Origin: Candidatus Magasanikiibacteriota bacterium
GTDB taxonomy: Bacteria > Patescibacteriota > Patescibacteriia > Magasanikbacterales > GWA2-37-8
Assembly (NCBI GenBank): GCA_023246715.1
Contig: JAHFHZ010000004.1
Coordinates: 1 to 50,471 of the forward strand
Length of the DNA: 50,471 nt
Direction of reading: 5' to 3'
In this document: positions 1-50,471 of the stretch, piece by piece
Position numbering within the stretch: the first letter of the stretch is position 1
Layout: the number at the start of each line of letters is the position of its first letter
Translations under genes and position numbers: made by a program
The notes under the pieces: model-generated
The model's input: only the letters and a program-made list of their open reading frames with translations
Told to the model about the DNA's origin: nothing
The model's database searches: none

Positions 1-30
1 TGTCTCCATGAACGTACGGTCAGTTGAATG

Positions 31-104
31 TAAAAGACACCCTTGCGGGTGTCTTTTATTATACTCAATTTTGGAGGTAGTGGGGAGTTTTGTAATTGAA
101 AGCT
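31..104 (-). mobile_element. End of a MITE-like element (same family as 38213-38335), abutting/truncating the DoxX-like gene
   Basis: Reverse complement AGCTTTCAATTACAAAACTCCCCACTACCTCCAAAATTGAGTAT matches 38213-38256 at 43/44 nt and is followed by a similar hairpin. Confidence 0.7.
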
Positions 105-349
105 AAGAGGTCAAACGCAAGACCGGCGTAGGCCCATTCGCGCAGCATCGGGAATTTTGGTTGCCAAATACCAATAACCCCCAGAATTTTGGCCCAACCA
201 ATAATGTGCAAGACATAGATCGGGTATCCCAAATGCACCATTATATCTTTGGCGGCTTGTCCGGCCATTACGTCGTAGATTGCGCCTATGAGTATAAACA
301 GCGAGAACAAGATTGTAACAGTATAATACGCGATTTTTATTTTTTTCAT
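65..349 (-). pseudogene. DoxX-like (DoxX_2) membrane protein, C-terminus replaced by inserted element
   Basis: HLGYP..GWAKILG..LREWAYAG motifs; the frame runs into the repeat element right after FDLL and stops. Confidence 0.65.
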
Positions 350-412
350 ACCGCAAGGGTAGATAATTTAAGAATAATTCAGGTTAGTCTGGTGGTAGCG
401 AAAATTAAAATA

Positions 413-622
413 TTAAGGCAGGTCAGTTTTGGGGCGATTGCGATTGCGCTGCCCGACCGGATTGTGATGGGTAGTTTTGGCCGCCGGGCCAGCGTAGTGT
501 CCTTGGCCTGTGGCTTTTTTGCGCGGTAAAGCCGGTTTCCCCTTGGAGGTATCGATTTTTTCTTCAGCTTTTTTAAGGGCCTGTAGTTGCTTGGTGTACC
601 ATTTCATATATATAGGGTTCAT
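413..622 (-). CDS. Small basic hypothetical protein
   Basis: 69-aa ORF co-oriented with neighbours, native codon style. Confidence 0.5.
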   Translation of the reverse strand: MNPIYMKWYTKQLQALKKAEEKIDTSKGKPALPRKKATGQGHYAGPAAKTTHHNPVGQRNRNRPKTDLP

Positions 623-711
623 CGCTTAGCGAATTTTATCAGCTAACCATAGCACAAGTTGGCGCTCCGGGCTAGAGGGGTGGCTGGTTGCCGGCAAACG
701 CCTATGACAGT

Positions 712-1719
712 TTAATTAATTTCAATATCAATATGCCGCACATGTGGCACATCTTCTTTAATGCGTTTCTCAATTTGATTTATTTTGGTGCCGATGAGTC
801 GGGGCGCGCGGTCGCTTAATTCGGTAAAAAAACGAATGAATTGTGAATAATCAGCGGATAAGTTGTCAAACTCGGCCCTTAATTCCCCATAATTATGTGC
901 TTCCTTTAACAGGGCGGTACCGTTGAATTCCACTTCGCATTTTACCCGATACGTGTTGATGTCTAGTATGGCCGATTTAAAATCAATCACCTTTTCGATT
1001 GCCGGGTCGGCGTTCAAAATCGCCAGCACCTGTTCTTCTAAGTGTCGAGGCATTGCTTTTTCCAATAGGTACTCGCGGTTTTTAATGATGAGCATGATCG
1101 CCACGTACACCAATAACAATCCGATCAATATCGAGCCTACCGCGTCCCATACCACGCTCTGGGTAAACGAAGTCAGCGCTAAACTGGCCATGGCCAACAG
1201 CGAGCCAAGAACCGCCACCGCGTCTTCGTAAACAACCGCCAGCGTGGTCGGGTCGCCAGCTCGGAGGGTATTTAAAAATTTTGTTTCGGGGGTATGTCTC
1301 TTTAGCGCGCGGAAAGCATACACTAGTGTGAAGATTTCAATGACCAGCGACACTCCCAAAATCAAATATCCAATGGGATGTGTTGCTACGGGAGCGTGCC
1401 CAAACAGCGACACGAACCCACGGTACAACGTAACGCCCGCTCCCAAAAAGAAAATGCCGCAGGCGCTGATGAGCGCCCAGAAAAATCGTTCCTGCCCAAA
1501 CCCATAGGGGTAGTTGCTGGTGGCCTTACGTTGGGAACGTTTGATGCCGATCATTAAAAGAGCCTGGTTGCCGGTGTCGGCTGCAGTGTGCACGGCTTCC
1601 GAAAACATTGCCGAAGAACCGGTTAGGATAAAACCGGTAAATTTGATGACGGTGATAAATATATTGCCGGCCAAGGCGGCCATCACGGGCAGTAAACCGG
1701 CTGTTTGGGTAGGAAGCAT
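712..1719 (-). CDS. Cation diffusion facilitator (CDF) family metal transporter
   Basis: TGSSAMFSEAVHTAADTGNQ, YPYGFGQERF and EDAVA motifs; TM helices; start at T-ATG 1719. Confidence 0.92.
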   Translation of the reverse strand: MLPTQTAGLLPVMAALAGNIFITVIKFTGFILTGSSAMFSEAVHTAADTGNQALLMIGIKRSQRKATSNYPYGFGQERFFWALISACGIFFLGAGVTLYRGFVSLFGHAPVATHPIGYLILGVSLVIEIFTLVYAFRALKRHTPETKFLNTLRAGDPTTLAVVYEDAVAVLGSLLAMASLALTSFTQSVVWDAVGSILIGLLLVYVAIMLIIKNREYLLEKAMPRHLEEQVLAILNADPAIEKVIDFKSAILDINTYRVKCEVEFNGTALLKEAHNYGELRAEFDNLSADYSQFIRFFTELSDRAPRLIGTKINQIEKRIKEDVPHVRHIDIEIN

Positions 1720-1858
1720 ATACAGTATTTTATTATAAAATAGCATATATACTATAAAATAGCTAATTTTAGCTAAAAAATACTATCTTTTAACACGCAA
1801 CAGTGCCAAGGTCGGGTGATAGGCAGAGTCCATTTATGAGCGCCGTGCCTGGCTTCAA

Positions 1859-1886
1859 TTGACAACTGCTTCGTATAGAGTAATAT
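1859..1886 (+). promoter_or_regulatory. sigma70-type promoter upstream of long non-coding region
   Basis: TTGACA-16-TAATAT. Confidence 0.55.
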
Positions 1887-1889
1887 AGG

Positions 1890-2355
1890 TGTATATGCAA
1901 TACGCACTCGCCACTAATCTGAATAATAATTTCCCTCCCTACCTAGTTCCGATGACAAACGATCCTGTTCCGGTTACCGTACCCTGACAGAGCAGTGCGT
2001 GCCAATCATCGCCATACCGCGGCAAAAGAATGCCCGAATTTGGCAGCATGGCAACAGTGGACACGACCGCTTGGTCCGCGATGAGAATCTCTCCGTCGTA
2101 TCAGACAGATCGGTCGAAAACAATGGAAAATTGAAAAGAACTATCATCGTCGGAGTCTAGCCGAAACCACGATGTTCCGGATTAAGACGATCTTTGGCAA
2201 TCGTGTGGTTGCTCGTCGTCATGATACGCAAACCACTGAATTATTCCTCCGTATCAAAACGCTGAATCGGATGACGGTGCTCGGTATGCCAGACAATGAT
2301 CTTGTTGCCTAGATTCCTTTCTCCAATGGTGGAGTGTGATTGGAGAGAGGAATTA
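1890..2355 (+). ncRNA. Candidate structured ncRNA / long leader
   Basis: No long ORF; several nested complementary segments and a 15-bp terminal hairpin (2313-2353). Confidence 0.35.
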
Positions 2356-2399
2356 TTCAACAAAGTCCATCAGAATAATTATTTTTTAAAATTTCAAAT

Positions 2400-3044
2400 A
2401 TGGATCAATCTCTATCACCTCAAAAAGAATCTTGGCGACATAGTCCAGATGCTTATAAAATACAAAAAGACTTAGCCAAATCTTTAGAGGAGGACTTGAA
2501 CGGAAGACCTGAAATGCTATTAGTTTCCGGTGAAAAAATCACCGCTCATCGACAGGACATTCAAGATACTTTAGAAAAATTTGATCAGCTGACTGAAAAA
2601 CAAAAGGAGGATATTGATAAACGATATATTATTTCTGGCGGCGTTAAAGGCTTGCTAGAGAGCGCTAATGAGCTTTTTTCTAAAATTGAAGCCATAGCAG
2701 ATAATAGTGGCATGTTTGTAGGTAAGTCAACTGGCCGTGCTACTGCGGAGGCTATCTGGAAGCAAGATGGGAATGTGCGTAGGATTGGTTTAAATCCAGA
2801 TTTTAATCTTAGACAAGAACTTGACTTAGGCATGACGCTTCCTGAAATAGACAAAAAAATATTTGCAATACTACAGCGAAGACTACCCGAAATAAATTTT
2901 AACATTCCACCCAAAGACCAAAGTGCCATTTTATGCGCTATGGCAGAATATGATAATCCGTGGGGAGTGCTTGCAGCGGCTAAACAGATTAAAGAAAGAA
3001 TTTTAAATCCAAATTTGGAGAAGGAACGATTAGAAAGAACGTAA
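2400..3044 (+). CDS. Hypothetical protein (AT-rich)
   Basis: 214-aa ORF, T-ATG start, no recognisable motif. Confidence 0.7.
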   Translation: MDQSLSPQKESWRHSPDAYKIQKDLAKSLEEDLNGRPEMLLVSGEKITAHRQDIQDTLEKFDQLTEKQKEDIDKRYIISGGVKGLLESANELFSKIEAIADNSGMFVGKSTGRATAEAIWKQDGNVRRIGLNPDFNLRQELDLGMTLPEIDKKIFAILQRRLPEINFNIPPKDQSAILCAMAEYDNPWGVLAAAKQIKERILNPNLEKERLERT

Positions 3045-3315
3045 AAATTTGGTCTGTGAAATAAAAGTGGCATACTACTGAGTGTTGTTTTTTTTATTTT
3101 AAAATTTAATTTTTTCTACCAAAAAAAATTATCCATTGTCAACGATCACGCCACCTATTTGACTAGCCCGTTTGGTGGATTGGGTTGGGGCTATTTGTTG
3201 GCCCGCTGCGGCGGGCTTAAAAAATGTTCGAACAATCCCTAATATACCGAGCGTAGAAAAATATGGATCAAGTAAGCCATATTTTTTTATTGACCATAGG
3301 CGTGATTCGAACCCG

Positions 3316-4131
3316 TTAATACTTAATTTCTTTCAAAAAATCCCGCACTTCTTCTTCCTTGGTGGGGAGCGGTTGAGCTAAGCGCCAGATGACCTCAAAT
3401 TGAGACAGCATCATTTCGGCTAATTCCGCGCTTTCAATAATATAACCAAAACTTTCTTTGCGTGAAGATAAAAAGGCCACTTTGTTTCCATAAATCCAGT
3501 ACCCCATGCTGAACTGTATTTCAGCGGGAGCAACCCTGACTTCTCTTTTAAATAATTTTCCCGAACCAAGGTAGGGATGTTTTTTAAGAGCCACCACTTC
3601 GTTCTCCGGCCAAATAGCACGGGTATATACATTATTACGAATGCGTTCTTTGTTGTGATAACGAAAAAATTCCCCCGATAACACGTCAACCATTTTTTTA
3701 ATTGGCCAGTAAGCCTGGGTCTCGATATTTTTGTAGAGCAGCATGTCTTTTAAGACATTTTTTAACCCTTCAGCCCCTTCAAAAATTTCAAACTTCGGTA
3801 AAAGTAATTTTTGGGGTTGTTTTGCTTTTAATTCCGGCAGCAATTTTTGATATTCCAAAAAATCTTGCTGAGTACGTTTAATTTTTTCTTCAAAGATCGG
3901 AACAATTTTTTCTGGGTCTTTAGCAATAAAAAGTTTGACCCCGCCCTTTATTGATTGCACCACAAAACCTTTTTCTATCAGGCGTTTTAAAACGAGATAT
4001 TGGGTAACGCGAACAACCCCGCTGGTGCGGGCTAATTGTCCCGCGTTGAGTGGGCCATTTTCTAGCAAAAGACTATATGTTTTAATCTCGGCGATGTTTA
4101 GTCCGAGCCCGGTTAATATTTTTTCGAGCAT
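3316..4131 (-). CDS. TrmB-family transcriptional regulator
   Basis: N-terminal wHTH (LGL..E..Y..LL..G..L..L.EKGFV), FEGAEGLK linker and C-terminal IYGNKVAFLS domain. Confidence 0.88.
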   Translation of the reverse strand: MLEKILTGLGLNIAEIKTYSLLLENGPLNAGQLARTSGVVRVTQYLVLKRLIEKGFVVQSIKGGVKLFIAKDPEKIVPIFEEKIKRTQQDFLEYQKLLPELKAKQPQKLLLPKFEIFEGAEGLKNVLKDMLLYKNIETQAYWPIKKMVDVLSGEFFRYHNKERIRNNVYTRAIWPENEVVALKKHPYLGSGKLFKREVRVAPAEIQFSMGYWIYGNKVAFLSSRKESFGYIIESAELAEMMLSQFEVIWRLAQPLPTKEEEVRDFLKEIKY

Positions 4132-4218
4132 ACACAATATCTCTATGTTGTTATTATGTTACAACACTATATACATAGTTGTCCACATCATCTAGGATAA
4201 GTTTACAAGGAGGTAGTG

Positions 4219-4842
4219 ATGAGAAACATGCAAGATCCCAAGAACTGGCTTCTACTCCCGCCGGGTGATACGTTGCTCCTGCGCTTCCCCGCGCCGGAGA
4301 TCCTGCCGGGCACCGAGCTGGCTTCGTCGCGCGACATTCTCGTCGCCAATGGCGGAGCCGCGTTTCCCTGGGGTCGGCTCCCGAAGCCCCAGCCGAATGA
4401 CCACCTGTGGCATGAGCATCGTCTCGGCACGGGTGGGCTTTACCACGTGGCATGGTTCGTGTGCCGCGAGGGCCGGGTGGGTGGGGCGCCGAACGTTCCG
4501 GAGGATTTGCCGGGCTCACTGCGTTCTGGCCTCTACCTGGACGGCGGCAGCTCGCCCGAGGGTCTCGCAGACAACGAGGGCTACGCCCTGGTCAAGCCCG
4601 CGAGCGATGCCGACCGGGACATGTACCGCCTCGTCATGCTGCATGCACAGCGGCACATCATGGCCGACGGCGGCCTGCTCATCGTGACCCCGATCGATGA
4701 GGGCGGCATCGTCCACGTCGGCTTCGGCGGGCGCTGCAGGAGCTGCCCAAACCCGCTGCTCATCACCATCGAGCAGCTCCGGGTGGCGGTGCCTGGCTAC
4801 CGCTTCGAGCCGCTGCCTGAATGGCAGAACTGGCAGGCCTAG
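4219..4842 (+). CDS. GC-rich cassette: protein with C-terminal NifU/Nfu-like CxxC domain
   Basis: AAGGAGGT SD 4207-4214; C-terminal GIVHVGFGGRCRSCP..LITIEQL resembles the NifU-C consensus; GC-rich codons. Confidence 0.7.
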   Translation: MRNMQDPKNWLLLPPGDTLLLRFPAPEILPGTELASSRDILVANGGAAFPWGRLPKPQPNDHLWHEHRLGTGGLYHVAWFVCREGRVGGAPNVPEDLPGSLRSGLYLDGGSSPEGLADNEGYALVKPASDADRDMYRLVMLHAQRHIMADGGLLIVTPIDEGGIVHVGFGGRCRSCPNPLLITIEQLRVAVPGYRFEPLPEWQNWQA

Positions 4843-5063
4843 CCTCCTCGTGCCGCCGACACGTTAAATACCGGCCCCCTATCTTGCTAGCAAACAGGGC
4901 AAAAGACCACCGTCTTATTACGGAGTGGTTTTTTGTTTAAAGGTAGAGCTGATCGGCTTAAAAAAATTGGTTCTGAATCTATTGGTATTTTTTGATTCAA
5001 ATAAAATTCATGACAAGAGGGTACATTTTTTGTTATACTCAACGTACTAAGCACATAAATAGT

Positions 5064-5417
5064 ATGTCAAAACATCGGATCTATACCATGAACTTCGCCA
5101 GCGTGTACCCGCTGTATGTCGCCAAGGCCAAGAAAAAAGGGCGGACCAAGACCGAAGTCGATGAGATTATCTGCTGGTTGACCGGGTATAGCCAGAAAAA
5201 ACTCGAAGCCCAGCTGGCCAAGCAGTTAAACATCGAGGCTTTTTTTGCCAAAGCTCCACGACTGAACCCCGCGCGGGCATTGATCAAAGGTATTGTCTGC
5301 GGCGTGCGCGTCGAAGACATTGCCGACCCGCTGATGCGTGAAGTCCGTTACATCGATAAACTAATCGACGAGCTGGCCAAAGGAAAAACGCTGGACAAGA
5401 TTTTGCGAAAACAATAA
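5064..5417 (+). CDS. DUF2200 family protein
   Basis: [56 protein letters not shown]. Confidence 0.88.
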
Positions 5418-5476
5418 AACAAAAAAGACGCCACCCAGCGTCTTTTTTAATTTTTCTTCTGCTAGAAAAGGTTCGT

Positions 5477-5857
5477 TTACACTTCTTTTCGGCGGGCCAA
5501 TCTCCAGTGAAAGGCAAACAGGGGGGCGCCGACCACGATAAACGAAATATCGCGAACCAAATCACGCTGGCGCTGGGCTTCGCGATTTTCGATCTCGGAT
5601 TTTTTTTGTTCTTCCTGATCAACACGGCATTTTTCCTGGGTAGTAGCGGTGTTCTCGCCCGCTGTCGGTAGCGGGCAGGCCGACGCGCTGGAGTAATAAC
5701 TGTAATTATCCGCTTTGGTGAAAACGTATGTTTTTAAAAGCGTACTTAACAAATCAACCGCTGAAATCACCATCATCATTAAGGCCACAAACGATACCAC
5801 GTACAAATAGAGCGTTTTAATAAACATGGATTTTGTGTTTACCGCGGGCGTTTCCAT
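5477..5857 (-). CDS. DUF5671-like two-TM membrane protein
   Basis: IKTLYLYVVSFVALMM...FIVVGAPLFAFHW pattern common in CPR. Confidence 0.75.
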   Translation of the reverse strand: METPAVNTKSMFIKTLYLYVVSFVALMMMVISAVDLLSTLLKTYVFTKADNYSYYSSASACPLPTAGENTATTQEKCRVDQEEQKKSEIENREAQRQRDLVRDISFIVVGAPLFAFHWRLARRKEV

Positions 5858-5936
5858 ATGGTGATACATTATTAAATAAAACAATAAAATGTAGAGAGGG
5901 GTGCCGGGCTTGTTGCGCCAGGCGGGGGAGTGGGTG

Positions 5937-6680
5937 TTAATCGATGATCGCGCCCTGGCGATCGATGATCACACCAAGGTTGCGGGCCGTGCCGGATTTG
6001 GGGATCTTGGCCCCCAGCCGCCCGCGTCGCCGGGCAATCCGTTCAGCCATTTCGTCCCACCATGGGAAGCTGGCCACCTGCATATGGTAGTGCTCGTTCA
6101 CCAGGTGGTGCGGCCGGTGGCGCTTTCGCACCGACAGGATAATCCAGCGCCAGAGGCCACGGCGCTTGGGCACATAGTGTGGGCAGTGGCCGCCCAGATA
6201 GTGCAGCGTCTCGTAGCTCAGGACGCGCGTGAGGATTGTGAGCGCCGCGGTGAGCGCGTAGCCGATCCCGAGCGTAGGGCCGAAGACCGCTAGGCAGCCC
6301 CCGATCACGCCGCAGGGAATCCAGCGCATGATGCAGTCGGGGATGAAGATATCTTGGGGATTGTCGGGGTCGGCATGGTGCAGACGATGGCTCTGCGCGC
6401 CCGCCAGATCGGGGAGTTGCCAGGCGCGGCCCCAGAACCGAATTGTGCGCGGTCGGTAGTGCAGGTAGTTACGGTGAAAGTAGTATTCCACCGGCGGGCC
6501 GAGCGGCAACAAGGCCGCGATCAACACCGGGTGCCAGACCGTCCAATGCCCCCAGCAGATACGGATAAACGCCAGTAGAACAATTGAGCTGACGAGCACG
6601 CGCGGGCTGTGCCGCCGGTACATTTCGGTCAGCCCCTGCCCGAGGGTGGTGATTGGGCGATGGTTCCGTGACTGCGTCAT
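5937..6680 (-). CDS. GC-rich cassette: sterol desaturase / fatty-acid hydroxylase family di-iron membrane enzyme
   Basis: His boxes EYYFHRNYLH, HRLHH, YETLHYLGGH, HRPHH; GAAAGGA SD before ATG 6680. Confidence 0.85.
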   Translation of the reverse strand: MTQSRNHRPITTLGQGLTEMYRRHSPRVLVSSIVLLAFIRICWGHWTVWHPVLIAALLPLGPPVEYYFHRNYLHYRPRTIRFWGRAWQLPDLAGAQSHRLHHADPDNPQDIFIPDCIMRWIPCGVIGGCLAVFGPTLGIGYALTAALTILTRVLSYETLHYLGGHCPHYVPKRRGLWRWIILSVRKRHRPHHLVNEHYHMQVASFPWWDEMAERIARRRGRLGAKIPKSGTARNLGVIIDRQGAIID

Positions 6681-6791
6681 GGCGCACCGTCCTTTCTTGG
6701 AGCTGTATAGCTGTTGTTGCAACGCCATCTTACCCAAAATGTACGATTGCTTTGTAGCAACAGCTGTATTTCTAAAGAACTGTTTAGTAAC

Positions 6792-7775
6792 TTAACGGAT
6801 ACCAACCAGTTGGCGCACCGTCTGCATCGTCGCGGCGGCGACTTTTTGGGCTTTACGCGCGCCAGTTTCCAAAATACCGTGCAACTGTTTGGGGTTAGCT
6901 AAGAGTTCTGCTCGCCGCGCCCGGAAATCCCTAAAATAATCGCCAATCGAACGGGTTAATTCCTGTTTCAAATCTCCATAGCGGATCGTACCATCCTTTT
7001 CGGACTTGGCAAATGTATTATAGGCCTCGGCCGAGCCAAACTGTTTTAAGAGCAGTAGCAAATTCGCCGCGCCGGGCGCCTGGCCGCCGCCCTCGGTGGC
7101 CGTCACCGCCTTTTTCAGTTTCGTTTCGATTTGCGTGGGCTCTTCGCAGAGTTCAATTACATGCCCAGCGCCAAGCGACTTGCTCATTTTTTTGCTTGGT
7201 TCCAAGAGGCTCATGACCCTGGGGAGCTCGGTGAAAATAGGTTTGATCATTTGAAAATACTCGCCATACCGTTTGTTAAACAATCGGACAATATCATTCG
7301 TCAATTCCAAATGCTGCTCTTGATCTTTGCCCACCGGTATCAGCGCCGGTCGATAGAGTAAAACGTCGGCCGCTTGCAAAATCGGGTAGGTTAAAAGCCC
7401 GGCATTAATATTTTTTTCTTGCTGAACCGACTTGTCTTTAAATTGCGTCATGCGCTGCAATTCCGCGATTGGAGTAATGGAGTTAAAAATCCAGGCCAAT
7501 TCAGTATGTTCGGCCACGTGTGACTGTACGAAAAAAGTAGTTGATTCAGGATCAATGCCGAGCGCCACTAGTTCGGCCGCCAGTGTTTGAATTTTTGTTC
7601 GCCGTTCATCGGCCGAGTCTTGGCCGGTTAACGAGTGATAATCCGCGATAAAAAAATAACAGTCGTATTGGCCGCTATTTTGTAGCTCCACCCAATTCTT
7701 CACCGCGCCCAAGTAGTTTCCGATATGCAAATTCCCCGTGGGTTGGATGCCCGAAAAAATTACCGGTTTAGCCAT
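6792..7775 (-). CDS. trpS: Tryptophan--tRNA ligase
   Basis: SGIQPTG.LHIGNY, YPILQAAD and KMSKS motifs. Confidence 0.97.
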   Translation of the reverse strand: MAKPVIFSGIQPTGNLHIGNYLGAVKNWVELQNSGQYDCYFFIADYHSLTGQDSADERRTKIQTLAAELVALGIDPESTTFFVQSHVAEHTELAWIFNSITPIAELQRMTQFKDKSVQQEKNINAGLLTYPILQAADVLLYRPALIPVGKDQEQHLELTNDIVRLFNKRYGEYFQMIKPIFTELPRVMSLLEPSKKMSKSLGAGHVIELCEEPTQIETKLKKAVTATEGGGQAPGAANLLLLLKQFGSAEAYNTFAKSEKDGTIRYGDLKQELTRSIGDYFRDFRARRAELLANPKQLHGILETGARKAQKVAAATMQTVRQLVGIR

Positions 7776-7844
7776 AGCATTTTTTAATAATTTCCCTTAC
7801 ACTATATACTATTGCCTTGTATTTGTATACTAAATTCTCTCAGT

Positions 7845-8357
7845 ATGGGCAGAAAGCAAAACCGTCGTCAGACCCCGCCCGAAGGCTCCAGTTTCAAGAT
7901 AGAAAAACGCCTAGGTATTCCCGATCAACGGGGCTGTTCGTTCGAAACCACTCGGGAATTTGATTTAAGCTGCCTGGGCTTCCCTGGTGAGCGCACTATT
8001 TTTAATCTGGGCGATTTTTTCCTCAACCAAAGATCGCTCTTTGTCGCTGGTAACAAAGTGCAATTTAACCCCCAAGAAATGATGGTGCAAATCAGTGGTG
8101 GCACGGCCGGGAGCCACGAACTAAGCGTCCGTGAGTTCCTGGTAAAAATCGGCGTACCGCTTATCGACGACGTGATAGAAGGAAAAAGAGGCTCCGGCGG
8201 AGCGTTGACAATGTTGAGCGAGCTGCGGGTAGCGTTAAAAGAAAAAGAATTACAAAAAGAAGAACAAAAACGAGCGGAAGCTAATTTAACCGAATTATTT
8301 CAAGAGCAAGAGCATCGAACGCGGCCGGGAGGGCTGGGCAAATTATTTGGCCGCTAA
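7845..8357 (+). CDS. Hypothetical protein
   Basis: T-ATG start, C-terminal coiled coil. Confidence 0.65.
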   Translation: MGRKQNRRQTPPEGSSFKIEKRLGIPDQRGCSFETTREFDLSCLGFPGERTIFNLGDFFLNQRSLFVAGNKVQFNPQEMMVQISGGTAGSHELSVREFLVKIGVPLIDDVIEGKRGSGGALTMLSELRVALKEKELQKEEQKRAEANLTELFQEQEHRTRPGGLGKLFGR

Positions 8358-8831
8358 TTAATAATGATACTTCCGGTTCCCTAAAATCATCTGCGCGCGG
8401 TAGAGTTGTTCCAAAAAAATCACCCGCGCCATTTGATGAGTAAAGGTCAGTTTCGACAAGGCGATGGTTCCCCGCGCCAGCTTGGTAATTGAGGGGTGCA
8501 GGCCAAGCGGCCCGCCCATTACGAACACCAAGGGCGCGCCGAGCAACTGGAGCGCGCTCAAATGGTTGGCCAAAGAGAGCGAAGAAAATTCCGCCCCACG
8601 CTCATCGAGCGCCACCACGTAGCCGTTTTTTATTTTAGCGATTTCTTGGGTAATTTTCTCTGCTTCTTTTGCTTTGATTAACTCCGGCAAATCCTTCTCA
8701 TCAAAACTTTCTTCCTTGAGCTCATGAATGTGGAGTTTAGCCAGCGGGGTGAGGCGTTTGAGGTATTCGGCCTCGGCTTCGCGCCAAAAGGGCTCTTTAA
8801 GCTTGCCCAAAACGATCAAATGTATGTTCAT
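8358..8831 (-). CDS. rlmH: 23S rRNA (pseudouridine1915-N3)-methyltransferase
   Basis: LGKLKE..EYLKRL, LDERG, GGPLG, LSKLTFTHQMARVIFLEQLYRA..YHY. Confidence 0.96.
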   Translation of the reverse strand: MNIHLIVLGKLKEPFWREAEAEYLKRLTPLAKLHIHELKEESFDEKDLPELIKAKEAEKITQEIAKIKNGYVVALDERGAEFSSLSLANHLSALQLLGAPLVFVMGGPLGLHPSITKLARGTIALSKLTFTHQMARVIFLEQLYRAQMILGNRKYHY

Positions 8832-8868
8832 ATTTGGCTTAGATTAGCAAAAAAATAGCTTTAAACCA

Positions 8869-8897
8869 TTGACAAAAGGCCTAAAATGTGCTATACT
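8869..8897 (+). promoter_or_regulatory. sigma70 promoter (native type)
   Basis: TTGACA-17-TATACT. Confidence 0.75.
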
Positions 8898-8923
8898 AGT
8901 AATTGTAATTTTTAATCAAAAAT

Positions 8924-9184
8924 ATGGCTCGAAAGCCCCCTGGTGAGTCAGCTGATATTGGAGTCTACAATCGAGCGCTCAGGGGCCTGGCCAGTGACTC
9001 AAAAGCCGATGATGTTCAGGCGGAGATAGAAGCTGCTTTAAAGGCGGGTGAACAAGCCCAAGCCACAAGTGAGCGAAAAAATGCTGGAGCTACAACTAAA
9101 TCAATGAACCCAGAGGGCTCCGTGCTGCGCCGCACTCGGCGGCCGGACAGTTCCCCTGGCCAGCGCAGTTGGACAGCCAACTAA
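8924..9184 (+). CDS. Small hypothetical protein
   Basis: 86-aa ORF between a consensus promoter and a terminator. Confidence 0.65.
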   Translation: MARKPPGESADIGVYNRALRGLASDSKADDVQAEIEAALKAGEQAQATSERKNAGATTKSMNPEGSVLRRTRRPDSSPGQRSWTAN

Positions 9185-9203
9185 AATTTGTTAATATACC
9201 TAC

Positions 9204-9235
9204 AATCACCCCATATTAATTGGGGTGATTTTTTT
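9204..9235. terminator. Intrinsic terminator between convergent genes
   Basis: AATCACCCCA..TGGGGTGATT plus T-run. Confidence 0.7.
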
Positions 9236-10403
9236 ATTCCCATTCTTTTTTAAATTCCTTAAATCGCCCGGCGCCAATCGCCTGGCGGGTATCCCGCATC
9301 AACTGAAGCAGGAAATGCAAATTATGCAAACTGGCCAAACGCTGGCCCGATAATTCGCCCGCGGCAAACAGATGATGAAGATAGCTGCGCGAATAATTTT
9401 GGCAGGTATGGCAGGCGCAGGCGGCGTCAATCGGCTGGGTATCGCGGGCAAAGCTCGCATTTTTAATATTCAGCCGGTGCTGTTTGCTCGGGTTTTTGCT
9501 ATACAGCATCCCGTGGCGGGCTAAGCGGGTTGGCGCTACGCAGTCAAACATATCTACCCCGTGCTCCACCGCGATTAACAAATCAAGCGGTGAAAGCCCG
9601 ACGCCCATCGCGTAGTGCGGTTTGGTTTCGGGCAAATACGGGTACACCCAATCCAAAATTTCGGCCGTGGCGGCCATGTTGTACCCGATCGACTCGCCGC
9701 CGATCGCCACGCCGTCAAAAGGGAGCGCCGAAATAAATTCCGCCGAGCGTTCGCGCAAATCGCGATGCTGAGCGCCCTGAATAATGCCGAACAAAAATTG
9801 TTGGTAACCGTGGTAACGCGTATTGCCCATATGCGCGGCGAGCGACTGTTCGGCCCAGGCATGCGTGCGCGCCAACGCTGCTTCGGCGTAGGGGCGTTCG
9901 GCCGCGTCGGGCGTGCATTCGTCGAACGCCATAATAATGTCCGCCCCCAGCTTGTGTTGAATATCAATCGAACTCTCGGGCGTAAAGCGATGCGTGCTGC
10001 CGTCGATATGCGAGGTAAAAGTTACACCCTGCTCGTCGATAGCTACCAGGCGGCCTTGTGCGCCCGCTCCCAGTTCTGCGCCGGCGCGAGTTTCTTTGCC
10101 CAAACTAAACACCTGGAACCCGCCGCTGTCGGTAAGTAGCGGCTTGTCCCAGTTCATAAAACGGTGCAAGCCGCCGTGCTCCGCGATCAAATCTTCACCG
10201 GGGCGCAAATGCAGGTGATAGGTATTGCCGAGCATTATTTCAGCGCCCAGCTGGCGCATGTCTGCTTGATCCAGCGTTTTTACGCTGGCCTGGGTACCGA
10301 CCGGCATAAATACTGGCGTTTCGATCGTGCCATGATCGGTGGTAATTCGCCCGGTCCGCGCGTGGGTAGCGGTATCTGTGGCGGTAGTTTCAAAAAAAGG
10401 CAT
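9234..10403 (-). CDS. tgt: tRNA-guanine transglycosylase
   Basis: TPVFMPVGT, NTYHL, DSGGFQVFSL, DMFDCV and CxCxxC..H zinc site; start at T-ATG 10403. Confidence 0.96.
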   Translation of the reverse strand: MPFFETTATDTATHARTGRITTDHGTIETPVFMPVGTQASVKTLDQADMRQLGAEIMLGNTYHLHLRPGEDLIAEHGGLHRFMNWDKPLLTDSGGFQVFSLGKETRAGAELGAGAQGRLVAIDEQGVTFTSHIDGSTHRFTPESSIDIQHKLGADIIMAFDECTPDAAERPYAEAALARTHAWAEQSLAAHMGNTRYHGYQQFLFGIIQGAQHRDLRERSAEFISALPFDGVAIGGESIGYNMAATAEILDWVYPYLPETKPHYAMGVGLSPLDLLIAVEHGVDMFDCVAPTRLARHGMLYSKNPSKQHRLNIKNASFARDTQPIDAACACHTCQNYSRSYLHHLFAAGELSGQRLASLHNLHFLLQLMRDTRQAIGAGRFKEFKKEWE

Positions 10404-10577
10404 ACCAAAAAGTAATAGTGCCCCTAGCATAGCAAATAATTCATTTTTAGCAACCGAAAGCCGCCCAATTGCGTTCTTAGGTGGAGTTACCCACATGACT
10501 AAGTTAAAAAAAAAGTGTATACTGGCATTATCTTAAATGCGGAGATTATTTTTGTTATTGAGTGACACCTGTATCTC

Positions 10578-13500
10578 ATGTCAAATTCCCTAAGAAAATC
10601 TTTTTATACAAATTTGGTGTTCGGCGTTCTAGCCAGTTTTTTTGCGGTGGTTACCAGTCTGGCGCTCAGTATGTGGTTATCGGGCTACGTCGACCGCGCG
10701 CTGGCCGCTTCACCACCGACAATCATCAATTACCAAGGGAAATTATTTCAAAATAGTTTAGCAGTCACGACCACGCAGAGCATGAAGCTGTTGTTGTACA
10801 ACGCAGCTACCGCGGGCAACGTGTTGTATACCGCCGGGGGCACCGTGGGTACCCCCACGGCCGTTTCGGTGGAAGTAACCACCGGCACCTTTAGCGTTTC
10901 GCTTGGGGGCAGCGGCACCAACGCCATTTCTGATGTTATTTTTCGGGATAATACCTCGGTTTACCTCGAAGTGACCGTTGGCGCCGAAACCATGAGCCCG
11001 CGCAAACAGATTGTTGCCTCGCCCTACGCCTTTAATTCACGGTACTTGGATGGAGTAGGCTCAAAGACAGTTTCCACCACCACCTACATTCCAATTTCCG
11101 ATGGCTACGGCAATTTCCTGTTCAACCAAGTTACCTCTACCTTCGTTACCTCCACTGGCGGAGCCTATCTAGCGGGCTCCAGCACCCTCGGCACGGCCTA
11201 CATTACCAGCCTCACCGTTGGGAACGGCCTGTTGACCTATTTAGCCAACACCCAGACGTTTACGGGCCTCAACACCTTTAGCGCCGGACTCATTGCTTCC
11301 GCATCTTCCAGTATCGCCTCCTCGCTCAACGTCAGCGGCAACCTCAACGCGTCATCCTCTTTGTTTGTCGGCGGCTTCTCCGCCCTAACTGGCTTCAACT
11401 CCACGGCTTCCTCGACCATCGGCAGCACGCTCAGCGTCACGGGCGCAACCACGGTATCCTCATCGCTTAGTGTCCTTGGCCTCACCAGCCTTACTGGCGG
11501 GTTTCTCTCCACGGCTTCCTCGACGGTGAATGCGGGGTTGAGTGTTTCGGGGGCTCTGAATGCTTCGTCAACTTTTAACGCAAACGGCTTAGCTGTTTTA
11601 ACCAGTGGATTTATCGCCAATGCCTCTTCCTCAATTGGTGGGGCCTTCCTGGTGAGCGGAAGCCTGAATTCTTCATCCACCCTCACTGCCAATAATCTCT
11701 CGATCCTTGGCACCTGTACCGGCTGTGGTGGCGCGACTAACGCAGTGAATACTTGGAGCGCTCTCAACACCTTTACCGCCGGTATTATTGCCAATGCCTC
11801 ATCAAGTATGGATCGTCTCCAGGTGGCTGGAGCCCTAAACGCCTCTGGCACCCTGTTGGTGAATGCCTCATCTTCCTTTTCCAATGGGTTAACGGTCGGC
11901 GTGGTCAGTACTACACCGAGTGCGAAATTCACTATTTATGAAGGCAGTGTTTTGGCTCTGGGCACGCAAGGTGGCGCTGGTGTCACCCCGGCTTCCGGTG
12001 CTGGTACCCGCCTGATGTGGATCCCCAACAAGTCCGCATTTCGCGCTGGCTACGTCAATGATACCCAATGGGACAATGGTAGTATTGGCAGCTACTCTAC
12101 GGCATTCGGTAACAATAACACCGCGAGTGGTGATTACTCTACGGCGGTAGGTTCTGGTAATACCGCGAGCGGCGTCTATTCGTTTGCAGGGGGGGCCGGA
12201 GGAATCGCTTCTGGTGCCGGCTCGTTTTCGGTCGGTGTAAATTCCAATGCTGCGAGTGGTGATTCTTCGGTTGCTTTTGGGAATAATAATACAGCCTCAG
12301 GAGGCTATACCTTCACCGTCGGCAGTGGCAATGTTGCGAATAACACTGGCGGTATTGCCATGGGTAATTCCAATACGGCCGGACTGCAGGCTACTGCAAT
12401 TGGTACGAGCAATGTCGCCAACGGCACGTATTCTATGGCTTTTGGCAGAGCCATGACTGTGAGCGGACACACCTCGATCGGTTTTAATTTGAATGGCGAT
12501 GCCGCTTCGACCCTGGCACAAGCCAATACCATGGCTATTATGAGTGGGAAAGTCGGTATTGGAACCGTAACTCCGGCCTATACGCTGAGTGTCAGTGGCA
12601 CTATTGGTCTCTCCGGTACCTCCACCTATTTTGCCGGTCCAACTACTACGGTTATGGATGGGCAATCTCTCACGATTGGCAAAGGTCCTGGTTTTAACCA
12701 AGGACTATTCTATGTTGATGCTGCCAGCTCAACTAATGGTGGCGCCATCTTTGCTTCGGGGAGTCTGGCAATCGCAGGCACCAGTGGTGGTATTCCACTC
12801 GAAGGAGCCGGGGCAAGATTGATGTGGGTGCCGACTAAGAGAGCCTTCCGCGTAGGAGAAGTGCTCAGCTCTGAATGGGATAATGTTAGTATCGGCAACT
12901 GGTCATTTAGTGCTGGCTACAATAATAGAGCCGTAGGTCAAGCCAGTATGGCTTTGGGGCAGAACGCCTTCGTAGAATCAAGCGCTGCCATCGGAGCTTT
13001 CTCCATTGGGTATAACAATTACACCCAGGACGGCGCGATTGGCGCGATTGGGTATAATGCTACCGCTAAGGGCACCAACTCAATGGCGCTTGGCAACTCC
13101 GTCACTGCCGGCAATGGCAACACCCCCAGTAGCTACACCTTTGGGGATGCCAATAGCGTCGGCGGACAGTACAGCGTGGCTGTAGGAACACAGAATACTG
13201 TTGACGGAGCACAATACGGTATGATTTTTGGCAACAATAGCACGGTCAGCGGACAATATTCTCTGGCGCTTGGCTGGGGTACGTATATTTCCGGGCAACA
13301 TTCTGCTGCTATCAATTTAGGAAATTCTGCAATGACCTTTTTCCAAAATCCACTGGTGTTTAATAATACCATGGCAGTAATCGGCGGTTACATGACCATT
13401 GGAAATGATGCCATAAACCCGGCGGCGCTCACTGGTGCGTCTTCTACTCTGTCTGTCTCTGGCACCTTGGCGATTGGCTCCCCCGGCAATGGCGGTGTAT

Positions 13501-14831
13501 CAGTAAGCTCTACCACCAATACCACCACTTTCAAATCTTATGCAGCCAATGCCGTCGGCGCGGTGGCGTTTGATTTTGATACTAATTTTAGTTTTACGTC
13601 GTCAACAGCCGGTGGCCCAGTGGACCGCGCCTTGGCCACCTTTAGTAACGCGGGCGTACGCAAGCTGATAATTTCGGCGGCTGGCAACGTGTACGCGTCG
13701 AGCAGTTTTATTGCCAACAGCAACTCCTTCGCGCTCGGCGACGTGGCCGAATATGTGAATCTCGCTCCAGGAGTGACGGCCGAAGCGGGCGATGTATTGG
13801 TAGTAGCCGAACAGGGTGCCGTGCAGTTCCGTCCGTCTGGTCAAGCGTACGAGCCTGCTGTTGCCGGAGTAATTTCCGATACCGGGCGGTTTGTAATGGG
13901 CGCCGGTGGCCCGGGCCGAGCCGCGCTCGCGCTGACTGGTTTAGTTTTGGTGAAAGCCAGCACCGAAAATGGCCCGATTAAAGCCGGTGATTACTTGGTT
14001 ACCGGAAGCAAACCAGGCATGGCGATGCGTTACGATATAGCGGCTGGCCGTGGGGGCGGCTTAGTGGGAATGGCGCTTGAGCCGCTGGAGGTTGGTAGCG
14101 GAAAAATTACTATCCTGGTAAACAAAGGTTTATCCGCGGCAACGCCGGCGCAAACCAACACTCTGGGATTAAGCGATACTGGTGGGCAGTTGGCTAAAGC
14201 GGCGGATTTGAACTTGGCCGGGCAGGATATTTTTAACGTAAAATCACTACGCGGTTTGAGCGGGGCTTGGGAACTGACCGCCGAAGGTAAATTAAAAGCA
14301 AAAATAGTCGAAGCCGACCAGGTTGCCGCTGCTGATTTTGTTGTGCGAGTTCCCAAAGACGCTCCGGCAGCGGTTGGGCAGGGTACTGTTGCGGTTGGTC
14401 AGCAGCTCTTGAGCATCAAGAATGAAAAAGTCACTGAACAGGCTAAAATTTTTGTCACCTTCCGTAATAATCCCCAGGCGTTTTGGTGGATTTCCAAGCA
14501 AGAAAAGGGCGCCTTTGAAATTTCGCTAAGCCAAAATGCGGCTGTCGAGAGTAAGTTCGATTATTGGATTATTGGCGTAGCGGTGGACGAAGAAACCGCC
14601 CCTGAAGCAGCTTCGGTTGAGGCACCGATCACCCCGGAACAAACTCAAAATTCAAACAGCGGTAGCAATCAGCCGCCAGCCGCTGCCACCCTACCCGATG
14701 ATACTCCTCTGGTAAGCGCGTCACCCGCCAAGGGTGAAGCGCCTGAGGCCGAGCCACCCACGCCTGATTCAGTGTCACCGGCCGCTCCCGAGCAGAACGA
14801 GGGCTCGTCGGCCCCGGCCACCGCGCCCTAG
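10578..14831 (+). CDS. Giant secreted surface/adhesin protein with ASST repeats, YadA-head-like repeats and C-terminal chaperone-like domain
   Basis: N-terminal TM/signal, INYQGKL..SPYA module, ASS(T/S) repeats, ~14-aa STAFGNNNTASGDY repeats, DVAEY..GVIS..NGPIKAGDYLVT domain, Pro/Glu-rich tail. Confidence 0.8.
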   Translation: MSNSLRKSFYTNLVFGVLASFFAVVTSLALSMWLSGYVDRALAASPPTIINYQGKLFQNSLAVTTTQSMKLLLYNAATAGNVLYTAGGTVGTPTAVSVEVTTGTFSVSLGGSGTNAISDVIFRDNTSVYLEVTVGAETMSPRKQIVASPYAFNSRYLDGVGSKTVSTTTYIPISDGYGNFLFNQVTSTFVTSTGGAYLAGSSTLGTAYITSLTVGNGLLTYLANTQTFTGLNTFSAGLIASASSSIASSLNVSGNLNASSSLFVGGFSALTGFNSTASSTIGSTLSVTGATTVSSSLSVLGLTSLTGGFLSTASSTVNAGLSVSGALNASSTFNANGLAVLTSGFIANASSSIGGAFLVSGSLNSSSTLTANNLSILGTCTGCGGATNAVNTWSALNTFTAGIIANASSSMDRLQVAGALNASGTLLVNASSSFSNGLTVGVVSTTPSAKFTIYEGSVLALGTQGGAGVTPASGAGTRLMWIPNKSAFRAGYVNDTQWDNGSIGSYSTAFGNNNTASGDYSTAVGSGNTASGVYSFAGGAGGIASGAGSFSVGVNSNAASGDSSVAFGNNNTASGGYTFTVGSGNVANNTGGIAMGNSNTAGLQATAIGTSNVANGTYSMAFGRAMTVSGHTSIGFNLNGDAASTLAQANTMAIMSGKVGIGTVTPAYTLSVSGTIGLSGTSTYFAGPTTTVMDGQSLTIGKGPGFNQGLFYVDAASSTNGGAIFASGSLAIAGTSGGIPLEGAGARLMWVPTKRAFRVGEVLSSEWDNVSIGNWSFSAGYNNRAVGQASMALGQNAFVESSAAIGAFSIGYNNYTQDGAIGAIGYNATAKGTNSMALGNSVTAGNGNTPSSYTFGDANSVGGQYSVAVGTQNTVDGAQYGMIFGNNSTVSGQYSLALGWGTYISGQHSAAINLGNSAMTFFQNPLVFNNTMAVIGGYMTIGNDAINPAALTGASSTLSVSGTLAIGSPGNGGVSVSSTTNTTTFKSYAANAVGAVAFDFDTNFSFTSSTAGGPVDRALATFSNAGVRKLIISAAGNVYASSSFIANSNSFALGDVAEYVNLAPGVTAEAGDVLVVAEQGAVQFRPSGQAYEPAVAGVISDTGRFVMGAGGPGRAALALTGLVLVKASTENGPIKAGDYLVTGSKPGMAMRYDIAAGRGGGLVGMALEPLEVGSGKITILVNKGLSAATPAQTNTLGLSDTGGQLAKAADLNLAGQDIFNVKSLRGLSGAWELTAEGKLKAKIVEADQVAAADFVVRVPKDAPAAVGQGTVAVGQQLLSIKNEKVTEQAKIFVTFRNNPQAFWWISKQEKGAFEISLSQNAAVESKFDYWIIGVAVDEETAPEAASVEAPITPEQTQNSNSGSNQPPAAATLPDDTPLVSASPAKGEAPEAEPPTPDSVSPAAPEQNEGSSAPATAP

Positions 14832-14849
14832 GTTATTTATTGATGCGTT

Positions 14850-17141
14850 ATGAAAAATAGGTTCGCCGCGGCACTCGGCCATATCAGTAAATTTTTTACC
14901 CTGGCAACAATTTTTGTCGTTCCTCTGGTGTGGTTACCCGTCACCCTCGAAGCGCACGAACTCCCCAAATACACGGTGCTCTATGCCGGGGTATTTTTTG
15001 CCTTATTGAGTTACTTGCTCCGGGCAATTAGCCTGCGTTTTGTATCGTTTCGCCGGACCGCCCTGGATATCCCGGTACTGCTCTTGTGGGCGGTTGTTTT
15101 AGCGACCAGTGTACTGTCAGCCGATCAGTTTACCAGCTTTGTTGGCGATTATGGAATTTTAGGCGTTTCATTTTTTGGCTGGTCGGCCTTTACGTTATTG
15201 TATTTTTTGCTTACCCAGCATCTAACGCGTTTAAAAGACGTTTATTACGTTCTTGGTCTACTGCTGTGTTCGATATCCCTAGCTGCCGCGTTAGCGCTGG
15301 CACGGGAATTCGGCATCACTGGACCAATTTTTGGTTTAACTGTGCCGGGAGCTTTACCGCACGCGGCCAGGCTGCTTTCCGGGCTGGTATTTACCTGGGC
15401 GGTCATTGTGGCGCTTGGTTTTTTAGCCGATAAGCGCTTGTCGCTGTTGGTGAGCATTGTGTCTGGTTGCGCGTTCAGCATTGGTGTAGTGGGCGTATTC
15501 CTCTGGGGGATACCGCTGCTGTGGATATTGCTTTCTGTGGCCACTGGCGTTTTGCTGATGTTTTTTTTAATTCATTTTAAAGAGGTGCGTTCCTGGTGGG
15601 TGTGGCTGGCCTTTGGCCTGTTGGCAGCCAGCCTGGTGATGGTGCTTTTGGGGCATTTATGGGTAGCGAACCGCTCCGCGGAATCATTTTTAGATTCCCA
15701 TACGTCGTTACTTATTGCTTCTCAAAATGCCACTTCGGGCTTTAAACGCCTGTGGCTTGGCGTGGGCCCGGGGAATTTTATCCAGGCCTTTTCACAGTTC
15801 CGACCAGCGGAATTCAACCTGACTCCGCTGTGGAATCTGCGTTTTTATTTGCCTTCGTCAAGCGCGCTTTCGTGGTTTGTGGAATTTGGAGCTGTTGGTT
15901 GCCTGGCGTTCTTACTGCTGGCTTTAGTTATCCTTGGAACGATAATCGCCCTTCACCTGCGCTCCCGTTCCCGCGCAGTTGAAGCGCTCGAAGCCGATGA
16001 CGTGGCGGAGGATCGCTATACCAAGTACCCACAACCATTTGTGTTGGTTGGAGTGTTGTCGGTTACCTGGTTGCTGTGGAGCGCCACGCTGGGGTTGGTA
16101 AATTTCGGAACCACGCATTGGCTGATCTGGTGGGTGTTGACCGCTCTGACTATGATTGTTTCGGCGTTTTCTCCCACGGTGCGCTCGCGAATCAGTAACG
16201 TGTCTCTACAAACTTCAACCCAATACGCCCTGGCTATTTCGTTTTGCGGTATTTTGTTATTCGCTTTGCTGGTTGCCTGGGGAGTTTATCTGGGCCGCTT
16301 TTACGCCGCCGAAGTCGTGTCGTTTTCGGGGTTGCACGGTTCGCCAGCCGAGCGAATTACCAAAACCGGGCGCGCGGTACTGCTCAATCCGTACCGAGGC
16401 ACATTGTATGTGGGATTAGCGGAAGCTTTTATGGCTCAGGCCGCGCAGCTCGCGCAAACCAATGGCGATCCGAACCAAGTCTATCAAACACTGGGTTTGG
16501 CGCTTGATGCTGCTGTCGTGGCGCGCGCTAAAGCCCCTCACAATGTGGCGGTGTGGGAATATTCAGCGGCGTTGTATAGCCAGGCCCGCCCACTATTGCC
16601 CGATGCCAATCGTTTGTTCAAAGAAACATTGGAACGCGCCATCGCCCTAGAACCAACCAACCCGCGGCTGTGGTTATTGCTCAGCCAAGCCGAAGAGTAT
16701 AGTAGTCAACTGGAAGCCGCTCAAAAAGCTGTTGAACGATCGATAGAACTAAAGCCAAATTTCGTTGAAGGGTATTTGCGTCTGGCTGAGCTGGCTCAAA
16801 AAAATAAAAACAGCGCTGGGGCGATTGCCGCGCTGGAGAAGGGTTTGCCATATAGCGAATCAAACCCGGATTACCTCACCCAACTGGGATTGTTATATTT
16901 TAATGGCGGCGACAAAGCGGATCTAAACCAAGCCGAAGAATATTTAAATCTGGCGTTAGCGCTGAACGCCAATTATTCCGACGCCCTATTTGGGCTTGGT
17001 GCCGTGGAGCAAAAAAGGGGTAATACTGCCGAAGCTCTTCGGTTATTCCGCCGGGTGCTGGAACTCAACCCCGGCAACCAGCTGGTGGAGCTCCGCCTGG
17101 AAGCGCTCCGGCCACAATCAGTCGCCGAACCAACACCATAA
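14850..17141 (+). CDS. O-antigen ligase/polymerase-like multi-TM protein with C-terminal TPRs
   Basis: ~12 TM helices, LGVGPGNF loop, TPR motifs (AIALEPTN, SIELKPNF, VLELNPGN). Confidence 0.8.
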   Translation: MKNRFAAALGHISKFFTLATIFVVPLVWLPVTLEAHELPKYTVLYAGVFFALLSYLLRAISLRFVSFRRTALDIPVLLLWAVVLATSVLSADQFTSFVGDYGILGVSFFGWSAFTLLYFLLTQHLTRLKDVYYVLGLLLCSISLAAALALAREFGITGPIFGLTVPGALPHAARLLSGLVFTWAVIVALGFLADKRLSLLVSIVSGCAFSIGVVGVFLWGIPLLWILLSVATGVLLMFFLIHFKEVRSWWVWLAFGLLAASLVMVLLGHLWVANRSAESFLDSHTSLLIASQNATSGFKRLWLGVGPGNFIQAFSQFRPAEFNLTPLWNLRFYLPSSSALSWFVEFGAVGCLAFLLLALVILGTIIALHLRSRSRAVEALEADDVAEDRYTKYPQPFVLVGVLSVTWLLWSATLGLVNFGTTHWLIWWVLTALTMIVSAFSPTVRSRISNVSLQTSTQYALAISFCGILLFALLVAWGVYLGRFYAAEVVSFSGLHGSPAERITKTGRAVLLNPYRGTLYVGLAEAFMAQAAQLAQTNGDPNQVYQTLGLALDAAVVARAKAPHNVAVWEYSAALYSQARPLLPDANRLFKETLERAIALEPTNPRLWLLLSQAEEYSSQLEAAQKAVERSIELKPNFVEGYLRLAELAQKNKNSAGAIAALEKGLPYSESNPDYLTQLGLLYFNGGDKADLNQAEEYLNLALALNANYSDALFGLGAVEQKRGNTAEALRLFRRVLELNPGNQLVELRLEALRPQSVAEPTP

Positions 17142-17210
17142 TTTTTGCCGGGAGTACTTTTGTTGATATAATGAACCCTCTGCTGTCTGGCAGAGGGTAT
17201 CTTTTTTAAA

Positions 17211-19256
17211 ATGATCGACTATTCGCAAAAATTGAATTCCGAGCAGCTCGCAGCGGTGTTGAACGGCGATGGGCCGTGTTTAGTGTTGGCCGGGGCCGGT
17301 TCCGGCAAGACGCGCACGATTACCTATCGCGTGGCGCGTCTGCTCGAAACCGGCGTATCGCCATCTGAAATTTTATTGGTCACGTTTACCAATAAAGCCG
17401 CGGCCGAAATGAATCGCCGGGTAGTGGAGTTAACTGGTGGCGGGCGCTTGCCCTGGTCGGGCACGTTTCACCATATTGCCTACCGTATTTTAAAAATCTA
17501 CGCCCCATTGCTTGGTTTTGGGAATAATTTTACCGTGCTCGACAGCGACGACAGCCAGGTATTGCTGAAAGCGGCCATCAAAGAAGCGCGTGGTCGCGAT
17601 GAAGCCAAGTTTCCGTCGCCCGCGGTGGTCGGCGGCATGATCAGTTTTGCCCGGAGCAGCCTGCGCCCGCTCCCGGACGTAATCGCCGAAAAATACCCGG
17701 CCTGGGAACGGTTCTCGGCTAAGCTCAGCGCGATTGCCGAACGCTATGCACAAAAGAAAAAAGAAGCCAACGCCTTTGACTTTGATGATTTATTAACCAA
17801 CCTATTGTTGTTGCTTGGCCAACCCAATATTGCCCATAAATACGCCACGCAGTTTCACTACGTCTTGGTGGATGAATACCAAGATACCAACCGTCTGCAG
17901 GCGGCGATCGTCAAAAAATTTGCTGCTGTCCACCACAATTTGCTGGTGGTGGGTGATGACGCTCAAAGTATTTATTCATTCCGCGCGGCCGAGATTGAAA
18001 ATATTCTGGAATTTGAGCGTGAATATCCTGGCACCAAAATTTTTAAACTCGAAAGCAATTATCGTTCCACGCCCGAAATTGTATCGGTGGCCAGTGCCAG
18101 CATCGCCAATAACCGCTCGCCGTATCGCAAGCAATTGCGCGCTACGCTGCCCAGTGGCGCCAAGCCAATTTTACATCCCGAAGTCGATCAAGCCGCCGAA
18201 GCGCTGTATGTGGTGAAAGAAATTAAAGCGGCGTTTGCCGCGGGAGTTGCCACAAATGAAATAGCAGTATTATTTCGGGCATCGCATCACTCCCAACGCT
18301 TAGAATTGGAACTAAGCAAAGCCGGAATCGCTTACGAATATCGGGGTGGCGTGCGTTTTTTTGACCGGGCGCACATTAAAGACGTGCTCAGTTTTTTACG
18401 TATTCTGTATAACCTGAAAGATGCCGCCGCCTGGCTGCGATTGCTCTTGCATCAAGAAGGGATTGGTCCAGCCGCTGCCGAAAAAATGATTCGCGCCGTG
18501 CAGGATTTGGGTAACGCCACCGACGTAGCCAACCTCGGGTTTCAATTATTAGGGCAGAAAGCGCAGGTAGGGTGGCGCAACTTTGTGGCGGTGTGGGAGC
18601 CGCTTTTGCAAAACAAAACGGCTTCGCCGGGCGAACTCGTAGAATTAATTTTAGCTTCGCCCTACCGCGAATTTTTGGAAACCGAATTTATCGACAGCCG
18701 TGACCGGATCGAAGACATCAAACAACTCGCCGTGTTCGCGGCGCAATACCAGGCACTGGAAGATTTTTTAAACGAAGCGAGTTTGCAGGAATCATTCGCG
18801 CTTGGGCGCGACGCCAATCAAAAATCTGCCGGGGGCGCGGAAGGTAAAATTATTTTATCGACCATCCATCAGGCCAAAGGCCTGGAATGGAGCCGGGTTT
18901 TTATTATCAATCTATCCTCCGGAGCGTTCCCGAACGACCGCTCGTTGCGCGAACGCAAAGGGCTCGAAGAAGAACGCAGGCTATTTTACGTCGCGCTCAC
19001 CCGGGCCAAAGATCAGCTGCATTTGAGTTATCCGCTGGCCGGTGGCGCGTTTGGCGATATGCTCGCCGGCCCCAGCCCTTTTGTGGAAGAGCTTAGTCTC
19101 GATTTATTAGAAGACCATTCATTATTGTTAACCGACTCACCATTTACTTCGGCTTCGGTATTTAACGATCCGGTGGCCGGCGTGACGTATGTTGATGAAG
19201 ATCAGCCTCGGCCATTCAAAAAAAACAGCTTTCTGCGCGAGATCGAAGATTTATAA
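17211..19256 (+). CDS. pcrA: ATP-dependent DNA helicase PcrA/UvrD
   Basis: LAGAGSGKT, VDEYQDTN, VGDDAQSIY, NYRS, TIHQAKGLE and EERRLFYVALTRAK. Confidence 0.93.
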   Translation: MIDYSQKLNSEQLAAVLNGDGPCLVLAGAGSGKTRTITYRVARLLETGVSPSEILLVTFTNKAAAEMNRRVVELTGGGRLPWSGTFHHIAYRILKIYAPLLGFGNNFTVLDSDDSQVLLKAAIKEARGRDEAKFPSPAVVGGMISFARSSLRPLPDVIAEKYPAWERFSAKLSAIAERYAQKKKEANAFDFDDLLTNLLLLLGQPNIAHKYATQFHYVLVDEYQDTNRLQAAIVKKFAAVHHNLLVVGDDAQSIYSFRAAEIENILEFEREYPGTKIFKLESNYRSTPEIVSVASASIANNRSPYRKQLRATLPSGAKPILHPEVDQAAEALYVVKEIKAAFAAGVATNEIAVLFRASHHSQRLELELSKAGIAYEYRGGVRFFDRAHIKDVLSFLRILYNLKDAAAWLRLLLHQEGIGPAAAEKMIRAVQDLGNATDVANLGFQLLGQKAQVGWRNFVAVWEPLLQNKTASPGELVELILASPYREFLETEFIDSRDRIEDIKQLAVFAAQYQALEDFLNEASLQESFALGRDANQKSAGGAEGKIILSTIHQAKGLEWSRVFIINLSSGAFPNDRSLRERKGLEEERRLFYVALTRAKDQLHLSYPLAGGAFGDMLAGPSPFVEELSLDLLEDHSLLLTDSPFTSASVFNDPVAGVTYVDEDQPRPFKKNSFLREIEDL

Positions 19257-19345
19257 AATTCGCTACAAACAAAAACCCTTCCCACTGCCGCGTCCTGGAT
19301 GGGGCGGCAATGGAAAGGGTACCAGAGAGAGATTGTGCGGCCCGG

Positions 19346-19789
19346 CTACTGCTCGGTCAGGCAGTTGCCCGAGACCTGTACCAGGTCTCCCGCCTTGAGC
19401 GGGGCGCTGGGATCGATCGCGAGCGCGATGGTCTTTTCGAACGCCGCGCTGGCATCGCTCACGACCTGCTGGCCGGCCTGGCGCAGGTCGCGCTGGCCGA
19501 GGATGCGGAACTTGGCGTCGGGGCCATCGCAGGCCATGCTCTGCTTCTTCGGGGACTCGCTCCCGACGGGAGTGGCGCACTCGAGGTCGTAGTAGACGGT
19601 CCCGAGCACGAACCGCCGCCGCACGCTCACGTGCGGGCCACCACCCTCGCCCTGCTGCACGCGCATCATACAGTTGGCGTAGGGCGGGGTCTCGGGCGCG
19701 GTCGTGTCCGGGCGGACGTCGGTGTGGCAGGCGCCGAGGGCGAGGCTCGCGGCAAGCGCCGCGGAAAACAAGGTCTGGGACTTCCGCAT
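19346..19789 (-). CDS. GC-rich cassette: predicted lipoprotein
   Basis: AGGAG SD; MRKSQTLFSAALAASLALGA|C lipobox; promoter TTGACA-17-TAAAGA (19856-19828). Confidence 0.8.
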   Translation of the reverse strand: MRKSQTLFSAALAASLALGACHTDVRPDTTAPETPPYANCMMRVQQGEGGGPHVSVRRRFVLGTVYYDLECATPVGSESPKKQSMACDGPDAKFRILGQRDLRQAGQQVVSDASAAFEKTIALAIDPSAPLKAGDLVQVSGNCLTEQ

Positions 19790-19909
19790 TGGGATCTCCT
19801 GGTATTTGCACACTGTGTGCGTGAGTGTCTTTACCATAAAAAGCTCAATTTGTCAATAATCTAAGTCTGAATTTTGCCTTGGATTAGTCAGGTTTATGCA
19901 CAAAATACC

Positions 19910-20121
19910 TTGACAAAGGCCCGTTTTTATGCTACAACTAATTAGTTTTGCGAGTCTTTTTAGGAGCGCAAAACCACCGCTCTTTTTATTTGGCAAACAG
20001 AAAAACAAAGTGGGCTTTGTTCCCGAAACCATATTGAGAACAAGATTATTCAATATGGTATCGATCGGTTTGTAACCGTCGATACCTGTGGAGAAAATCG
20101 GTTTTTTAATGGTTTCGGGAA
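19910..20121 (+). ncRNA. Candidate small structured RNA with own promoter
   Basis: TTGACA-17-TACAAC (19910-19938); 13-bp stem 20020-20032/20109-20121 enclosing further hairpins; no ORF. Confidence 0.35.
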
Positions 20122-20191
20122 GTCTGGCTCTTGCAAAAGAGCGGAGCTATCCCTAGGTAGTGCAGTTGCTCCATGTCTCAAGGAGGCCCAG

Positions 20192-20728
20192 ATGAAGCGC
20201 TCCAGCGATCCCTCTGCCACCACCACCCCGGCTTCGCAGTACGACGACCGCGACCCGGCCTTTGACGATGGCGGGGTCTTCGGCCTCGGGCACCGCCCGC
20301 CGCGTTTGATGATCGGGGCGATCCTGCCCCACGAGTCCTCGCCGACCTGCCCGCGGGAGCCGCCCCGGCCCGCCCGCCCCCGGGCGACTCCGCCCGCGGC
20401 CCTGCCCCGCCCAGCCTTCTCTGGCCTTGCCGGGTTGCTCTTCAGCGGGCCCGCCGCTCCCGCCCGGCCTCGGCAGGATGCCCGCCCCCCGCTGTCGGCG
20501 CCCGCCCGCCCCACCGTCTTTCCGGGAGGAACCGCTCCCGGGCAGTCCCTGGCCGCCCCGGGCGACAACGAGCCCTCGACCGATCTGCCGCGTCTCCCGG
20601 CCCCGGTCCGGCAGCTCCCGCCCACCGAGTGGGCGTTGAGCTGGCCCGAGCGAGTGCTCATCCTGGCCGCGGTCGTGGTCGTGCTCGGCTTCGTCGGATC
20701 GATCATCTACGCGGCCTTCGTCCCCTAG
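20192..20728 (+). CDS. GC-rich cassette: Pro-rich protein with C-terminal TM anchor
   Basis: AAGGAGG SD; promoter TTGCAA-17-TAGGTA (20131-20159); C-terminal VLILAAVVVVLGFVGSIIYAAFV. Confidence 0.72.
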   Translation: MKRSSDPSATTTPASQYDDRDPAFDDGGVFGLGHRPPRLMIGAILPHESSPTCPREPPRPARPRATPPAALPRPAFSGLAGLLFSGPAAPARPRQDARPPLSAPARPTVFPGGTAPGQSLAAPGDNEPSTDLPRLPAPVRQLPPTEWALSWPERVLILAAVVVVLGFVGSIIYAAFVP

Positions 20729-20870
20729 GCCAACCGACCCCTCACCCCCCACATCTGTTTGCCCCCGGCCTGCTCCCCCGCAGGCCCTGTTCACCACTGG
20801 TGAGTTAGCCCTATCGGGCTAGTCGCCAGTCTGGCTGCTGAAGCGCACACTAAGCCTGTTTCAGCCGTAC

Positions 20871-20899
20871 TTGACAGAAAAACCAGAAACCAGTATTAT
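20871..20899 (+). promoter_or_regulatory. str operon promoter
   Basis: TTGACA-17-TATTAT. Confidence 0.7.
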
Positions 20900-20972
20900 C
20901 TGGCCCATAGAACGTACTCAAAAACATCGTGGCTGATGCACTCCTTACGTCAGTCTTTTTTTTATAAAAACT

Positions 20973-21401
20973 ATGCCCACAATCAACCAACTCGTGAAAA
21001 AGGGCCGCTTGAGCAAAAGCCAAAAGAGCAAAACTCCAGCGCTCCAGTTTACCGTAGATAACTTGCATCGCAAGACCACCCACTTCCGCAAGGGGACTTC
21101 GTTTAAGCGCGGGGTATGTACCAAGGTATATACCACCACGCCTAAAAAACCGAACTCCGCTTTGCGCAAAGTTGCCAAGGTTCGCCTGAGCAACGGTGTT
21201 GAAGTTATCGCCTATATCCCGGGCGAAGGTCACAACCTGCAAGAACACTCCATCGTGCTGATTCGCGGTGGCCGTGTGAAAGATTTGCCAGGCGTGCGCT
21301 ATCATATTGTGCGCGGGGTCTACGACACTCAGGGCGTGGCCAATCGCCGCCGCGGCCGCAGCTTGTATGGCAACAAACGGCCGAAAGCTGCCAAGAAATA
21401 A
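20973..21401 (+). CDS. rpsL: 30S ribosomal protein S12
   Basis: [29 protein letters not shown]. Confidence 0.99.
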
Positions 21402-21518
21402 CAGTGGCCAGAAAGGCCGCTGTTATCCTGAACCCCGCCAGGCGGGGTGAAGGATCTCTTGGTTAAAACCACGATTCTTAATTCCTTTCCAAATACTTCA
21501 CTAATTCCTAAAAATTGT

Positions 21519-21995
21519 ATGCGCGGAAAACCAGCTGTACGGCGAGTAATTGTGCCCGACCCGAAATACGGTAACGCCCTGCTTGCCAAATTTATCAATC
21601 ACGTCATGGTCGGCGGCAAAAAAACCACGGCCGAAGCGATCGTCTATGGCGCGTTGAAAAAAATCGAAGAAAACACCAAAAAAGATCCAGTAAAAATCTT
21701 TGAAGAAGCCATCAAAACCATTCAACCGCAGCTGGAAGTTCGCTCCCGACGCGTGGGTGGTGCCAACTATCAGGTACCGCTTCCGGTGCGCGGCGAACGC
21801 CAGGTGACTTTGTCATTCCGCTGGATTATCGGCGCGGCCCGGGCCAAGAAAGGCAAGCCGATGGCCGAAAAATTAGCTACCGTCATTTTAGAAAGCCAAC
21901 AGGGTATCGGCGACGCCGTGAAAAAACGCGACGACGTACACCGTATGGCCGAGGCCAACAAAGCCTTCGCGCACTTCGCTCGCTTCGCCCACTAA
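21519..21995 (+). CDS. rpsG: 30S ribosomal protein S7
   Basis: PDPKY, SRRVGGANYQVP, HRMAEANKAFAH. Confidence 0.98.
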   Translation: MRGKPAVRRVIVPDPKYGNALLAKFINHVMVGGKKTTAEAIVYGALKKIEENTKKDPVKIFEEAIKTIQPQLEVRSRRVGGANYQVPLPVRGERQVTLSFRWIIGAARAKKGKPMAEKLATVILESQQGIGDAVKKRDDVHRMAEANKAFAHFARFAH

Positions 21996-22024
21996 AACCT
22001 TTTTAGCTTCTTCACATATCGTAT

Positions 22025-24100
22025 ATGCCACGCGAATATTCATTGGAAAAAACCCGCAATATCGGCATCATGGCCCATATTGACGCTGGTAAAACCACCA
22101 CCACCGAACGCGTACTGTTTTATACTGGTAAAAAACATAAGATCGGCGAAGTGCATGAAGGTGAAGCGACCATGGACTGGATGGAACAGGAAAAAGAACG
22201 CGGTATCACGATTACGAGTGCCGCGACCACTTGTTTTTGGAAAGGTTTTCGTATCAACATTATTGATACCCCCGGACACGTGGACTTTACCGTGGAAGTA
22301 GAACGCAGTCTGCGCGTGCTCGATGGTGCCGTGGCGGTCTTTGATAGCTCACAGGGTGTAGAACCGCAATCCGAAACTGTCTGGCATCAGGCCGACAAAT
22401 ACAACGTCCCGCGCGTAGCCTTTGTAAACAAAATGGACAAACTCGGGGCTGATTTTTACATGAGCCTCGCTTCGATTAAAGAACGCTTGTCGACCGAAGC
22501 TTTCCCTGTTCAACTGCCCATCGGTGCCGATAGCACCTTTTCGGGTATCGTGGATGTGATTCTGGAAAAAGCCTTTAATTTCGAAGGCGATAAAGGGCAG
22601 AACATTATTGAAATTCCCGTGCCCGAAGATATGAAAACGCTGCTCGCCGAGCACCGCGCCAAGCTGCTTGAAAAAGTGGCCGAAGCCAGTGATCAGTTGA
22701 TGGAAAAATATCTCAACGCGCAACCCATTTCGATTGACGAAATCAAAACCGCCATTCGTAGCCTGGTAATTCAGGGCAAAATGTATCCTGTTTTGTGCGG
22801 CTCGGCGCTTGCCAATATCGGTGTGCAATTGATGCTCGACGCGGTGGTGGATTACCTGCCGTCGCCAATCGACGTGCCCGAAATGAAAGGCATCAACCCC
22901 GATTCCGAAGAAGAAGAAATTCGCAAACCGAGCGACACCGAACATTTTTCGGCCTTGGCGTTCAAAATTGCCACCGACCCGTTCGTGGGTAAACTAATTT
23001 TTTTCCGCGTCTATTCCGGGTCTGTTTCGGCCGGCAGTTATTTATACAATTCCACTAAAGGCCAAAAAGAACGCATTGGCCGCATCGTGCGTATGCATGC
23101 CAACAGCCGCGAAGACGTTTCGGATGTCTACGCTGGTGAAATTGCCGCTGCCATCGGCTTGAAAGATGTTTCGACCGGTGACACGCTGTGCGACGAAGAT
23201 CATCCGATTGTGCTTGAAAAAATCGTCTTCCCCGAACCGGTTATTTCGGTGGCGATCGAACCAAAAACCAAAGCCGACCAGGAAAAAATCGGTATCGCCA
23301 TGCAGAAGTTGGCCGAAGAAGATCCCACCTTCCGCATTCATACCGACACCGAAACGCTGCAGACCATTATTTCGGGCATGGGCGAGTTACACTTGGATAT
23401 TATCGTTGACCGCATGAAGCGCGAGTTCAAGGTAGAAGCCAATGTCGGCGCCCCGCAGGTAGCGTATAAAGAAACTATTCGCAATTCCGCCGAAGCCGAA
23501 GGCAAGTACATCAAACAATCTGGCGGACGTGGCCAATATGGCCATTGCTGGTTGCGCGTGGAACCGATGGAAGTTGGCCAAGGGTTTGAATTCGTTGACG
23601 AGGTAAAAGGCGGCGTGGTGCCCCATGAATTTTTGCCGGCGATCGAAAAGGGTGTCAAGGAATCGGTCACGCGCGGTATCCAGGCCGGGTATCCGGTGGT
23701 GGATATTAAAGTAACCTGTTTCGATGGTTCGTACCACGAAGTAGACTCTTCGGAAATTGCCTTTAAAATGGCCGCTTCACACGCTTTTCGCGACGCGTGC
23801 CTTAAGGCCAAACCAGTTATTTTAGAACCGGTTATGAAGGTGGAAGTTGTCACCCCCGAAAATTATATGGGCGAAGTGATCGGCGATTTAAACTCCAAGC
23901 GCGGCCAGATTCTGGAAATGACCGATCGCGGCCAAATGAAAGTGGTGAAAGCCACCGTGCCGCTCGCTAGCATGTTTGGCTACGCCACCAGTCTGCGCAG
24001 TATGAGCCAGGGCCGGGCCAGCTATAGCATGGAATTTGAAAAATACGGCGAAACTCCTAACAACGTTGCTCAAAATATCATCTCAGGCAAACAGAAATAA
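22025..24100 (+). CDS. fusA: Elongation factor G
   Basis: [22 protein letters not shown]. Confidence 0.99.
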
Positions 24101-24114
24101 ACATTTTTCCCTAG

Positions 24115-24150
24115 ACTAAAAAATCCTCCACCCGGGGGATTTTTAGTTTT
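24115..24150 (+). terminator. Intrinsic terminator after fusA
   Basis: ACTAAAAATCC..GGATTTTTAGT plus T-run. Confidence 0.7.
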
Positions 24151-24213
24151 ATCATCTTGACAGGTGGTGCTGAGCGTGGTAGGAAATGTTCGCTTTTAAG
24201 GAAAGGAGCTACC

Positions 24214-24711
24214 ATGTCTTTACAAGCAAGGTCACGACTTGCGGCGCTAGTGTTTGTGGTGTCCTGTTCGGCTGTCTCACAACAGGTTGCTCCAGACAAC
24301 GCGCTCGATTCCGGCCAGCTAGGGAGCCCAACCTACCCCCACGGGCTCAATACCAGCAACTTCCAAAATCCTGGATCGGTTGATTGTGAGACGCTCGAAG
24401 GTGTTTCTGGTCGCTACTTCCGTCTGTTTGCGAACAGGTTGCCTGGCCAGCCCCGCCAGGTTTTGGTTCAGTGCAGGGACGGGGTGAAGCTCTTGGGATA
24501 CTGTGAAGGCTCCATGAATGTAGACACTTCCAATGTGGAAGTCGTCGAAAAGCACTACTTTGGCGGGTACAATGGCCGGCCAGCCGGTGCAGTTAAAACC
24601 CAGGATGCCAATGGCAACCAGGTGGTCAGTGCGCGAGGGGCTGACTATGTGGTAAGCCCAGGCAGCCCCGAGGTGGTACAGCTCAGCATGATCTGCACTA
24701 ATCGCAGCTGA
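24214..24711 (+). CDS. Cassette between fusA and tuf: secreted/lipoprotein
   Basis: Promoter TTGACA-17-TAGGAA (24157-24185); AAAGGAG SD; RLAALVFVVS|C; four further Cys. Confidence 0.72.
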   Translation: MSLQARSRLAALVFVVSCSAVSQQVAPDNALDSGQLGSPTYPHGLNTSNFQNPGSVDCETLEGVSGRYFRLFANRLPGQPRQVLVQCRDGVKLLGYCEGSMNVDTSNVEVVEKHYFGGYNGRPAGAVKTQDANGNQVVSARGADYVVSPGSPEVVQLSMICTNRS

Positions 24712-25218
24712 TCGAACACCGTCCATCTCTCCAGAGCGCACTCTCCCTCTCCTTGGGCGCCCGCGGCCCCCCTGCTGTTGGTGCCCACCCCCTCACTTAT
24801 ATCCGTTTGTAACGGATTACCCATTATAAAAAAACCAGCCTAATTTGGCATTCGCCAATTGGCGGAGGTGGAAGTCGAGATGTTTTGGCGCGGTATATCC
24901 TCTGATGCCGGACGCGCTCGCCCGATCGTAGCTCTCCTGGGCATCGAGGAATGGTCAGGGCTGACAGCTCATGGGCCTCAGGCCCCAAGCACAGCCACTA
25001 GTTCCCAGGGAACAGGCTGTCTTCCAAAACAAGCCCATTTTCATCGGCTGCCCCCCTCGGCAATTGAATTGCTGGTTAGATAGCATGGAGCCTGTTAAAG
25101 ATGCCGGCTGATTGTAGATGAAGGCTTTTGAATAAACTAAAATTTATTTTTGACAATTACATTGAACCTGTTACAATGAGCCTTCGTTAAGGTAGGGGAA
25201 TATCCTTATGTCTATAGT

Positions 25219-25653
25219 ATGAAATCTTCCCAACTGAACCGTGTGCTCGGACTGGTAAAAAAAACCGGCGATCGCCTGGTGGTAATGGACGCGCAAACCG
25301 ACGAAGTCGTGGTAATAATGCGCCTGGAAGAGTACGAAAATTTGCTCGGCCCCGCCGATTGGCAAGCCGAGCCAGCTGATCTGGCCAGCGCAGACGATTG
25401 GGATATCCCCGAATCGCCCGCAAATTTTGAGCTTGAAACAGCTTCAGCGCCTGCTCACCCCGTGGCGCCAACCGTAAACGCCGACGATGAATGGCAACTC
25501 GGCACCCCGGTACAACCAACATCCTACGCCCCGCTCCCGGTTGATAGCCTCCCAAAAGCTCCAATTATCGAGCAAAACAGCCCAGAACAAGGTGTTTCTG
25601 ATATTCCTCACGAAGAATCCGACCCGCCGTTTTACCTGGAGCCCGTAGAATAA
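25219..25653 (+). CDS. Hypothetical protein (short folded N-terminus, acidic/Pro-rich tail ending FYLEPVE)
   Basis: T-ATG start; promoter TTGACA-16-TACAAT (25150-25177). Confidence 0.75.
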   Translation: MKSSQLNRVLGLVKKTGDRLVVMDAQTDEVVVIMRLEEYENLLGPADWQAEPADLASADDWDIPESPANFELETASAPAHPVAPTVNADDEWQLGTPVQPTSYAPLPVDSLPKAPIIEQNSPEQGVSDIPHEESDPPFYLEPVE

Positions 25654-25821
25654 GCATCTTTCCACAGTCTACCCCTTGCCAAATTATTAGTTTCTGGTAT
25701 AATCACACCGCTATTAAAATATAGCTTTTCAGCTATCATTTTTTTCATCATTTAAGCGGCTGGACCACAAATCTGTACCCGACCACTCGGGCAGTGCCGC
25801 GTAAGGTTTTGTAACAAACGT

Positions 25822-27012
25822 ATGACGGATTTTATCCGCAGCAAACCGCACGTCAACGTCGGTACCATCGGCCACGTTGACCACGGTAAGACCACCACCA
25901 CGGCGGCCATTCTTAAGGTCCTCGCGACCCATGGCCAGACCGCTCAGAATAAAGGTGTCGATGATCTCGACAAGGCCCCCGAATCCAAGGCCCGCGGTAT
26001 CACCATCTCAACCGCGCACGTGGAATATGAAACCGACAAGCGCCACTACGCGCACGTGGACTGCCCGGGACACGCCGATTATGTCAAGAACATGATCACC
26101 GGTGCCGCCCAGATGGACGGAGCCATCTTGGTTGTTTCTGCCGCCGACGGCCCCATGCCGCAGACCCGCGAGCACATTTTGCTTGCTCATCAGGTCGGCG
26201 TAAAATACATCGTCGTCTATCTCAACAAGTGCGACATGGTGACCGACAAAGAATTGATTGATCTGGTTGAAGAAGAAGTACGCGATCTGTTGAAAAAATA
26301 TAAATTCCCTGGCGACCAGGTGCCGGTTATCCGCGGATCTTCGCTCAAAGCGTTGGAAAACCCCAGCGACGAAGCTGCGGCCAAACCGATCTTGGATTTG
26401 ATGAAGGCCGTTGACGAATATATCCCCGAACCGGAACGCGCCATCGATAAACCGTTCTTGATGCCTGTTGAAGACGTTTTCTCGATCGAAGGTCGTGGTA
26501 CCGTAGTTACTGGTCGTATCGAACGCGGCATCATCCACATTAACGATGAAATTTCCATCGTAGGTCTGCGCGAAGAAACCATGAAAACCGTGGTGACCGG
26601 CATTGAAATGTTCAACAAGAGCTTGAAAGAAGGCCAGGCTGGCGACAACGCTGGTATCCTTCTGCGCGGTACCAAAAAAGAAGAAGTAGAACGCGGCATG
26701 GTGCTGGCCAAAACTGGTTCGGTCACCCCGCACACCGAATACGAAGGTGAGATCTACGTGTTGAGCAAAGAAGAAGGTGGCCGTCACAAGCCGTTCTTCA
26801 ATGGCTACAAACCGCAATTCTATATCCGCACTACCGACGTAACTGGCGAAATCGAATTACCGGCCGGAACCGAAATGGTCATGCCTGGTGATACGGTGAG
26901 CGTGAAAGTGAAATTGATCGTACCGGTTGCCTTGGAAGAAAAAATGAACTTCGCCATCCGCGAAGGCGGTCGTACCGTCGGCGCCGGCGTCGTAACCAAA
27001 ATTATTAAGTAA
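25822..27012 (+). CDS. tuf: Elongation factor Tu
   Basis: [21 protein letters not shown]; own promoter TTGCCA-16-TATAAT (25676-25703). Confidence 0.99.
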
Positions 27013-27081
27013 TGAGCAGTCGGGGGGTGCAAGTGCGCCCCCCGATTTTGTTCCTTTAAGAGTTCTTTAGCGTTAAACGAC

Positions 27082-27432
27082 ATGACTACCGATACCAAAA
27101 CCACCGCCCCCAAGAAGAAGGAAGAAAGCCTGAGTCGGATTCGCATCAAAATCCGCGCCTACGACAATCGGATTATCGATCAAGCAACCCGCACTATTGT
27201 GGAAACTGCCGAGCGCCATGAAGCGCGCGTAGTTGGCCCAGTGCCGTTGCCGACCGAGAAGGTGAAATTTACGGTGAATCGTTCTACGTTCGTGCACAAA
27301 GACGCTCGCGAACAATTCGAAATGCGCGTCCACAAACGTTTGATCGACATCGTGAATGCCAGCCCAAAATGCGTGGATGCGCTTATGGGTCTGAATCTGC
27401 CGTCCGGCGTGGACATTGAGATAAAAATGTAA
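27082..27432 (+). CDS. rpsJ: 30S ribosomal protein S10
   Basis: [32 protein letters not shown]. Confidence 0.98.
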
Positions 27433-27456
27433 AAATAGTTGGCCAGAATACCCTTC

Positions 27457-27787
27457 TTGACACAATTTTTCAAAGAGCGTATACTGGTAAAAATTTTATA
27501 GCAACTGGTAATTGCCATCGAAAAAATAAGATCCGCAAAAGGGCGGAAAACATTTCGTAGAAGGCGATTCACCACGGAGGAACAATTCCCTTTGATAAAA
27601 GTTAGCCCTCAAGCATCTTTTAGGCTGTTCCGGATTGAAGGCTAGAAGCACCTGTCTTGGTTCACGGCAAATGTGCCACAAGATAGACGCTTCTAGTTTT
27701 TATTTAGCCGGGAGCTGGCGGAAGCGGGCTAAGCAAGCCAAAGGAATTGTCTACATTTTAGTACCATTCAGATTAGGTTAACCAGGT
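27457..27787 (+). promoter_or_regulatory. Promoter plus structured leader upstream of rplC
   Basis: TTGACA-17-TATACT (27457-27485); stems 27642-27649/27689-27696 and 27652-27659/27679-27686. Confidence 0.55.
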
Positions 27788-28510
27788 ATGAAATTCATTA
27801 TCGGCAAAAAAATGGGCATGACCCAAATTTTCCTTTCAGATGGAAATGTTGTTCCGGTTACCCGGGTGCAGGCTGGCCCGTGTCCAGTGGCGGCAGTGCA
27901 AAAATTATCCGGGCGTGATGCTTGGTCGGTGCAATTAGGATATGGCGAAACCAAAGAATGGCGTTTGAGCAAGTCCGTTGCCGGCCACCTGAAAGGGTTG
28001 GGAGCCGTGCGCGAACTCAAAACCGTAACGCTTGATGAAGCGCCAACCGTTCAACGCGGCGATGTTGTGAATGTAGAGACGTTTGTTCCGGGCGACAGTG
28101 TTTCGGTCATTGGTACCAGCAAGGGCCGAGGTTTTGCTGGCGTAGTTAAACGCCACCATTTCCGCGGTGGCCCGGCTTCGCACGGTCATAAAGACAACTT
28201 GCGCGCTCCGGGGTCTATCGGCGCCGGTGGTGTGCAACGCGTATTCAAAGGCATGCGCATGGCTGGCCGCATGGGTGGCGCCCGCGTGACGGTTAAAAAT
28301 TTAGAAATTGTTGCTGTTAATCCGGAAAGTGACGAGCTGTTAATCAAAGGAGCTATCCCCGGTAGCCGCAATGCTTTGGTGTTAATTAGCGCTCCGGGTG
28401 AATTAAAAGCTGCTCGCCCGAATGCTGCCGCGGAAGTAGCGCCAGTTGCCGAAGCTACCACTGAAAGCACCGCTCCAGCCCAGACAGATACTCCCGACGT
28501 TTCCGCCTAA
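27788..28510 (+). CDS. rplC: 50S ribosomal protein L3
   Basis: GKKMGMTQIF, SKGRGFAG, RAPGSIG. Confidence 0.98.
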   Translation: MKFIIGKKMGMTQIFLSDGNVVPVTRVQAGPCPVAAVQKLSGRDAWSVQLGYGETKEWRLSKSVAGHLKGLGAVRELKTVTLDEAPTVQRGDVVNVETFVPGDSVSVIGTSKGRGFAGVVKRHHFRGGPASHGHKDNLRAPGSIGAGGVQRVFKGMRMAGRMGGARVTVKNLEIVAVNPESDELLIKGAIPGSRNALVLISAPGELKAARPNAAAEVAPVAEATTESTAPAQTDTPDVSA

Positions 28511-28530
28511 ATAGACCTTTTACCGATTTT

Positions 28531-29169
28531 ATGCAAATCAGCGTCTACAATTTAATGGGAGAAGCGAAAGGCACTGCCGAATTGCCCGAAGAAATTTTTA
28601 ATGTTGTTATTAAGCCAGAAGTCGTTCACGAAGTTTTTACCGCGCAAGAGGCCAATGCCCGCCAAAGTTGGGCCGACACCAAAAAACGCGGTGAAGTGAG
28701 CGGTGGCGGCAAAAAACCCTGGCCGCAAAAAGGTACTGGGCGCGCTCGCCATGGTTCTATTCGTTCCCCAATCTGGAAAGGTGGCGGCGTGGCTTTTGGC
28801 CCGCTTTCGGAACGCAATTATTCTACCAAAATTAACCGCAAGAAAAAGCAGCTGGCTTTGAAAATGGTTTTGACCGATAAATTACAAAACAACCAATTAT
28901 GCGTCCTCGAAGATTTTGCCGCGTCCGAAGTTAAAACCAAAACTTTTGTAAAATTCTTGAAGATCGCGCCGTTAAAATCAACTTCGTGGTTGGTGCTTAC
29001 TCCCGGCAAAGACGCCAATGTCTTGCGTATGACCAACAATATTCCGAAGGTAAAAACTGAATTGGCTAAACAGGTGAATGTTTCGGCTTTATTGCAAAAA
29101 CAGGGTTTAATTCTAAGCAAAGCGGCCCTAGCTGAAATTGTGGCGCTCTGCATTAAGCCCGCTGTTTAA
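28531..29169 (+). CDS. rplD: 50S ribosomal protein L4
   Basis: [19 protein letters not shown]. Confidence 0.98.
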
Positions 29170-29179
29170 TCTTACCGCT

Positions 29180-29632
29180 ATGGGATTGCTTGATCGATTT
29201 ACCAAAAAAACTAACCCAAAAGCGCCTGCTACCTGGGCTCGCAAAACTGCTGCTTCCGAACAGTCGGTTGAGGCTGCTCCGGCCAAAGCAGCGCACGATC
29301 ACGAACCAAAAATCAACGATTCTGAAATAAAAGTTCCGAGCAGCCACGGGGCTGGGTATACCACCCTGTTGCGACCGTTGGTTACCGAAAAGGCAGCTCG
29401 CGGCGAAGTGGTTGGTCACTATACCTTTATGGTCAAGCGTTCGGCCAGCAAAAATGAAATTAAACGCGCGATTCAAACGCTCTATGGCGTAAAGGCCCTC
29501 GCGGTGCGAACTCAGAATATGTCCGGTCGCCAGGTACGTTTTGGCCGCAGCCTTGGTCGCCGTAGCGATTATAAAAAAGCAGTGGTCGTTGTCCCGGAAG
29601 GCAAGACCCTTAAATTGCATGAAGGAGTTTAA
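29180..29632 (+). CDS. rplW: 50S ribosomal protein L23 with N-terminal extension
   Basis: [27 protein letters not shown]. Confidence 0.95.
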
Positions 29633-29640
29633 TCACCGTT

Positions 29641-30477
29641 ATGCCGATTAAAGTTTATAAACCAACTAACCCAGGACGCCGCAATTCAAGTGTGGACATG
29701 TTTAGTGATATTACTAAACATCGCCCGGAAAAAAGCCTGATTCAGATGTTGCCGAAGCATTCCGGCCGTAACAATCAGGGCCACATTACTGTCCGTCACC
29801 AGGGCGGCGGCGTGAAACGTTTTTATCGCTTGGTAGATTTTAAACGTCAGCGTTTTGGCCAAGAGGCCAAAGTTGAAGCTGTGGAGTACGACCCGAACCG
29901 TGGCGCTCGTATCGCGCTGATTACCTATACCGATAAGACTAAATCATACATTCTCTGCCCGGAAGGTTTGGCTGTTGGTTCAACGGTTGTATCGTCCGAC
30001 GCGGTCGCTGAAGCAAAAGTTGGTAACCGCATGCCCTTGGAACATATTCCCGCTGGTTTATTTATCCACAATATCGAATTGACCCTTGGTAAAGGCGGCC
30101 AATTGGTGCGCGGCGCTGGTTTATCGGCGCAGCTCATGGGTATTGATGGTAATTACGCCAACGTAAAATTGCCCTCGGGCGAAGTGCGTGCTATTGCCAA
30201 AGAATGCGCGGCGACGATTGGGTTGGTAAGCAACCCCGACTACCGCTTGATCCGTTGGGGTAAGGCTGGTCGTATGCGCAATCGCGGCATCCGCCCGACC
30301 GTTAAAGGTAAGAATATGAACCCGGTTGATCACCCGCACGGTGGTGGTGAAGGCCATAGCCCAATTGGTCAAAAGCGCGGCCCGCAGACTGTCTACGGCA
30401 AATCGGCGCGCGGGGTTAAAACCCGTCAACCCGGCAAGTGGAGTGATAAGTTTATTGTTAAATCGCGACGCGGCTAA
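29641..30477 (+). CDS. rplB: 50S ribosomal protein L2
   Basis: [25 protein letters not shown]. Confidence 0.99.
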
Positions 30478-30495
30478 TTTTAGGAAATACTTTGT

Positions 30496-30819
30496 ATGTC
30501 CAGAAGTTTAAAAAAAGGTCCATATATCGATCCGCGCGTGCTCAAAAAAGTGCAGGCGCTGAAGAAAAGCGGCAAGCATGATCCAATTAAAACCTGGTCT
30601 CGCGCTTGCGTTATTTCGCCCGAGATGGTCGGCGTAACCTTTTTGGTGCATAATGGAAAAAACTTTATTTCCGTGTTAGCCGATGAAAACATGGTCGGGC
30701 ATCGCCTGGGCGAAATGGCACCCACGCGCAAATTTATCCGCCATGGCGGCAAGATGGCCAAAGATCAAGAAGCCGCCGCCGCTCCCAAGCCCGCTGCCGC
30801 ACCGGCTGCTAAAAAATAA
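30496..30819 (+). CDS. rpsS: 30S ribosomal protein S19
   Basis: [23 protein letters not shown]. Confidence 0.98.
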
Positions 30820-30822
30820 TGT

Positions 30823-31206
30823 ATGTCCACTGTAACCGCACAATTGAATTATTTGCGCCAAAGCCCGCGTAAAATGCGCCTCGTGGCCAACGCCATTCGG
30901 GGCAAAAGCGTGGTAAAAGCTCAACAGATTTTGACTGTTCTAAGCAAGCGGGGCGCGTTGCCGTTGTTTAAATTGGTTCGTTCCGCAATCGCTAATGCCG
31001 AACATAATTTTTCGTTAGTCGAAAAAAATTTAGTGATTAAAAGTATTATGGTGGATGGCGGTCCGGTGTTAAAACGCTGGATGCCGAAAGCCCACGGCCG
31101 GGCAACCCCGGTGCGCCAACGCACCTGCCATGTCAAGCTTGTCTTGGGTGAAAAGGTCTTCAAGTCTTCTGCTAAAGAAGCGGCTGCGCCGGAAGCGGCC
31201 AAATAA
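30823..31206 (+). CDS. rplV: 50S ribosomal protein L22
   Basis: SPRKMRLVA..IRGK, SAIANAEHN. Confidence 0.98.
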   Translation: MSTVTAQLNYLRQSPRKMRLVANAIRGKSVVKAQQILTVLSKRGALPLFKLVRSAIANAEHNFSLVEKNLVIKSIMVDGGPVLKRWMPKAHGRATPVRQRTCHVKLVLGEKVFKSSAKEAAAPEAAK

Positions 31207-31217
31207 CCTGATTTTGT

Positions 31218-31925
31218 ATGGGTCATAAAGTCCATCCTAAAATTCACCGCACGCCAGCCATTTTCCCTTGGGATTCACGCTGGTATGCCAGCCCGAAACA
31301 ACTACCCTTGTTCATGAAGCAAGAAGTAGCCGTGCGGGAATATTTGGAAAAGAAATTTAAAGATGCCGGTATTGACGCGGTCAGTATCGAACGCTCGCCC
31401 AAAGAAATGACCATTACCGTGCTCACCGCCAAACCGGGCGTGATTATTGGACGGAGTGGCCAAGGGCTCGAGACAATTCGCAAAGATTTGGAACGAGGAA
31501 TTTTACAATTCAAATTGAAAGCCAAGCTTAATATCCAAGCGGTGAACCAACCGGCTTTGTCGGCAACCATTATGGCGCAGAACGCCGCTTCCGAAATTGA
31601 ACGCCGTCTGCCATTCCGCCGGGTAATGAAACAAGCTTTGCAAAAAGTAATGACCGCCGGCGCCCAGGGAGTAAAGATGCGCATGGGTGGCCGCTTGAAT
31701 GGAGCCGAAATTGCCCGTACCGAAAAGTTGGCCAAAGGCAAAATGTCTTTGATCACCATTCGCAGTAAAGTAGACTACGGTTTCGCCGAAGCTCAGACCG
31801 TGTACGGCAAAATCGGGATTAAAGTTTGGATTTACCAAGGTGAAGCGTTTGGTCGCCAGGACAAATTTGATAAAAAAGAACTGGTCAAACCTGCCGTGCC
31901 CGTTCTTCGCAAAGCCAGAGCCTAA
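31218..31925 (+). CDS. rpsC: 30S ribosomal protein S3
   Basis: MGHKVHP, KPGVIIG, GRLNGAEIARTE. Confidence 0.98.
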   Translation: MGHKVHPKIHRTPAIFPWDSRWYASPKQLPLFMKQEVAVREYLEKKFKDAGIDAVSIERSPKEMTITVLTAKPGVIIGRSGQGLETIRKDLERGILQFKLKAKLNIQAVNQPALSATIMAQNAASEIERRLPFRRVMKQALQKVMTAGAQGVKMRMGGRLNGAEIARTEKLAKGKMSLITIRSKVDYGFAEAQTVYGKIGIKVWIYQGEAFGRQDKFDKKELVKPAVPVLRKARA

Positions 31926-31940
31926 ATGTATTGCTGAAGT

Positions 31941-32357
31941 ATGCTGTTACCCAAAAAAGTACAACACCGTAAATGGCATAAAGGCCGCCGCCGCCAAAAA
32001 GGCATGGCCACGCGCACGATCGCGCTTAGTTTTGGTGACTTCGGTTTGAAGGCGCTGAGCTATGGCTGGGTAACCAGCCGCCAACTCGAAGCGGTCCGCC
32101 GCGTGCTTACCCGATTTGTGCGTCGCGGTGGTAAGATCTGGATCCGCGTTTTCCCCGACAAACCAGTCACAAAAAAAGGTAACGAAACCCCGATGGGTGG
32201 TGGTAAGGGCTCCCCGGATCATTATGTGACCGTGGTCAAACCAGGCACCGTACTGTTTGAAATGGTGGGTGTGACGCGCGAATCCGCGCAGCAGGCAATG
32301 AAGCTCGCTGGGTACAAGTTCGGAGTCAAAACGCGCTTTATAGAGAAAATCAAATAA
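31941..32357 (+). CDS. rplP: 50S ribosomal protein L16
   Basis: [21 protein letters not shown]. Confidence 0.98.
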
Positions 32358-32366
32358 ACCGTTCGT

Positions 32367-32558
32367 ATGGATTTTAAGGATTTAAAAAATAAAAGTACTG
32401 CCGAGCTTGGCGAACTGCTGAAGGAAACCGAGTCCCGCTTGGGCGCGCTTAAATTCAAACGTGTCGGCGAGGCCACCAAGCAGCCGCACCTGTTCCGTTT
32501 GTGGCGCCGGGCAATTGCCCAGATTAAATTTTTGCTTGAGAGCAATAAAGCCCGTTAA
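32367..32558 (+). CDS. rpmC: 50S ribosomal protein L29
   Basis: Operon position; PH....RRAIAQIK. Confidence 0.92.
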   Translation: MDFKDLKNKSTAELGELLKETESRLGALKFKRVGEATKQPHLFRLWRRAIAQIKFLLESNKAR

Positions 32559-32572
32559 TTTTGGATCATTAT

Positions 32573-32842
32573 ATGGAAAAGAAACCAAAGACAACTAAGG
32601 CTCCGGTAAGCAAACGAACATTCCAGGGAAAAGTGGTTGCGGCCAAGAGCGCCAAAACCATTACGGTTCAGGTTGATACCATGAAATTGCATACCAAATA
32701 CCATAAAAAATATCGGGTGAGCGCCAAGTTCCACGTGCACGATGAGACAGGTAAAGCCAAAGTTGGCGACGTGGTGAAATTTCAGGAATGCCGCCCCTTA
32801 TCCAAAACGAAGCGTTGGTTTTTAGTAACCAAGAGTGTTTAA
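32573..32842 (+). CDS. rpsQ: 30S ribosomal protein S17
   Basis: HDE, ECRPLSKTKRW. Confidence 0.97.
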   Translation: MEKKPKTTKAPVSKRTFQGKVVAAKSAKTITVQVDTMKLHTKYHKKYRVSAKFHVHDETGKAKVGDVVKFQECRPLSKTKRWFLVTKSV

Positions 32843-32857
32843 ACGTGTTGCCTGCGT

Positions 32858-33229
32858 ATGATCCAGCATCGAACCATGTTAAAATCCGCCGATAATACCG
32901 GAGCTAAAAAACTCCAGTGTATCCGCGTGCTTGGCGGCTATAAAAAACGCTACGCCCAGATCGGGGACATTATTACTTGCGTCGTGAAAGAAGCAGCACC
33001 CCGCGGATTGGTAAAGAAAAGCGACATTGTCCACGCCGTAATCGTGCGCCAGCACAAAGAGTATGGCCGCGCCGACGGTACCTATGTGCGCTTCGACGAA
33101 AACGCCGTCGTTATCGTGGATCGTGCCAGCAAAGAACCGAAAGGTTCGCGTATTTTCGGGCCGGTGGCGCGCGAGCTGCGCACCAAGGGATTCCAGAAAA
33201 TCATTTCGCTTGCCCCCGAAGTATTATAA
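32858..33229 (+). CDS. rplN: 50S ribosomal protein L14
   Basis: [26 protein letters not shown]. Confidence 0.99.
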
Positions 33230-33236
33230 ATTTTGT

Positions 33237-33548
33237 ATGTTAAAGATTAAAAAGAACGACAAAATTAAAGTGTTGAGCGGCAAGGATGCTGGCAAGACCG
33301 GTCCGGTTATTCAGGTTTTCCCCGAAACGCGCCAGGTGGTAGTAGAGGGGCTCAATATTATTAAAAAACACCTGCGCGCCAGCAAGAGCGGCGAAAAGGG
33401 TCGCAAGATCGAACTCGCCGGCCCTATCGCGATGAGCAAAGTCGCGGTGATTTGTCCAAAGTGCTCCAAGGCCGTGCGCGTTGGGTTTAAAGTTGATGCC
33501 GACGTTAAACATCGGGTGTGCAAAGGCTGTGAACAACTAATTGATTAA
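33237..33548 (+). CDS. rplX: 50S ribosomal protein L24
   Basis: [16 protein letters not shown]; CxxC..CxxC. Confidence 0.96.
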
Positions 33549-33569
33549 TTGCCAGTTACGCAAGTCGTT

Positions 33570-34112
33570 ATGAATTCCTTATATAAAAATTACAAAACCG
33601 TGATTGCCCCTGCTTTGCAAAAAGAGTTGGGGCTAAAAAACGCGATGCAAGTACCCCGCGTCACCAAAGTGGTGCTCAATGTTGGCATTGGTCGTTTTGT
33701 GAAAGAAGCCGGTTTTGCCGATACTGTAGTTAAGGTGCTGCAAAAAATCACTGGTCAAAAACCGGTACGCACCCGCGCCAAGCAATCGATTTCCAACTTT
33801 AAAATTCGTGAAGGCATGGAAATCGGCGTGGCCGTCACCTTGCGCGGCACCCGGATGTACGACTTTCTAGAAAAATTACTGCGCGTTACCCTGCCCCGCG
33901 TTCGCGACTTTCGCGGTATTTCTGATAAATGTTTTGATCGCCAGGGAAATTACACGCTTGGTTTTAAGGAACATTTGGCTTTCCCTGAAGTTAAAATGGA
34001 AGAAATTGATCGCGTGCATGGTTTGCAAATCACCATTGCGACCACTGCCGGGAACAAAGCTGCTGGACAAGCGTTATTGGCCGGCCTCGGGTTCCCGTTT
34101 ATTAAGAAATAA
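33570..34112 (+). CDS. rplE: 50S ribosomal protein L5
   Basis: ITGQKP, FKIREG, LPRVRDFRG. Confidence 0.98.
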   Translation: MNSLYKNYKTVIAPALQKELGLKNAMQVPRVTKVVLNVGIGRFVKEAGFADTVVKVLQKITGQKPVRTRAKQSISNFKIREGMEIGVAVTLRGTRMYDFLEKLLRVTLPRVRDFRGISDKCFDRQGNYTLGFKEHLAFPEVKMEEIDRVHGLQITIATTAGNKAAGQALLAGLGFPFIKK

Positions 34113-34127
34113 TTATCCTATTTTGGT

Positions 34128-34313
34128 ATGGCTACTTGGGCCCAGATCGCAAAATCAGAGCGCACTCCGAAATTTTCCACTCGCGCGGTAAACCGCTGTT
34201 TTCAGTGCGGTCGCCGTCGCGGATTTATGCGCCGGTTTCGATTATGCCGTATCTGTTTCCGCGAACTTGCTAACGCCGGGCGCATCCCGGGCGTGCGCAA
34301 GTCAAGCTGGTAA
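34128..34313 (+). CDS. rpsN: 30S ribosomal protein S14 (zinc-binding type Z)
   Basis: RCFQCGR..LCRICFRE..PGVRKSSW. Confidence 0.97.
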   Translation: MATWAQIAKSERTPKFSTRAVNRCFQCGRRRGFMRRFRLCRICFRELANAGRIPGVRKSSW

Positions 34314-34366
34314 ATACCGCTATTTATTTATTATACTGTCGCCAATAAACACCTAAACTTTCAGTT

Positions 34367-34756
34367 ATGATGACCGATCCAATCGCCGACATGCTTACGC
34401 GGATTCGTAACGCCTCTATGGTTCACAAAAAAGAGGTAGCGATTCCGTATTCCAAAATAAAACTCGCGATCGCGACTATTTTGGCGCGCGAAGGTTATAT
34501 TGTGAGCGTGGAGGAGTTGAAGGATAACCATCCGTATCTGCTCCTGACGCTGAAATACGAAAATGGTGAACCGGCTATCCACCACTTAAAGCGCATCAGC
34601 AAGCCTGGCCAGCGTACCTATGTCAAGAAAGATGCTATCGACCGGGTGCTCAACGGCTATGGATTGGCTATTTTATCTACCCCCTCGGGCGTGCTTACCG
34701 ATGCCGAAGCCAAAGGAGCCAACGTCGGCGGCGAGCTTTTGTGCGAAGTGTACTAA
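34367..34756 (+). CDS. rpsH: 30S ribosomal protein S8
   Basis: TDPIADMLTRIRNA, ISKPG. Confidence 0.98.
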   Translation: MMTDPIADMLTRIRNASMVHKKEVAIPYSKIKLAIATILAREGYIVSVEELKDNHPYLLLTLKYENGEPAIHHLKRISKPGQRTYVKKDAIDRVLNGYGLAILSTPSGVLTDAEAKGANVGGELLCEVY

Positions 34757-34772
34757 CTATAGCCCTTGATTT

Positions 34773-35318
34773 ATGTCCCGTATTGGAAAAAAACTTATTA
34801 CCATTCCCGCTGGCGCAAGCGTACAGGTGAGCAGCCGTGAAGTGGTGGTGAAAGGTCCGAAAGGCGAAATTCGCCTAGCGTTACACCCCCATATCACCGT
34901 GCTCGAAACGGCCGAGGGTTTGACTGTAAAGCCAGTCAGCGAAACCAACAAAAAAGATCGTGCCCTGTGGGGAACTTTTGCCAGCATTATTCGCAATATG
35001 ATCGCCGGGGTCACCACCGGGTTTAAAAAACAGCTTGAAATCAATGGTGTCGGGTATAAGGCCACGCTAAAAGGAAAAAATTTGCAGTTGGAAGTTGGCT
35101 TTACTCATCCGGTAGAAGTCGCTGCGCCCGCTGGCATTGCCTTTAGCGTGGAAAAGAATATAATCACCGTTGAGGGCGCGGACAAACATTTGGTTGGTGA
35201 GCTTGCCGCTCATATCCGCTCGGTCAAAAAGCCTGAACCGTATAAAGGTAAGGGTATTAGATATATCGATGAAGTAATTCGCCGCAAAGCCGGTAAAACC
35301 GCGGCCAAAGCCGCCTAA
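34773..35318 (+). CDS. rplF: 50S ribosomal protein L6
   Basis: MSRIGK, KGPKG, PEPYKGKGIRY. Confidence 0.98.
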   Translation: MSRIGKKLITIPAGASVQVSSREVVVKGPKGEIRLALHPHITVLETAEGLTVKPVSETNKKDRALWGTFASIIRNMIAGVTTGFKKQLEINGVGYKATLKGKNLQLEVGFTHPVEVAAPAGIAFSVEKNIITVEGADKHLVGELAAHIRSVKKPEPYKGKGIRYIDEVIRRKAGKTAAKAA

Positions 35319-35324
35319 TCGCGT

Positions 35325-35702
35325 ATGAAGCAACTAATTAAAACTACCAAAAATAAGTTACGCCAGGTTCGTCATCGCCGGGTTCGCGCACGCGTTTCTG
35401 GCACTGCCCAACTACCACGTTTGTCGGTATTTCGCAGCCTGACAGCCGTGCGTTTGCAGCTGATTGATGATGTGACGGGCCGCACCATTTGTGCCATAAA
35501 TACTGATAAAATCGCTGCCGACAAATTATCAGGAACCGGTGGAAAAAAAACCCAGGCCGCCTTTGCTGCGGGAAAAATGCTGGCGGAGCTTGCCTTAGCA
35601 AAAGGAATCAAGCAAGCGGTATTTGACCGCGGTGGGTACAGCTATCACGGCCGGGTGGCCGCGGTGGCCGAAGGCGCCCGCGCCGCTGGCCTGGTTGTTT
35701 AA
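35325..35702 (+). CDS. rplR: 50S ribosomal protein L18
   Basis: PRLSVFRS, FDRGGYSYHGRV. Confidence 0.98.
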   Translation: MKQLIKTTKNKLRQVRHRRVRARVSGTAQLPRLSVFRSLTAVRLQLIDDVTGRTICAINTDKIAADKLSGTGGKKTQAAFAAGKMLAELALAKGIKQAVFDRGGYSYHGRVAAVAEGARAAGLVV

Positions 35703-35732
35703 TTTTGATGACCTTTAGTTACTTTTGTACGT

Positions 35733-36248
35733 ATGCTTCCTAACAAACCGGACAATCGCCGCCCGCGCCGCTCGGATCGACCCGAAGAGAAATCTGAATT
35801 TGAACAGTATATTTTGGATTTGGCTCGCGTTACTCGCGTTACTGAAGGCGGTAAACAAATGAACTTCCGGGTCTGTCTGCTTCTGGGCGACCGTGCCGGC
35901 CGGGTTGGGTATGGCGTGGCCAAAGGCGCCGACGTGCAGTTGGCCGTGGAAAAAGCCGTGCATCAGGCCAAAAAACGCATTATTCGCGTTCCGTTTATCA
36001 ACGAAACCATTCCGCACGCCATTGTGCGCAAATTTAAAGCCGCTCAAGTGATGCTCAAGCCCGCGCCGCGCGGTTCGGGAATTATTGCTGGGGGAGCACT
36101 CCGTTCTGTATTGGATTTGGCGGGTGTGCCAAACGTATCTTCAAAAATTTTGGGAACGACCAAGAATAAAATTACCATTGTTAAAGCAGCCTTTGAAGCG
36201 CTTAAGGGTTTCCAAAAAACCCGCCCGGCTCGCCCGGTTCGTAAGTAA
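35733..36248 (+). CDS. rpsE: 30S ribosomal protein S5
   Basis: RVTRVTEGG, PAPRGSGIIAGG. Confidence 0.98.
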   Translation: MLPNKPDNRRPRRSDRPEEKSEFEQYILDLARVTRVTEGGKQMNFRVCLLLGDRAGRVGYGVAKGADVQLAVEKAVHQAKKRIIRVPFINETIPHAIVRKFKAAQVMLKPAPRGSGIIAGGALRSVLDLAGVPNVSSKILGTTKNKITIVKAAFEALKGFQKTRPARPVRK

Positions 36249-36257
36249 TTGTTTTTT

Positions 36258-36695
36258 ATGTTACAGCCACATACTATTCGCCCTGCTCGCGGAGCAAAAC
36301 ACAGTGTCAAAAAAATCGGCCGTGGTAATGCTTCGGGCCATGGCACCTCTTCGGGTCGCGGTGGCAAAGGCCAAACTGCCCGCTCGGGCGGCAGTCGCGG
36401 CATTCAGGCGCGCGCTTTTAAATTTTTGTTGCAATCAACTCCTAAGCTCCGGGGCTTCACCAGCATTGCTGTAAAACCAGCCGAAGTATCGCTGAGTGAT
36501 TTAGAAACGAAGTTTAACGTCGGTGAAACCGTTGATCTGGCCGCTCTCAAGGCCAAACGCATTGTGCCCAGGGCTGCTGCTGCCGCTAAAATTTTGTCGA
36601 GCGGAGCGCTAAACAAAAAATTAACCATTGTTGGAATCAAAGCTTCTAAAGTAGCTGCCGAAAAAATTACGGCCGCGGGCGGCGAAATAAAATAA
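36258..36695 (+). CDS. rplO: 50S ribosomal protein L15 (follows rpsE directly; no rpmD)
   Basis: GRGNASGHG..GRGGKGQTARSG. Confidence 0.97.
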   Translation: MLQPHTIRPARGAKHSVKKIGRGNASGHGTSSGRGGKGQTARSGGSRGIQARAFKFLLQSTPKLRGFTSIAVKPAEVSLSDLETKFNVGETVDLAALKAKRIVPRAAAAAKILSSGALNKKLTIVGIKASKVAAEKITAAGGEIK

Positions 36696-36778
36696 TTGGC
36701 TTCTTGGCGCAGCTCTGCTCTTGAGCGCGAGGCCCTTCTCTGGCCGCTGTTCGTTTAACCACTATTCACGCCGAATAT

Positions 36779-38053
36779 ATGTGGGACAAACTACGTCAAA
36801 TTTGGAAAATTGAAGAATTGCGAAATAAACTGTTATTTGTAGCCGGACTTTTAGTAGTTTTTCGGTTAATTGCGCATATTCCGATTCCCGGGGTAGACGT
36901 CGTGCAGCTCCAAAACTATCTGGCCGGTAATCAAATTTTGGGTTTCATTAATCTGTTTTCGGGCGGTGCGATCACCAACTTTTCGCTCATCGCTTTGGGG
37001 GTTGGCCCGTATATCACCGCTTCGATCATTTTGCAGCTGTTAACCATGATCGTGCCGAGCCTGGAAGAATTAAGCAAAGAAGGTGAATCCGGCCAGCAAA
37101 AAATTAACACCTATACTCGTTTTCTCACCGTACCGCTCGCGCTCCTGCAGGCTTTTGCCACCGTGCGTTTACTGAGTGCTCAGGGCGGCCAAATTTTGGG
37201 CACGCTGACGCCGTTTAGAACTATTACCATTATCCTCACCCTCACCGCCGGAACCATGTTTTTGATGTGGCTGGGTGAAAATATTTCCGAAAAGAAAGTT
37301 GGCAACGGCATGTCACTTTTGATTTTTGCCGGCATCGTATCCAGCCTACCTACGGCACTGCGTAATATCGCGATCAACTATAATCCCTCGGATCTTACTA
37401 CCTTGATTTTGTTCGGCGCGGTAGGAATCCTTACCATTGTCGGCGTAGTCTTTATCACCGAAGGTCAGCGCAACATTCCGGTGAGTTACGCTAAACAAGT
37501 TCGAGGCAACCGCATGTTTGGTGGTATCCAAACCCACCTGCCGTTCCGGGTGAATATGGCTGGCGTAATCCCCATCATCTTTGCTATTTCGTTAATTTTG
37601 TTCCCGTCGCTGGTCGCTCAATTCTTCGTGGCCGCTAAAACCGCTTGGTTGGCTAGCCTGGCGCGCGGCACCATTACCCTGTTCCAGAATCATATTTTTT
37701 ATGACATTTTGTATTTTACTTTGGTAGTAGCTTTCACCTATTTCTACAGCGCCATTATTTTTCAACCCCATAAAATTGCCGAAAATTTGCAGAAGCAAGG
37801 CGGTTTTATCCCGGGTATTCGCCCGGGCAAAGAAACCGAAAAGTATTTGGGCGCGACCATGCTCCGCTTGAATCTCACCGGCGCGCTTTTCTTGGGTGGT
37901 ATCGCGGTGTTGCCATTGGTTATTAGTGGTGTTGGCGGGACGCAGAACCTTACCATTGGCGGTACGAGCCTGTTGATCGTGGTGGCGGTAGCAATTGAAA
38001 CCGCCAAGCAAATCGAAGCGCAACTGACGGTTTACGAATACGACCAAGTATAA
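36779..38053 (+). CDS. secY: Preprotein translocase subunit SecY
   Basis: LGVGPYITASII, GNGMSLLIFAGI, GGFIPGIRPG, GGTSLLIVV. Confidence 0.99.
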   Translation: MWDKLRQIWKIEELRNKLLFVAGLLVVFRLIAHIPIPGVDVVQLQNYLAGNQILGFINLFSGGAITNFSLIALGVGPYITASIILQLLTMIVPSLEELSKEGESGQQKINTYTRFLTVPLALLQAFATVRLLSAQGGQILGTLTPFRTITIILTLTAGTMFLMWLGENISEKKVGNGMSLLIFAGIVSSLPTALRNIAINYNPSDLTTLILFGAVGILTIVGVVFITEGQRNIPVSYAKQVRGNRMFGGIQTHLPFRVNMAGVIPIIFAISLILFPSLVAQFFVAAKTAWLASLARGTITLFQNHIFYDILYFTLVVAFTYFYSAIIFQPHKIAENLQKQGGFIPGIRPGKETEKYLGATMLRLNLTGALFLGGIAVLPLVISGVGGTQNLTIGGTSLLIVVAVAIETAKQIEAQLTVYEYDQV

Positions 38054-38175
38054 AAAATAATCACCAGTATTTTCTCACCCGCCGTTAAGGCGGTTTTTTA
38101 TTGACAAAAAAATATGTCGAGAGTACGATATAAAATCGTTCCTTGACGCCCCACTTGCTAGTGAGGAGGCCTGGT

Positions 38176-38460
38176 ATGTCGCCCCCCAGTTCGTTTGTTA
38201 ACCGCTCTGATCAGCTTTCAATTACGAAACTCCCCACTACCTCCAAAATTGAGTATCATAAAAAACACCCCTGACGGGGGGTATCTTTTATGATAGCAGA
38301 TTTATTGCTTTTAGGGGGTTTCGTAATTCAAAGCTTAACCAAGGGGCCGAAGACGATGAGGCCCAAAGTTGGCTCCGCGGTGCGGGCGGCCCCGCCGCCG
38401 TTATGGTCGCGGTTGCTCCTCGTACGATCTGTGCCTGTAGCGCCCGTCCGCGCGGCTTGA
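38176..38460 (+). pseudogene. GC-rich cassette gene interrupted by MITE-like insertion
   Basis: Promoter TTGACA-17-TACGAT (38101), GAGGAGG SD, ATG 38176; GC-rich coding-like sequence resumes after 38335 and ends at a TGA followed by a C-rich tail. Confidence 0.5.
38213..38335. mobile_element. 123-bp MITE-like element with 22-bp terminal inverted repeats
   Basis: AGCTTTCAATTACGAAACTCCC ... GGGGGTTTCGTAATTCAAAGCT (20/22 match); second copy at 31-104. Confidence 0.72.
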
Positions 38461-38504
38461 ACCCCTCAAGCCGCTTCCCTCAATGCTTTCTGCTTGTACC
38501 AAGA

Positions 38505-38653
38505 AGCTTCGAATTACAAAATGTCACCTTTTGTCATTGTGAGGATCGCAGCGACGAAGCAGTCCCATCGCGTTGTAGCACTAAACCAGGGGATTGCTTC
38601 GCTCCTTACAGTCGCTCGCAATGACAATAAGGGTGCTTTCGTAATTTACAGCA
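38505..38653. repeat. Degenerate related TIRs enclosing a REP-like palindrome (GTCATTG..GCAATGAC)
   Basis: AGCTTCGAATTACAAAA ... TTTCGTAATTTACAGC; internal GTCATTGTGAG..CGAAGCAGTCC..GGATTGCTTCG..CTCGCAATGAC; AAGAA on both flanks. Confidence 0.6.
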
Positions 38654-38923
38654 AGAAGAGCGCACGGGGGAACTAAAACCTTAAAACCGGCTATTAAAGC
38701 TGTTTTTTGTTTTATTCAATTGTTTTACTCAATACTATTGACAAATTGCCAAAAATGTGCTAAGATAAGCGGTTGTTCTTTACATTTTGGCTTACTACGG
38801 CCCTGAAAACGGCCTGAAATACGCACGATTTACCTTTGAATATCAACCTCAAGGGTGAATCGTGCGTATTTGGTCGCCGGTTGAGAAGCCGGCCAGGAAT
38901 TGGTGCTTTCAAGGAGGTCTTTG

Positions 38924-39514
38924 ATGCCACAGACAAGCAGCCCCACTCCGAACGACTCGTTCCAGCAGTGCAACGGCAAGTGGCCCGGCGGCAAGCGCTG
39001 CACCAGGCAGCAGGAGCGGCTCCACTGCCCCGAGCACCTCGAGCAGATCCTGCTCGCGGCTCGCTTCGCCAACGAGGAGGACATTTCCCCCGGGGAGATG
39101 TTCTGGTATCGGTACAGCGTGAGCGGGCCCCGGATCTGGTTCCTCACATGTGAGGACCGGATCGAATTCGCCGACCCCCCGGCGCTGCCCGCCGGCTGCG
39201 GCCCCAACGACCGCGCCGCCGCCGAGCAGAGCGCCCTCGAGCGTCCGCGCCAGATCAATCGCGCCGCCCCGCCCCAGCGGCCCCGGCGCGACGATCAGCG
39301 CCCCGCCCGCGAGCGCCTGCAGCAGCCCCACCCCGTGCAGATGCCGGATCGGCCATTCCGGCCGCTCGTGCACCGCCTGGCGGCTGAGCCGAGCACCCCC
39401 GAGCAGCGCTTCGCGCAGCCGGTCACGACCACCATACGTAGCCCCCGCTACGCCGTGTTCGCCCCGACGCTCGCTCGCCGCCACGGCGGCCCCAAGGGCA
39501 ACAACGACCGGTAG
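38924..39514 (+). CDS. GC-rich cassette between secY and adk: putative Zn-finger (QCxG..RC..CxxH) plus Arg/Pro-rich tail
   Basis: Promoter TTGACA-17-TAAGAT (38738-38766); AAGGAGGT SD; 39181-39240 has 50/60 G+C. Confidence 0.72.
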   Translation: MPQTSSPTPNDSFQQCNGKWPGGKRCTRQQERLHCPEHLEQILLAARFANEEDISPGEMFWYRYSVSGPRIWFLTCEDRIEFADPPALPAGCGPNDRAAAEQSALERPRQINRAAPPQRPRRDDQRPARERLQQPHPVQMPDRPFRPLVHRLAAEPSTPEQRFAQPVTTTIRSPRYAVFAPTLARRHGGPKGNNDR

Positions 39515-39708
39515 CCCCGCTTTCGGCAGCCAACGCCCCTCACGCCCACCCCGCGGCTCCCCAAAGCCGCGCTCCAAATAGCAATTTCTTTCTAAATTAA
39601 AGAGGAATTTCTTCTGGGGCAGAGGTCGTTAATCCGCTTAAAAATCATTCCAAACGGAGTGATTTTTTTGCTTGTCAAAGCAGGCGATTTTTGATAGCCT
39701 GAAACAGT

Positions 39709-40383
39709 ATGAAAAAAATTATTATCCTGTTTGGGCCGCCCGGCAGCGGCAAAGGAACTCAGGCCAAACGTATCGCCGAAAGTTTTGGTTACCGGCACAT
39801 ATCGACCGGTGATTTATTACGCGCGCTTTCGGCTGCAGGCACTGTTGACGAGCAGGAACAAAAAGCCCTGGTGGCAATGCAGGGTGGTGCCTTGGTGCCT
39901 GATTGGTTAATTTATAAACTGGCCTTCCAGGCTATTACCGAATCGCTCCAAGCGGGTCAGGGTGTGGTACTCGACGGCGCTATCCGCAACACCGCTCAGG
40001 CCGAACACTATCAGGAATTTTTTAAGCAGCGGGGCGTGGCAGCAGAAGTAGTAGCCATCGAAATCGCCCTCCCCGATGAATTATCGCTTGAACGCCTCAG
40101 CACCCGCCGTGTCTGCGCCGCGTGCGGCGAAATCGTGCCCCTCACCGGCCCTGCTGCCCCGGCCAGCTGCCCCAAATGTGGCGGTAAACTGGTGGCCCGC
40201 GCCGACGACAATCAAGAAGTTGTCCGTAAACGAATTGAACTGCAAGGCAACCAGTCTCTTGCTCCCATCCGGGCTTTTTACCAGGGCCAGGGAACACTCA
40301 AAATTATTAACGGTAACCAATCTATCGCGGCAGTGGCCGAGGAAACAAGTCGTATTTTAAACGCTTCCGAGTATGTTGATTAA
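39709..40383 (+). CDS. adk: Adenylate kinase (zinc-lid type)
   Basis: GPPGSGKGTQA, HISTGDLLR, CAAC..CPKC, RADD. Confidence 0.96.
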   Translation: MKKIIILFGPPGSGKGTQAKRIAESFGYRHISTGDLLRALSAAGTVDEQEQKALVAMQGGALVPDWLIYKLAFQAITESLQAGQGVVLDGAIRNTAQAEHYQEFFKQRGVAAEVVAIEIALPDELSLERLSTRRVCAACGEIVPLTGPAAPASCPKCGGKLVARADDNQEVVRKRIELQGNQSLAPIRAFYQGQGTLKIINGNQSIAAVAEETSRILNASEYVD

Positions 40384-41239
40384 AACTCCCGCCGAATTGG
40401 CTCAGATCAAAAAAGGCGGCCATCTCATGGGTATAATCCTTTCCGAGCTGTATCGGAGTGCGCGCCCGGGAGTTTCAACCTGGGACGTTGACAAAGAGGC
40501 CGAAGCAAAAATTATTGCTTCTGGCGGGACGCCCGCGTTCAAGGGTTACACCACTCGGGTAAGCGACACGCCATTTCCTTCGACAATTTGCGCTTCGGTA
40601 AATACCGACTTGGTGCACGCCATTGCCCGCAAAGAAGTGAAGCTCAAAAAAGGCGATATTTTTAGCATTGATATCGGCATGGAATGGCCATTTAAAAAAG
40701 AAACCAAAAACAAAGAAAAAGGAAAAAAGTTAACCGGTCACCCCGGAGCCTCTCGCGGGTATTTTACTGATACCGCCGTAACATTTGCTTTGGGCGAAGT
40801 TCCTGCTCCGGTAAAAAAACTGCTCGCCGTTACCAAGCAAGCCTTAGAAGAGGGGATTAAAGCCGCCAAACCAGGCAACAGCGTGGCCGCTATTGGTAAA
40901 GCCGTAGAAAGCTACGTCCGCTCGCAAGGCAATTATGGTATTGTTCGCGATCTGGTGGGGCACGGCGTGGGCCATGCCGTGCACGAAGATCCCCATATCC
41001 CCAATTATTACGATCCAGCTTTGGAAAAAATTATCCTTAAGCCCGGCATGGTTATCGCCATCGAACCAATGATCTCGCTCTCGAATGAATACCGCGTGCA
41101 AACCAAACCAGATGGCTGGACGATCGAAATGGTTGACCAGTCGCTCTGCGCGCATTTTGAGCATACCCTGATTATTACCTCGCGCGGCAACACGGTGGTT
41201 ACGCGCCGCCCCGGCGAAGACAAAGAAGTGTTTTGGTAA
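40373..41239 (+). CDS. map: Methionine aminopeptidase type I
   Basis: ICASVN..VH, IDIG, DTA, GHGVG..HEDP, AIEPM, AHFEHT. Confidence 0.96.
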   Translation: MLIKTPAELAQIKKGGHLMGIILSELYRSARPGVSTWDVDKEAEAKIIASGGTPAFKGYTTRVSDTPFPSTICASVNTDLVHAIARKEVKLKKGDIFSIDIGMEWPFKKETKNKEKGKKLTGHPGASRGYFTDTAVTFALGEVPAPVKKLLAVTKQALEEGIKAAKPGNSVAAIGKAVESYVRSQGNYGIVRDLVGHGVGHAVHEDPHIPNYYDPALEKIILKPGMVIAIEPMISLSNEYRVQTKPDGWTIEMVDQSLCAHFEHTLIITSRGNTVVTRRPGEDKEVFW

Positions 41240-41243
41240 CGCT

Positions 41244-41651
41244 ATGAAAATTTTAGCTATTGATTACGGTACACGGCGTTTGGGGCTTGCCTGGAGCGAC
41301 ACAGTGCTCGATGTAGTGTTGCCGCATGGCACCATTGCCGCGCCGCGCCAAGCTTCGGCAACCAAAGCCCAAGGAGTTTTTATTGCGGGGATTACAAAGT
41401 TGTTAACCGAAAGCCCGGTCGATATCATCGTGCTGGGGTTCCCACGCGGCCTGGCTGGCCACGAAAACCAGGCCACGGCTCGGGTGAAAGAATTCGCGTT
41501 TGAATTGCAAAAACACACCAGCGTGCCGATCGAATTTTTTGACGAACGTTTTACCTCGGCGGCCGCCGACGCATTGGGGCCGGGCGTGGCGCGCGATGAA
41601 AAAGCGGCCATGATTATTTTAGAAGGCTACGTAAGCAGTAAAAATCACTAA
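41244..41651 (+). CDS. ruvX: Holliday junction resolvase-like / pre-16S nuclease RuvX (YqgF)
   Basis: ILAIDYGTRRLGLA, DERFTS, D..AAMIILE. Confidence 0.92.
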   Translation: MKILAIDYGTRRLGLAWSDTVLDVVLPHGTIAAPRQASATKAQGVFIAGITKLLTESPVDIIVLGFPRGLAGHENQATARVKEFAFELQKHTSVPIEFFDERFTSAAADALGPGVARDEKAAMIILEGYVSSKNH

Positions 41652-41653
41652 GT

Positions 41654-42379
41654 ATGTTGAGCGTGGTTTTAGCGCGGCGCGACTGGCGGGAGTATGATCA
41701 GTTAATCACGCTCTACACGCGCGAAACCGGCCGTCGGCAAACTGTGGCGCGCGGCGTTAAAAAAATAACCAGCAAGAACGCCACCCACCTGGACGTCCCC
41801 GGCATAGTGGAAGCAGACATACTCCCGGGCAAAGAAGTTGATTATCTGCTCGCGGTGCAGCCGGTAGATTCGTTTATCCGCCTGGCCGGTGATTGGCGAC
41901 GGCTCTGCGTGTGGAATTTTGCCCGCCGCCTGGTGGAGCAGTTAGTGCGTGAAAGCGCCGAAGATCACGCGCTCTTTGAGCTCCTCGTTTCGTTCGGGGT
42001 ATATCTAAACACAGCGGAGCAAATTTTGCTGAGCGCGGCCGATAGTTTCACGCTTAAACTATTGGCGCGATTGGGTTTTTCCCCTGAGCTTGAAAATTGC
42101 GCGGCCTGTGGCGGTAAACTGGTGGGGGAGCGATTAGTGTTTGTTCCCTCGCTTGGTGGTCTGGCTCACTGGGGTTGCCTCCCCGCCAACACCGGGACGC
42201 CGCTTGGCTCAATCCCGTTTTCAGAGGCTCAGGCGCAACAACTGCGCGAATTGCTCACGCACAGTTGGGCGAAATGTGTTGCCAGGTCACATTGCCCCGA
42301 GGTGCGCCAGGCAATTAGTAGTTTTTTGGCTTATCATAGCGAAAAAAAGAATATTTTATTTCAATGGCCAACAGAATAA
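41654..42379 (+). CDS. recO: DNA repair protein RecO
   Basis: REYD..ITLYTRETG..ARGVKK; LGFSPELENCAACG. Confidence 0.9.
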   Translation: MLSVVLARRDWREYDQLITLYTRETGRRQTVARGVKKITSKNATHLDVPGIVEADILPGKEVDYLLAVQPVDSFIRLAGDWRRLCVWNFARRLVEQLVRESAEDHALFELLVSFGVYLNTAEQILLSAADSFTLKLLARLGFSPELENCAACGGKLVGERLVFVPSLGGLAHWGCLPANTGTPLGSIPFSEAQAQQLRELLTHSWAKCVARSHCPEVRQAISSFLAYHSEKKNILFQWPTE

Positions 42380-42444
42380 ATTTGTGGAGTTCGCTGCGTA
42401 ATGTTATGCTGATTTTTTAGGGTAGTTCAATTATTGTGCCACGT

Positions 42445-43737
42445 ATGAACGTATCTATTTCGGAGTTTAAAGATTATGTCGGGCAAGCAGTTACTGTTTC
42501 CGGCTGGTTATACAACAAACGCTCGTCCGGACCGATCGCTTTTTTGGAGCTGCGCGACGGCAGTGGTTGGACGCAGGCCGTGGCCGTGCAAAAGTCCCTA
42601 TCACCCGAAGTGTGGTCCGCGGTGGAGCAGGTAACGCAGGAATCGTCGGTAGTGGTCACCGGCACGATTTCTAAGCATCCCAAAAAAGAAAATATTTTTG
42701 AGCTACAGGTTGCTGATCTGCGCATTTTGCAGCTAGCCACCGAATACCCGATCGCCAAAAAAGATCATGGCCCGGATTTTCTGATGGATAATCGCCACCT
42801 CTGGCTACGCAGCCGCAAGCAGTGGGCAATTCTGCGTTTGCGCGACTCGATCATCATGGCGATTAACATATATTTGCACCAGGAGCGGTTTATTAAAATT
42901 GACTCCCCGATTTTTACGCCCAACGCCTGCGAAGGCACCACCACGTTGTTCTCGGTACCGTATTTTGATTTAGGAACCGCTTACTTGTCTCAATCTGGTC
43001 AATTATATATCGAAGCGGCTATTGCCTCGGTAGGGCGTTGTTACGATTTTGGCCCTGTCTTTCGCGCGGAAAAAAGTAAAACCAAACGCCACTTGACTGA
43101 ATTTTGGATGATGGACGCCGAAGCAGCTTTTGTGGAGCATGCCGGCAACCTGGCACTGCAGGAAGGCCTAGTGCGTTTTATCGTGCGCTATTGCCTGGAA
43201 CATTGTCTGGAAGAATTAACGATTCTGGAGCGAGATGTTGAAAAATTAAAATTGGCCGATAATCCGTTTACCCGCTACGGCTACGACGAAGCGATTAAAA
43301 AATTAAATGAACTTGGTTCGGATATTAAGTACGGCGAAGATCTGGGCAATGATGATGAAGGACTCTTGACCAAAGACAGCACCGTGCCGGTGTTTATCGA
43401 AAAGTGGCCCAAAGGCATCAAACCGTTTTACATGAAGCGTGATCCGAACAATCCCGAATTGGTTTTGAATGATGACTTAATCGCCACCGACGGTGGAGGA
43501 GAATTAATCGGCGGCAGCCAGCGCGAGGAAAATGTTGATTTGCTGATCGCCCGGATGAAAGACGAAGGGTTAAATCAGGCGGACTATGAATGGTATTTGG
43601 ATACCCGTCGGTTTGGCAGCGTGCCGCATTCCGGATTTGGTATCGGGCTTGAGCGCACCGTGCGTTGGATCGCTGGGGTGGAGCATATTCGGGAATGTAT
43701 CCCGTTCCCGCGCACGATCGGGCGCTTGCGGCCGTAA
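42445..43737 (+). CDS. asnS: Asparagine--tRNA ligase
   Basis: FLELRDGSG, YLSQSGQLY, FRAEKSKTKRHLTEF, PHSGFGIGLER. Confidence 0.95.
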   Translation: MNVSISEFKDYVGQAVTVSGWLYNKRSSGPIAFLELRDGSGWTQAVAVQKSLSPEVWSAVEQVTQESSVVVTGTISKHPKKENIFELQVADLRILQLATEYPIAKKDHGPDFLMDNRHLWLRSRKQWAILRLRDSIIMAINIYLHQERFIKIDSPIFTPNACEGTTTLFSVPYFDLGTAYLSQSGQLYIEAAIASVGRCYDFGPVFRAEKSKTKRHLTEFWMMDAEAAFVEHAGNLALQEGLVRFIVRYCLEHCLEELTILERDVEKLKLADNPFTRYGYDEAIKKLNELGSDIKYGEDLGNDDEGLLTKDSTVPVFIEKWPKGIKPFYMKRDPNNPELVLNDDLIATDGGGELIGGSQREENVDLLIARMKDEGLNQADYEWYLDTRRFGSVPHSGFGIGLERTVRWIAGVEHIRECIPFPRTIGRLRP

Positions 43738-44002
43738 CAAAATTTCTTAACATCACTCTGCTAAGAGTGGTGTTTTTTTGATTTTCTTTAAGCTTCTTAA
43801 CTAAATGTAGGCACCCTTTTGGTGCCAAAATGGTGCCGCCTAAAAGCACCGAGCGGTTCTCGCTTGGTATGACCCGGATTCTTCGCAACGCTCCTCATCA
43901 TTTCGTGTCATATCCTCGCTCGACAAATGCTCGGGAATTTTTGGTGAAATCGTTTTGTTACAAAAGGTATTCCGCCGCAGTCATTCAGCTTATTTCAAAA
44001 CT

Positions 44003-44092
44003 GTCATGCCCACCCCCACTTTTGTGAGGGTAAACTCCAGTGGGAATCCAGGTTTGGCTTACCGACTGGATTCCCGCCTGCGCGGGAATGAC
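44003..44092. repeat. dRS3/REP-like palindromic repeat
   Basis: GGGAATCCAG..CTGGATTCCC and ATTCCC-N8-GGGAAT (44070-44089). Confidence 0.75.
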
Positions 44093-44207
44093 CCGACTTA
44101 ATTTTAAACATGACTTCATTGACACTTTTCTGCTTTCCTGCTAAGCAACCAGGTAACTTGGACGCAAAATGACACTGGGTCATTTTGTTCCCCAAGAAGG
44201 AGGCCCC

Positions 44208-44750
44208 ATGTCCAGAACGCCTGCTCTGTATTGTGCCTTCGCCTGCCTGCTGGCTGTGCCCGCTTGCGTCGCCCCTGGCTTCGTCGGCATCGAGCGTGCT
44301 GCGGCCGCGCAGGCCCAGAGTGAGCCGCGGCTCACCAGCTACCTGCCCGGTATCGATCTGATTGGCACCCCGGCGGCTCAGCGGCCGCTGCCGATGGTCG
44401 AGGAGGTGGTGGAGACCGTGCCCGATGAGGCGATCGGCGGCATGAACCACCGCGAGCGCCTGGTGCTTCGGGGCCGTTGCGAGACCATCCTCGGCGCGGG
44501 CGGCCAGCGCTTCTTCATCGTCATCAGCCACGACGGCTCTCCCGAGGTCCGGCCACACTGGAACATCATGTGCGCCGACGGTTACGTCCGGGTCTCGTGC
44601 CCGCCGGGCCAGCAGAGCAGCCTCATGAGCCTGCCCGAAGAGCAGGCCACGCGCCGCTGCGCCAACTTCGAGAACTGGCACTTTATCTTGCCCACCGAGG
44701 GCGAGATCGATTCCGATGGCATCTTCCAGCTCGTCCACGCCTGCCGCTGA
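44208..44750 (+). CDS. GC-rich cassette: secreted Cys-containing protein / possible lipoprotein
   Basis: Promoter TTGACA-17-TAAGCA (44119-44147); AAGGAGG SD; hydrophobic N-terminus LLAVPA|C. Confidence 0.75.
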   Translation: MSRTPALYCAFACLLAVPACVAPGFVGIERAAAAQAQSEPRLTSYLPGIDLIGTPAAQRPLPMVEEVVETVPDEAIGGMNHRERLVLRGRCETILGAGGQRFFIVISHDGSPEVRPHWNIMCADGYVRVSCPPGQQSSLMSLPEEQATRRCANFENWHFILPTEGEIDSDGIFQLVHACR

Positions 44751-44902
44751 GCCAGGCATGCAAACAATATCCCGCCCGGGCGCTCGTCGCTGCCACCGAG
44801 CACGAGCGCCTCCCGATCATTAATTTTATCGCTGAATAAAGCGATTTTTTTGTTTTATACGGCATTTTTACCCACATATATCCACTTGGCGCATACCTAG
44901 TC

Positions 44903-44970
44903 TGCCATCCCCGTGAAAACGGGGATCCAGTACTGTGTGTGGGCTGGATTCCCGCTGGCGCGGGAATGAC
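44903..44970. repeat. dRS3/REP-like palindromic repeat
   Basis: ATCCCC-N8-GGGGAT (44907-44926) and ATTCCC-N8-GGGAAT (44948-44967). Confidence 0.75.
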
Positions 44971-45116
44971 AATGTGTGATTAGGCGTGGACTACGTACAT
45001 ATATTTTTATCCCCAGTCCGAGAGCGGCCCAATCATTGACAAAGCTCTATTTTTATGTAAGGGTAGAGCCAAGTCGCGTCAATGCGGCGAACCCCAACGT
45101 TAGAGGAGGTCTCCTA

Positions 45117-46202
45117 ATGCGATCCAGATCGTCTCCCCCCAGCCATCTGCTGTCCGCCGCCTTCGGGCTCCTGGCCCTGCTGGCCGCGCCCGGCCTGGCC
45201 GAGGCCAAGCAGATCTTCGTCGGGCCTTACCACGACGTGAGCAGGGCAGTCGTGGACAAGCCGCTCACGGCCAAGGAGAAGCTCGCCAAGTGCGCCAGCG
45301 ACAGCGCCTTCACTCTCGATGACTGCCAGCGGATGTTCCTTGTGCCGTCCGCAGCCACCACGAAGCAAGATGTGGATCTGCAGAAGGCCAAGACCCGAGA
45401 GGAGTCCGCCCGCGCGGCCCAGCTGAAGGCGGCCACCAAGGGCGGGGCCCAGAAGATCGAGGTGAACAACAACGCCACGTCTAACTCCGGCGGGAACAGA
45501 ATTCAGGCGACCTCGATCACCGAGGCAGTCCTGGGCCGCCGCGTCATCGCCTGGACCAACCTCCCGCGCTACGGCATGGGCCTCTTCGTTCCGGTGCGCT
45601 TCGAGCTCCGCAACGACGGGAACGACGCCCGCCAGGAGGCGATCGCAGTCGGCGTGGGCGTCGAGGCCCACGGCGGCATCTTCAGTGTGATGGAGAGGAG
45701 CGTCGTGTTCGCGTGGTATGGCGAGTTTGCCTGGCTGCGCGGCTCCCAGCTTACGGTCTCGGCGTTCGACGCCGCGACCTCCACGGTCAGCAGAATCACG
45801 GGCGGCACGAAGGCCGACCACCTCACCGTCTCCTTCGGTCTGGATCTGCTCGCCGGCAAGCTCGTCGGCGCCAAGCTGGGCTACGTCTACGACTACCGCG
45901 CCTCCTCTGTCGATGGCCCCGACGAGAACCTGCGCGGCATCCCCTCGACCGGGTCTCACGGAATGCGTGCGGCCCTGCGGATCGTTCCGTTCGGTTGGGG
46001 GCACCAGATATCCTTCGATCTATTCAACTGGAAGGAGACCTTCTACCCCACCAACCCCGACAACCCCGCCTACATCAACTACCAGGCGACCCCGGAGCAG
46101 CCCGCGATGAAGGCGACGGCCGTGCTCCCGAACGGGCCGCTCGTGACCACGAACTTTTTCAAGGTCATGATGACCTACCGACAGGACTTCAACTTCCTGT
46201 AG
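45117..46202 (+). CDS. GC-rich cassette: signal-peptide protein with probable C-terminal outer-membrane beta-barrel
   Basis: GAGGAGGT SD; signal peptide ending GLAEA|K; alternating amphipathic strands; terminal TYRQDFNFL. Confidence 0.7.
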   Translation: MRSRSSPPSHLLSAAFGLLALLAAPGLAEAKQIFVGPYHDVSRAVVDKPLTAKEKLAKCASDSAFTLDDCQRMFLVPSAATTKQDVDLQKAKTREESARAAQLKAATKGGAQKIEVNNNATSNSGGNRIQATSITEAVLGRRVIAWTNLPRYGMGLFVPVRFELRNDGNDARQEAIAVGVGVEAHGGIFSVMERSVVFAWYGEFAWLRGSQLTVSAFDAATSTVSRITGGTKADHLTVSFGLDLLAGKLVGAKLGYVYDYRASSVDGPDENLRGIPSTGSHGMRAALRIVPFGWGHQISFDLFNWKETFYPTNPDNPAYINYQATPEQPAMKATAVLPNGPLVTTNFFKVMMTYRQDFNFL

Positions 46203-46437
46203 GCCCCACCCCCCGCCGTCCCCTCGACCCCCTCCGCAGCCCATGGCTCGCGAGCGGCTCCAGGCACGGCACTTCTCCCAAATGTCTAAATCAAGCCAAA
46301 CTGGTTTGGAAAGTTGGGAAAACGCAAAACCGCTCTCGCCCGAGGCGGTTTTTATTTTTTTAAAAACTTCCTTAGTCGTGTACAAACCCTTGCTTTTTTT
46401 AAATCCCTGTGGTAGGTAAGTAATCAAAGGAGGCTCA

Positions 46438-47082
46438 ATGAAAAAAGATTACGATCGTCGCAAAGTTCTTGGCCTGCTTGGTAAGCTCACTGCGGCCCTT
46501 TGTCTGGCACCATTAACCGGCTGCTCTATCTTCCGTGGGGGCCAAGACGATTCATTAACCGGCGGTGGTTACCTAGACACCAAGACCGGCTGGGTGCGTC
46601 TGCCCGACGGGACTTTCACCGACGACGGTGACGTGTATCGTCAGGCGGTCAAACAGTTGAAGGAGAACCACCAGGTGCCCGCTGGCGGGCATTGCCCGAC
46701 ACCCGCCGTGCTCGGTAGCACCTCGGGAAACTTCGCCAACTTCCCCTGGGACGCGTCCTTCTGCAACGGCCTGTGCCCCGTTTGCGGGAAAGCTCCACTC
46801 ATTCAGCTCCGGAGCGAGTACTTCCCGCTCGGCGAAGATGGCGACGGACAGTCGCCGCCGATGTACAAGACCTATGGAGCATGTGCGGACCCCAGCTGTT
46901 TAAGTGGCGGCCAGGAGCAGTATCTGCCGGGCTCCAAGCGCCCCGCGCCCGCGCCGCGCACCATAAACGTGGATGGCGCGTTCGTGTACCCGCTCCCGGC
47001 CGGGGGCTGGTTCATGCCGCGGCTGCCCATGCCGGCTGGAATCCGGTTCGTCATTCCGCTCCGGCCCGTCTTCGTGCCGTAG
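46438..47082 (+). CDS. GC-rich cassette: Tat-type lipoprotein, Zn-ribbon family paralog 1
   Basis: AAAGGAGG SD; DRRKVL..LTG|C; CPVC..C; VYPLPAGGWFMPRLP. Confidence 0.8.
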   Translation: MKKDYDRRKVLGLLGKLTAALCLAPLTGCSIFRGGQDDSLTGGGYLDTKTGWVRLPDGTFTDDGDVYRQAVKQLKENHQVPAGGHCPTPAVLGSTSGNFANFPWDASFCNGLCPVCGKAPLIQLRSEYFPLGEDGDGQSPPMYKTYGACADPSCLSGGQEQYLPGSKRPAPAPRTINVDGAFVYPLPAGGWFMPRLPMPAGIRFVIPLRPVFVP

Positions 47083-47134
47083 CACCCGGTTCAGCCTTCC
47101 ACCACCAACCGCCGACCTCACCAGTCGGCCTTAG

Positions 47135-47170
47135 AACCCTGTTTTAAAAATTTTTAAAACAGGGTTTTTA
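47135..47170. terminator. AT-rich palindromic terminator
   Basis: AACCCTGTTTTAAAAA/TTTTTAAAACAGGGTT perfect palindrome plus T-run. Confidence 0.65.
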
Positions 47171-47260
47171 TTTTAACTAGTTGACCAAAGTAGCCGGGCG
47201 TGTTAAGACCGGAGCAGATTAACGGGGCAATCAAGCCCCGCATAGTAGGAAGGCCAGACC

Positions 47261-47857
47261 ATGTGCACTCGGCAGAGCGTTCTTTGTTCCCCCTTCATTC
47301 TCCTGGTCGTTTTTGCCAGCAGCTGTGTCCGCTTGTTCGGCGGCGAACAGGGAGACACGGGCGAGACTAAAATAACCGCGCCCTATGTCGAACCCAAAGC
47401 CGCCTGGGTTTGGGATGGACAGGAGTACCGTGAAGCGTCTCGCTCCGAGATCAACGATGCCATCGACAAGATGGCGCATGATCAGCACGGCCACGGCCGT
47501 ACGTTCGCCGCTCCGCTCGGGAGCGTGAGCGGCATCCCGGTTGTTGACCTGGTCTGCCCGTCGTGCGGCGAGGGGAAGCTCTCGCTCAACCTGATCTCGG
47601 AGTACTATCCCTTTGGGAGTGATCCCAAAAATGGCAATGGCCCGCCTGTTTACCGGACCTACGGAACGTGCGACAAGTGCGGCCACAGCCATTACATCAA
47701 GGGAACCGAGCGCCCGGCCCCCCCGCTCCAGAGTGAGCGCGTGGGTGGAACGATCGTCTACCCGCTACCAGCCGGGGGCTGGTTCATGCCGCGGCTGCCC
47801 GCTGGCTTTCGCCTGCCGGGTTTGCGCCCGGTTATTCCCGAGTTCGCCCTGCCCTAG
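47261..47857 (+). CDS. GC-rich cassette: lipoprotein, Zn-ribbon family paralog 2
   Basis: Promoter TTGACC-17-TAAGAC (47181-47209); FASS|C; CPSC..CDKC; VYPLPAGGWFMPRLP. Confidence 0.8.
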   Translation: MCTRQSVLCSPFILLVVFASSCVRLFGGEQGDTGETKITAPYVEPKAAWVWDGQEYREASRSEINDAIDKMAHDQHGHGRTFAAPLGSVSGIPVVDLVCPSCGEGKLSLNLISEYYPFGSDPKNGNGPPVYRTYGTCDKCGHSHYIKGTERPAPPLQSERVGGTIVYPLPAGGWFMPRLPAGFRLPGLRPVIPEFALP

Positions 47858-47979
47858 TTCTTTGGTACGTCACCAGGCGTTCCCGCTCGTATTGACGCAA
47901 TTCGTCGAACGTGCTAGGAATAGTCAGTCTCTCACAGGGCTCCTTTCGGGAGCCTTGTATCATTCCCAAGGAGATGTCC

Positions 47980-48636
47980 ATGTGTAACCGACGCAACCTG
48001 CTCCAAGCAATCGGCCTGCTGCCTTTTGCGCCCCTTGTCTCGGGGTGTCAGCAACTCTTCGGCGAGGGCGCGGCAGATCGCGGGCCCAACTCCCCGCCCG
48101 CCCCCTATGTCGACCGCAAGTTCGGCTGGGTGTGGGACGGCCAGGTCTACCGTGAAGCGTCGGCCAAAGAGATCGATGAGTTCATCGAGCAGATGACGCA
48201 AGAACAGTTCGGCCACGGCCGGCTGTTCATGGCCACCGGCAGCGTCGCTGCCGACCCGATCAAGCTGCCCGACGGCACCTGGCAGCTCCCGGGCACGCTC
48301 ACCGGCGTCCCGTGTCCCATCCCGGACTGTGACGGAACCTTGGTCGACATCAATCAGCGCCAATACTATCCCTTCGGGCGCGATAGCGACGGTGACGACG
48401 ACGGCTCGTCGGCCGTCAACGTCAGATTCGGCCAGTGCAACAGGTGCCTCTCCAGACGGGCGCTCCCCGAGCGCTTCGATGAGAAGGCCGAGCCGCTCAA
48501 GAGCCAACGCGTGAACGGCGCAGTCGTCTACCCACTGCCCGCGCCAATTGGCGGCTGGCTGTTGCCGCGTCTGCCGGCCGGTATGCGCCTGCCCACGCTC
48601 GGCCGCATTCCCATACCGCGGTTCGCCGTTCCCTAG
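47980..48636 (+). CDS. GC-rich cassette: Tat-type lipoprotein, Zn-ribbon family paralog 3
   Basis: Promoter TTGACG-17-TAGGAA (47892-47920); AAGGAG SD; NRRNLL..VSG|C; CPIPDC..CNRC; VYPLPAPIGGWLLPRLP. Confidence 0.8.
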   Translation: MCNRRNLLQAIGLLPFAPLVSGCQQLFGEGAADRGPNSPPAPYVDRKFGWVWDGQVYREASAKEIDEFIEQMTQEQFGHGRLFMATGSVAADPIKLPDGTWQLPGTLTGVPCPIPDCDGTLVDINQRQYYPFGRDSDGDDDGSSAVNVRFGQCNRCLSRRALPERFDEKAEPLKSQRVNGAVVYPLPAPIGGWLLPRLPAGMRLPTLGRIPIPRFAVP

Positions 48637-48759
48637 GCTACCGCGCAGCTCCGCCGCCTGCTGACCTGTCAGCACCTCGGCCCCTTTCCCGAATTGCTCA
48701 ACAAAATTATGAGCAAATCGGGAAAGGGCAACGAAATCAACGCCCTGTGAGGAGGTCCC

Positions 48760-49500
48760 ATGCGCGTCCGTTCCTTGCCTCTCAACCTCGTGCTGCTCGC
48801 CCTTGCGGTCGGCACGCTGCCCGGTTGCAGCTTCATCGACAGACTCGGCCGCGAGATGACCGCCCGCGGCAATCAGGTGAGCCAGCTCTACCAGAAATGC
48901 CAAGAAAAAGTGGAGGGCGCCTGCGATGCCTGGATCCAGTGTTCACAAAGCGGCGTTGACGACTGCCGCAAGCTCGCCTCGGTTCAGCCGATCCTTGGCA
49001 GTCCGCCCGCGGTGAGCGGCCTTTTGCGCTTCGGCAGGGGAGGCGGCGCGGCGGGTGGCAACAACGGCGACGAGTGTGATCCGCCCGGCGAACGCGAGTG
49101 CTCGGCCAGCCCCGACGGCCGCCACCACTTCGTGGGGAAGATCCCCCCCACGTATCGGTTCTTCGTGAAGAAGGACAACACCTGCTGGCGTCAAGCGCTC
49201 GAGGACTGCGAGTACTGCCACACCACCTACATCGGCAACGCTAGCGAGGAGCAGATCACCTTCCCGCAGATCACCTCTGCGGTGGGGCAGGCTGCGGCTG
49301 CCAAGGAAGCCCTCGCCAAAGCGGCCGGAGGGATGCCTGCGCAGGCGCTCCTTGAGCTCCTCGCCGCCGGTAACAAGGCCGGTTTCGAGGCCAAGATCGC
49401 CGAGAGCTACTGGAGCCACATTTTTGAGGCTCAAGACAACGCCGAGACCTCGGCTGACCGCCACGGCCTCACGCCTTGCGTCAAGCACGTCAGCGACTAG
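48760..49500 (+). CDS. GC-rich cassette: Cys-rich lipoprotein with CxxCH motif
   Basis: GAGGAGGT SD; LALAVGTLPG|C; CEYCH. Confidence 0.78.
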   Translation: MRVRSLPLNLVLLALAVGTLPGCSFIDRLGREMTARGNQVSQLYQKCQEKVEGACDAWIQCSQSGVDDCRKLASVQPILGSPPAVSGLLRFGRGGGAAGGNNGDECDPPGERECSASPDGRHHFVGKIPPTYRFFVKKDNTCWRQALEDCEYCHTTYIGNASEEQITFPQITSAVGQAAAAKEALAKAAGGMPAQALLELLAAGNKAGFEAKIAESYWSHIFEAQDNAETSADRHGLTPCVKHVSD

Positions 49501-49667
49501 GCCATCTCAGTCAATCTTGACAAATTGCTCATAGACCCCTACAACGAGGAGCTTTGTCCGACCTGCGGGCCAGGCTCCCTCGCCATATGCCCTTTACAAC
49601 ACCATCCCAAAGTAATCCAAGCGCTGAAAATCTTCAGCTCTAAGACAACTTTGGGAAGGAGGCCACC

Positions 49668-50027
49668 ATGCGTATCGCTGCCAAGCGCACCTTGATTGGT
49701 GTTGCGATCATTCTGGGCCTTGTCGCTTGCGCCTGGGCCGCTCTGAAGAAGCCTGCCGCTGCGCTCCCCACCGAGGTGCGCTGGAGTGATGTGACCCTGC
49801 CACCCTCCACCACCACCTGCGCCAAATACAGGCTGTGGGAGGTTCCGCCCGTGGACCAGGCCGAGCAAGCCGCTGACCCGCGCACGGCCGAGAACCGCTT
49901 CTTTCAGCGCGGTTGCGATGCCCGCCGCGTCACAGATGCTCGAGGCCATCGGGTGTTTCGGCTGCCGGGCGACCCGCTCATCTGCTGCACCAAGAATCCG
50001 GCCCTGGCTGCCGGCCCCAACCCCTAA
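49668..50027 (+). CDS. GC-rich cassette: small exported/membrane-anchored Cys protein
   Basis: Promoter TTGACA-17-TACAAC (49517-49545); AAGGAGG SD; N-terminal hydrophobic segment. Confidence 0.72.
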   Translation: MRIAAKRTLIGVAIILGLVACAWAALKKPAAALPTEVRWSDVTLPPSTTTCAKYRLWEVPPVDQAEQAADPRTAENRFFQRGCDARRVTDARGHRVFRLPGDPLICCTKNPALAAGPNP

Positions 50028-50057
50028 CCCCTGCCGACCTCTCGCGTCGGCCCCATC

Positions 50058-50091
50058 AAAAACCACTCAACAAATTGTTGAGTGGTTTTTT
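50058..50091. terminator. Bidirectional intrinsic terminator
   Basis: AAAAACCACTCAACA..TGTTGAGTGGTTTTTT. Confidence 0.75.
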
Positions 50092-50102
50092 AGTCGCCAA
50101 GC

Positions 50103-50327
50103 TTATATTTTTGAAAAACGTTGTTGCGTGATCCCATTATATTCCACCATTCCAAAAAACTCTGTTTTGGGCCTGATGAAAATAACATCTTCTCCAAATT
50201 CTGGTATAGCGTAAAGTGGTTTATAAAGCACCCACTCTTCTACCGTTTCGTGATGTCTGGCCAGGCCCGTTACTTGGTAGGTTTTTCCGCTATAATGGCG
50301 ATACACGCCAAGCAGTGATTGGTCCAT
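50103..50327 (-). CDS. DUF1653 family protein
   Basis: GVYRHYSGKTYQV..ARHHET.E..VLYKPLY..FIRP..EF..V..QRF. Confidence 0.88.
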   Translation of the reverse strand: MDQSLLGVYRHYSGKTYQVTGLARHHETVEEWVLYKPLYAIPEFGEDVIFIRPKTEFFGMVEYNGITQQRFSKI

Positions 50328-50382
50328 AAAAAGCATCTTATTAAAGATAACAGAATCCGTTAGGATTCTGTATATCACATCG

Positions 50383-50466
50383 TGCGCGAAGAGAGAATCG
50401 AACTCTCATGGCCTTGCGGCCGCGGGATTTTGAGTCCCGTGCGTCTACCAGTTCCGCCATCCGGGC
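50383..50466 (-). tRNA. tRNA-Leu(CAA), CCA not encoded
   Basis: GCCCGGA-TGGCGGAACTGGTAGACGC, anticodon arm CGGGA-CTCAAAA-TCCCG, long variable arm, GAGAG-TTCGATT-CTCTC. Confidence 0.93.
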
Positions 50467-50471
50467 AGTTA

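Follow-up and report, generated by a model that had tools for sequence, protein, structure and literature searches.

A GC-rich accessory gene class dispersed through a Magasanikiibacteriota genome and possibly expressed by the cell itself

Introduction

The DNA studied here comes from a tiny groundwater symbiont bacterium. About fifty of its genes, which evolve fast and act mostly at the cell surface, are GC-rich and have strong ribosome-binding sites, in contrast to the remaining genome. How is such a style kept in a genome of 49% GC, and which cell expresses these genes? We followed up this question on a stretch of 50,471 nucleotides (contig JAHFHZ010000004.1, the window), in which the first-pass annotation had listed 14 cassettes. 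It had proposed that they are formatted for a GC-rich host, with repeated moron-like gene capture as the alternative. The nearest named relatives of SecY are Ca. Komeilibacteria, Yanofskybacteria and Staskawiczbacteria, which fits the presumed CPR affiliation.

Results and discussion

GC-rich cassettes in the window

Re-reading of the window revealed an ATG-led ORF at all 14 listed starts. GC-rich codons had been ascribed to the entire set, which holds for 12 of the ORFs (GC 62-75%, GC3 0.73-0.92); the ORF at 24214 is intermediate (GC 0.56, GC3 0.61) and the one at 38176, with 32 codons and a GC of 0.44, falls outside the GC-rich set. The spot counts on which the annotation had relied are exact, i.e. 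50 of 60 positions are G+C at 39181-39240 and 21 of 60 at 28861-28920. A Shine-Dalgarno (SD) sequence of GGAG or better is located 5' of 12 of the 14 ORFs, with weaker purine runs at 6680 and 47261, and the stop codons are TAG (nine), TGA (three) and TAA (two). The features of the window are as follows.

4219..4842, plus strand: GC-rich cassette gene, 207 aa; GC 0.67, GC3 0.83, SD AAGGAGG, TAG stop
5937..6680, minus strand: GC-rich cassette gene, 247 aa, fatty-acid hydroxylase / sterol desaturase-like; GC 0.64, GC3 0.81, TAA stop
6792-7775, minus strand: TrpRS gene, directly upstream of the cassette at 5937-6680
19346..19789, minus strand: GC-rich lipoprotein gene, 147 aa, lipobox LGAC; GC 0.70, GC3 0.92, TAG stop
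20192..20728, plus strand: GC-rich gene, 178 aa, Pro/Ala-rich, C-terminus hydrophobic; GC 0.75, GC3 0.88, SD AAGGAGG, TAG stop, C-rich tail
24214..24711, plus strand: lipoprotein-like gene, SD-led, intermediate GC, in the fusA-tuf gap; TGA stop
38176..38274, plus strand: ORF of 32 codons, SD-led, GC 0.44, amid dispersed repeats
38738..38766, plus strand: promoter-like site (TTGACA, 17 nt, TAAGAT, with TG), a consensus match only, about 155 nt 5' of the cassette at 38924
38924..39514, plus strand: GC-rich cassette gene, 196 aa, in the secY-adk gap; GC 0.72, GC3 0.91, TAG stop
44208..44750, plus strand: GC-rich lipoprotein gene, 180 aa; GC 0.68, GC3 0.86, TGA stop
45117..46202, plus strand: GC-rich gene, 361 aa, Sec-type signal peptide, C-terminal part strand-rich; GC 0.65, GC3 0.89
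46438-47082, 47261-47857 and 47980-48636, plus strand: three tandem paralogous lipoprotein genes, all with TAG stops
48760..49500, plus strand: GC-rich lipoprotein gene, 246 aa; GC 0.65, GC3 0.82, TAG stop
49668..50027, plus strand: GC-rich lipoprotein gene, 119 aa; GC 0.66, GC3 0.75, TAA stop
50382..50466, minus strand: tRNA-Leu(CAA), at the edge of the 44-50 kb array

The product of the gene at 4219 matches NifU weakly (21.1 bits, under the cut-off of 27), and a search of the order's 239 other genomes gave no homologue; the product of 5937-6680 reaches 30.7 bits for FA_hydroxylase, just under the cut-off of 31, and no Pfam family was found for those of 19346-19789 and 20192-20728. The short ORF at 38176-38274, which is possibly a remnant or a leader, is accompanied by a promoter-like site (38101-38129) and a hairpin at 38267. 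Palindromic repeats lie on both sides of the cassette at 44208-44750 (about 44040-44090 and 44910-44970). The 361-aa protein had homologues in none of the 40 relatives searched and yielded a predicted model of poor quality; judged by language-model features alone, it may be outer-membrane-barrel-like, which we treat as a lead only. The three tandem lipoproteins are 37-43% identical to the first in alignment, each carries a CxxC...CxxC and a C-terminal VYPLPxGGWxxPRLP motif, and two of the three have RR in the n-region. Among the 239 other genomes, only G068 has homologues of the protein encoded at 48760-49500, in two copies of 32-36% identity.

The reported C-rich tail could be validated genome-wide, since the 80 nt past the stop of 49 island genes contain 37% C and 22% G. 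In the window, terminator-like hairpins with T runs follow cassettes on the plus strand at 39640, 44828, 46336 and 47133, the first of these (39640-39667) after the C-rich tail of the cassette at 38924-39514, and a hairpin with a T run is also located 3' of 49668-50027. Strict sigma-70 matches showed no overall excess over chance in 37900-50471 (8 vs 5.2 +/- 2.3 expected). The pattern TTGACN-N16-18-TANNN[AT] occurs up to 320 nt upstream of 16 of the 49 island genes, compared with 103 of the 879 genes of the backbone and 101 of 2000 randomly drawn stretches. The cassettes are single genes with backbone-like flanks, as described, and none of the 15 backbone ORFs scanned belongs to an integrase or transposase family, in line with the reported absence. 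The second gene dialect is thus borne out by GC3, SD, stop codon and tail, and the GC-rich cassette class is confirmed as real, with a signal far beyond chance.

The cassettes are not an assembly artefact

Pieces of a GC-rich organism could have been joined into CPR contigs during assembly or binning, considering that the genome is a metagenome bin of 44 contigs (92.8% complete, estimated contamination 1.16%) and that several islands lie close to contig ends. However, contigs of a different assembler agree exactly with the window over the junctions in two samples: Logan contigs of the source sample match at 38604-39251, 39251-44078 and 44063-44911, and contigs of a second sample at 39217-40124, 45784-46783 and 48908-49666. 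Because all of these contigs cross cassette/backbone junctions, a chimera is excluded. The inserts are moreover sharply bounded single genes within conserved operons, the same pattern is present in at least 20 other genomes, among them the closed one-contig relative G019 with an island of its own, and a separate dispersed repeat of 120 nt accounts for the contig ends. We regard the probability of an artefact as negligible.

A compositionally distinct class across the genome

Altogether, 76 islands (42,097 bp) are spread over 31 of the 44 contigs, and the class comprises about 50-60 members and about 4% of the genome's DNA. GC1, GC2 and GC3 of the 49 confident island genes are 0.65, 0.51 and 0.84, compared with 0.56, 0.41 and 0.53 in the backbone, and 130 of 4166 segments of 500 bp reach a GC of at least 0.60, forming a separate shoulder of the distribution. 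An SD of at least 5 nt precedes the first start codon of 23% of the high-GC3 genes, 4% of the backbone genes and 4% of random positions, so that the backbone does not rise above chance; choosing the best of six starts gives 66% for high-GC3 and 17% for backbone genes. The SD frequency rises in a step at a GC3 of about 0.7, from 2-6% of genes below 0.65 to 40-45% above 0.70. Lipoboxes were found in 19 of 49 island and 18 of 879 backbone genes, an enrichment stated as about 30-fold. Ribosomal genes prefer AAA (0.74) and GAA (0.87), the islands AAG (0.83) and GAG (0.80), so that island codons differ from those preferred by the cell. The 49 island proteins include a single paralogous group.

This composition could reflect recurrent acquisition of single genes from GC-rich (about 67% GC), SD-using and probably diderm donors, perhaps the host lineage, with fast gain and loss, so that most copies are young and undrifted and the same families are retaken into the same gaps. 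The tight GC of the island genes (0.667, sd 0.031) would suit such a source, as would GC1 and GC3 values expected of a genome with 62-69% GC (according to general regression coefficients), a codon use that runs counter to the highly expressed genes of the cell and the scarcity of SD-led genes with intermediate GC3. However, multi-gene islands with GC-rich spacers were not found, the longest unbroken GC-rich stretch being 1.9 kb, and the stop codons do not fit: TAG, TAA and TGA number 30, 16 and 3 in island genes (192, 551 and 136 in backbone genes), whereas TGA is the dominant stop in GC-rich bacteria.

Alternatively, the class could be native and maintained at the DNA level, by GC-biased gene conversion or mutagenic recombination at accessory-gene hot spots in competent cells, a process that would also accelerate protein divergence. 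The raised GC1 and GC2 besides GC3 and the presence of competence genes are consistent with this idea. Several observations argue against it. The GC step begins 20-40 nt 3' of the ATG and ends about 60 nt past the stop in a meta-profile, and predicted leaders of the same transcription units have a mean GC of 0.49 compared with 0.67 in the ORFs (n = 16, consensus-predicted promoters). The strand asymmetry of the 3' tail is not predicted by a symmetric conversion bias, the flanking core genes are not GC-rich (GC3 of fusA 0.57, tuf 0.63, secY 0.56), and the excess of TAG over TGA is left without explanation. Furthermore, the 30-point rise in GC3 far exceeds all reports of biased gene conversion in bacteria known to us. 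We consider this explanation unlikely.

The GC-rich style is kept in relatives

TrpRS is followed by the fatty-acid hydroxylase-like cassette both in the present genome (G000) and in three genomes of genus g7 (G067, G006, G068). Between the two genera TrpRS is 75-76% identical, and the same codon is used at identical residues at 0.43-0.45 vs 0.38-0.39 expected, which is near expectation and points to almost saturated synonymous sites. For the cassette itself, identity is 36-43% and same-codon use 0.35-0.38 vs 0.41-0.42 expected; it is nevertheless GC-rich on both sides, with a GC3 of 0.81 in G000 and 0.70-0.73 in g7, compared with 0.55 and 0.45-0.51 for TrpRS. Within g7 the cassette co-diverges with TrpRS. 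This synteny across genera speaks against repeated acquisition, although the high divergence of the between-genus pair may reflect replacement by a homologue at the same slot; divergence so much faster than that of the neighbouring TrpRS would also be expected of a DNA-level process. The homologue in G076 is not GC-rich.

A second family is linked to a diversity-generating retroelement (DGR). A working DGR of the genome targets one class member, and all TR/VR mismatches lie at TR adenines. Full or near-full length homologues of the target occur in ten other genomes (two families, 40-61% identical), in all of which their GC of 0.52-0.67 exceeds that of the rest of the locus (0.32-0.51); the GC3 is 0.60-0.91 in all 11 genomes holding the gene, and the eight homologues matching from residue 1 share an upstream leader ending in an SD. 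The RT and Avd genes have a GC3 of 0.23-0.53 in the six genomes (G000 included) with both inside the fetched loci. A GC-rich target that co-diverges with low-GC RT and Avd as one module is likewise difficult to reconcile with young imports.

Three further families are suggestive. DUF4407 homologues (22-28% identical) have a GC3 of at least 0.74 in six of eight genomes, G076 and G178 holding versions that are not GC-rich; trypsin-like homologues have a GC of 0.60 vs 0.45 in the flanks in both of two genomes. Relatives of the lipoprotein trio, which form a Zn-ribbon family, are located in the fusA-tuf gap of G068 (GC 0.60) and downstream of a class II D/K/N-type aaRS in G011, where the GC is 0.50 vs 0.35-0.40 in neighbouring core genes and the GC3 just 0.43. 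The class is therefore found across the order, and at least two families are shown to keep the style despite randomised synonymous sites, which extends the earlier observation of GC-rich diverged paralogs to orthologues across genera and families. Since relatives retain the same style over long evolutionary time, something preserves it.

Presence is patchy, with island families in 0 to 8 of the 239 other genomes, and the fusA-tuf, secY-adk and helicase-rpsL gaps vary between 26 nt and 7 kb in the 22 stretches compared from relatives, with frequent GC peaks of 0.60-0.82. Patchiness and variable gaps would be expected under acquisition, and recurrent variable gaps between conserved core genes also under hot-spot recombination. 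ComEC and pilus ATPases are present in the genome and, together with the tRNA gene at the array edge, likewise suit acquisition, as do the many islands and transferred genes described for aquifer Patescibacteria in one report (PMC12455944).

Close donors are missing among sampled sequences

Searches of 5.8 billion proteins, based on shared 5-residue words and a length range, returned only the self match for the 361-aa protein, at most 33% identity for the trypsin-like protein and 30-35% identity for the best outside matches of the fatty-acid hydroxylase-like protein, one of which, a sterol desaturase at 35%, is named Myxococcota and is the sole pointer to the Myxococcota-like host suggested by the annotation. 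By its description, this collection includes Logan assemblies of public runs, maybe those of this study. A profile search of 1.84 billion representatives added only about ten relatives of similar length for the lipoprotein trio (26-50% identical), and blastn against plasmids and phages, a test for recent import, gave no match. Judged from these comparisons, the cassettes do not appear to be a recent import from any sampled donor, but donors could be unsampled. Moron-like capture is hence weakened by three families lacking a close donor, a fourth with few and distant relatives and at least two that seem to be inherited GC-rich in place or as a module; recurrent acquisition in general we deem rather improbable.

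The cell encodes machinery that could serve the cassettes

According to the first-pass annotation, the cassettes would be expressed by a GC-rich host after DNA/RNA transfer or during cytoplasmic contact. In a variant of this reading, host Tat, Bam and Rho would handle their products. Such cassettes would be a bacterial counterpart of T-DNA; we know of no bacterial precedent for host-formatted cassettes. This idea predicts a selected dialect, and a dialect is indeed kept over deep time in codons that are non-optimal in the CPR cell. Of the machinery supposed to be missing, the 92.8%-complete genome yielded no TatC, Omp85 or Rho, although it encodes Tat-like signals, a barrel-like protein and C-rich tails; these features also look like relics of a GC-rich diderm donor and would equally suit acquisition. 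In contrast, lgt and lspA are encoded with backbone-like GC, which is half of what the annotation had named as evidence against its own proposal. The 16S rRNA ends in ...GATCACCTCCTTTCT, a canonical anti-SD tail, and the 43 tRNAs include Lys-CTT, Glu-CTC, Gln-CTG, Leu-CAG and GAG, and Pro-CGG and GGG, so that the cell has C34/G34 tRNAs for G/C-ending codons; prfB is present as well. Promoter-like and terminator-like flanks around the cassettes are of the backbone type, and one member is diversified by the symbiont's own DGR. With regard to transfer, a VirB4-type ATPase was not found in the genome, comparison of the cassette flanks yielded neither border repeats nor other common sequence, and genes spread over 31 contigs do not form a transferable block. 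Expression in a host is therefore very improbable. Coverage in the single RNA run of the source sample was confined to repeats and the tRNA.

A proposed self-expressed, long-kept accessory gene class

From the sequence comparisons we favour, at about even odds, the explanation that the cassettes are a compositionally distinct accessory gene class, long kept by this CPR order and predicted to be expressed by the CPR cell itself. Neither recent gene theft nor expression in a host would be needed to explain the GC-rich style. Each member would be its own transcription unit, in which a promoter of the backbone type, its -10 box extended, is followed by a leader that is not GC-rich and by a near-perfect SD (AAGGAGGT) predicted to pair with the cell's 16S tail. 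The GC-rich ORF (GC3 about 0.84), less GC-rich in its first 20-40 nt, would usually end in TAG and lead into a C-rich tail of about 60 nt, often with a hairpin and a T run. The predicted products are mostly envelope proteins, namely lipoproteins, proteins that are secreted or lie in the membrane, and a single DGR variable protein; the members evolve fast, vary between genomes and occupy recurrent gaps between conserved core genes.

Since backbone genes start translation without an SD, the SD-led GC-rich mRNAs would constitute a class that is handled separately and is probably more stable, and selection on the transcript or its translation may hold the style. Such selection is in our view more likely than a DNA-level bias, given that the GC step seems to track the ORF and its tail and not the whole transcription unit, as delimited by consensus-predicted promoters. 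The selective cause would be mRNA stability or a separate translation class. The ultimate origin of individual families may be ancient transfer. The step-like link between SD and GC3, with its few intermediates, would also fit a fast gain and loss of imports.

Genome context and backbone of the window

The source bin, which derives from groundwater metagenomes, comprises 1,058,102 bases in 44 contigs (49.0% GC, 92.8% complete, 1.16% contaminated). The best SecY identity among 40 relatives is 74%, and the nearest named SecY records belong to Ca. Komeilibacteria (61%), Yanofskybacteria (53%) and Staskawiczbacteria (52%); since these named neighbours are CPR lineages, the placement within the CPR/Patescibacteria holds. 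The window is contig C37 of this bin in full. Its backbone carries a gene for cation efflux, a TrmB-like regulator within DNA of 38% GC, DUF2200, TrpRS, a SPOUT methyltransferase and TGT, further includes a 1417-aa YadA-head-repeat protein, a TPR protein and a UvrD helicase, and continues with the rpsL-fusA-tuf-S10-spc-secY block, adk, map, a recO-like gene, a class II aminoacyl-tRNA synthetase (aaRS) of the D/K/N type and tRNA-Leu. The names of the ribosomal block, adk and map were assigned from translations, without a family scan, and the tRNA was the only match in an Rfam scan of the window. Backbone features referred to here are:

2100-4200, low-GC stretch (0.38-0.39)
2400-3044, ORF without a family, in this stretch
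3316-4137 (minus strand), TrmB-like regulator, in the same stretch
10578-14831, 1417-aa protein with YadA-head repeats, a hydrophobic N-terminal segment and backbone composition; probably a large surface adhesin

Elsewhere in the bin, the 16S rRNA gene (locus L001, contig C11:13366-15098) gives a match of 1733 nt for 1533 model positions, and therefore contains an insertion of about 200 nt.

A genome-wide class of GC-rich single-gene units

All 14 cassette starts proposed in the first-pass annotation open ATG-led ORFs. The GC-rich dialect ascribed to them applies to 12 (GC 0.62-0.75, GC3 0.73-0.92), which excludes the cassettes at 24214 and 38176. Likewise, the purine-rich Shine-Dalgarno sequence (SD) is GGAG or better in 12 of the 14 and falls short in the remaining 2, and the TAG or TGA stops said to be typical were found in 9 and 3 cassettes, respectively, next to TAA in 2. 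The GC steps at the cassette edges are sharp. The cassettes named individually are:

4219, start of a cassette gene
5937-6680 (minus strand), FA-hydroxylase-like cassette
19789 (minus strand), start of a gene with a lipobox
24214, start of a cassette of intermediate composition (GC 0.56, GC3 0.61)
38176, start of a 32-codon ORF (GC 0.44)
44208, start of a gene with a lipobox
45117-46202 (plus strand), 361-aa protein
46438-48636 (plus strand), Zn-ribbon tandem lipoproteins, lipobox genes starting at 46438, 47261 and 47980
48760, start of a gene with a lipobox
49668, start of a gene with a lipobox

The same style recurs in 76 islands, which sum to 42,097 bp and are spread across 31 of the 44 contigs. 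The 49 confidently called island genes have a GC content of 0.667 +/- 0.031, with GC1/2/3 of 0.65/0.51/0.84 compared to 0.56/0.41/0.53 in the backbone (general GC1/2/3 regression coefficients were applied to the island composition), and thus deviate in both base composition and codon use, as genomic islands do. A GC meta-profile of these 49 genes lies at 0.44-0.52 upstream of about -60, at 0.50 in ORF nucleotides 1-20 and at 0.59 in the next 20, reaches 0.67-0.70 in the ORF body and 0.63 over the final 20 nt, and stays at 0.60-0.67 for about 60 nt 3' of the stop before it drops to 0.42-0.50; the 3' tails are C-rich (C 37%, G 22%). TAG, TAA and TGA terminate 30, 16 and 3 island genes, as opposed to 192, 551 and 136 backbone genes, and TGA use in the backbone persists among long genes. 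TGA is usually the dominant stop in GC-rich bacteria, and UGA followed by C is leaky; prfB is encoded in the bin. Furthermore, 45 genes of low GC3 that lack an SD form a class in this genome, so that three compositional classes can be distinguished.

The Logan contigs that match exactly, at six places, all cross cassette/backbone edges, which supports the junctions whose confirmation by long reads was called for in the first-pass annotation. They cover 38604-39251, 39251-44078 and 44063-44911 in the probable source run and 39217-40124, 45784-46783 and 48908-49666 in a second sample of the same study; the junction support is therefore independent of assembler and sample, though not of site. Since the junctions are crossed exactly in two samples and the pattern recurs in relatives, we rejected an assembly chimera as practically out of consideration.

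From these results we conclude that the class is real and composed of single-gene units with their own composition, start signal and stop preference, and that it is enriched in envelope proteins, fast-evolving and located in recurrent gaps. Most units are dispersed, and seven single-ORF units, mostly unrelated and with many orphan genes, follow each other on the same strand in an array at 44-50 kb.

This array, with its deviant composition and its many orphans, resembles an integron array. However, the units come with individual promoter-like sites and terminators instead of being promoterless, and the class is mostly dispersed. The two Phage_integrase matches in the bin (92.8% complete) include no IntI; the sole full-length tyrosine recombinase is best described as XerC/XerD (about 220 bits) and reaches 103 with the integron-integrase model against a cutoff of 265. 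The 49 gene tails, as read, consist of C-rich runs and assorted hairpins with no shared core. We rejected an integron, as no IntI was found and the tails as read showed no attC-like element shared between cassettes. When all cassette flanks were compared with each other by BLAST, only adjacent overlaps and dispersed repeats were recovered, and a shared carrier module was rejected on these grounds.

Predicted products

Among 42 distinct island ORFs, five scored above the Pfam family cutoff (DUF4407, Trypsin, DUF3865/haem-oxygenase-like, pentapeptide repeats and His_Phos_1), and three further ones matched NifU, FA_hydroxylase and Shikimate_DH below it. A lipobox motif scan was positive for 19 of the 49 island genes and for 18 of the 879 backbone genes, so that roughly one predicted lipoprotein in two belongs to the class. 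An RR pair lies in the n-region of the genes at 46438, 47980 and C10:23608 (contig C10 of the bin). For the 361-aa protein, the ESM-Atlas look-alikes are barrel families (feature score 0.93, TM 0.34-0.48), which we take as leads only, and a single-sequence AlphaFold model was unusable (pLDDT 36.6).

The tandem-lipoprotein family moves between slots: a relative in G068, another genome of the order, occupies the fusA-tuf gap (L036:9908-10507), and relatives in G011 (L035:6002-7991) lie downstream of a class II aaRS, as in the window.

Translation and transcription signals

At the first start codon, an SD of at least 5 nt precedes 23% of the high-GC3 genes, 4% of the backbone genes and 4% of random positions; taking the best of six starts, the values are 66% for high-GC3 genes versus 17% for the backbone. 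As the backbone frequency at the first start codon equals that of random positions, backbone genes do not use SD. With rising GC3, the SD frequency increases in a step rather than gradually, and a frequent form is AAGGAGGT followed by CC(C). The 16S rRNA was checked for its anti-SD, as had been recommended, and ends in the canonical sequence (CCUCC retained). In Bacteroidota and some Cyanobacteria, translation is SD-independent despite a conserved anti-SD, which is sequestered in Bacteroidota. The present genome resembles the Bacteroidota in that the backbone SD is at chance while the 16S rRNA keeps CCUCC, but differs in its defined minority of genes with a very strong SD, which is also the set with its own base composition and stop preference.

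A promoter-like pattern (TTGACN-N16-18-TANNN[AT]) was found upstream of 16 of the 49 island genes, compared to 12% in the backbone and 5% in random stretches, and leaders on consensus-predicted promoters have a GC content of 0.49. In the array, promoter-like boxes lie upstream of individual units, and terminator-like hairpins separate units at 44828, 46336 and 47133.

The first-pass annotation had proposed that the cassettes are effector genes formatted for expression by a GC-rich host, and had asked whether the cell encodes the machinery that their products need. Of this machinery, lgt (LGT, 150 bits) and lspA (Peptidase_A8, 75 bits) are present, both with backbone-like GC, and native machinery therefore exists for the lipoproteins; no TatC turned up in the 92.8% complete bin, and neither Omp85 nor Rho nor VirB4 gave a family match. 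ComEC and three PilB/PilT-type ATPases are present, as are 43 tRNAs including C34 and G34 species, which read G- and C-ending codons. TatC occurs in 4 of 100 genomes of the family and, in the three measured (G052, G111 and G063; L054, L055 and L056), has a GC content of 0.31-0.39, backbone-like or lower, which places it outside the GC-rich class. For the Tat-like n-regions, the barrel-like 361-aa protein and the C-rich tails no matching native machinery was found. One metatranscriptome of the source sample showed coverage only on repeats and the tRNA and is uninformative on expression.

The closest precedent for the proposal, and the only analogue of host-formatted genes, is Agrobacterium T-DNA, in which bacterial genes are written in the host's expression dialect. 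The cassettes are similar as symbiont genes with foreign-looking expression signals and composition, but their signals (sigma-70-like promoter, SD) would function in the symbiont itself and the genes are scattered; of the defining parts of T-DNA that were looked for, none was found, there being no shared flank repeats or borders and no VirB4 family match in the bin. With a native anti-SD, native lgt and lspA and native tRNAs for G- and C-ending codons, the host-expression claim was not supported, and we consider it very improbable; instead, we infer that the CPR cell itself expresses the island genes. A related idea is hardly more probable: that selection keeps a foreign-looking format (GC-rich codons, strong SD, Tat- and barrel-like signals, C-rich tails) because the transcripts or products have their site of action in or at a GC-rich host. 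A milder version would have two translation regimes, in which SD-free housekeeping genes stand beside an SD-dependent, switchable, GC-rich surface regulon. If host formatting were true, the symbiont would carry scattered host-formatted genes as a bacterial counterpart of T-DNA.

Streptomyces bldA/TTA genes form a codon-defined regulon. The class is comparable as an accessory subset written in genome-rare codons, which could link expression to tRNAs or conditions, but here the entire ORF is recoded rather than one codon, and matching tRNAs are present. The island codons are not the optimal codons of the cell, a candidate that was rejected because ribosomal and elongation-factor genes favour AAA, GAA, ATT and TTG.

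Distribution and maintenance across the order

In ten genomes of the same family, one of them closed with a backbone of 44% GC, the 40-kb stretches around secY contain islands with 0.62-0.77 GC, whose genes are preceded by an SD and often bear a lipobox; in another ten genomes (nine belonging to other families of the order, and G022 of the same family), a crude gene caller revealed fewer islands. The helicase-rpsL, fusA-tuf and secY-adk gaps vary between 26 nt and 7 kb, frequently with GC peaks of 0.60-0.82, and some are empty in some relatives (26-127 nt). The first-pass annotation had asked whether homologues lie in related CPR genomes or in GC-rich hosts. Of seven queries compared with 239 other genomes of the order, six found matches there and the 4219 protein found none; for the 361-aa protein, a search of 40 relatives gave no match. 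The measured homologues are mostly GC-rich relative to their own surroundings (see table), and the trait is order-wide. No synteny was found around the DUF4407 copies.

Table. Homologues of island proteins in 239 other genomes of the order (query; genomes matched; composition of homologues)
Zn-ribbon lipoprotein profile; 2; GC 0.60 in G068, 0.50 in G011 versus 0.35-0.40 in neighbouring core genes
DGR target; 32, of which 10 full-length or nearly; GC-rich in 10/10
Trypsin-like protein; 2; GC-rich in 2/2
DUF4407; 8; GC3 at least 0.74 in 6/8, exceptions G076 and G178
48760 lipoprotein; 1; in a uniformly GC-rich stretch, ambiguous
FA-hydroxylase-like protein; 7; GC-rich in 4/5 measured (two short matches left out), exception G076
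4219 protein; 0; -

Two cases separate a maintained composition from a leftover one. In the first, the FA-hydroxylase-like cassette lies directly downstream of TrpRS, as it also does in three genomes belonging to another genus. TrpRS shows 75-76% identity between the two genera and uses the same codon at identical residues with a frequency of 0.43-0.45 versus 0.38-0.39 expected from codon usage; as these values are close, its synonymous sites are nearly randomised. For the cassette, identity amounts to 36-43%, with a same-codon frequency of 0.35-0.38 versus 0.41-0.42 expected. Its GC3 is 0.81 in the source genome and 0.70-0.73 in the other genus, next to 0.55 and 0.45-0.51, respectively, for the TrpRS gene alongside. 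Within the other genus, cassette and TrpRS co-diverge (0.89/0.89, 0.76/0.88 and 0.76/0.84). A GC3 of about 0.70 within that genus could have been reached by drift alone after a genus-level acquisition, but the value of 0.81 in the source genome cannot, if the gene is as old as the common ancestor; a homologue swapped at the same slot offers an alternative way out for this TrpRS-linked cassette.

The second family is the target of a diversity-generating retroelement (DGR), which is complete and located outside the window, at L160:2997-5480 (contig C7:11996-14479):

L160:3456-3576, variable repeat (VR), 121 nt, at the 3' end of a GC-rich island gene
L160:3940-4060, template repeat (TR), 484 nt downstream of the VR
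L160:4080-4502 (minus strand), Avd (62.7 bits, cutoff 80)
L160:4476-5480, reverse transcriptase (RT), matching several reverse-transcriptase models, all below cutoffs

As in known DGRs, the VR of this class member is accompanied by an adenine-specific TR, Avd and RT, and every TR/VR mismatch falls at a TR adenine. The target has a GC content of 0.68 and a GC3 of 0.91, compared to a GC content of 0.39-0.40 for Avd and RT. Elsewhere in the order, at least 10 genomes have homologous modules. Full-length or near-full target homologues, from ten genomes in two families, are 40-61% identical and all GC-rich; the eight that match from residue 1 have a common upstream leader ending in an SD, and most stop with TAG. 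Within the fetched loci of six genomes, including the source genome, GC3 is 0.23-0.53 for RT/Avd and 0.75-0.91 for the targets, and an RT identity of 65-69% goes with a target identity of 52-53%. Since co-inherited parts hold opposite compositions, neutral drift to host composition is ruled out for this module. Judged by these comparisons, inheritance in place or as a module, with the GC-rich style kept, appears established for at least two families.

The DGR is not a candidate source of the GC-richness itself: only about 120 nt are rewritten, which cannot explain whole-gene GC-richness, its RT is the only one in the bin, with one TR/VR pair of 121 nt, and among the 49 island genes inspected, only one is a DGR target. 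Retro-capture of host mRNAs was likewise set aside, its sole support being that cassette edges resemble mRNA ends.

Search for donors

Among 5.8 billion clustered proteins, in searches that need shared 5-residue words and similar length, the 361-aa protein matched only itself, no match of the FA-hydroxylase-like protein exceeded 35% identity (one carries the name of a Myxococcota MAG), and the trypsin-like lipoprotein had matches of at most 33%. The tandem-lipoprotein profile retrieved 25 proteins at E <=0.001 from 1.84 billion representatives, 3 of which are the queries; about 10 are metagenomic lipobox proteins of similar length with 26-50% identity, and the others are long repeat proteins aligning over one short stretch. 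For the relatives P0005-P0016, the sources are JGI, Logan, ENA and one NCBI record, with contigs no longer than 57 kb; searches of the genome-contig and metagenome-contig collections yielded no related loci of this lipoprotein family, and the amino-acid make-up of the relatives did not discriminate. In a blastn search against plasmids and phages the 6.3-kb array had no match; no phage gene was found near the cassettes, nor any mobility gene.

Repeated moron-like capture had been put forward as the alternative to host formatting. In its favour, the cassettes look like morons or genomic islands in being single genes with their own promoter- and terminator-like flanks, in their deviant GC and codon use, in their variable gaps, in the one array beside a tRNA gene and in their many lipoproteins. 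They differ from morons in not being located in a prophage, their neighbours being ribosomal-protein, tRNA-synthetase and similar core genes, and from genomic islands in having no close donor and in a deviant composition that survives synonymous saturation in at least two families, although drift towards host composition would ordinarily erase such a style. As no close homologue turned up for the four families searched, recent capture from a sampled donor could not be upheld, and the class does not appear to be a recent import from one. We consider recurrent import with fast turnover a possible but clearly less probable explanation than maintenance of the class. A mixture is likely, in which families may have entered long ago from GC-rich diderm donors and kept the format since.

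Maintenance of the style

The GC-richness starts just inside the ORF and ends in a strand-asymmetric tail, and leaders on consensus-predicted promoters escape it; for these reasons the style may be held by selection on the mRNA or its translation. A GC-rich, structured mRNA among starts with AU-rich leaders would need a strong SD, and the combination of strong SD, GC-rich body and 3' hairpin might give a long-lived message. A GC-biased process at the DNA level would have to raise GC3 by 30 points, well beyond the size reported for biased gene conversion in bacteria, and we regard it as rather unlikely. The general statement, that the class is maintained, expressed by the CPR cell and shaped by selection on mRNA or translation, is in our judgement about evenly balanced between right and wrong.

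Base-composition outliers are routinely viewed as recent horizontal transfers. In the present case, the GC-rich class maintained in a 1-Mb genome is confined to stretches of ORF size with sharp edges and has a start signal and a stop preference of its own, and because at least two families hold the style past synonymous randomisation, one of them beside low-GC DGR partners, the usual logic of drift to the host is broken. It suggests that the nucleotide composition of CPR bacteria is under gene-specific selection or subject to a targeted bias. Among compositional islands, the persistence of the deviant style is an unusual and testable property. Many islands and transfers have been described in aquifer Patescibacteria (PMC12455944, in the part available to us); such a class was not found described in a full-text literature search or in that part of the study, whose supplements may list it.

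The predicted lipoproteins and the DGR variable protein are likely to form a host-contact surface, and the class therefore offers a handle, from sequence only, on interaction genes of uncultured symbionts. It is also a test system for the coexistence of SD-free and SD-dependent initiation within one cell, and it advises caution with GC- and codon-based screens for horizontal transfer and contamination in CPR genomes.

Dispersed and REP-like repeats

Two kinds of repeats occur in the window:

84-104, 38213-38233 (minus strand) and 38315-38335, motif GGGGTTTCGTAATTCAGAGCT, in which a dispersed repeat of about 120 nt ends
38500-38630, about 44040-44090 and about 44910-44970, palindromic REP-like elements

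The dispersed repeat has 37 copies (up to 4 mismatches), often as inverted pairs and about 100 nt from many contig ends, and about 20 contig tips of the bin share it, which explains the fragmentation of the assembly. Islands as the cause of contig breaks were rejected for the same reason, and the copies show no enrichment around island genes (within 600 nt, 5 of 37 against an expectation of 2.75 +/- 1.6). Contigs C4 and C27 start with an identical 120-nt tip of this repeat (C4:1-120 and C27:1-120) and then diverge; within about 150 nt both enter GC-rich, SD-led genes, which differ between the two. The REP-like elements reach a summed contig depth of about 100-620 versus about 7 for the backbone in both metagenomes, and many contigs join the 44.9-kb and 44.06-kb copies with varying short spacers, which looks like a repeat family common to many organisms of the community.

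Follow-up and report, generated by a model that had tools for sequence, protein, structure and literature searches.

A groundwater bacterium of the Patescibacteria type carries two sets of genes with different start signals, which are probably best explained by a single cell whose one ribosome reaches the start codon by two routes. By the first route, about 95% of genes would initiate without Shine-Dalgarno (SD) pairing, from an A/U-rich, G-poor and weakly folded leader in which U at position -1 marks the start, the codon-anticodon helix most likely being extended to four pairs via A37 of the initiator tRNA. By the second, GC-rich accessory cassettes, which lack the native signal and have a more structured start region, would depend on a strong AGGAGG and its pairing with CCUCC, conserved at the tail of the 16S rRNA that the cell itself makes.

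The 1.06-Mb genome (49% GC) was assembled as a metagenome bin of 44 contigs, 92.8% complete; its closest named relative by SecY is Candidatus Komeilibacteria (61% identity). The window, i.e. the whole stretch of DNA analyzed (50,471 nucleotides), is one entire contig. Genes and starts were taken from our own simple caller (not a benchmarked tool), the start scored being the first in-frame ATG, and an SD core was counted from 4 nt upwards. High GC at third codon positions (GC3) defines the cassette class (n=58), compared with 803 native genes. Gene names in the rpsL-fusA block come from translations and from the initial annotation, rather than from a family search.

Native and GC-rich genes differ in their start signals

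GC3 is bimodal in this genome, with modes near 0.52 and 0.72-0.92. The cassettes have values of 0.70-0.95 vs. about 0.52 for native genes, and their third positions are richer in C (0.49 vs. 0.26) and in G (0.35 vs. 0.26). Genome-wide, a T precedes the first ATG in 651/803 native genes vs. 6/58 high-GC3 genes (Fisher p 1e-28), while an SD core is found in 22/803 and 33/58, respectively (p 3e-29). The same split is seen in the window, where native genes have T(-1) in 35 of 41 cases and an SD core in none, and high-GC3 genes in 1/12 and 7/12. As background, T precedes 19% of the 4077 ATGs that are internal and in frame, and 21% of the total of 25247 ATGs. At native starts it reaches 81%, while no base exceeds 40% at any other upstream position; A lies between 0.27 and 0.39 across -3 to -13 (28% at -3), and an adenine-marked (Kozak-like) start was not seen. 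As a control of the method, 72 non-CPR secY loci (659 ORFs) passed through the same pipeline gave 17% T(-1) and 45% SD.

The predicted anti-SD duplex has a mean energy of -1.62 kcal/mol for native genes and -7.47 for high-GC3 genes, vs. -2.97 and -3.40 at internal control positions. The Spearman coefficient of GC3 against duplex energy, the association that the initial annotation had asked about, is no stronger than -0.13 (p 7e-5, n=869), since GC3 falls into two modes instead of forming a gradient. Upstream GC content is 0.35 in native genes vs. 0.56 in cassettes, and the region from -30 to +30 is predicted to fold with a mean of -7.5 kcal/mol (250 sampled of 777) vs. -12.7 (n=54; p 9e-12). 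In the cassettes, C predominates at positions -2 and -1, and the strong AGGAGG lies 4-7 nt upstream of the ATG. Twenty-five of the 58 high-GC3 genes have no 4-nt core at the first ATG, many of them acquiring one at a downstream start. SD pairing may well be what gets the cassettes translated.

All the window's native blocks discussed here lie on the + strand. The nine native starts quoted in the initial annotation all read as given. In the rpsL, rpsG, fusA block (20973-24100), rpsL (actATG, 20973) and fusA (tatATG, 22025) were among them, and rpsG starts with tgtATG (first ATG 21519), all without an SD. In the tuf/S10/spc block to secY (25822-38053), every first ATG has T(-1) except that of rpsJ (gacATG, 27082) and none has an SD core; the quoted starts are those of rpsJ, tuf (cgtATG, 25822), rplC (ggtATG, 27788), rpsS (tgtATG, 30496) and secY (tatATG, 36779). 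The block of adk (agtATG, 39709), a map-like gene, two small genes and asnS (cgtATG, 42445), at 39709-43737, has five T-ATG starts out of five and no SD.

The eight cassette starts quoted were equally accurate, and the first lies at 20192-20728 (+; GC3 0.88; AAGGAGG-cccag-ATG, SD at 20180-20186), in a gene for a Pro/Ala-rich protein with a C-terminal hydrophobic helix. Downstream of fusA, at a hot spot, is an SD-led ORF (24214-24711, +; AAAGGAG-ctacc-ATG, SD at 24202-24208) with a signal peptide and TTGACA at 24158-24163, which has a native-like GC3 of 0.58 and was missed by our gene caller. The cassette between secY and adk (38924-39514, +; GC3 0.90; AAGGAGGT-ctttg-ATG, SD at 38911-38918) has TTGACA at 38738-38743, and GC content rises at ~38850 and falls at ~39585. 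In the array at 44-50 kb, all on the + strand, a cassette with a lipoprotein-like N-terminus (44208-44750; GC3 0.82; AAGGAGG-cccc-ATG, SD at 44197-44203) is bracketed by a 27-nt palindromic repeat (44066-44092 and 44944-44970). Beyond it lie a 361-aa secreted orphan (45117-46202; GC3 0.84; GAGGAGGT-ctccta-ATG, SD at 45103-45110) and three old paralogues from a family of small Cys-rich lipoproteins (46438-47082, 47261-47857 and 47980-48636; GC3 0.73-0.80). The SDs of this trio are, in order, AAAGGAGG (AAAGGAGG-ctca-ATG), a weak AGGAAGG and AAGGAG, with hairpin-bearing AT-rich spacers in between. A cassette with a lipoprotein signal (48760-49500; GC3 0.82; GAGGAGGT-ccc-ATG, SD at 48749-48756) and one at 49668-50027 (GC3 0.75; AAGGAGG-ccacc-ATG, SD at 49656-49662) follow, and tRNA-Leu(CAA) (50382-50466, -) forms the outer edge of the array.

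Three further cassettes lie nearer the start of the window. The one at 4219-4842 (+; GC3 0.83; start context caaggaggtagtgATG), outside the range covered by the initial annotation, has only a weak, sub-cut-off Pfam match to NifU. A member of the fatty-acid hydroxylase family (5937-6680, -; GC3 0.80; start context aaaggacggtgcgccATG, a weak SD) has top homologues that are only 30-35% identical, and the cassette at 19346-19789 (-; GC3 0.90; start context ccaggagatcccaATG) encodes a signal peptide and a lipobox (LALGAC).

The initial annotation described the split as strict. It is real, extends genome-wide and tracks foreign-looking composition, but the strictness was slightly overstated: an SD core does occur in 22 genes of native GC, and the ORF at 24214 is SD-led despite its native-like GC3.

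The 16S rRNA keeps its anti-SD

The sole 16S gene found (contig C11, 13366-15098), which carries an insertion, ends in ...GGAUCACCUCCUUUCU (GGATCACCTCCTTTCT), with CCUCC intact, and this tail is kept in 24 of the 25 16S 3' ends recovered from the genome and its relatives. No observation requires a second ribosome in the cell, and the only 16S found can pair with the cassette SDs. The proposal that strong SDs on orphan genes point to a different ribosome is unneeded within this cell. Taken to mean that the cassettes evolved under another organism's SD-using translation, it would fit their composition, although no donor was found. The proposal presupposes that the best SDs of a genome belong to its ribosomal-protein genes, which does not hold across the whole order here, nor in SD-poor lineages such as the Bacteroidia, to judge from the available parts of PMC7797042 and PMC9976891. 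Two findings had been named as jointly speaking against the proposal: many native genes with strong SDs, and a functional anti-SD. The native genes lack SDs genome-wide, so the first was not found (22/803); an intact anti-SD was.

Neither an initiator tRNA nor a bS1-like gene is present in the 92.8%-complete assembly. A relative, G016, has an initiator-type tRNA (three G-C pairs and a 1-72 mismatch, by our own reading) whose loop, CCCATAA (CCCAUAA), has A37, and C33 in place of U33; a 15-mer of this loop also occurs in G005, G014 and G037. U(-1) most likely works through A37 of the initiator tRNA.

Cassettes are linked to native genes

The cassettes are physically linked to native genes and are not an assembly artefact. 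A contig of depth 7.03 from sample X1, perhaps the source sample, runs from 39251, in the interior of the secY-adk cassette, via adk to asnS at 44078 with no differences. Both junctions of this cassette are bridged, by X1 contigs (38604-39251 and 39251-44078) and by a contig (39217-40124) from X2, another sample of the same study; X2 contigs bridge four cassette junctions, one of these contigs spanning 48908-49666. Coverage by the sample's one RNA run is restricted to repeats and the tRNA. A chimera in which assembly or binning joined GC-rich fragments from elsewhere to CPR sequence is extremely improbable, even though the genome is a 44-contig metagenome bin and short repeats common to many organisms of the sample adjoin some cassettes (contig depth 196-884 vs. 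~7). Indeed, native sequence flanks every cassette on both sides, the independently built contigs from two samples cross junctions without differences at the genome's own depth, and the pattern repeats in other genera at syntenic junctions.

Architecture and origin of the cassettes

The genome contains ~55-60 of these accessory GC-rich cassettes, one ORF each, scattered over 23 contigs. They encode mostly orphan secreted proteins or lipoproteins (signal peptides in 52% vs. 20% of native genes, lipoboxes in 24% vs. 1%) and occupy AT-rich spacers, at hot spots that recur. Most are solitary; the gap upstream has a median of 253 nt and reaches at least 120 nt in 47/54; a TTGAC box is found in 21 of these 47 vs. 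66/304 native genes, and many have downstream hairpin/T-run ends resembling those of native units. Composition changes within ~40 nt upstream of the ATG and 40-80 nt past the stop, also inside the array. The class is highly uniform (CC before the ATG, 3' UTRs and third positions rich in C, a single ORF in each unit, AT-rich spacers even within the array), which would not be expected had the genes been transferred in bulk from many donors.

The 361-aa cassette protein was found in 0/40 relatives and has no homologue among 5.8 billion proteins; for a second of the three that were searched, none reaches E<=1e-10. Pfam matches above a cut-off were obtained for just 6 of 30 cassette proteins. The lipoprotein family gave 25 matches among 1.84 billion representatives, occurs in 3/240 genomes of the order and, where matches can be placed, belongs to the same CPR family only; scans of genome and metagenome contigs for it were empty. 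Each copy in the window is nearer to proteins elsewhere than to the other two, with GC3 still at 0.73-0.80, so these old paralogues fit a maintained state no less than the decay of a donor signature. The window lacks a Phage_integrase match (the genome's two are on C11 and C38), no transfer or mobility gene lies beside the cassettes and 10 cassettes gave no PHROG match. An integron cassette array is not supported: no attC-like shared repeat was found at 43.7-50.5 kb (searched without a dedicated attC model), only the one 27-nt palindrome pair, and the window has no integrase.

Atypical GC3, patchy presence, an array abutting a tRNA gene and varying inserts at one junction are signs of foreign or accessory DNA. 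The accessory GC-rich genes are probably foreign, and would derive from GC-rich, SD-using donors.

Could the cassettes be read elsewhere, in a GC-rich, SD-using host to which the epibiont feeds nucleic acid, or from an element replicating there? Their codon use and SDs resemble those of GC-rich diderm bacteria, and in the 72 control loci, most of them proteobacterial, C likewise leads at -1 (38%). The 361-aa protein may be beta-barrel-like, according to language-model leads (Atlas model pLDDT 0.47), and a protein of the outer-membrane type would be unneeded by a monoderm. However, the cell's own 16S can pair with the cassette SDs, the cassettes lie in native AT-rich spacers, many with TTGAC boxes and native-like ends, and they lack neighboring transfer or mobility genes, in a window without an integrase. 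We know of no precedent for such an arrangement and consider it very improbable.

The split across the order

The SD-less T-ATG start characterizes the lineage: 20/20 sampled relatives have T(-1) at 65-96% and SD at 0-19% between rpsL and adk, and four loci outside the sampled set have T(-1) at 88-89%. SD-led high-GC3 genes also recur in other genera, with first-ATG SD cores in 2/168 native vs. 7/15 high-GC3 genes of G016, 0/103 vs. 3/5 in G023 and 0/59 vs. 3/6 in G006. Read by eye, some of these resemble purA, a desaturase and a response regulator. Inserts at the junction downstream of fusA differ between the window, G016, G002 and G068. In G011, the counterparts of the lipoprotein trio have GC3 close to native values (0.43 and 0.47), no T(-1), and a retained AGGAGG or AAGGAG, which indicates that the SD is kept under selection.

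Because no donor was found, a second gene class maintained by the lineage has to be weighed, although we consider it unlikely. The SD-led GC-rich genes would then be lineage-endemic rather than decaying imports, the clade maintaining high GC and SDs on surface and secreted genes, and SD/anti-SD pairing would be a separate, possibly conditional channel, for example with a 16S tail exposed only in some states, cf. the ribosomes of Flavobacterium that lack bS21. Strict conservation of an anti-SD unused by ~95% of genes is consistent with this, as are the SDs on the native-GC homologues in G011 and on all the old lipoprotein subfamilies, the confinement of the sole cassette family with relatives, as far as placeable, to the same CPR family, the absence of donors for the three proteins searched, the uniformity and secretion signals of the class, and its upstream gaps and TTGAC boxes. 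On the other hand, GC3 of the lipoprotein family varies by genus from 0.43 to 0.80, as amelioration predicts, cassette content at one junction changes between genera, and some SD-led high-GC3 genes of relatives resemble ordinary imported metabolic genes. bS21 was not found in the 92.8%-complete genome, and its matches in 16/41 relatives are weak (3 above the cut-off). No mechanism is known to us by which GC3 could stay at 0.8-0.95 in a genome of 49% GC.

A more tentative idea is that the SD was retired from housekeeping translation and reserved for a mobile secretome that evolves fast, as its private channel, core genes using a four-base U-AUG interaction with a C33/A37 initiator. If so, the SD and GC-rich coding would be a maintained tag of a surface-protein pool circulating in the clade, and not the fading mark of a donor; a free anti-SD with almost no native competitors would then strongly favor SD-led mRNAs, or make them switchable if the tail were conditionally exposed.

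Comparison with known systems

The combination of high GC3 and an SD marks out the accessory secretome of these host-dependent bacteria, the proteins most likely to contact a host. Gene callers that seek SDs will misplace starts in this clade, where T-ATG can be used for placement.

Like genomic islands and other horizontal genes, the cassettes have atypical GC3, patchy distribution, a tRNA at the array edge, recurrent hot spots and orphan secreted products, but they are single-ORF units with tight composition boundaries, no integrase or transfer gene nearby and no donor found. They share with integron cassettes the single ORF in each unit, compact boundaries, the arraying of orphan genes unrelated to one another and a short leader with its own SD; they differ in lacking an attC-like repeat and an integron integrase in the window, in their spread over 23 contigs and in their long upstream gaps, often with TTGAC. 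As in the reduced CPR ribosomes of PMC9297842, the genome is small and the 16S has an insertion. The anti-SD motif is lost in part of the Parcubacteria according to that source, whereas here it is kept while native genes lack SDs; start contexts are not treated in the available parts of that paper.

In an E. coli library study, pairing of U(-1) with A37 raises translation (PMC10018350, which cites chloroplast work), as far as the accessible text goes. The U directly 5' of the start codon and the A37 of a relative's initiator-type tRNA match that quadruplet system, the relative's CCCAUAA loop differing from it in having C33, not U33. In E. coli, U(-1) is a modest modulator atop the SD, whereas here it is the dominant start-context signal order-wide; its presence at 81% of starts would make the A37 quadruplet a primary signal for start selection.

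In Flavobacterium johnsoniae and other Bacteroidia, initiation is SD-independent and the anti-SD is conserved but sequestered, according to the portions available of PMC7797042, PMC9976891, PMC13000453 and PMC13000457. In ribosomes of that type, bS21, bS18 and bS6 hold the 3' tail away, so that SDs go unread. The likeness extends to nearly all genes lacking an SD, a canonical CCUCC, strong SDs on a small minority of genes and G-poor leaders. The Bacteroidia rely on upstream adenines (PMC13000457, in the part available), whereas the only strong position here is U(-1), with A at -3 in just 28%. SD-less bacteria with an intact anti-SD were already known; the single strong-SD gene of F. johnsoniae is rpsU, as described in the accessible text, whereas here some 800 SD-less genes and ~55-60 GC-rich accessory genes with near-consensus SDs share one cell, providing a natural experiment.

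Two classes of translation start in one genome

Native genes and cassettes were distinguished in the initial annotation by their start signals, the former nearly always opening with T-ATG and no Shine-Dalgarno (SD) sequence, the latter led by AGGAGG. Each of the starts it quoted is indeed found in the sequence where it was placed, and the split extends to the whole genome. All gene calls and starts rest on our own simple caller, in which 5222 ORFs (≥50 aa) were scored by two in-frame Markov models and then selected greedily; the resulting 889 genes take up 83% of the genome. The GC content of third codon positions (GC3) was bimodal: the main mode lies at about 0.52, and a further population spans 0.72-0.92. 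Twenty nucleotides of upstream sequence were available for 879 of the 889 genes, which were divided into 810 native (GC3 <0.66) and 61 high-GC3 (≥0.70) genes, with 8 intermediates set aside; 803 native and 58 high-GC3 genes had a scorable first in-frame ATG. A T directly preceded this ATG (T(-1)) in 651 of the 803 native genes vs. 6 of the 58 high-GC3 genes (Fisher p = 1e-28), and an SD core of at least 4 nt lay 3-12 nt upstream of it in 22/803 vs. 33/58, respectively (Fisher p = 3e-29). Within the window, 35 of 41 native starts had T(-1) and none of the 41 had an SD core; 7 of the 12 high-GC3 genes had an SD core at the first ATG, and most of the others show one at a downstream ATG.

The background frequency of T before ATG was 19% for 4077 internal in-frame ATGs and 21% for all 25247 ATGs, and 72 non-CPR secY loci (659 ORFs) passed through the same crude pipeline gave 17% T(-1) and 45% SD. 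Given this background and these control loci, the method is not the source of either signal. The mean energy of the duplex with the anti-SD was -1.62 kcal/mol for native genes vs. -7.47 kcal/mol for high-GC3 genes, compared to -2.97 and -3.40 kcal/mol for two internal controls; native leaders thus pair with the anti-SD more weakly than random coding sequence does. The association between GC3 and anti-SD energy raised in the initial annotation holds only weakly (Spearman -0.13), since GC3 forms two classes rather than a gradient. Cassette starts share a purine-rich SD at -13 to -6, with a spacing of 4-7 nt, and have C at -2 and -1 in 61% and 63% of cases, respectively. Their start regions (-30 to +30) also fold more strongly than native ones (-12.7 vs. 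-7.5 kcal/mol).

Avoidance of internal SDs was also considered as a sign that the anti-SD is active. Genome-wide, native coding sequences are strongly depleted in both GGAGG (observed/expected ratio of 0.57 relative to synonymous-codon shuffles) and its complement CCTCC (0.53), and GGTGG and GGCGG are enriched by the same measure. Since the depletion is strand-symmetric, this criterion was uninformative and was dropped; the symmetry suggests a cause at the DNA level, restriction avoidance for example, rather than translation.

The 16S rRNA tail and initiation components

The only 16S rRNA gene found in the genome (C11:13366-15098, equivalent to positions 1501-3233 of locus L001; 1391.5 bits) ends in GGATCACCTCCTTTCT, and the same tail was present in 24 of the 25 3′ ends recovered from this genome and its relatives. 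The sole exception, ending in GGACTATCTCCTTATA, is a second, odd full-length 16S gene in one relative, G023 (locus L158, on G023:C19); this bin also has a canonical fragment, and the odd copy may be a contaminant. The 16S tail being retained, the cell's own ribosome is able to pair with AGGAGG, so that a different ribosome, as proposed in the initial annotation to account for the cassettes, need not be invoked. At 1733 nt, the 16S gene carries about 105 nt of inserted sequence close to its 5′ end.

Ribosomal protein bS21 was not found in the genome (92.8% complete), and most relatives gave either a weak match or none. All 40 relatives have a bS1-like protein (about 370-460 aa); in the genome itself it was not found, the only S1 domain there being that of a 747-aa protein, and the missing gene is probably an assembly gap. 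The initiator tRNA is absent from the assembly and tRNA-Ile(UAU) is present. The initiator-type tRNA-Met of relative G016 (locus L044:3396-3470) has the anticodon loop CCCAUAA, with A37 and with C33 at a position that is normally U33 in bacterial tRNAs; a 15-mer of this tRNA recurs in three further relatives (G005, G014 and G037).

SD-less T-ATG starts across the order

SD-less T-ATG starts are a trait of the lineage. The 40 relatives, all with genomes of 0.7-1.2 Mb, were sampled by region. About 20 kb around rpsL-adk was compared from 20 of them (15 of the same family, 5 from other families of the order), and all 20 had T(-1) at 65-96% and SD at 0-19% of starts. Four further CPR loci, one labelled Komeilibacteria, had T(-1) at 88-89%, and four others (Yanofsky-, Staskawicz- and Parcubacteria-labelled, and one unlabelled), with 6-10 ORFs each, had T(-1) at 20-50% and no SD. 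We took larger samples of four relatives and scored the first-ATG SD core by one metric for both classes: native vs. high-GC3 counts were 2/168 vs. 7/15 in G016, 0/103 vs. 3/5 in G023 and 0/59 vs. 3/6 in G006, and in G021 the native count was 5/99, with no high-GC3 genes found in about 114 kb. Our literature search turned up no study dealing with SD usage, or with U(-1) before the start codon, in CPR/Patescibacteria. Among the papers found, the anti-SD in CPR is touched on only by PMC9297842, as far as the available part of that source goes; its supplementary per-lineage anti-SD tables may bear on the matter.

The genome itself, which we take to be that of a Patescibacteria/CPR bacterium from groundwater, comprises 1,058,102 bases in 44 contigs, the window being the entire contig C37. 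The closest named record to its SecY is from Candidatus Komeilibacteria (61%), followed by Yanofskybacteria and Staskawiczbacteria (52-53%); closer records exist, one of them at 69% under a label that we regard as wrong.

Anatomy and proteins of the cassettes

Ahead of the rpsL-fusA-tuf-S10-spc-secY-adk-map-asnS backbone, the window holds genes for cation efflux, a tRNA synthetase, TGT, a 1417-aa protein with YadA repeats and a UvrD helicase. The backbone is broken up by short stretches of 58-65% GC. The 1417-aa protein, a native gene with YadA-head repeats (10578-14831, + strand) followed by a 763-aa TPR protein, is likely a surface adhesin of an epibiont.

Across the 54 high-GC3 genes encoding at least 90 aa, the rise in GC content comes within the last 40 nt or so upstream of the ATG, and the fall 40-80 nt past the stop codon. 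The DNA upstream is AT-rich, with a gap of at least 120 nt to the previous gene in 47/54 (median upstream gap 253 nt vs. 69 nt for native genes). A TTGAC box occurs at -160 to -25 in 21 of these 47 cassettes vs. 66 of the 304 native genes that have gaps of this size, about 11% being expected by chance. A stricter consensus scanner gave a single promoter-like site in 43.7-50.5 kb, and promoter calls, which like those of signal peptides are heuristic, are tentative. The 3′ side usually consists of a C-rich tail followed by a hairpin and T-run. Third codon positions are 49% C and 35% G.

Cassette proteins are short (median 194 aa vs. 290 aa for native proteins) and, by simple heuristics, more often have signal-peptide-like N-termini (52% vs. 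20%, p = 6e-7) and lipoboxes (24% vs. 1%, p = 6e-11). Of 30 examined, only 6 passed a Pfam cut-off, the families being fatty-acid hydroxylase, trypsin, DUF3865, DUF4407, DUF4331 and histidine phosphatase. For the hydroxylase we found 12 homologues, 30-35% identical, including one named as Myxococcota; the 585-aa DUF4407 protein had none at E≤1e-10. The 361-aa protein encoded at 45117-46202 (+) had no homologue among 5.8 billion proteins and was absent from the 40 relatives searched. Its language-model and structure neighbours are outer-membrane beta-barrels (DUF2490, autotransporter beta-domain, MipA/OmpV; Atlas pLDDT 0.47), a low-confidence resemblance that may serve as a lead only and would be odd for a presumed single-membrane CPR cell. 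This resemblance and the codon style are all that speaks for translation of the cassettes by the ribosome of a host, which we consider highly improbable.

Physical linkage and repeats

Logan contigs from two samples of one study, X1 (the possible source sample) and X2, were aligned to 36500-50471. One X1 contig runs from AT-rich upstream DNA into a cassette (38604-39251) and another from cassette through adk to asnS (39251-44078; depth 7.03, zero differences). X2 contigs matched without differences at 39217-40124, 45784-46783, 47416-47820 and 48908-49666. X1 gave no cover over 45354-50013, a hole that is uninformative, and an RNA run from the same sample (X3) matched repeats and tRNA only, giving no usable cover. 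Since contigs of both samples run between cassettes and native DNA without differences, a chimeric assembly is very unlikely and was rejected.

A MITE-like element with the 13-mer terminal inverted repeat AGCTCTGAATTACGAAACTC (31 matches at ≤1 mismatch) occurs in the window at 85-97 (-), 38220-38232 (+) and 38316-38328 (-), and also at many contig ends of the genome. A looser 11-mer of the repeat has 21 of its 59 matches within 250 nt of a contig end, and the element probably breaks up the assembly. As a cassette boundary it was too weak a candidate to keep, lying within 300 nt of 6/54 cassettes vs. 41/810 native genes. Nor are cassettes enriched at contig breaks (within 1.5 kb of a contig end in 10/54 vs. 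124/810 native genes). A 32-codon ORF at 38176-38274 (+), with the strong SD GAGGAGG-cctggt-ATG, enters the MITE-like element and terminates at a hairpin; it may have arisen by chance or encode a small peptide. The cassette at 44208-44750 is flanked by a 27-nt palindromic repeat, CTGGATTCCCGCCTGCGCGGGAATGAC (44066-44092 and 44944-44970), which is also present at 38571-38652. The depth of metagenome contigs at this repeat was 378-884 vs. about 7 for the genome, and contigs of other organisms carry it with short variable spacers.

Lipoprotein paralogues, insertion hot spots and the origin of the cassettes

The only paralogous set among the cassettes consists of three lipoproteins (46438-48636). 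Their profile found 25 proteins among 1.84 billion representatives, and 3 of 240 genomes of the order. The AlphaFold model (pLDDT 65.4) matched nothing in the PDB at E≤0.001. In a tree, the window copies fail to form one group, the copy at 47980 falling with three metagenome proteins (96/96) and that at 46438 with the group of another genome, G068 (84/83); they are therefore old paralogues. Two of them share 89% nucleotide identity over 61 nt (46968-47028 vs. 47740-47800) that include 20 identical bases. This is far above their overall similarity and points to gene conversion or a strongly constrained C-terminal motif, YPLPAGGWFMPRLP.

The G068 copy lies directly 3′ of fusA (GC3 0.69 vs. 0.44 for fusA), with GTGGAGG upstream. 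Genome G011 has two copies directly 3′ of asnS, the same place as in the window; these have native-like GC3 (0.43 and 0.47), retain AGGAGG or AAGGAG and lack T(-1). The retention of the SD by copies of native composition argues that it is selected in the lineage, and is more than a legacy of a donor. At the junction downstream of fusA, four genomes each carry an insert of their own: the 24214 ORF in the window, a desaturase-like gene in G016, a purF-like gene in G002 (both names read from the translation) and the lipoprotein copy in G068. The 44-50 kb array of the window terminates at tRNA-Leu(CAA).

Horizontal acquisition from GC-rich bacteria that use SDs is the origin we favour for the cassettes, given their composition and patchiness, these hot spots, the tRNA at the array edge and metabolic genes in relatives that look imported. 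Each insert would then have been pared down to one selected ORF under strong deletion pressure. An integron was rejected for lack of a common attC-like repeat, or of an integrase in the window, and a prophage because PHROGs matched 0 of 10 window cassettes. A sizeable rival is that the cassettes are not imports but a pool of SD-tagged secretome genes maintained by the lineage. No donors were found for them, a search by DNA context with the lipoprotein family yielding nothing in genome contigs (single protein) or metagenome contigs (alignment); the class is very uniform; its sole traceable family, the lipoproteins, is seemingly confined to this CPR family; and the old lipoprotein paralogues are still at high GC3.

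Two proposed routes of initiation and comparison with known systems

The safest statement is that a single type of 16S tail coexists with two types of start site in one cell. Native mRNAs would follow an SD-independent route, relying on an unstructured A/U-rich leader and U(-1), for whose role pairing with A37 of the initiator tRNA, a known effect according to the part of PMC10018350 available, is the natural candidate. Cassettes, with no U(-1) signal and more structured starts, carry a near-consensus SD at canonical spacing, on which they would rely and which the conserved anti-SD could bind.

The closest known system is that of the Bacteroidia, in which, as here, SDs are lacking and the anti-SD is kept. 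According to the available parts of PMC7797042, PMC9976891, PMC13000453 and PMC13000457, the 16S tail is sequestered in the Bacteroidia and upstream adenines serve as the start signal. In contrast, the adenine signal does not apply here, and sequestration of the tail may not apply either.

Follow-up and report, generated by a model that had tools for sequence, protein, structure and literature searches.

A tandem trio of putative surface lipoproteins with proline-rich C-terminal tails in a GC3-rich island of an ultra-small groundwater bacterium

The LPXTG/sortase, PEP-CTERM, and GlyGly-CTERM signals consist of a motif followed by a membrane-spanning hydrophobic stretch and a basic end. RcsF is a small lipoprotein with four structural cysteines, and its N-terminal, disordered, proline-rich segment is threaded through an outer-membrane barrel. 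The known zinc ribbons of the TFIIS, Rpb9, NrdR, and MqsA N-terminal type are cytoplasmic nucleic-acid or regulatory proteins, and in polymorphic toxin systems an LHH nuclease needs a cytoplasmic immunity protein. Little is known of how ultra-small episymbiotic bacteria recognize other cells and keep hold of them, and most of their surface proteins lack annotation. We analyzed a window of 50,471 nucleotides (the whole stretch of DNA under study) from a Candidatus Magasanikiibacteriota bacterium. It is an ultra-small groundwater bacterium with a genome of ~1 Mb, 92.8% complete.

Three related genes lie in tandem on the forward strand. Paralog 1 (46438..47082) encodes 214 amino acids, with RR at positions 7-8, the lipobox LTGC (Cys29), and six more cysteines; its proline-rich tail ends in VFVP before TAG. 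Paralog 2 (47261..47857, 198 amino acids) has the lipobox ASSC (Cys22) and the pairs CPSC (99-102) and CDKC (137-140), and its tail reads VYPLPAGGWFMPRLPAGFRLPGLRPVIPEFALP before TAG. Paralog 3 (47980..48636, 218 amino acids) has the lipobox VSGC (Cys23), the pairs CPIPDC and CNRC, and a tail ending in FAVP before TAG. The longest open reading frame of this third gene begins at GTG 47911 (47911-48636). Judged from the sequence, its start is most likely ATG 47980, because AAGGAG (47968-47973) sits 6 nt 5' of this codon and because the MC(T/N)R N-termini of paralog 2 and of the relative P0006 match.

All three reading frames are intact. Pairwise BLASTP gives 40% identity between copies 1 and 2 (E 3e-26), 31% between copies 1 and 3 (E 9e-9), and 41% between copies 2 and 3 (E 7e-42). 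When all three copies are aligned, 50 columns are invariant, and 20 of these lie in the C-terminal 45 residues of copy 1. The initial annotation had described three paralogs with a terminal proline directly before TAG, and this holds for 3/3 copies. Its shared blocks are likewise all present: the lipobox cysteine, Y..K..WV, DG..YR.A, (E/Q)Y(Y/F)P(F/L)G, VYPLPA..GGW..PRLP, and two cysteine pairs. The spacing of the pairs varies, being Cx4C and not CxxC in the first pair of copy 3 (CPIPDC) and the second pair of copy 1 (CADPSC).

A cysteine aligned after a hydrophobic stretch is present in all 16 family members. Fourteen of them carry a loose lipobox pattern and 11 a strict one, which we take to be of the PROSITE PS51257 type; copy 1 misses the strict pattern solely through a proline at -4. 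The genome encodes Lgt (PF01790, 150.2 bits, C24:5496-6209) and LspA (PF01252, 74.9 bits, C4:20483-20875), both over their cut-offs. The lipoprotein signal, which had been read from the three copies, is supported. Like other substrates of Lgt and signal peptidase II, the proteins show a positively charged N-terminus, a hydrophobic stretch, the lipobox cysteine at residue 17-29, and a low-complexity tether. However, their mature part matches no known lipoprotein family, and lipidation is a prediction. The n-region also resembles a Tat signal, with RR inside the first 15 residues of 11/16 members (copies 1 and 3; copy 2 has RQ). TatA and TatC were nevertheless not found: neither PF00902 nor PF02416 reached E 0.01 in this genome (92.8% complete), while the control searches gave matches in 11/14 genomes.

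The two core cysteine pairs occur in all 16 members. Three cysteine columns are invariant and the fourth is kept in 12 of the 13 aligned sequences. One subfamily has an additional cysteine pair in the N-block, which fits a location outside the cytoplasm. In an AF2 model built from 13 sequences, pLDDT is 75-92 for residues 61-160 and <50 for the tail. The model places the cysteine pairs at 99/102 and 137/140, adjoining strands 106-116, 130-137, and 143-145. Alignment and model agree on a probable four-cysteine, zinc-ribbon-like core, in line with the first reading. As modelled, these cysteines may bind metal or form two disulfides.

The likeness to the zinc ribbons of TFIIS, Rpb9, NrdR, and the N-terminal part of MqsA lies in cysteine pairs ~35 residues apart at modelled β-hairpin turns. 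Nevertheless, no match is significant, some copies have Cx4C pairs, and the domain stands behind a lipoprotein signal. The structural searches did return zinc-ribbon proteins, but weakly (Foldseek E 0.5-1.5; NrdR with VIA Z 3.1-3.5), and the Pfam families zf-ChsH2, ADK_lid, and Zn_ribbon_3 reach E 0.03-0.12, below their cut-offs. The family had been called unrecognised, and it is: Pfam, NCBIfam, PHROG, and PADLOC gave nothing significant or over cut-off. The best Z in the VIA fold search was 3.9, Foldseek on PDB and BFVD found nothing that reached E 1e-3, and by sequence the top PDB match stood at E 0.5. The ESM Atlas returned nothing usable for copy 2 (best feature score 0.79, structure TM at most 0.28). 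So, the sequence and fold searches found no homolog or fold that bears a function. We also did not accept homology to two proteins of the corresponding island in the related genome G006. There, hhalign aligned 48 columns (CPxC...PxG...GxC) with E 0.018 and a probability of 2.6%, and a second match covered 8 columns with E 0.06.

The tail is proline-rich, as annotated, and 13/16 members end in proline. The last 35 residues of the members contain 5-10 prolines, no lysine, and 0-4 arginines, with a net charge of only +2 to +4. The strong C-terminal conservation claimed for the copies stands in part. The tail is one of the two best-kept blocks (the other is DG..YREA) and has the lowest dN (0.29-0.46), but its last ~12 residues are 33-58% identical. 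A tail HMM run against all six-frame genome ORFs of at least 60 aa matched only the trio (E 1e-13 or better; next E 0.59). Likewise, a scan of the genome for the paired (R/Q)(L/M/F)P motif gave no other tail-like C-terminus. The only near match comes from a GC-rich ORF of uncertain coding strand (19964-20725), where a PRLPAPVRQLPP stretch precedes a hydrophobic segment.

The initial annotation suggested that the tail is a sorting signal or a released bioactive peptide. Neither idea fared well. In this genome the tail motif is found only in the trio, which argues against a general sorting signal. Read from the alignment, the tails contain no proline-free hydrophobic run compatible with a helix, and they have no basic end. 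They share with the LPXTG/sortase, PEP-CTERM, and GlyGly-CTERM signals a conserved C-terminal segment with a proline-containing motif on exported proteins, and the genome has a sortase gene. In contrast, the trio tail has neither the membrane-spanning stretch nor the basic end of such signals, and its motif is confined to one family. The single sortase gene lies on another contig, unlinked to the island that holds the trio. For a released peptide we found no supporting evidence, and none of the island ORFs was recognisable as an enzyme that processes or modifies peptides.

RcsF offers another comparison. The trio also consists of small four-cysteine lipoproteins (as predicted) with a disordered, proline-rich segment, and it is encoded near a barrel-like gene (island gene 2). 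However, this segment is N-terminal in RcsF and C-terminal in the trio, RcsF is absent from the fold-search matches, and no Omp85 was found in the genome. Co-folding of gene 2 (residues 120-361) with copy 2 (40-198), run without controls, scored 0.00 and counts neither way.

Each copy had been credited with its own promoter and Shine-Dalgarno sequence. The latter can be read directly for all three: AAAGGAGG at 46426-46433, AGGAAGG at 47247-47253, and the AAGGAG of paralog 3. The promoters are only plausible, and a sigma-70 consensus scan found none 5' of any of the three genes. The candidate of paralog 1 (TTGCTT 46390-46395, TAGGTA 46413-46418) was picked by eye. Those of paralogs 2 and 3 come from a pattern: TTGACC-N17-TAAGAC (47181-47209) and TTGACG-N17-TAGGAA (47892-47920). 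TTGAC(C/G)-N17-TA(A/G)G was found twice before copies 2 and 3 against 0.17 expected, and 2/100 shuffles reach two. One RNA run of the same sample has matches at the tRNA end only and says nothing on expression.

A hairpin, GCCGACCTCACCAGTCGGC (47111-47129), follows paralog 1 on the plus strand and also lies 3' of the family homolog in the related genome G458. After it comes a palindrome like an intrinsic terminator (47133-47168, +). The second and only other genome copy of the hairpin (GCCGACCTC..GTCGGC, 50033-50051, +) stands at the right end of the island, with a terminator-like palindrome at 50058-50090 (+). This whole flank (50033..50090) is similar to the region 3' of the G458 homolog. 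The genome also has a hairpin repeat of its own, GGATTCCCGC..GCGGGAATGAC, in 34 copies. Two lie in the island, both intergenic (44068..44092, +, and 44946-44970).

This island measures 6 kb and encodes seven exported proteins, with GC3 of 0.73-0.89 vs 0.54-0.63 in housekeeping genes. It occupies the interval from a class II aminoacyl-tRNA synthetase gene (42436..43737, +; Pfam tRNA-synt_2 and OB anticodon domain, GC3 0.57) to tRNA-Leu(CAA) (50382..50466, -). From its 433-aa length only, the synthetase would be AsnS-like. A low-GC DUF1653 gene (50103-50378, -) lies between the island and the tRNA, and Rfam on 43500-50471 gave the tRNA only. Gene 1 (44208..44750, +; 180 aa from ATG 44208) has an exported, lipobox-like N-terminus, GC3 of 0.83, and no family match. 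Gene 2 (45117..46202, +; 361 aa) has a type I signal, and its C-terminal half is strand-rich and resembles outer-membrane β-barrels. This resemblance is a lead only, as are its Atlas neighbours, which belong to barrel families of the outer membrane (feature score 0.93; by structure, DUF2490, Autotransporter, and OMP_b-brl). Its AF2 model, from two sequences, has a pLDDT of 43.9, too poor for a fold search. Gene 6 (48760..49500, +; 246 aa) encodes a Cys-rich lipoprotein (LPGC), and gene 7 (49668..50027, +; 119 aa) an exported protein with a lipobox-like LVAC and GC3 of 0.75-0.76.

The slot itself varies between relatives. The tRNA-Leu(CAA) is downstream of the synthetase gene in 16/18 loci, with a gap from ~50 bp to 13.4 kb. 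In G011 (L007) the slot holds two family copies. G458 has a single family copy between fusA and tuf, and its synthetase slot contains homologs of genes 2 and 6. The homolog of gene 2 stands directly 3' of the synthetase gene (31% identity, E 1e-36), and gene 6 is related to a lipoprotein array (E 3e-16, 4e-10). The same slot of G006 (L022) holds a gene for a Pro-rich protein that has a signal and, at its C-terminus, an LHH nuclease toxin domain (PF14411 at E 2e-14, above its cut-off). Seven more exported proteins, from families that share C-terminal modules, are encoded there as well. The family copies are elevated in GC3 in 3/3 genomes (0.73-0.82 vs 0.57; 0.69 vs ~0.45; 0.43-0.49 vs 0.34). 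The window's genome has ~55 GC3-rich ORFs, grouped in ~61 GC-rich segments, mostly gene-sized, which add up to ~58 kb (~5% of the genome). By a crude rule, lipobox-like N-termini occur in 8/35 GC3-rich ORFs vs 15/926 ordinary ORFs, a ~14-fold enrichment.

Such a block recalls tRNA-linked genomic islands, since it is accessory, compositionally deviant, near a tRNA gene, and in an interval that differs between relatives. However, a native low-GC gene intervenes, and the family also occurs in the fusA-tuf slot of G458. No integrase was recognised (Pfam on 6 island ORFs; NCBIfam, PHROGs, and PADLOC on 7), and no direct repeat of at least 14 nt involves the tRNA. In these searches, an integrase-borne tRNA island finds no support.

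The family is very rare. A profile search of 1.84 billion representatives gave 25 matches: the 3 window proteins, 10 full-length relatives, and 12 others. None of the ~10 relatives has a name from a cultured organism. Within the order, the family is found in 3/240 genomes, all three in one family of ~1-Mb genomes (3/100); in the class sample, it is found in 1/401, the window's own genome. Genomic context was readable for three loci, which do not include P0004-P0010 and P0014. Pattern scans of 185,579 species genomes, metagenome contigs, and viral contigs showed no related locus, and copy 3 had no tblastn counterpart in phages or plasmids. Only the pattern scan with P0037 yielded a locus (L007). 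The word-index search is insensitive. With the family alignment it returned 5 proteins, and with genes 2 and 6 only themselves, despite their G458 homologs (27-38% identity). A narrow three-sequence profile missed G011, and we treated its three 16-bit matches in other genomes (E ~0.003) as chance. By title and abstract start, we found no published description of the family under Magasanikbacteria lipoproteins or, among the matches listed, under Patescibacteria surface lipoproteins and host attachment. A clear match to a characterised family with synteny in a donor genome had been named beforehand as refutation; neither such a family nor a donor genome was found.

The copies are not local duplicates, as "tandem paralogs" might suggest. 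In the tree, copy 1 groups with the G458/P0007/P0031 clade (support 91/90) and copy 3 with P0004-P0006 (support 93/96). The copies belong to different subfamilies, so their split predates these lineages. Between copies, dS is 1.2-1.7 and dN is 0.5-0.66; the dN/dS figures rest on a saturated dS. Long residence under selection had been proposed for the trio. It is doubtful, given that GC3 of the copies is still 0.73-0.82 vs 0.54-0.63 in the backbone despite the saturated dS. This persistence fits copies that had diverged before they were imported, or some force that maintains a high GC3.

Our leading interpretation, still a tentative one, is that the trio are old, separately evolving surface lipoproteins processed by signal peptidase II. 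They would form a very rare family of one lineage, carried as cargo of a mobile, GC3-rich pool of envelope genes. In this proposal, Sec would export each protein, Lgt would lipidate the lipobox cysteine, and LspA would cut. The mature protein would sit anchored to the outside of the single cell membrane. After the lipidated cysteine would come ~20 residues of flexible linker, and then a compact domain of ~120 residues with a β-hairpin, a helix, and a four-cysteine, two-knuckle sheet like a zinc ribbon. The C-terminus would be a disordered, hydrophobic Pro/Arg tail of 30-40 residues with the motif (V/I)YPLPxGGWxxPRLPxxxRLP. It could work as an extended arm, passing through the wall toward some partner or surface, and not as a sorting signal. 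Because the model is unconfident there, the extended arm is a reading of composition. The pool would move from slot to slot and from genome to genome within one family of CPR-type, single-membrane bacteria with ~1-Mb genomes, and the likely role of the trio would be in contacts with a host or competitor. The analysis itself establishes the homology, the signal features, the presence of Lgt and LspA, the rarity and phyletic pattern, the composition, and the variability of the slot; lipidation, metal binding, surface exposure, and the roles of the tail and in cell-cell interaction are inferred.

The same cargo could have been shaped in another kind of cell, as RR without Tat and a barrel-like gene 2 without Omp85 suggest. 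The genes might be recent imports from a GC-rich, double-membrane, Tat-bearing donor, passengers with little or changed function here. The lipoproteins, gene 2, and other island genes would then have been made for a periplasm and an outer membrane, and the island's GC3 is also as expected. We consider this unlikely. No donor appeared among cultured names, plasmids, phages, or the scanned species genomes, and all 3 readable contexts fall in one family of ~1-Mb genomes. Moreover, the frames are intact, old paralogs are retained, and terminators of host type stand between the genes together with copies of the host's own repeat. A foreign origin through assembly, that is, a chimera or a binning error that added a GC-rich 6 kb, is extremely improbable. 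The sharp composition jumps at ~44000 and ~50050 would be explained, and Logan unitigs break at the hairpin repeats, with no listed piece bridging either edge by >31 nt per side. Nevertheless, native low-GC DNA flanks both sides in one contig, 2/34 of the genome's hairpin repeats are inside, and related genomes hold homologous cargo in the same slot. Logan depth, although low and from two runs of one study, is similar in flank and island (7.0 vs 6.5 in X1; 2.8 vs 2.3-4.9 in X2).

The G006 toxin protein and its seven exported neighbours raise the idea of a hot spot of interbacterial conflict. The trio would then be a diverged array of proteins that give immunity or protection outside the cytoplasm or that partner with secreted effectors, and arrays of old, diverged paralogs do occur in two genomes. 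This is distinctly unlikely. The window's island showed no recognisable toxin domain, PADLOC gave no match, the LHH nuclease would call for a cytoplasmic immunity protein and not a lipoprotein, and G458's single copy lies away from any such array. It is still less likely that a dedicated machine sorts or anchors the proteins by their tail, or that the tail is a cut-off peptide that acts alone, for example of the proline-rich antimicrobial type. Its conservation and terminal proline speak for this, and its PRLP and RLP motifs are, in our view, reminiscent of proline-rich peptides. The tails of copies 1 and 2 also share an identical stretch of 20 nt and a stretch of 61 nt that is 89% identical, with a tail dS of 0.72 vs 1.66 overall. 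However, short gene conversion would explain the low dS equally well. The low charge, the confinement to the trio, the missing helix and basic end, the unlinked sortase gene, and the lack of a recognised protease or modifying enzyme in the island all argue against it. A wider version of the preferred reading, in which the trio belongs to a larger phenomenon not described so far, the GC3-rich cassettes are a shared mobile pool of envelope proteins from or for a GC-rich double-membrane host, and the Pro/Arg tail docks onto or inserts into the host envelope, is decidedly unlikely at present.

The family, old surface lipoproteins in our preferred reading, is a defined and testable candidate for a contact role: predicted to be exported and lipid-anchored, compact, and with a conserved linear tail. 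The wider pattern, too, could be looked for across many genomes. It consists of variable intervals among housekeeping genes that are occupied by GC3-rich genes for lipoproteins and other exported proteins. One of these is a barrel-like protein for which no assembly machinery was found, and another, from a relative, is a secreted nuclease toxin. Should the pool be host-derived or host-directed, it could give a sequence handle on partner identity in uncultured lineages. If it is neither, the trio would be an ordinary rare accessory family.

A minor observation concerns the 12 other matches of the profile search. They are long, multi-stretch matches that cover only the N-terminal part of the profile (~positions 23-104). 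The three proteins of the window have no PF14312 match at E up to 1, and assignment to FG-GAP_2 repeat proteins was rejected. Among the long proteins, 9 of the 10 checked carry FG-GAP_2 (PF14312) repeats.

The three paralogs lie on the + strand. Copy 1 occupies 46438-47082 (214 aa) and copy 2 47261-47857 (198 aa), and the longest ORF called for copy 3 spans 47911-48636. For copy 3, a start at the ATG at 47980 gives 218 aa; it agrees with a Shine-Dalgarno AAGGAG (47968-47973) and with the N-termini of relatives. The copies are clearly homologous in pairwise BLASTP (E 3e-26, 9e-9, and 7e-42; 31-41% identity). In their alignment, 50 columns are invariant, and the final 45 residues of copy 1 account for 20 of these. 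The alignment contains all the sequence blocks named in the initial annotation, with Cx4C instead of CxxC in two of the six Cys pairs. Pro-TAG terminates all three genes.

The unrecognised lipoprotein family proposed from these blocks is real; it combines a core containing four Cys with a Pro-rich tail that is conserved, and none of the known families applies. Pfam gave no match above the cut-off for the three copies; copy 2 reached zinc-ribbon entries at E 0.03-0.12, all sub-threshold. NCBIfam, PHROGs, and PADLOC gave zero matches for the three copies and the four other island proteins. Against PDB sequences, a profile of 13 family members had a best E of 0.5. We modelled copy 2 with AF2 from 13 sequences (mean pLDDT 64.5). 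The core of the model is good enough to use, with residues 61-160 mostly at pLDDT 75-92; confidence is lacking in the signal, in the linker, and over the final ~28 residues. In the predicted core, a beta-hairpin and one helix accompany a sheet with the two Cys pairs at its turns. Foldseek found nothing for this model at E 1e-3 in PDB and BFVD, and VIA, run exhaustively on 48,161 chains, gave a best Z of 3.9. TFIIS, Rpb9, NrdR, ZPR1, and MqsA appear among the weak rows of these searches. These rows are consistent with a zinc-ribbon-like arrangement of the core and do not demonstrate membership.

Taken alone, the trio represents a rare accessory family. Among 1.84 billion representative proteins, a profile search gave 25 matches at E <= 1e-3. 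Three are the window's own copies, and ten are full-length relatives of 162-255 aa, whose clusters have 1-6 members each, all metagenomic. Most of these relatives are nameless or 'hypothetical protein', and the cluster P0013/P0031 is auto-named 'DUF1610 Zn-ribbon'. The remaining 12 are long proteins that match in 4-8 stretches each, and only to the N-terminal portion of the profile (within positions ~23-104). The FG-GAP_2 repeat model (PF14312) was found in nine of the ten long proteins checked, and single blades aligned to the family profile. Since the family itself gave no match to the FG-GAP_2 model, we treated this likeness as motif level. The part of the family profile (A1) resembling the blades is the Y..K..WVWDGQVYREAS block; some matches reach beyond it. 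When whole genomes were searched with a 13-sequence profile, members turned up in 3 of the 100 genomes of the GTDB family and 3 of the 240 of the order; among 401 genomes sampled from the class, the window's own was the sole one with a match. No member was detected in the remaining genomes searched at these three levels, nor in the phage and plasmid collections.

We compared 16 members: three from the window, one from G458 and two from G011 (both related genomes of the same bacterial family), and ten from metagenomes. All of them align a Cys behind a hydrophobic stretch. A loose lipobox pattern is met by 14 members and a strict one by 11. The window's genome, G000, has Lgt and LspA genes and a sortase gene. 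Omp85, an OMP_b-brl protein, TatA, TatC, and ribosomal protein L30 were searched for in G000, and none was found. This set of present and absent genes fits a single-membrane CPR-type cell; the lineage traits checked were the missing L30 and the small genome size. The n-region contains RR in 11/16 members. Without a Tat system, the RR is either mere positive charge or the trace of another cellular background.

The tails of these members hold 5-10 Pro in the last 35 residues, are hydrophobic, and carry 0-4 Arg and 0 Lys. The C-terminal residue is Pro in 13 of the 16. The initial annotation had suggested a sorting signal or a released bioactive peptide. An HMM of eight tails, run with filters off on all six-frame ORFs of at least 60 aa in G000, matched the three paralogs only (E 4e-18 to 1e-13; next best E 0.59). 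The layout of known C-terminal sorting signals, a hydrophobic helix and a basic end, is absent from the tail. So, the tail is an element specific to the family rather than a general sorting signal, and nothing in this analysis supports its release as a peptide. From its composition, its conservation, and the absence of predicted structure, we read it as an extended arm or a docking motif.

One other ORF of the window recalls the tail motif, with PRLPAPVRQLPP ahead of a hydrophobic segment (19964-20725, +, coding strand uncertain). The patch is GC-rich, has overlapping ORFs on both strands, and lies between rpsL and a UvrD-like helicase gene. In G458, this slot likewise contains a GC-rich patch, with no detectable homology to that of the window.

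The copies had been described as tandem paralogs; they are old and not local duplicates, as they spread over separate clades. In a maximum-likelihood tree of the 16 members, copy 1 clusters with the G458 copy and the metagenome relatives P0007 and P0031 (support 91/90), copy 3 clusters with the relatives P0004-P0006 (support 93/96), and copy 2 stands apart. The two copies of G011 also fall into separate clades. Between the copies, Nei-Gojobori estimates give a saturated dS of 1.2-1.7 and a dN of 0.5-0.66, with the lowest dN in the tail (0.29-0.46). The resulting dN/dS ratios of ~0.35-0.4 are unreliable but give no hint of decay. In the tail, a 61-nt stretch is 89% identical between copies 1 and 2 and includes 20 identical nt, and the dS of this pair is 0.72 in the tail versus 1.66 overall. 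A short gene conversion explains this similarity as well as selection does.

The G000 genome has 1.06 Mb and 49% GC, and the window is one entire 50.5-kb contig of it. The trio belongs to an island with 54-68% GC that runs from ~44000 to 50050 and holds seven + strand genes with export signals (genes 1 and 2, the three paralogs, and genes 6 and 7). The GC3 of these genes is 0.73-0.89; for comparison, eight of the window's housekeeping genes have 0.54-0.63. The intergenic DNA of the island is AT-richer. A class II aminoacyl-tRNA synthetase gene, AsnS-like from its length alone, lies on one side; on the other come a DUF1653 gene and then tRNA-Leu(CAA). Terminator-like hairpins follow the synthetase gene, gene 1, gene 2, and copy 1. 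Neither an integrase nor a repeat of the tRNA end was detected for the island.

An artefact is unlikely because native low-GC DNA is on both sides in one contig, the host's own repeat is inside the island, homologous cargo fills the same slot in relatives, and flank and island are similar in depth. The depth is low in the contigs of two runs from one study, with 7.0 for the flank versus 6.5 for the island (X1) and 2.8 versus 2.3-4.9 (X2). None of the listed contig pieces bridges the island edges, because unitigs break at repeats.

The slot between the synthetase gene and tRNA-Leu is a hot spot. We examined 18 loci of the bacterial family, consisting of the window, the G011 locus L007, and 16 loci fetched from relatives. 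In 16 of the 18, the synthetase gene is followed, after a gap of ~50 bp to 13.4 kb, by tRNA-Leu(CAA). In four gaps the cargo has a higher GC than the synthetase gene: the window (0.60 and 0.50), L007 (0.46 and 0.40), L021 of G458 (0.56 and 0.48), and L022 of G006, another related genome (0.57 and 0.47). L027 is a fifth long gap, without GC enrichment. The G011 synthetase is 74% identical to that of the window, and two family copies come immediately after its gene. In G458, the slot holds a gene 2 homolog (31% identity, E 1e-36) and then gene 6-related lipoproteins (E 3e-16, 4e-10). The single family copy of G458 lies between fusA and tuf, with a GC3 of 0.69 versus ~0.45 around it. Gene 2 was found in two of the 100 family genomes, the window's and G458, and both have the lipoprotein family. 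The G006 slot encodes eight exported proteins with Pro-rich segments. One of them (L022:5176-6153, minus strand) is a signal-bearing Pro-rich protein of 326 aa with a C-terminal LHH nuclease toxin domain (PF14411, E 2e-14).

The other seven exported proteins of the G006 slot have C-terminal modules in common that combine hydrophobic segments with Pro-rich ends of the RLP type. L007 (CAYUTM010000004.1) has the same order as the window, Map - RuvX-like - RecO - synthetase - tRNA-Leu. Its public label, 'uncultured Gammaproteobacteria bacterium', appears wrong given this order, the synthetase identity of 74%, and a genome size near 1 Mb. Gene 2 of the window (45117-46202) encodes 361 aa with a type I signal. 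Its nearest ESM Atlas clusters are outer-membrane barrel families, a lead only, despite Omp85 and OMP_b-brl not being found in G000. Its AF2 model is poor (pLDDT 43.9).

In G000, a GCCGACCTC..GTCGGC hairpin is found only after copy 1 (47111-47129) and after gene 7 (50033-50051). The family copy of G458 has the same hairpin on its 3' side (L031 8654-8671), and its 3' flank mixes elements from both window flanks. This combination suggests an insertion of copies 2 and 3 and genes 6-7 into the 3' flank of copy 1, or their duplication together with that flank. A 25-nt hairpin repeat, GGATTCCCGC-N5-GCGGGAATGAC, has 34 copies in G000, with island intergenic copies at 44068-44092 and 44946-44970. Rfam gave no match to it within the stretch searched. 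The repeat frequently forms inverted pairs spaced by ~20-30 nt. The bin that contains it reaches a summed depth > 1000 in the Logan contigs from two groundwater runs; therefore, the element is common in that groundwater community.

The copies are most likely SPII-processed surface lipoproteins belonging to a mobile pool of GC3-rich envelope genes within a single CPR-type family, and the trio probably has a role in cell-surface contacts. The genome-wide GC3-rich pattern around it is worth separate attention. G000 has 61 GC-rich segments (57.9 kb in total) and 55 ORFs with GC3 >= 0.72. Examples are C44:3501-9900 and C39:21601-23800, and, in the window, 4216-4842, 5937-6737, 19263-20728, and 38900-39577. 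By a crude rule on the longest non-overlapping ORFs, whose choice is error-prone in GC-rich DNA, lipobox-like N-termini occur in 8 of 35 GC3-rich ORFs versus 15 of 926 ordinary ones. Signal-like N-termini of any kind occur in 19/35 versus 196/926 by the same rule.

The window also has a 1417-aa ORF (10578-14831) whose repeats match YadA_head (PF05658, E 9e-16), a repeat of the adhesin type. It adjoins a 763-aa TPR protein.
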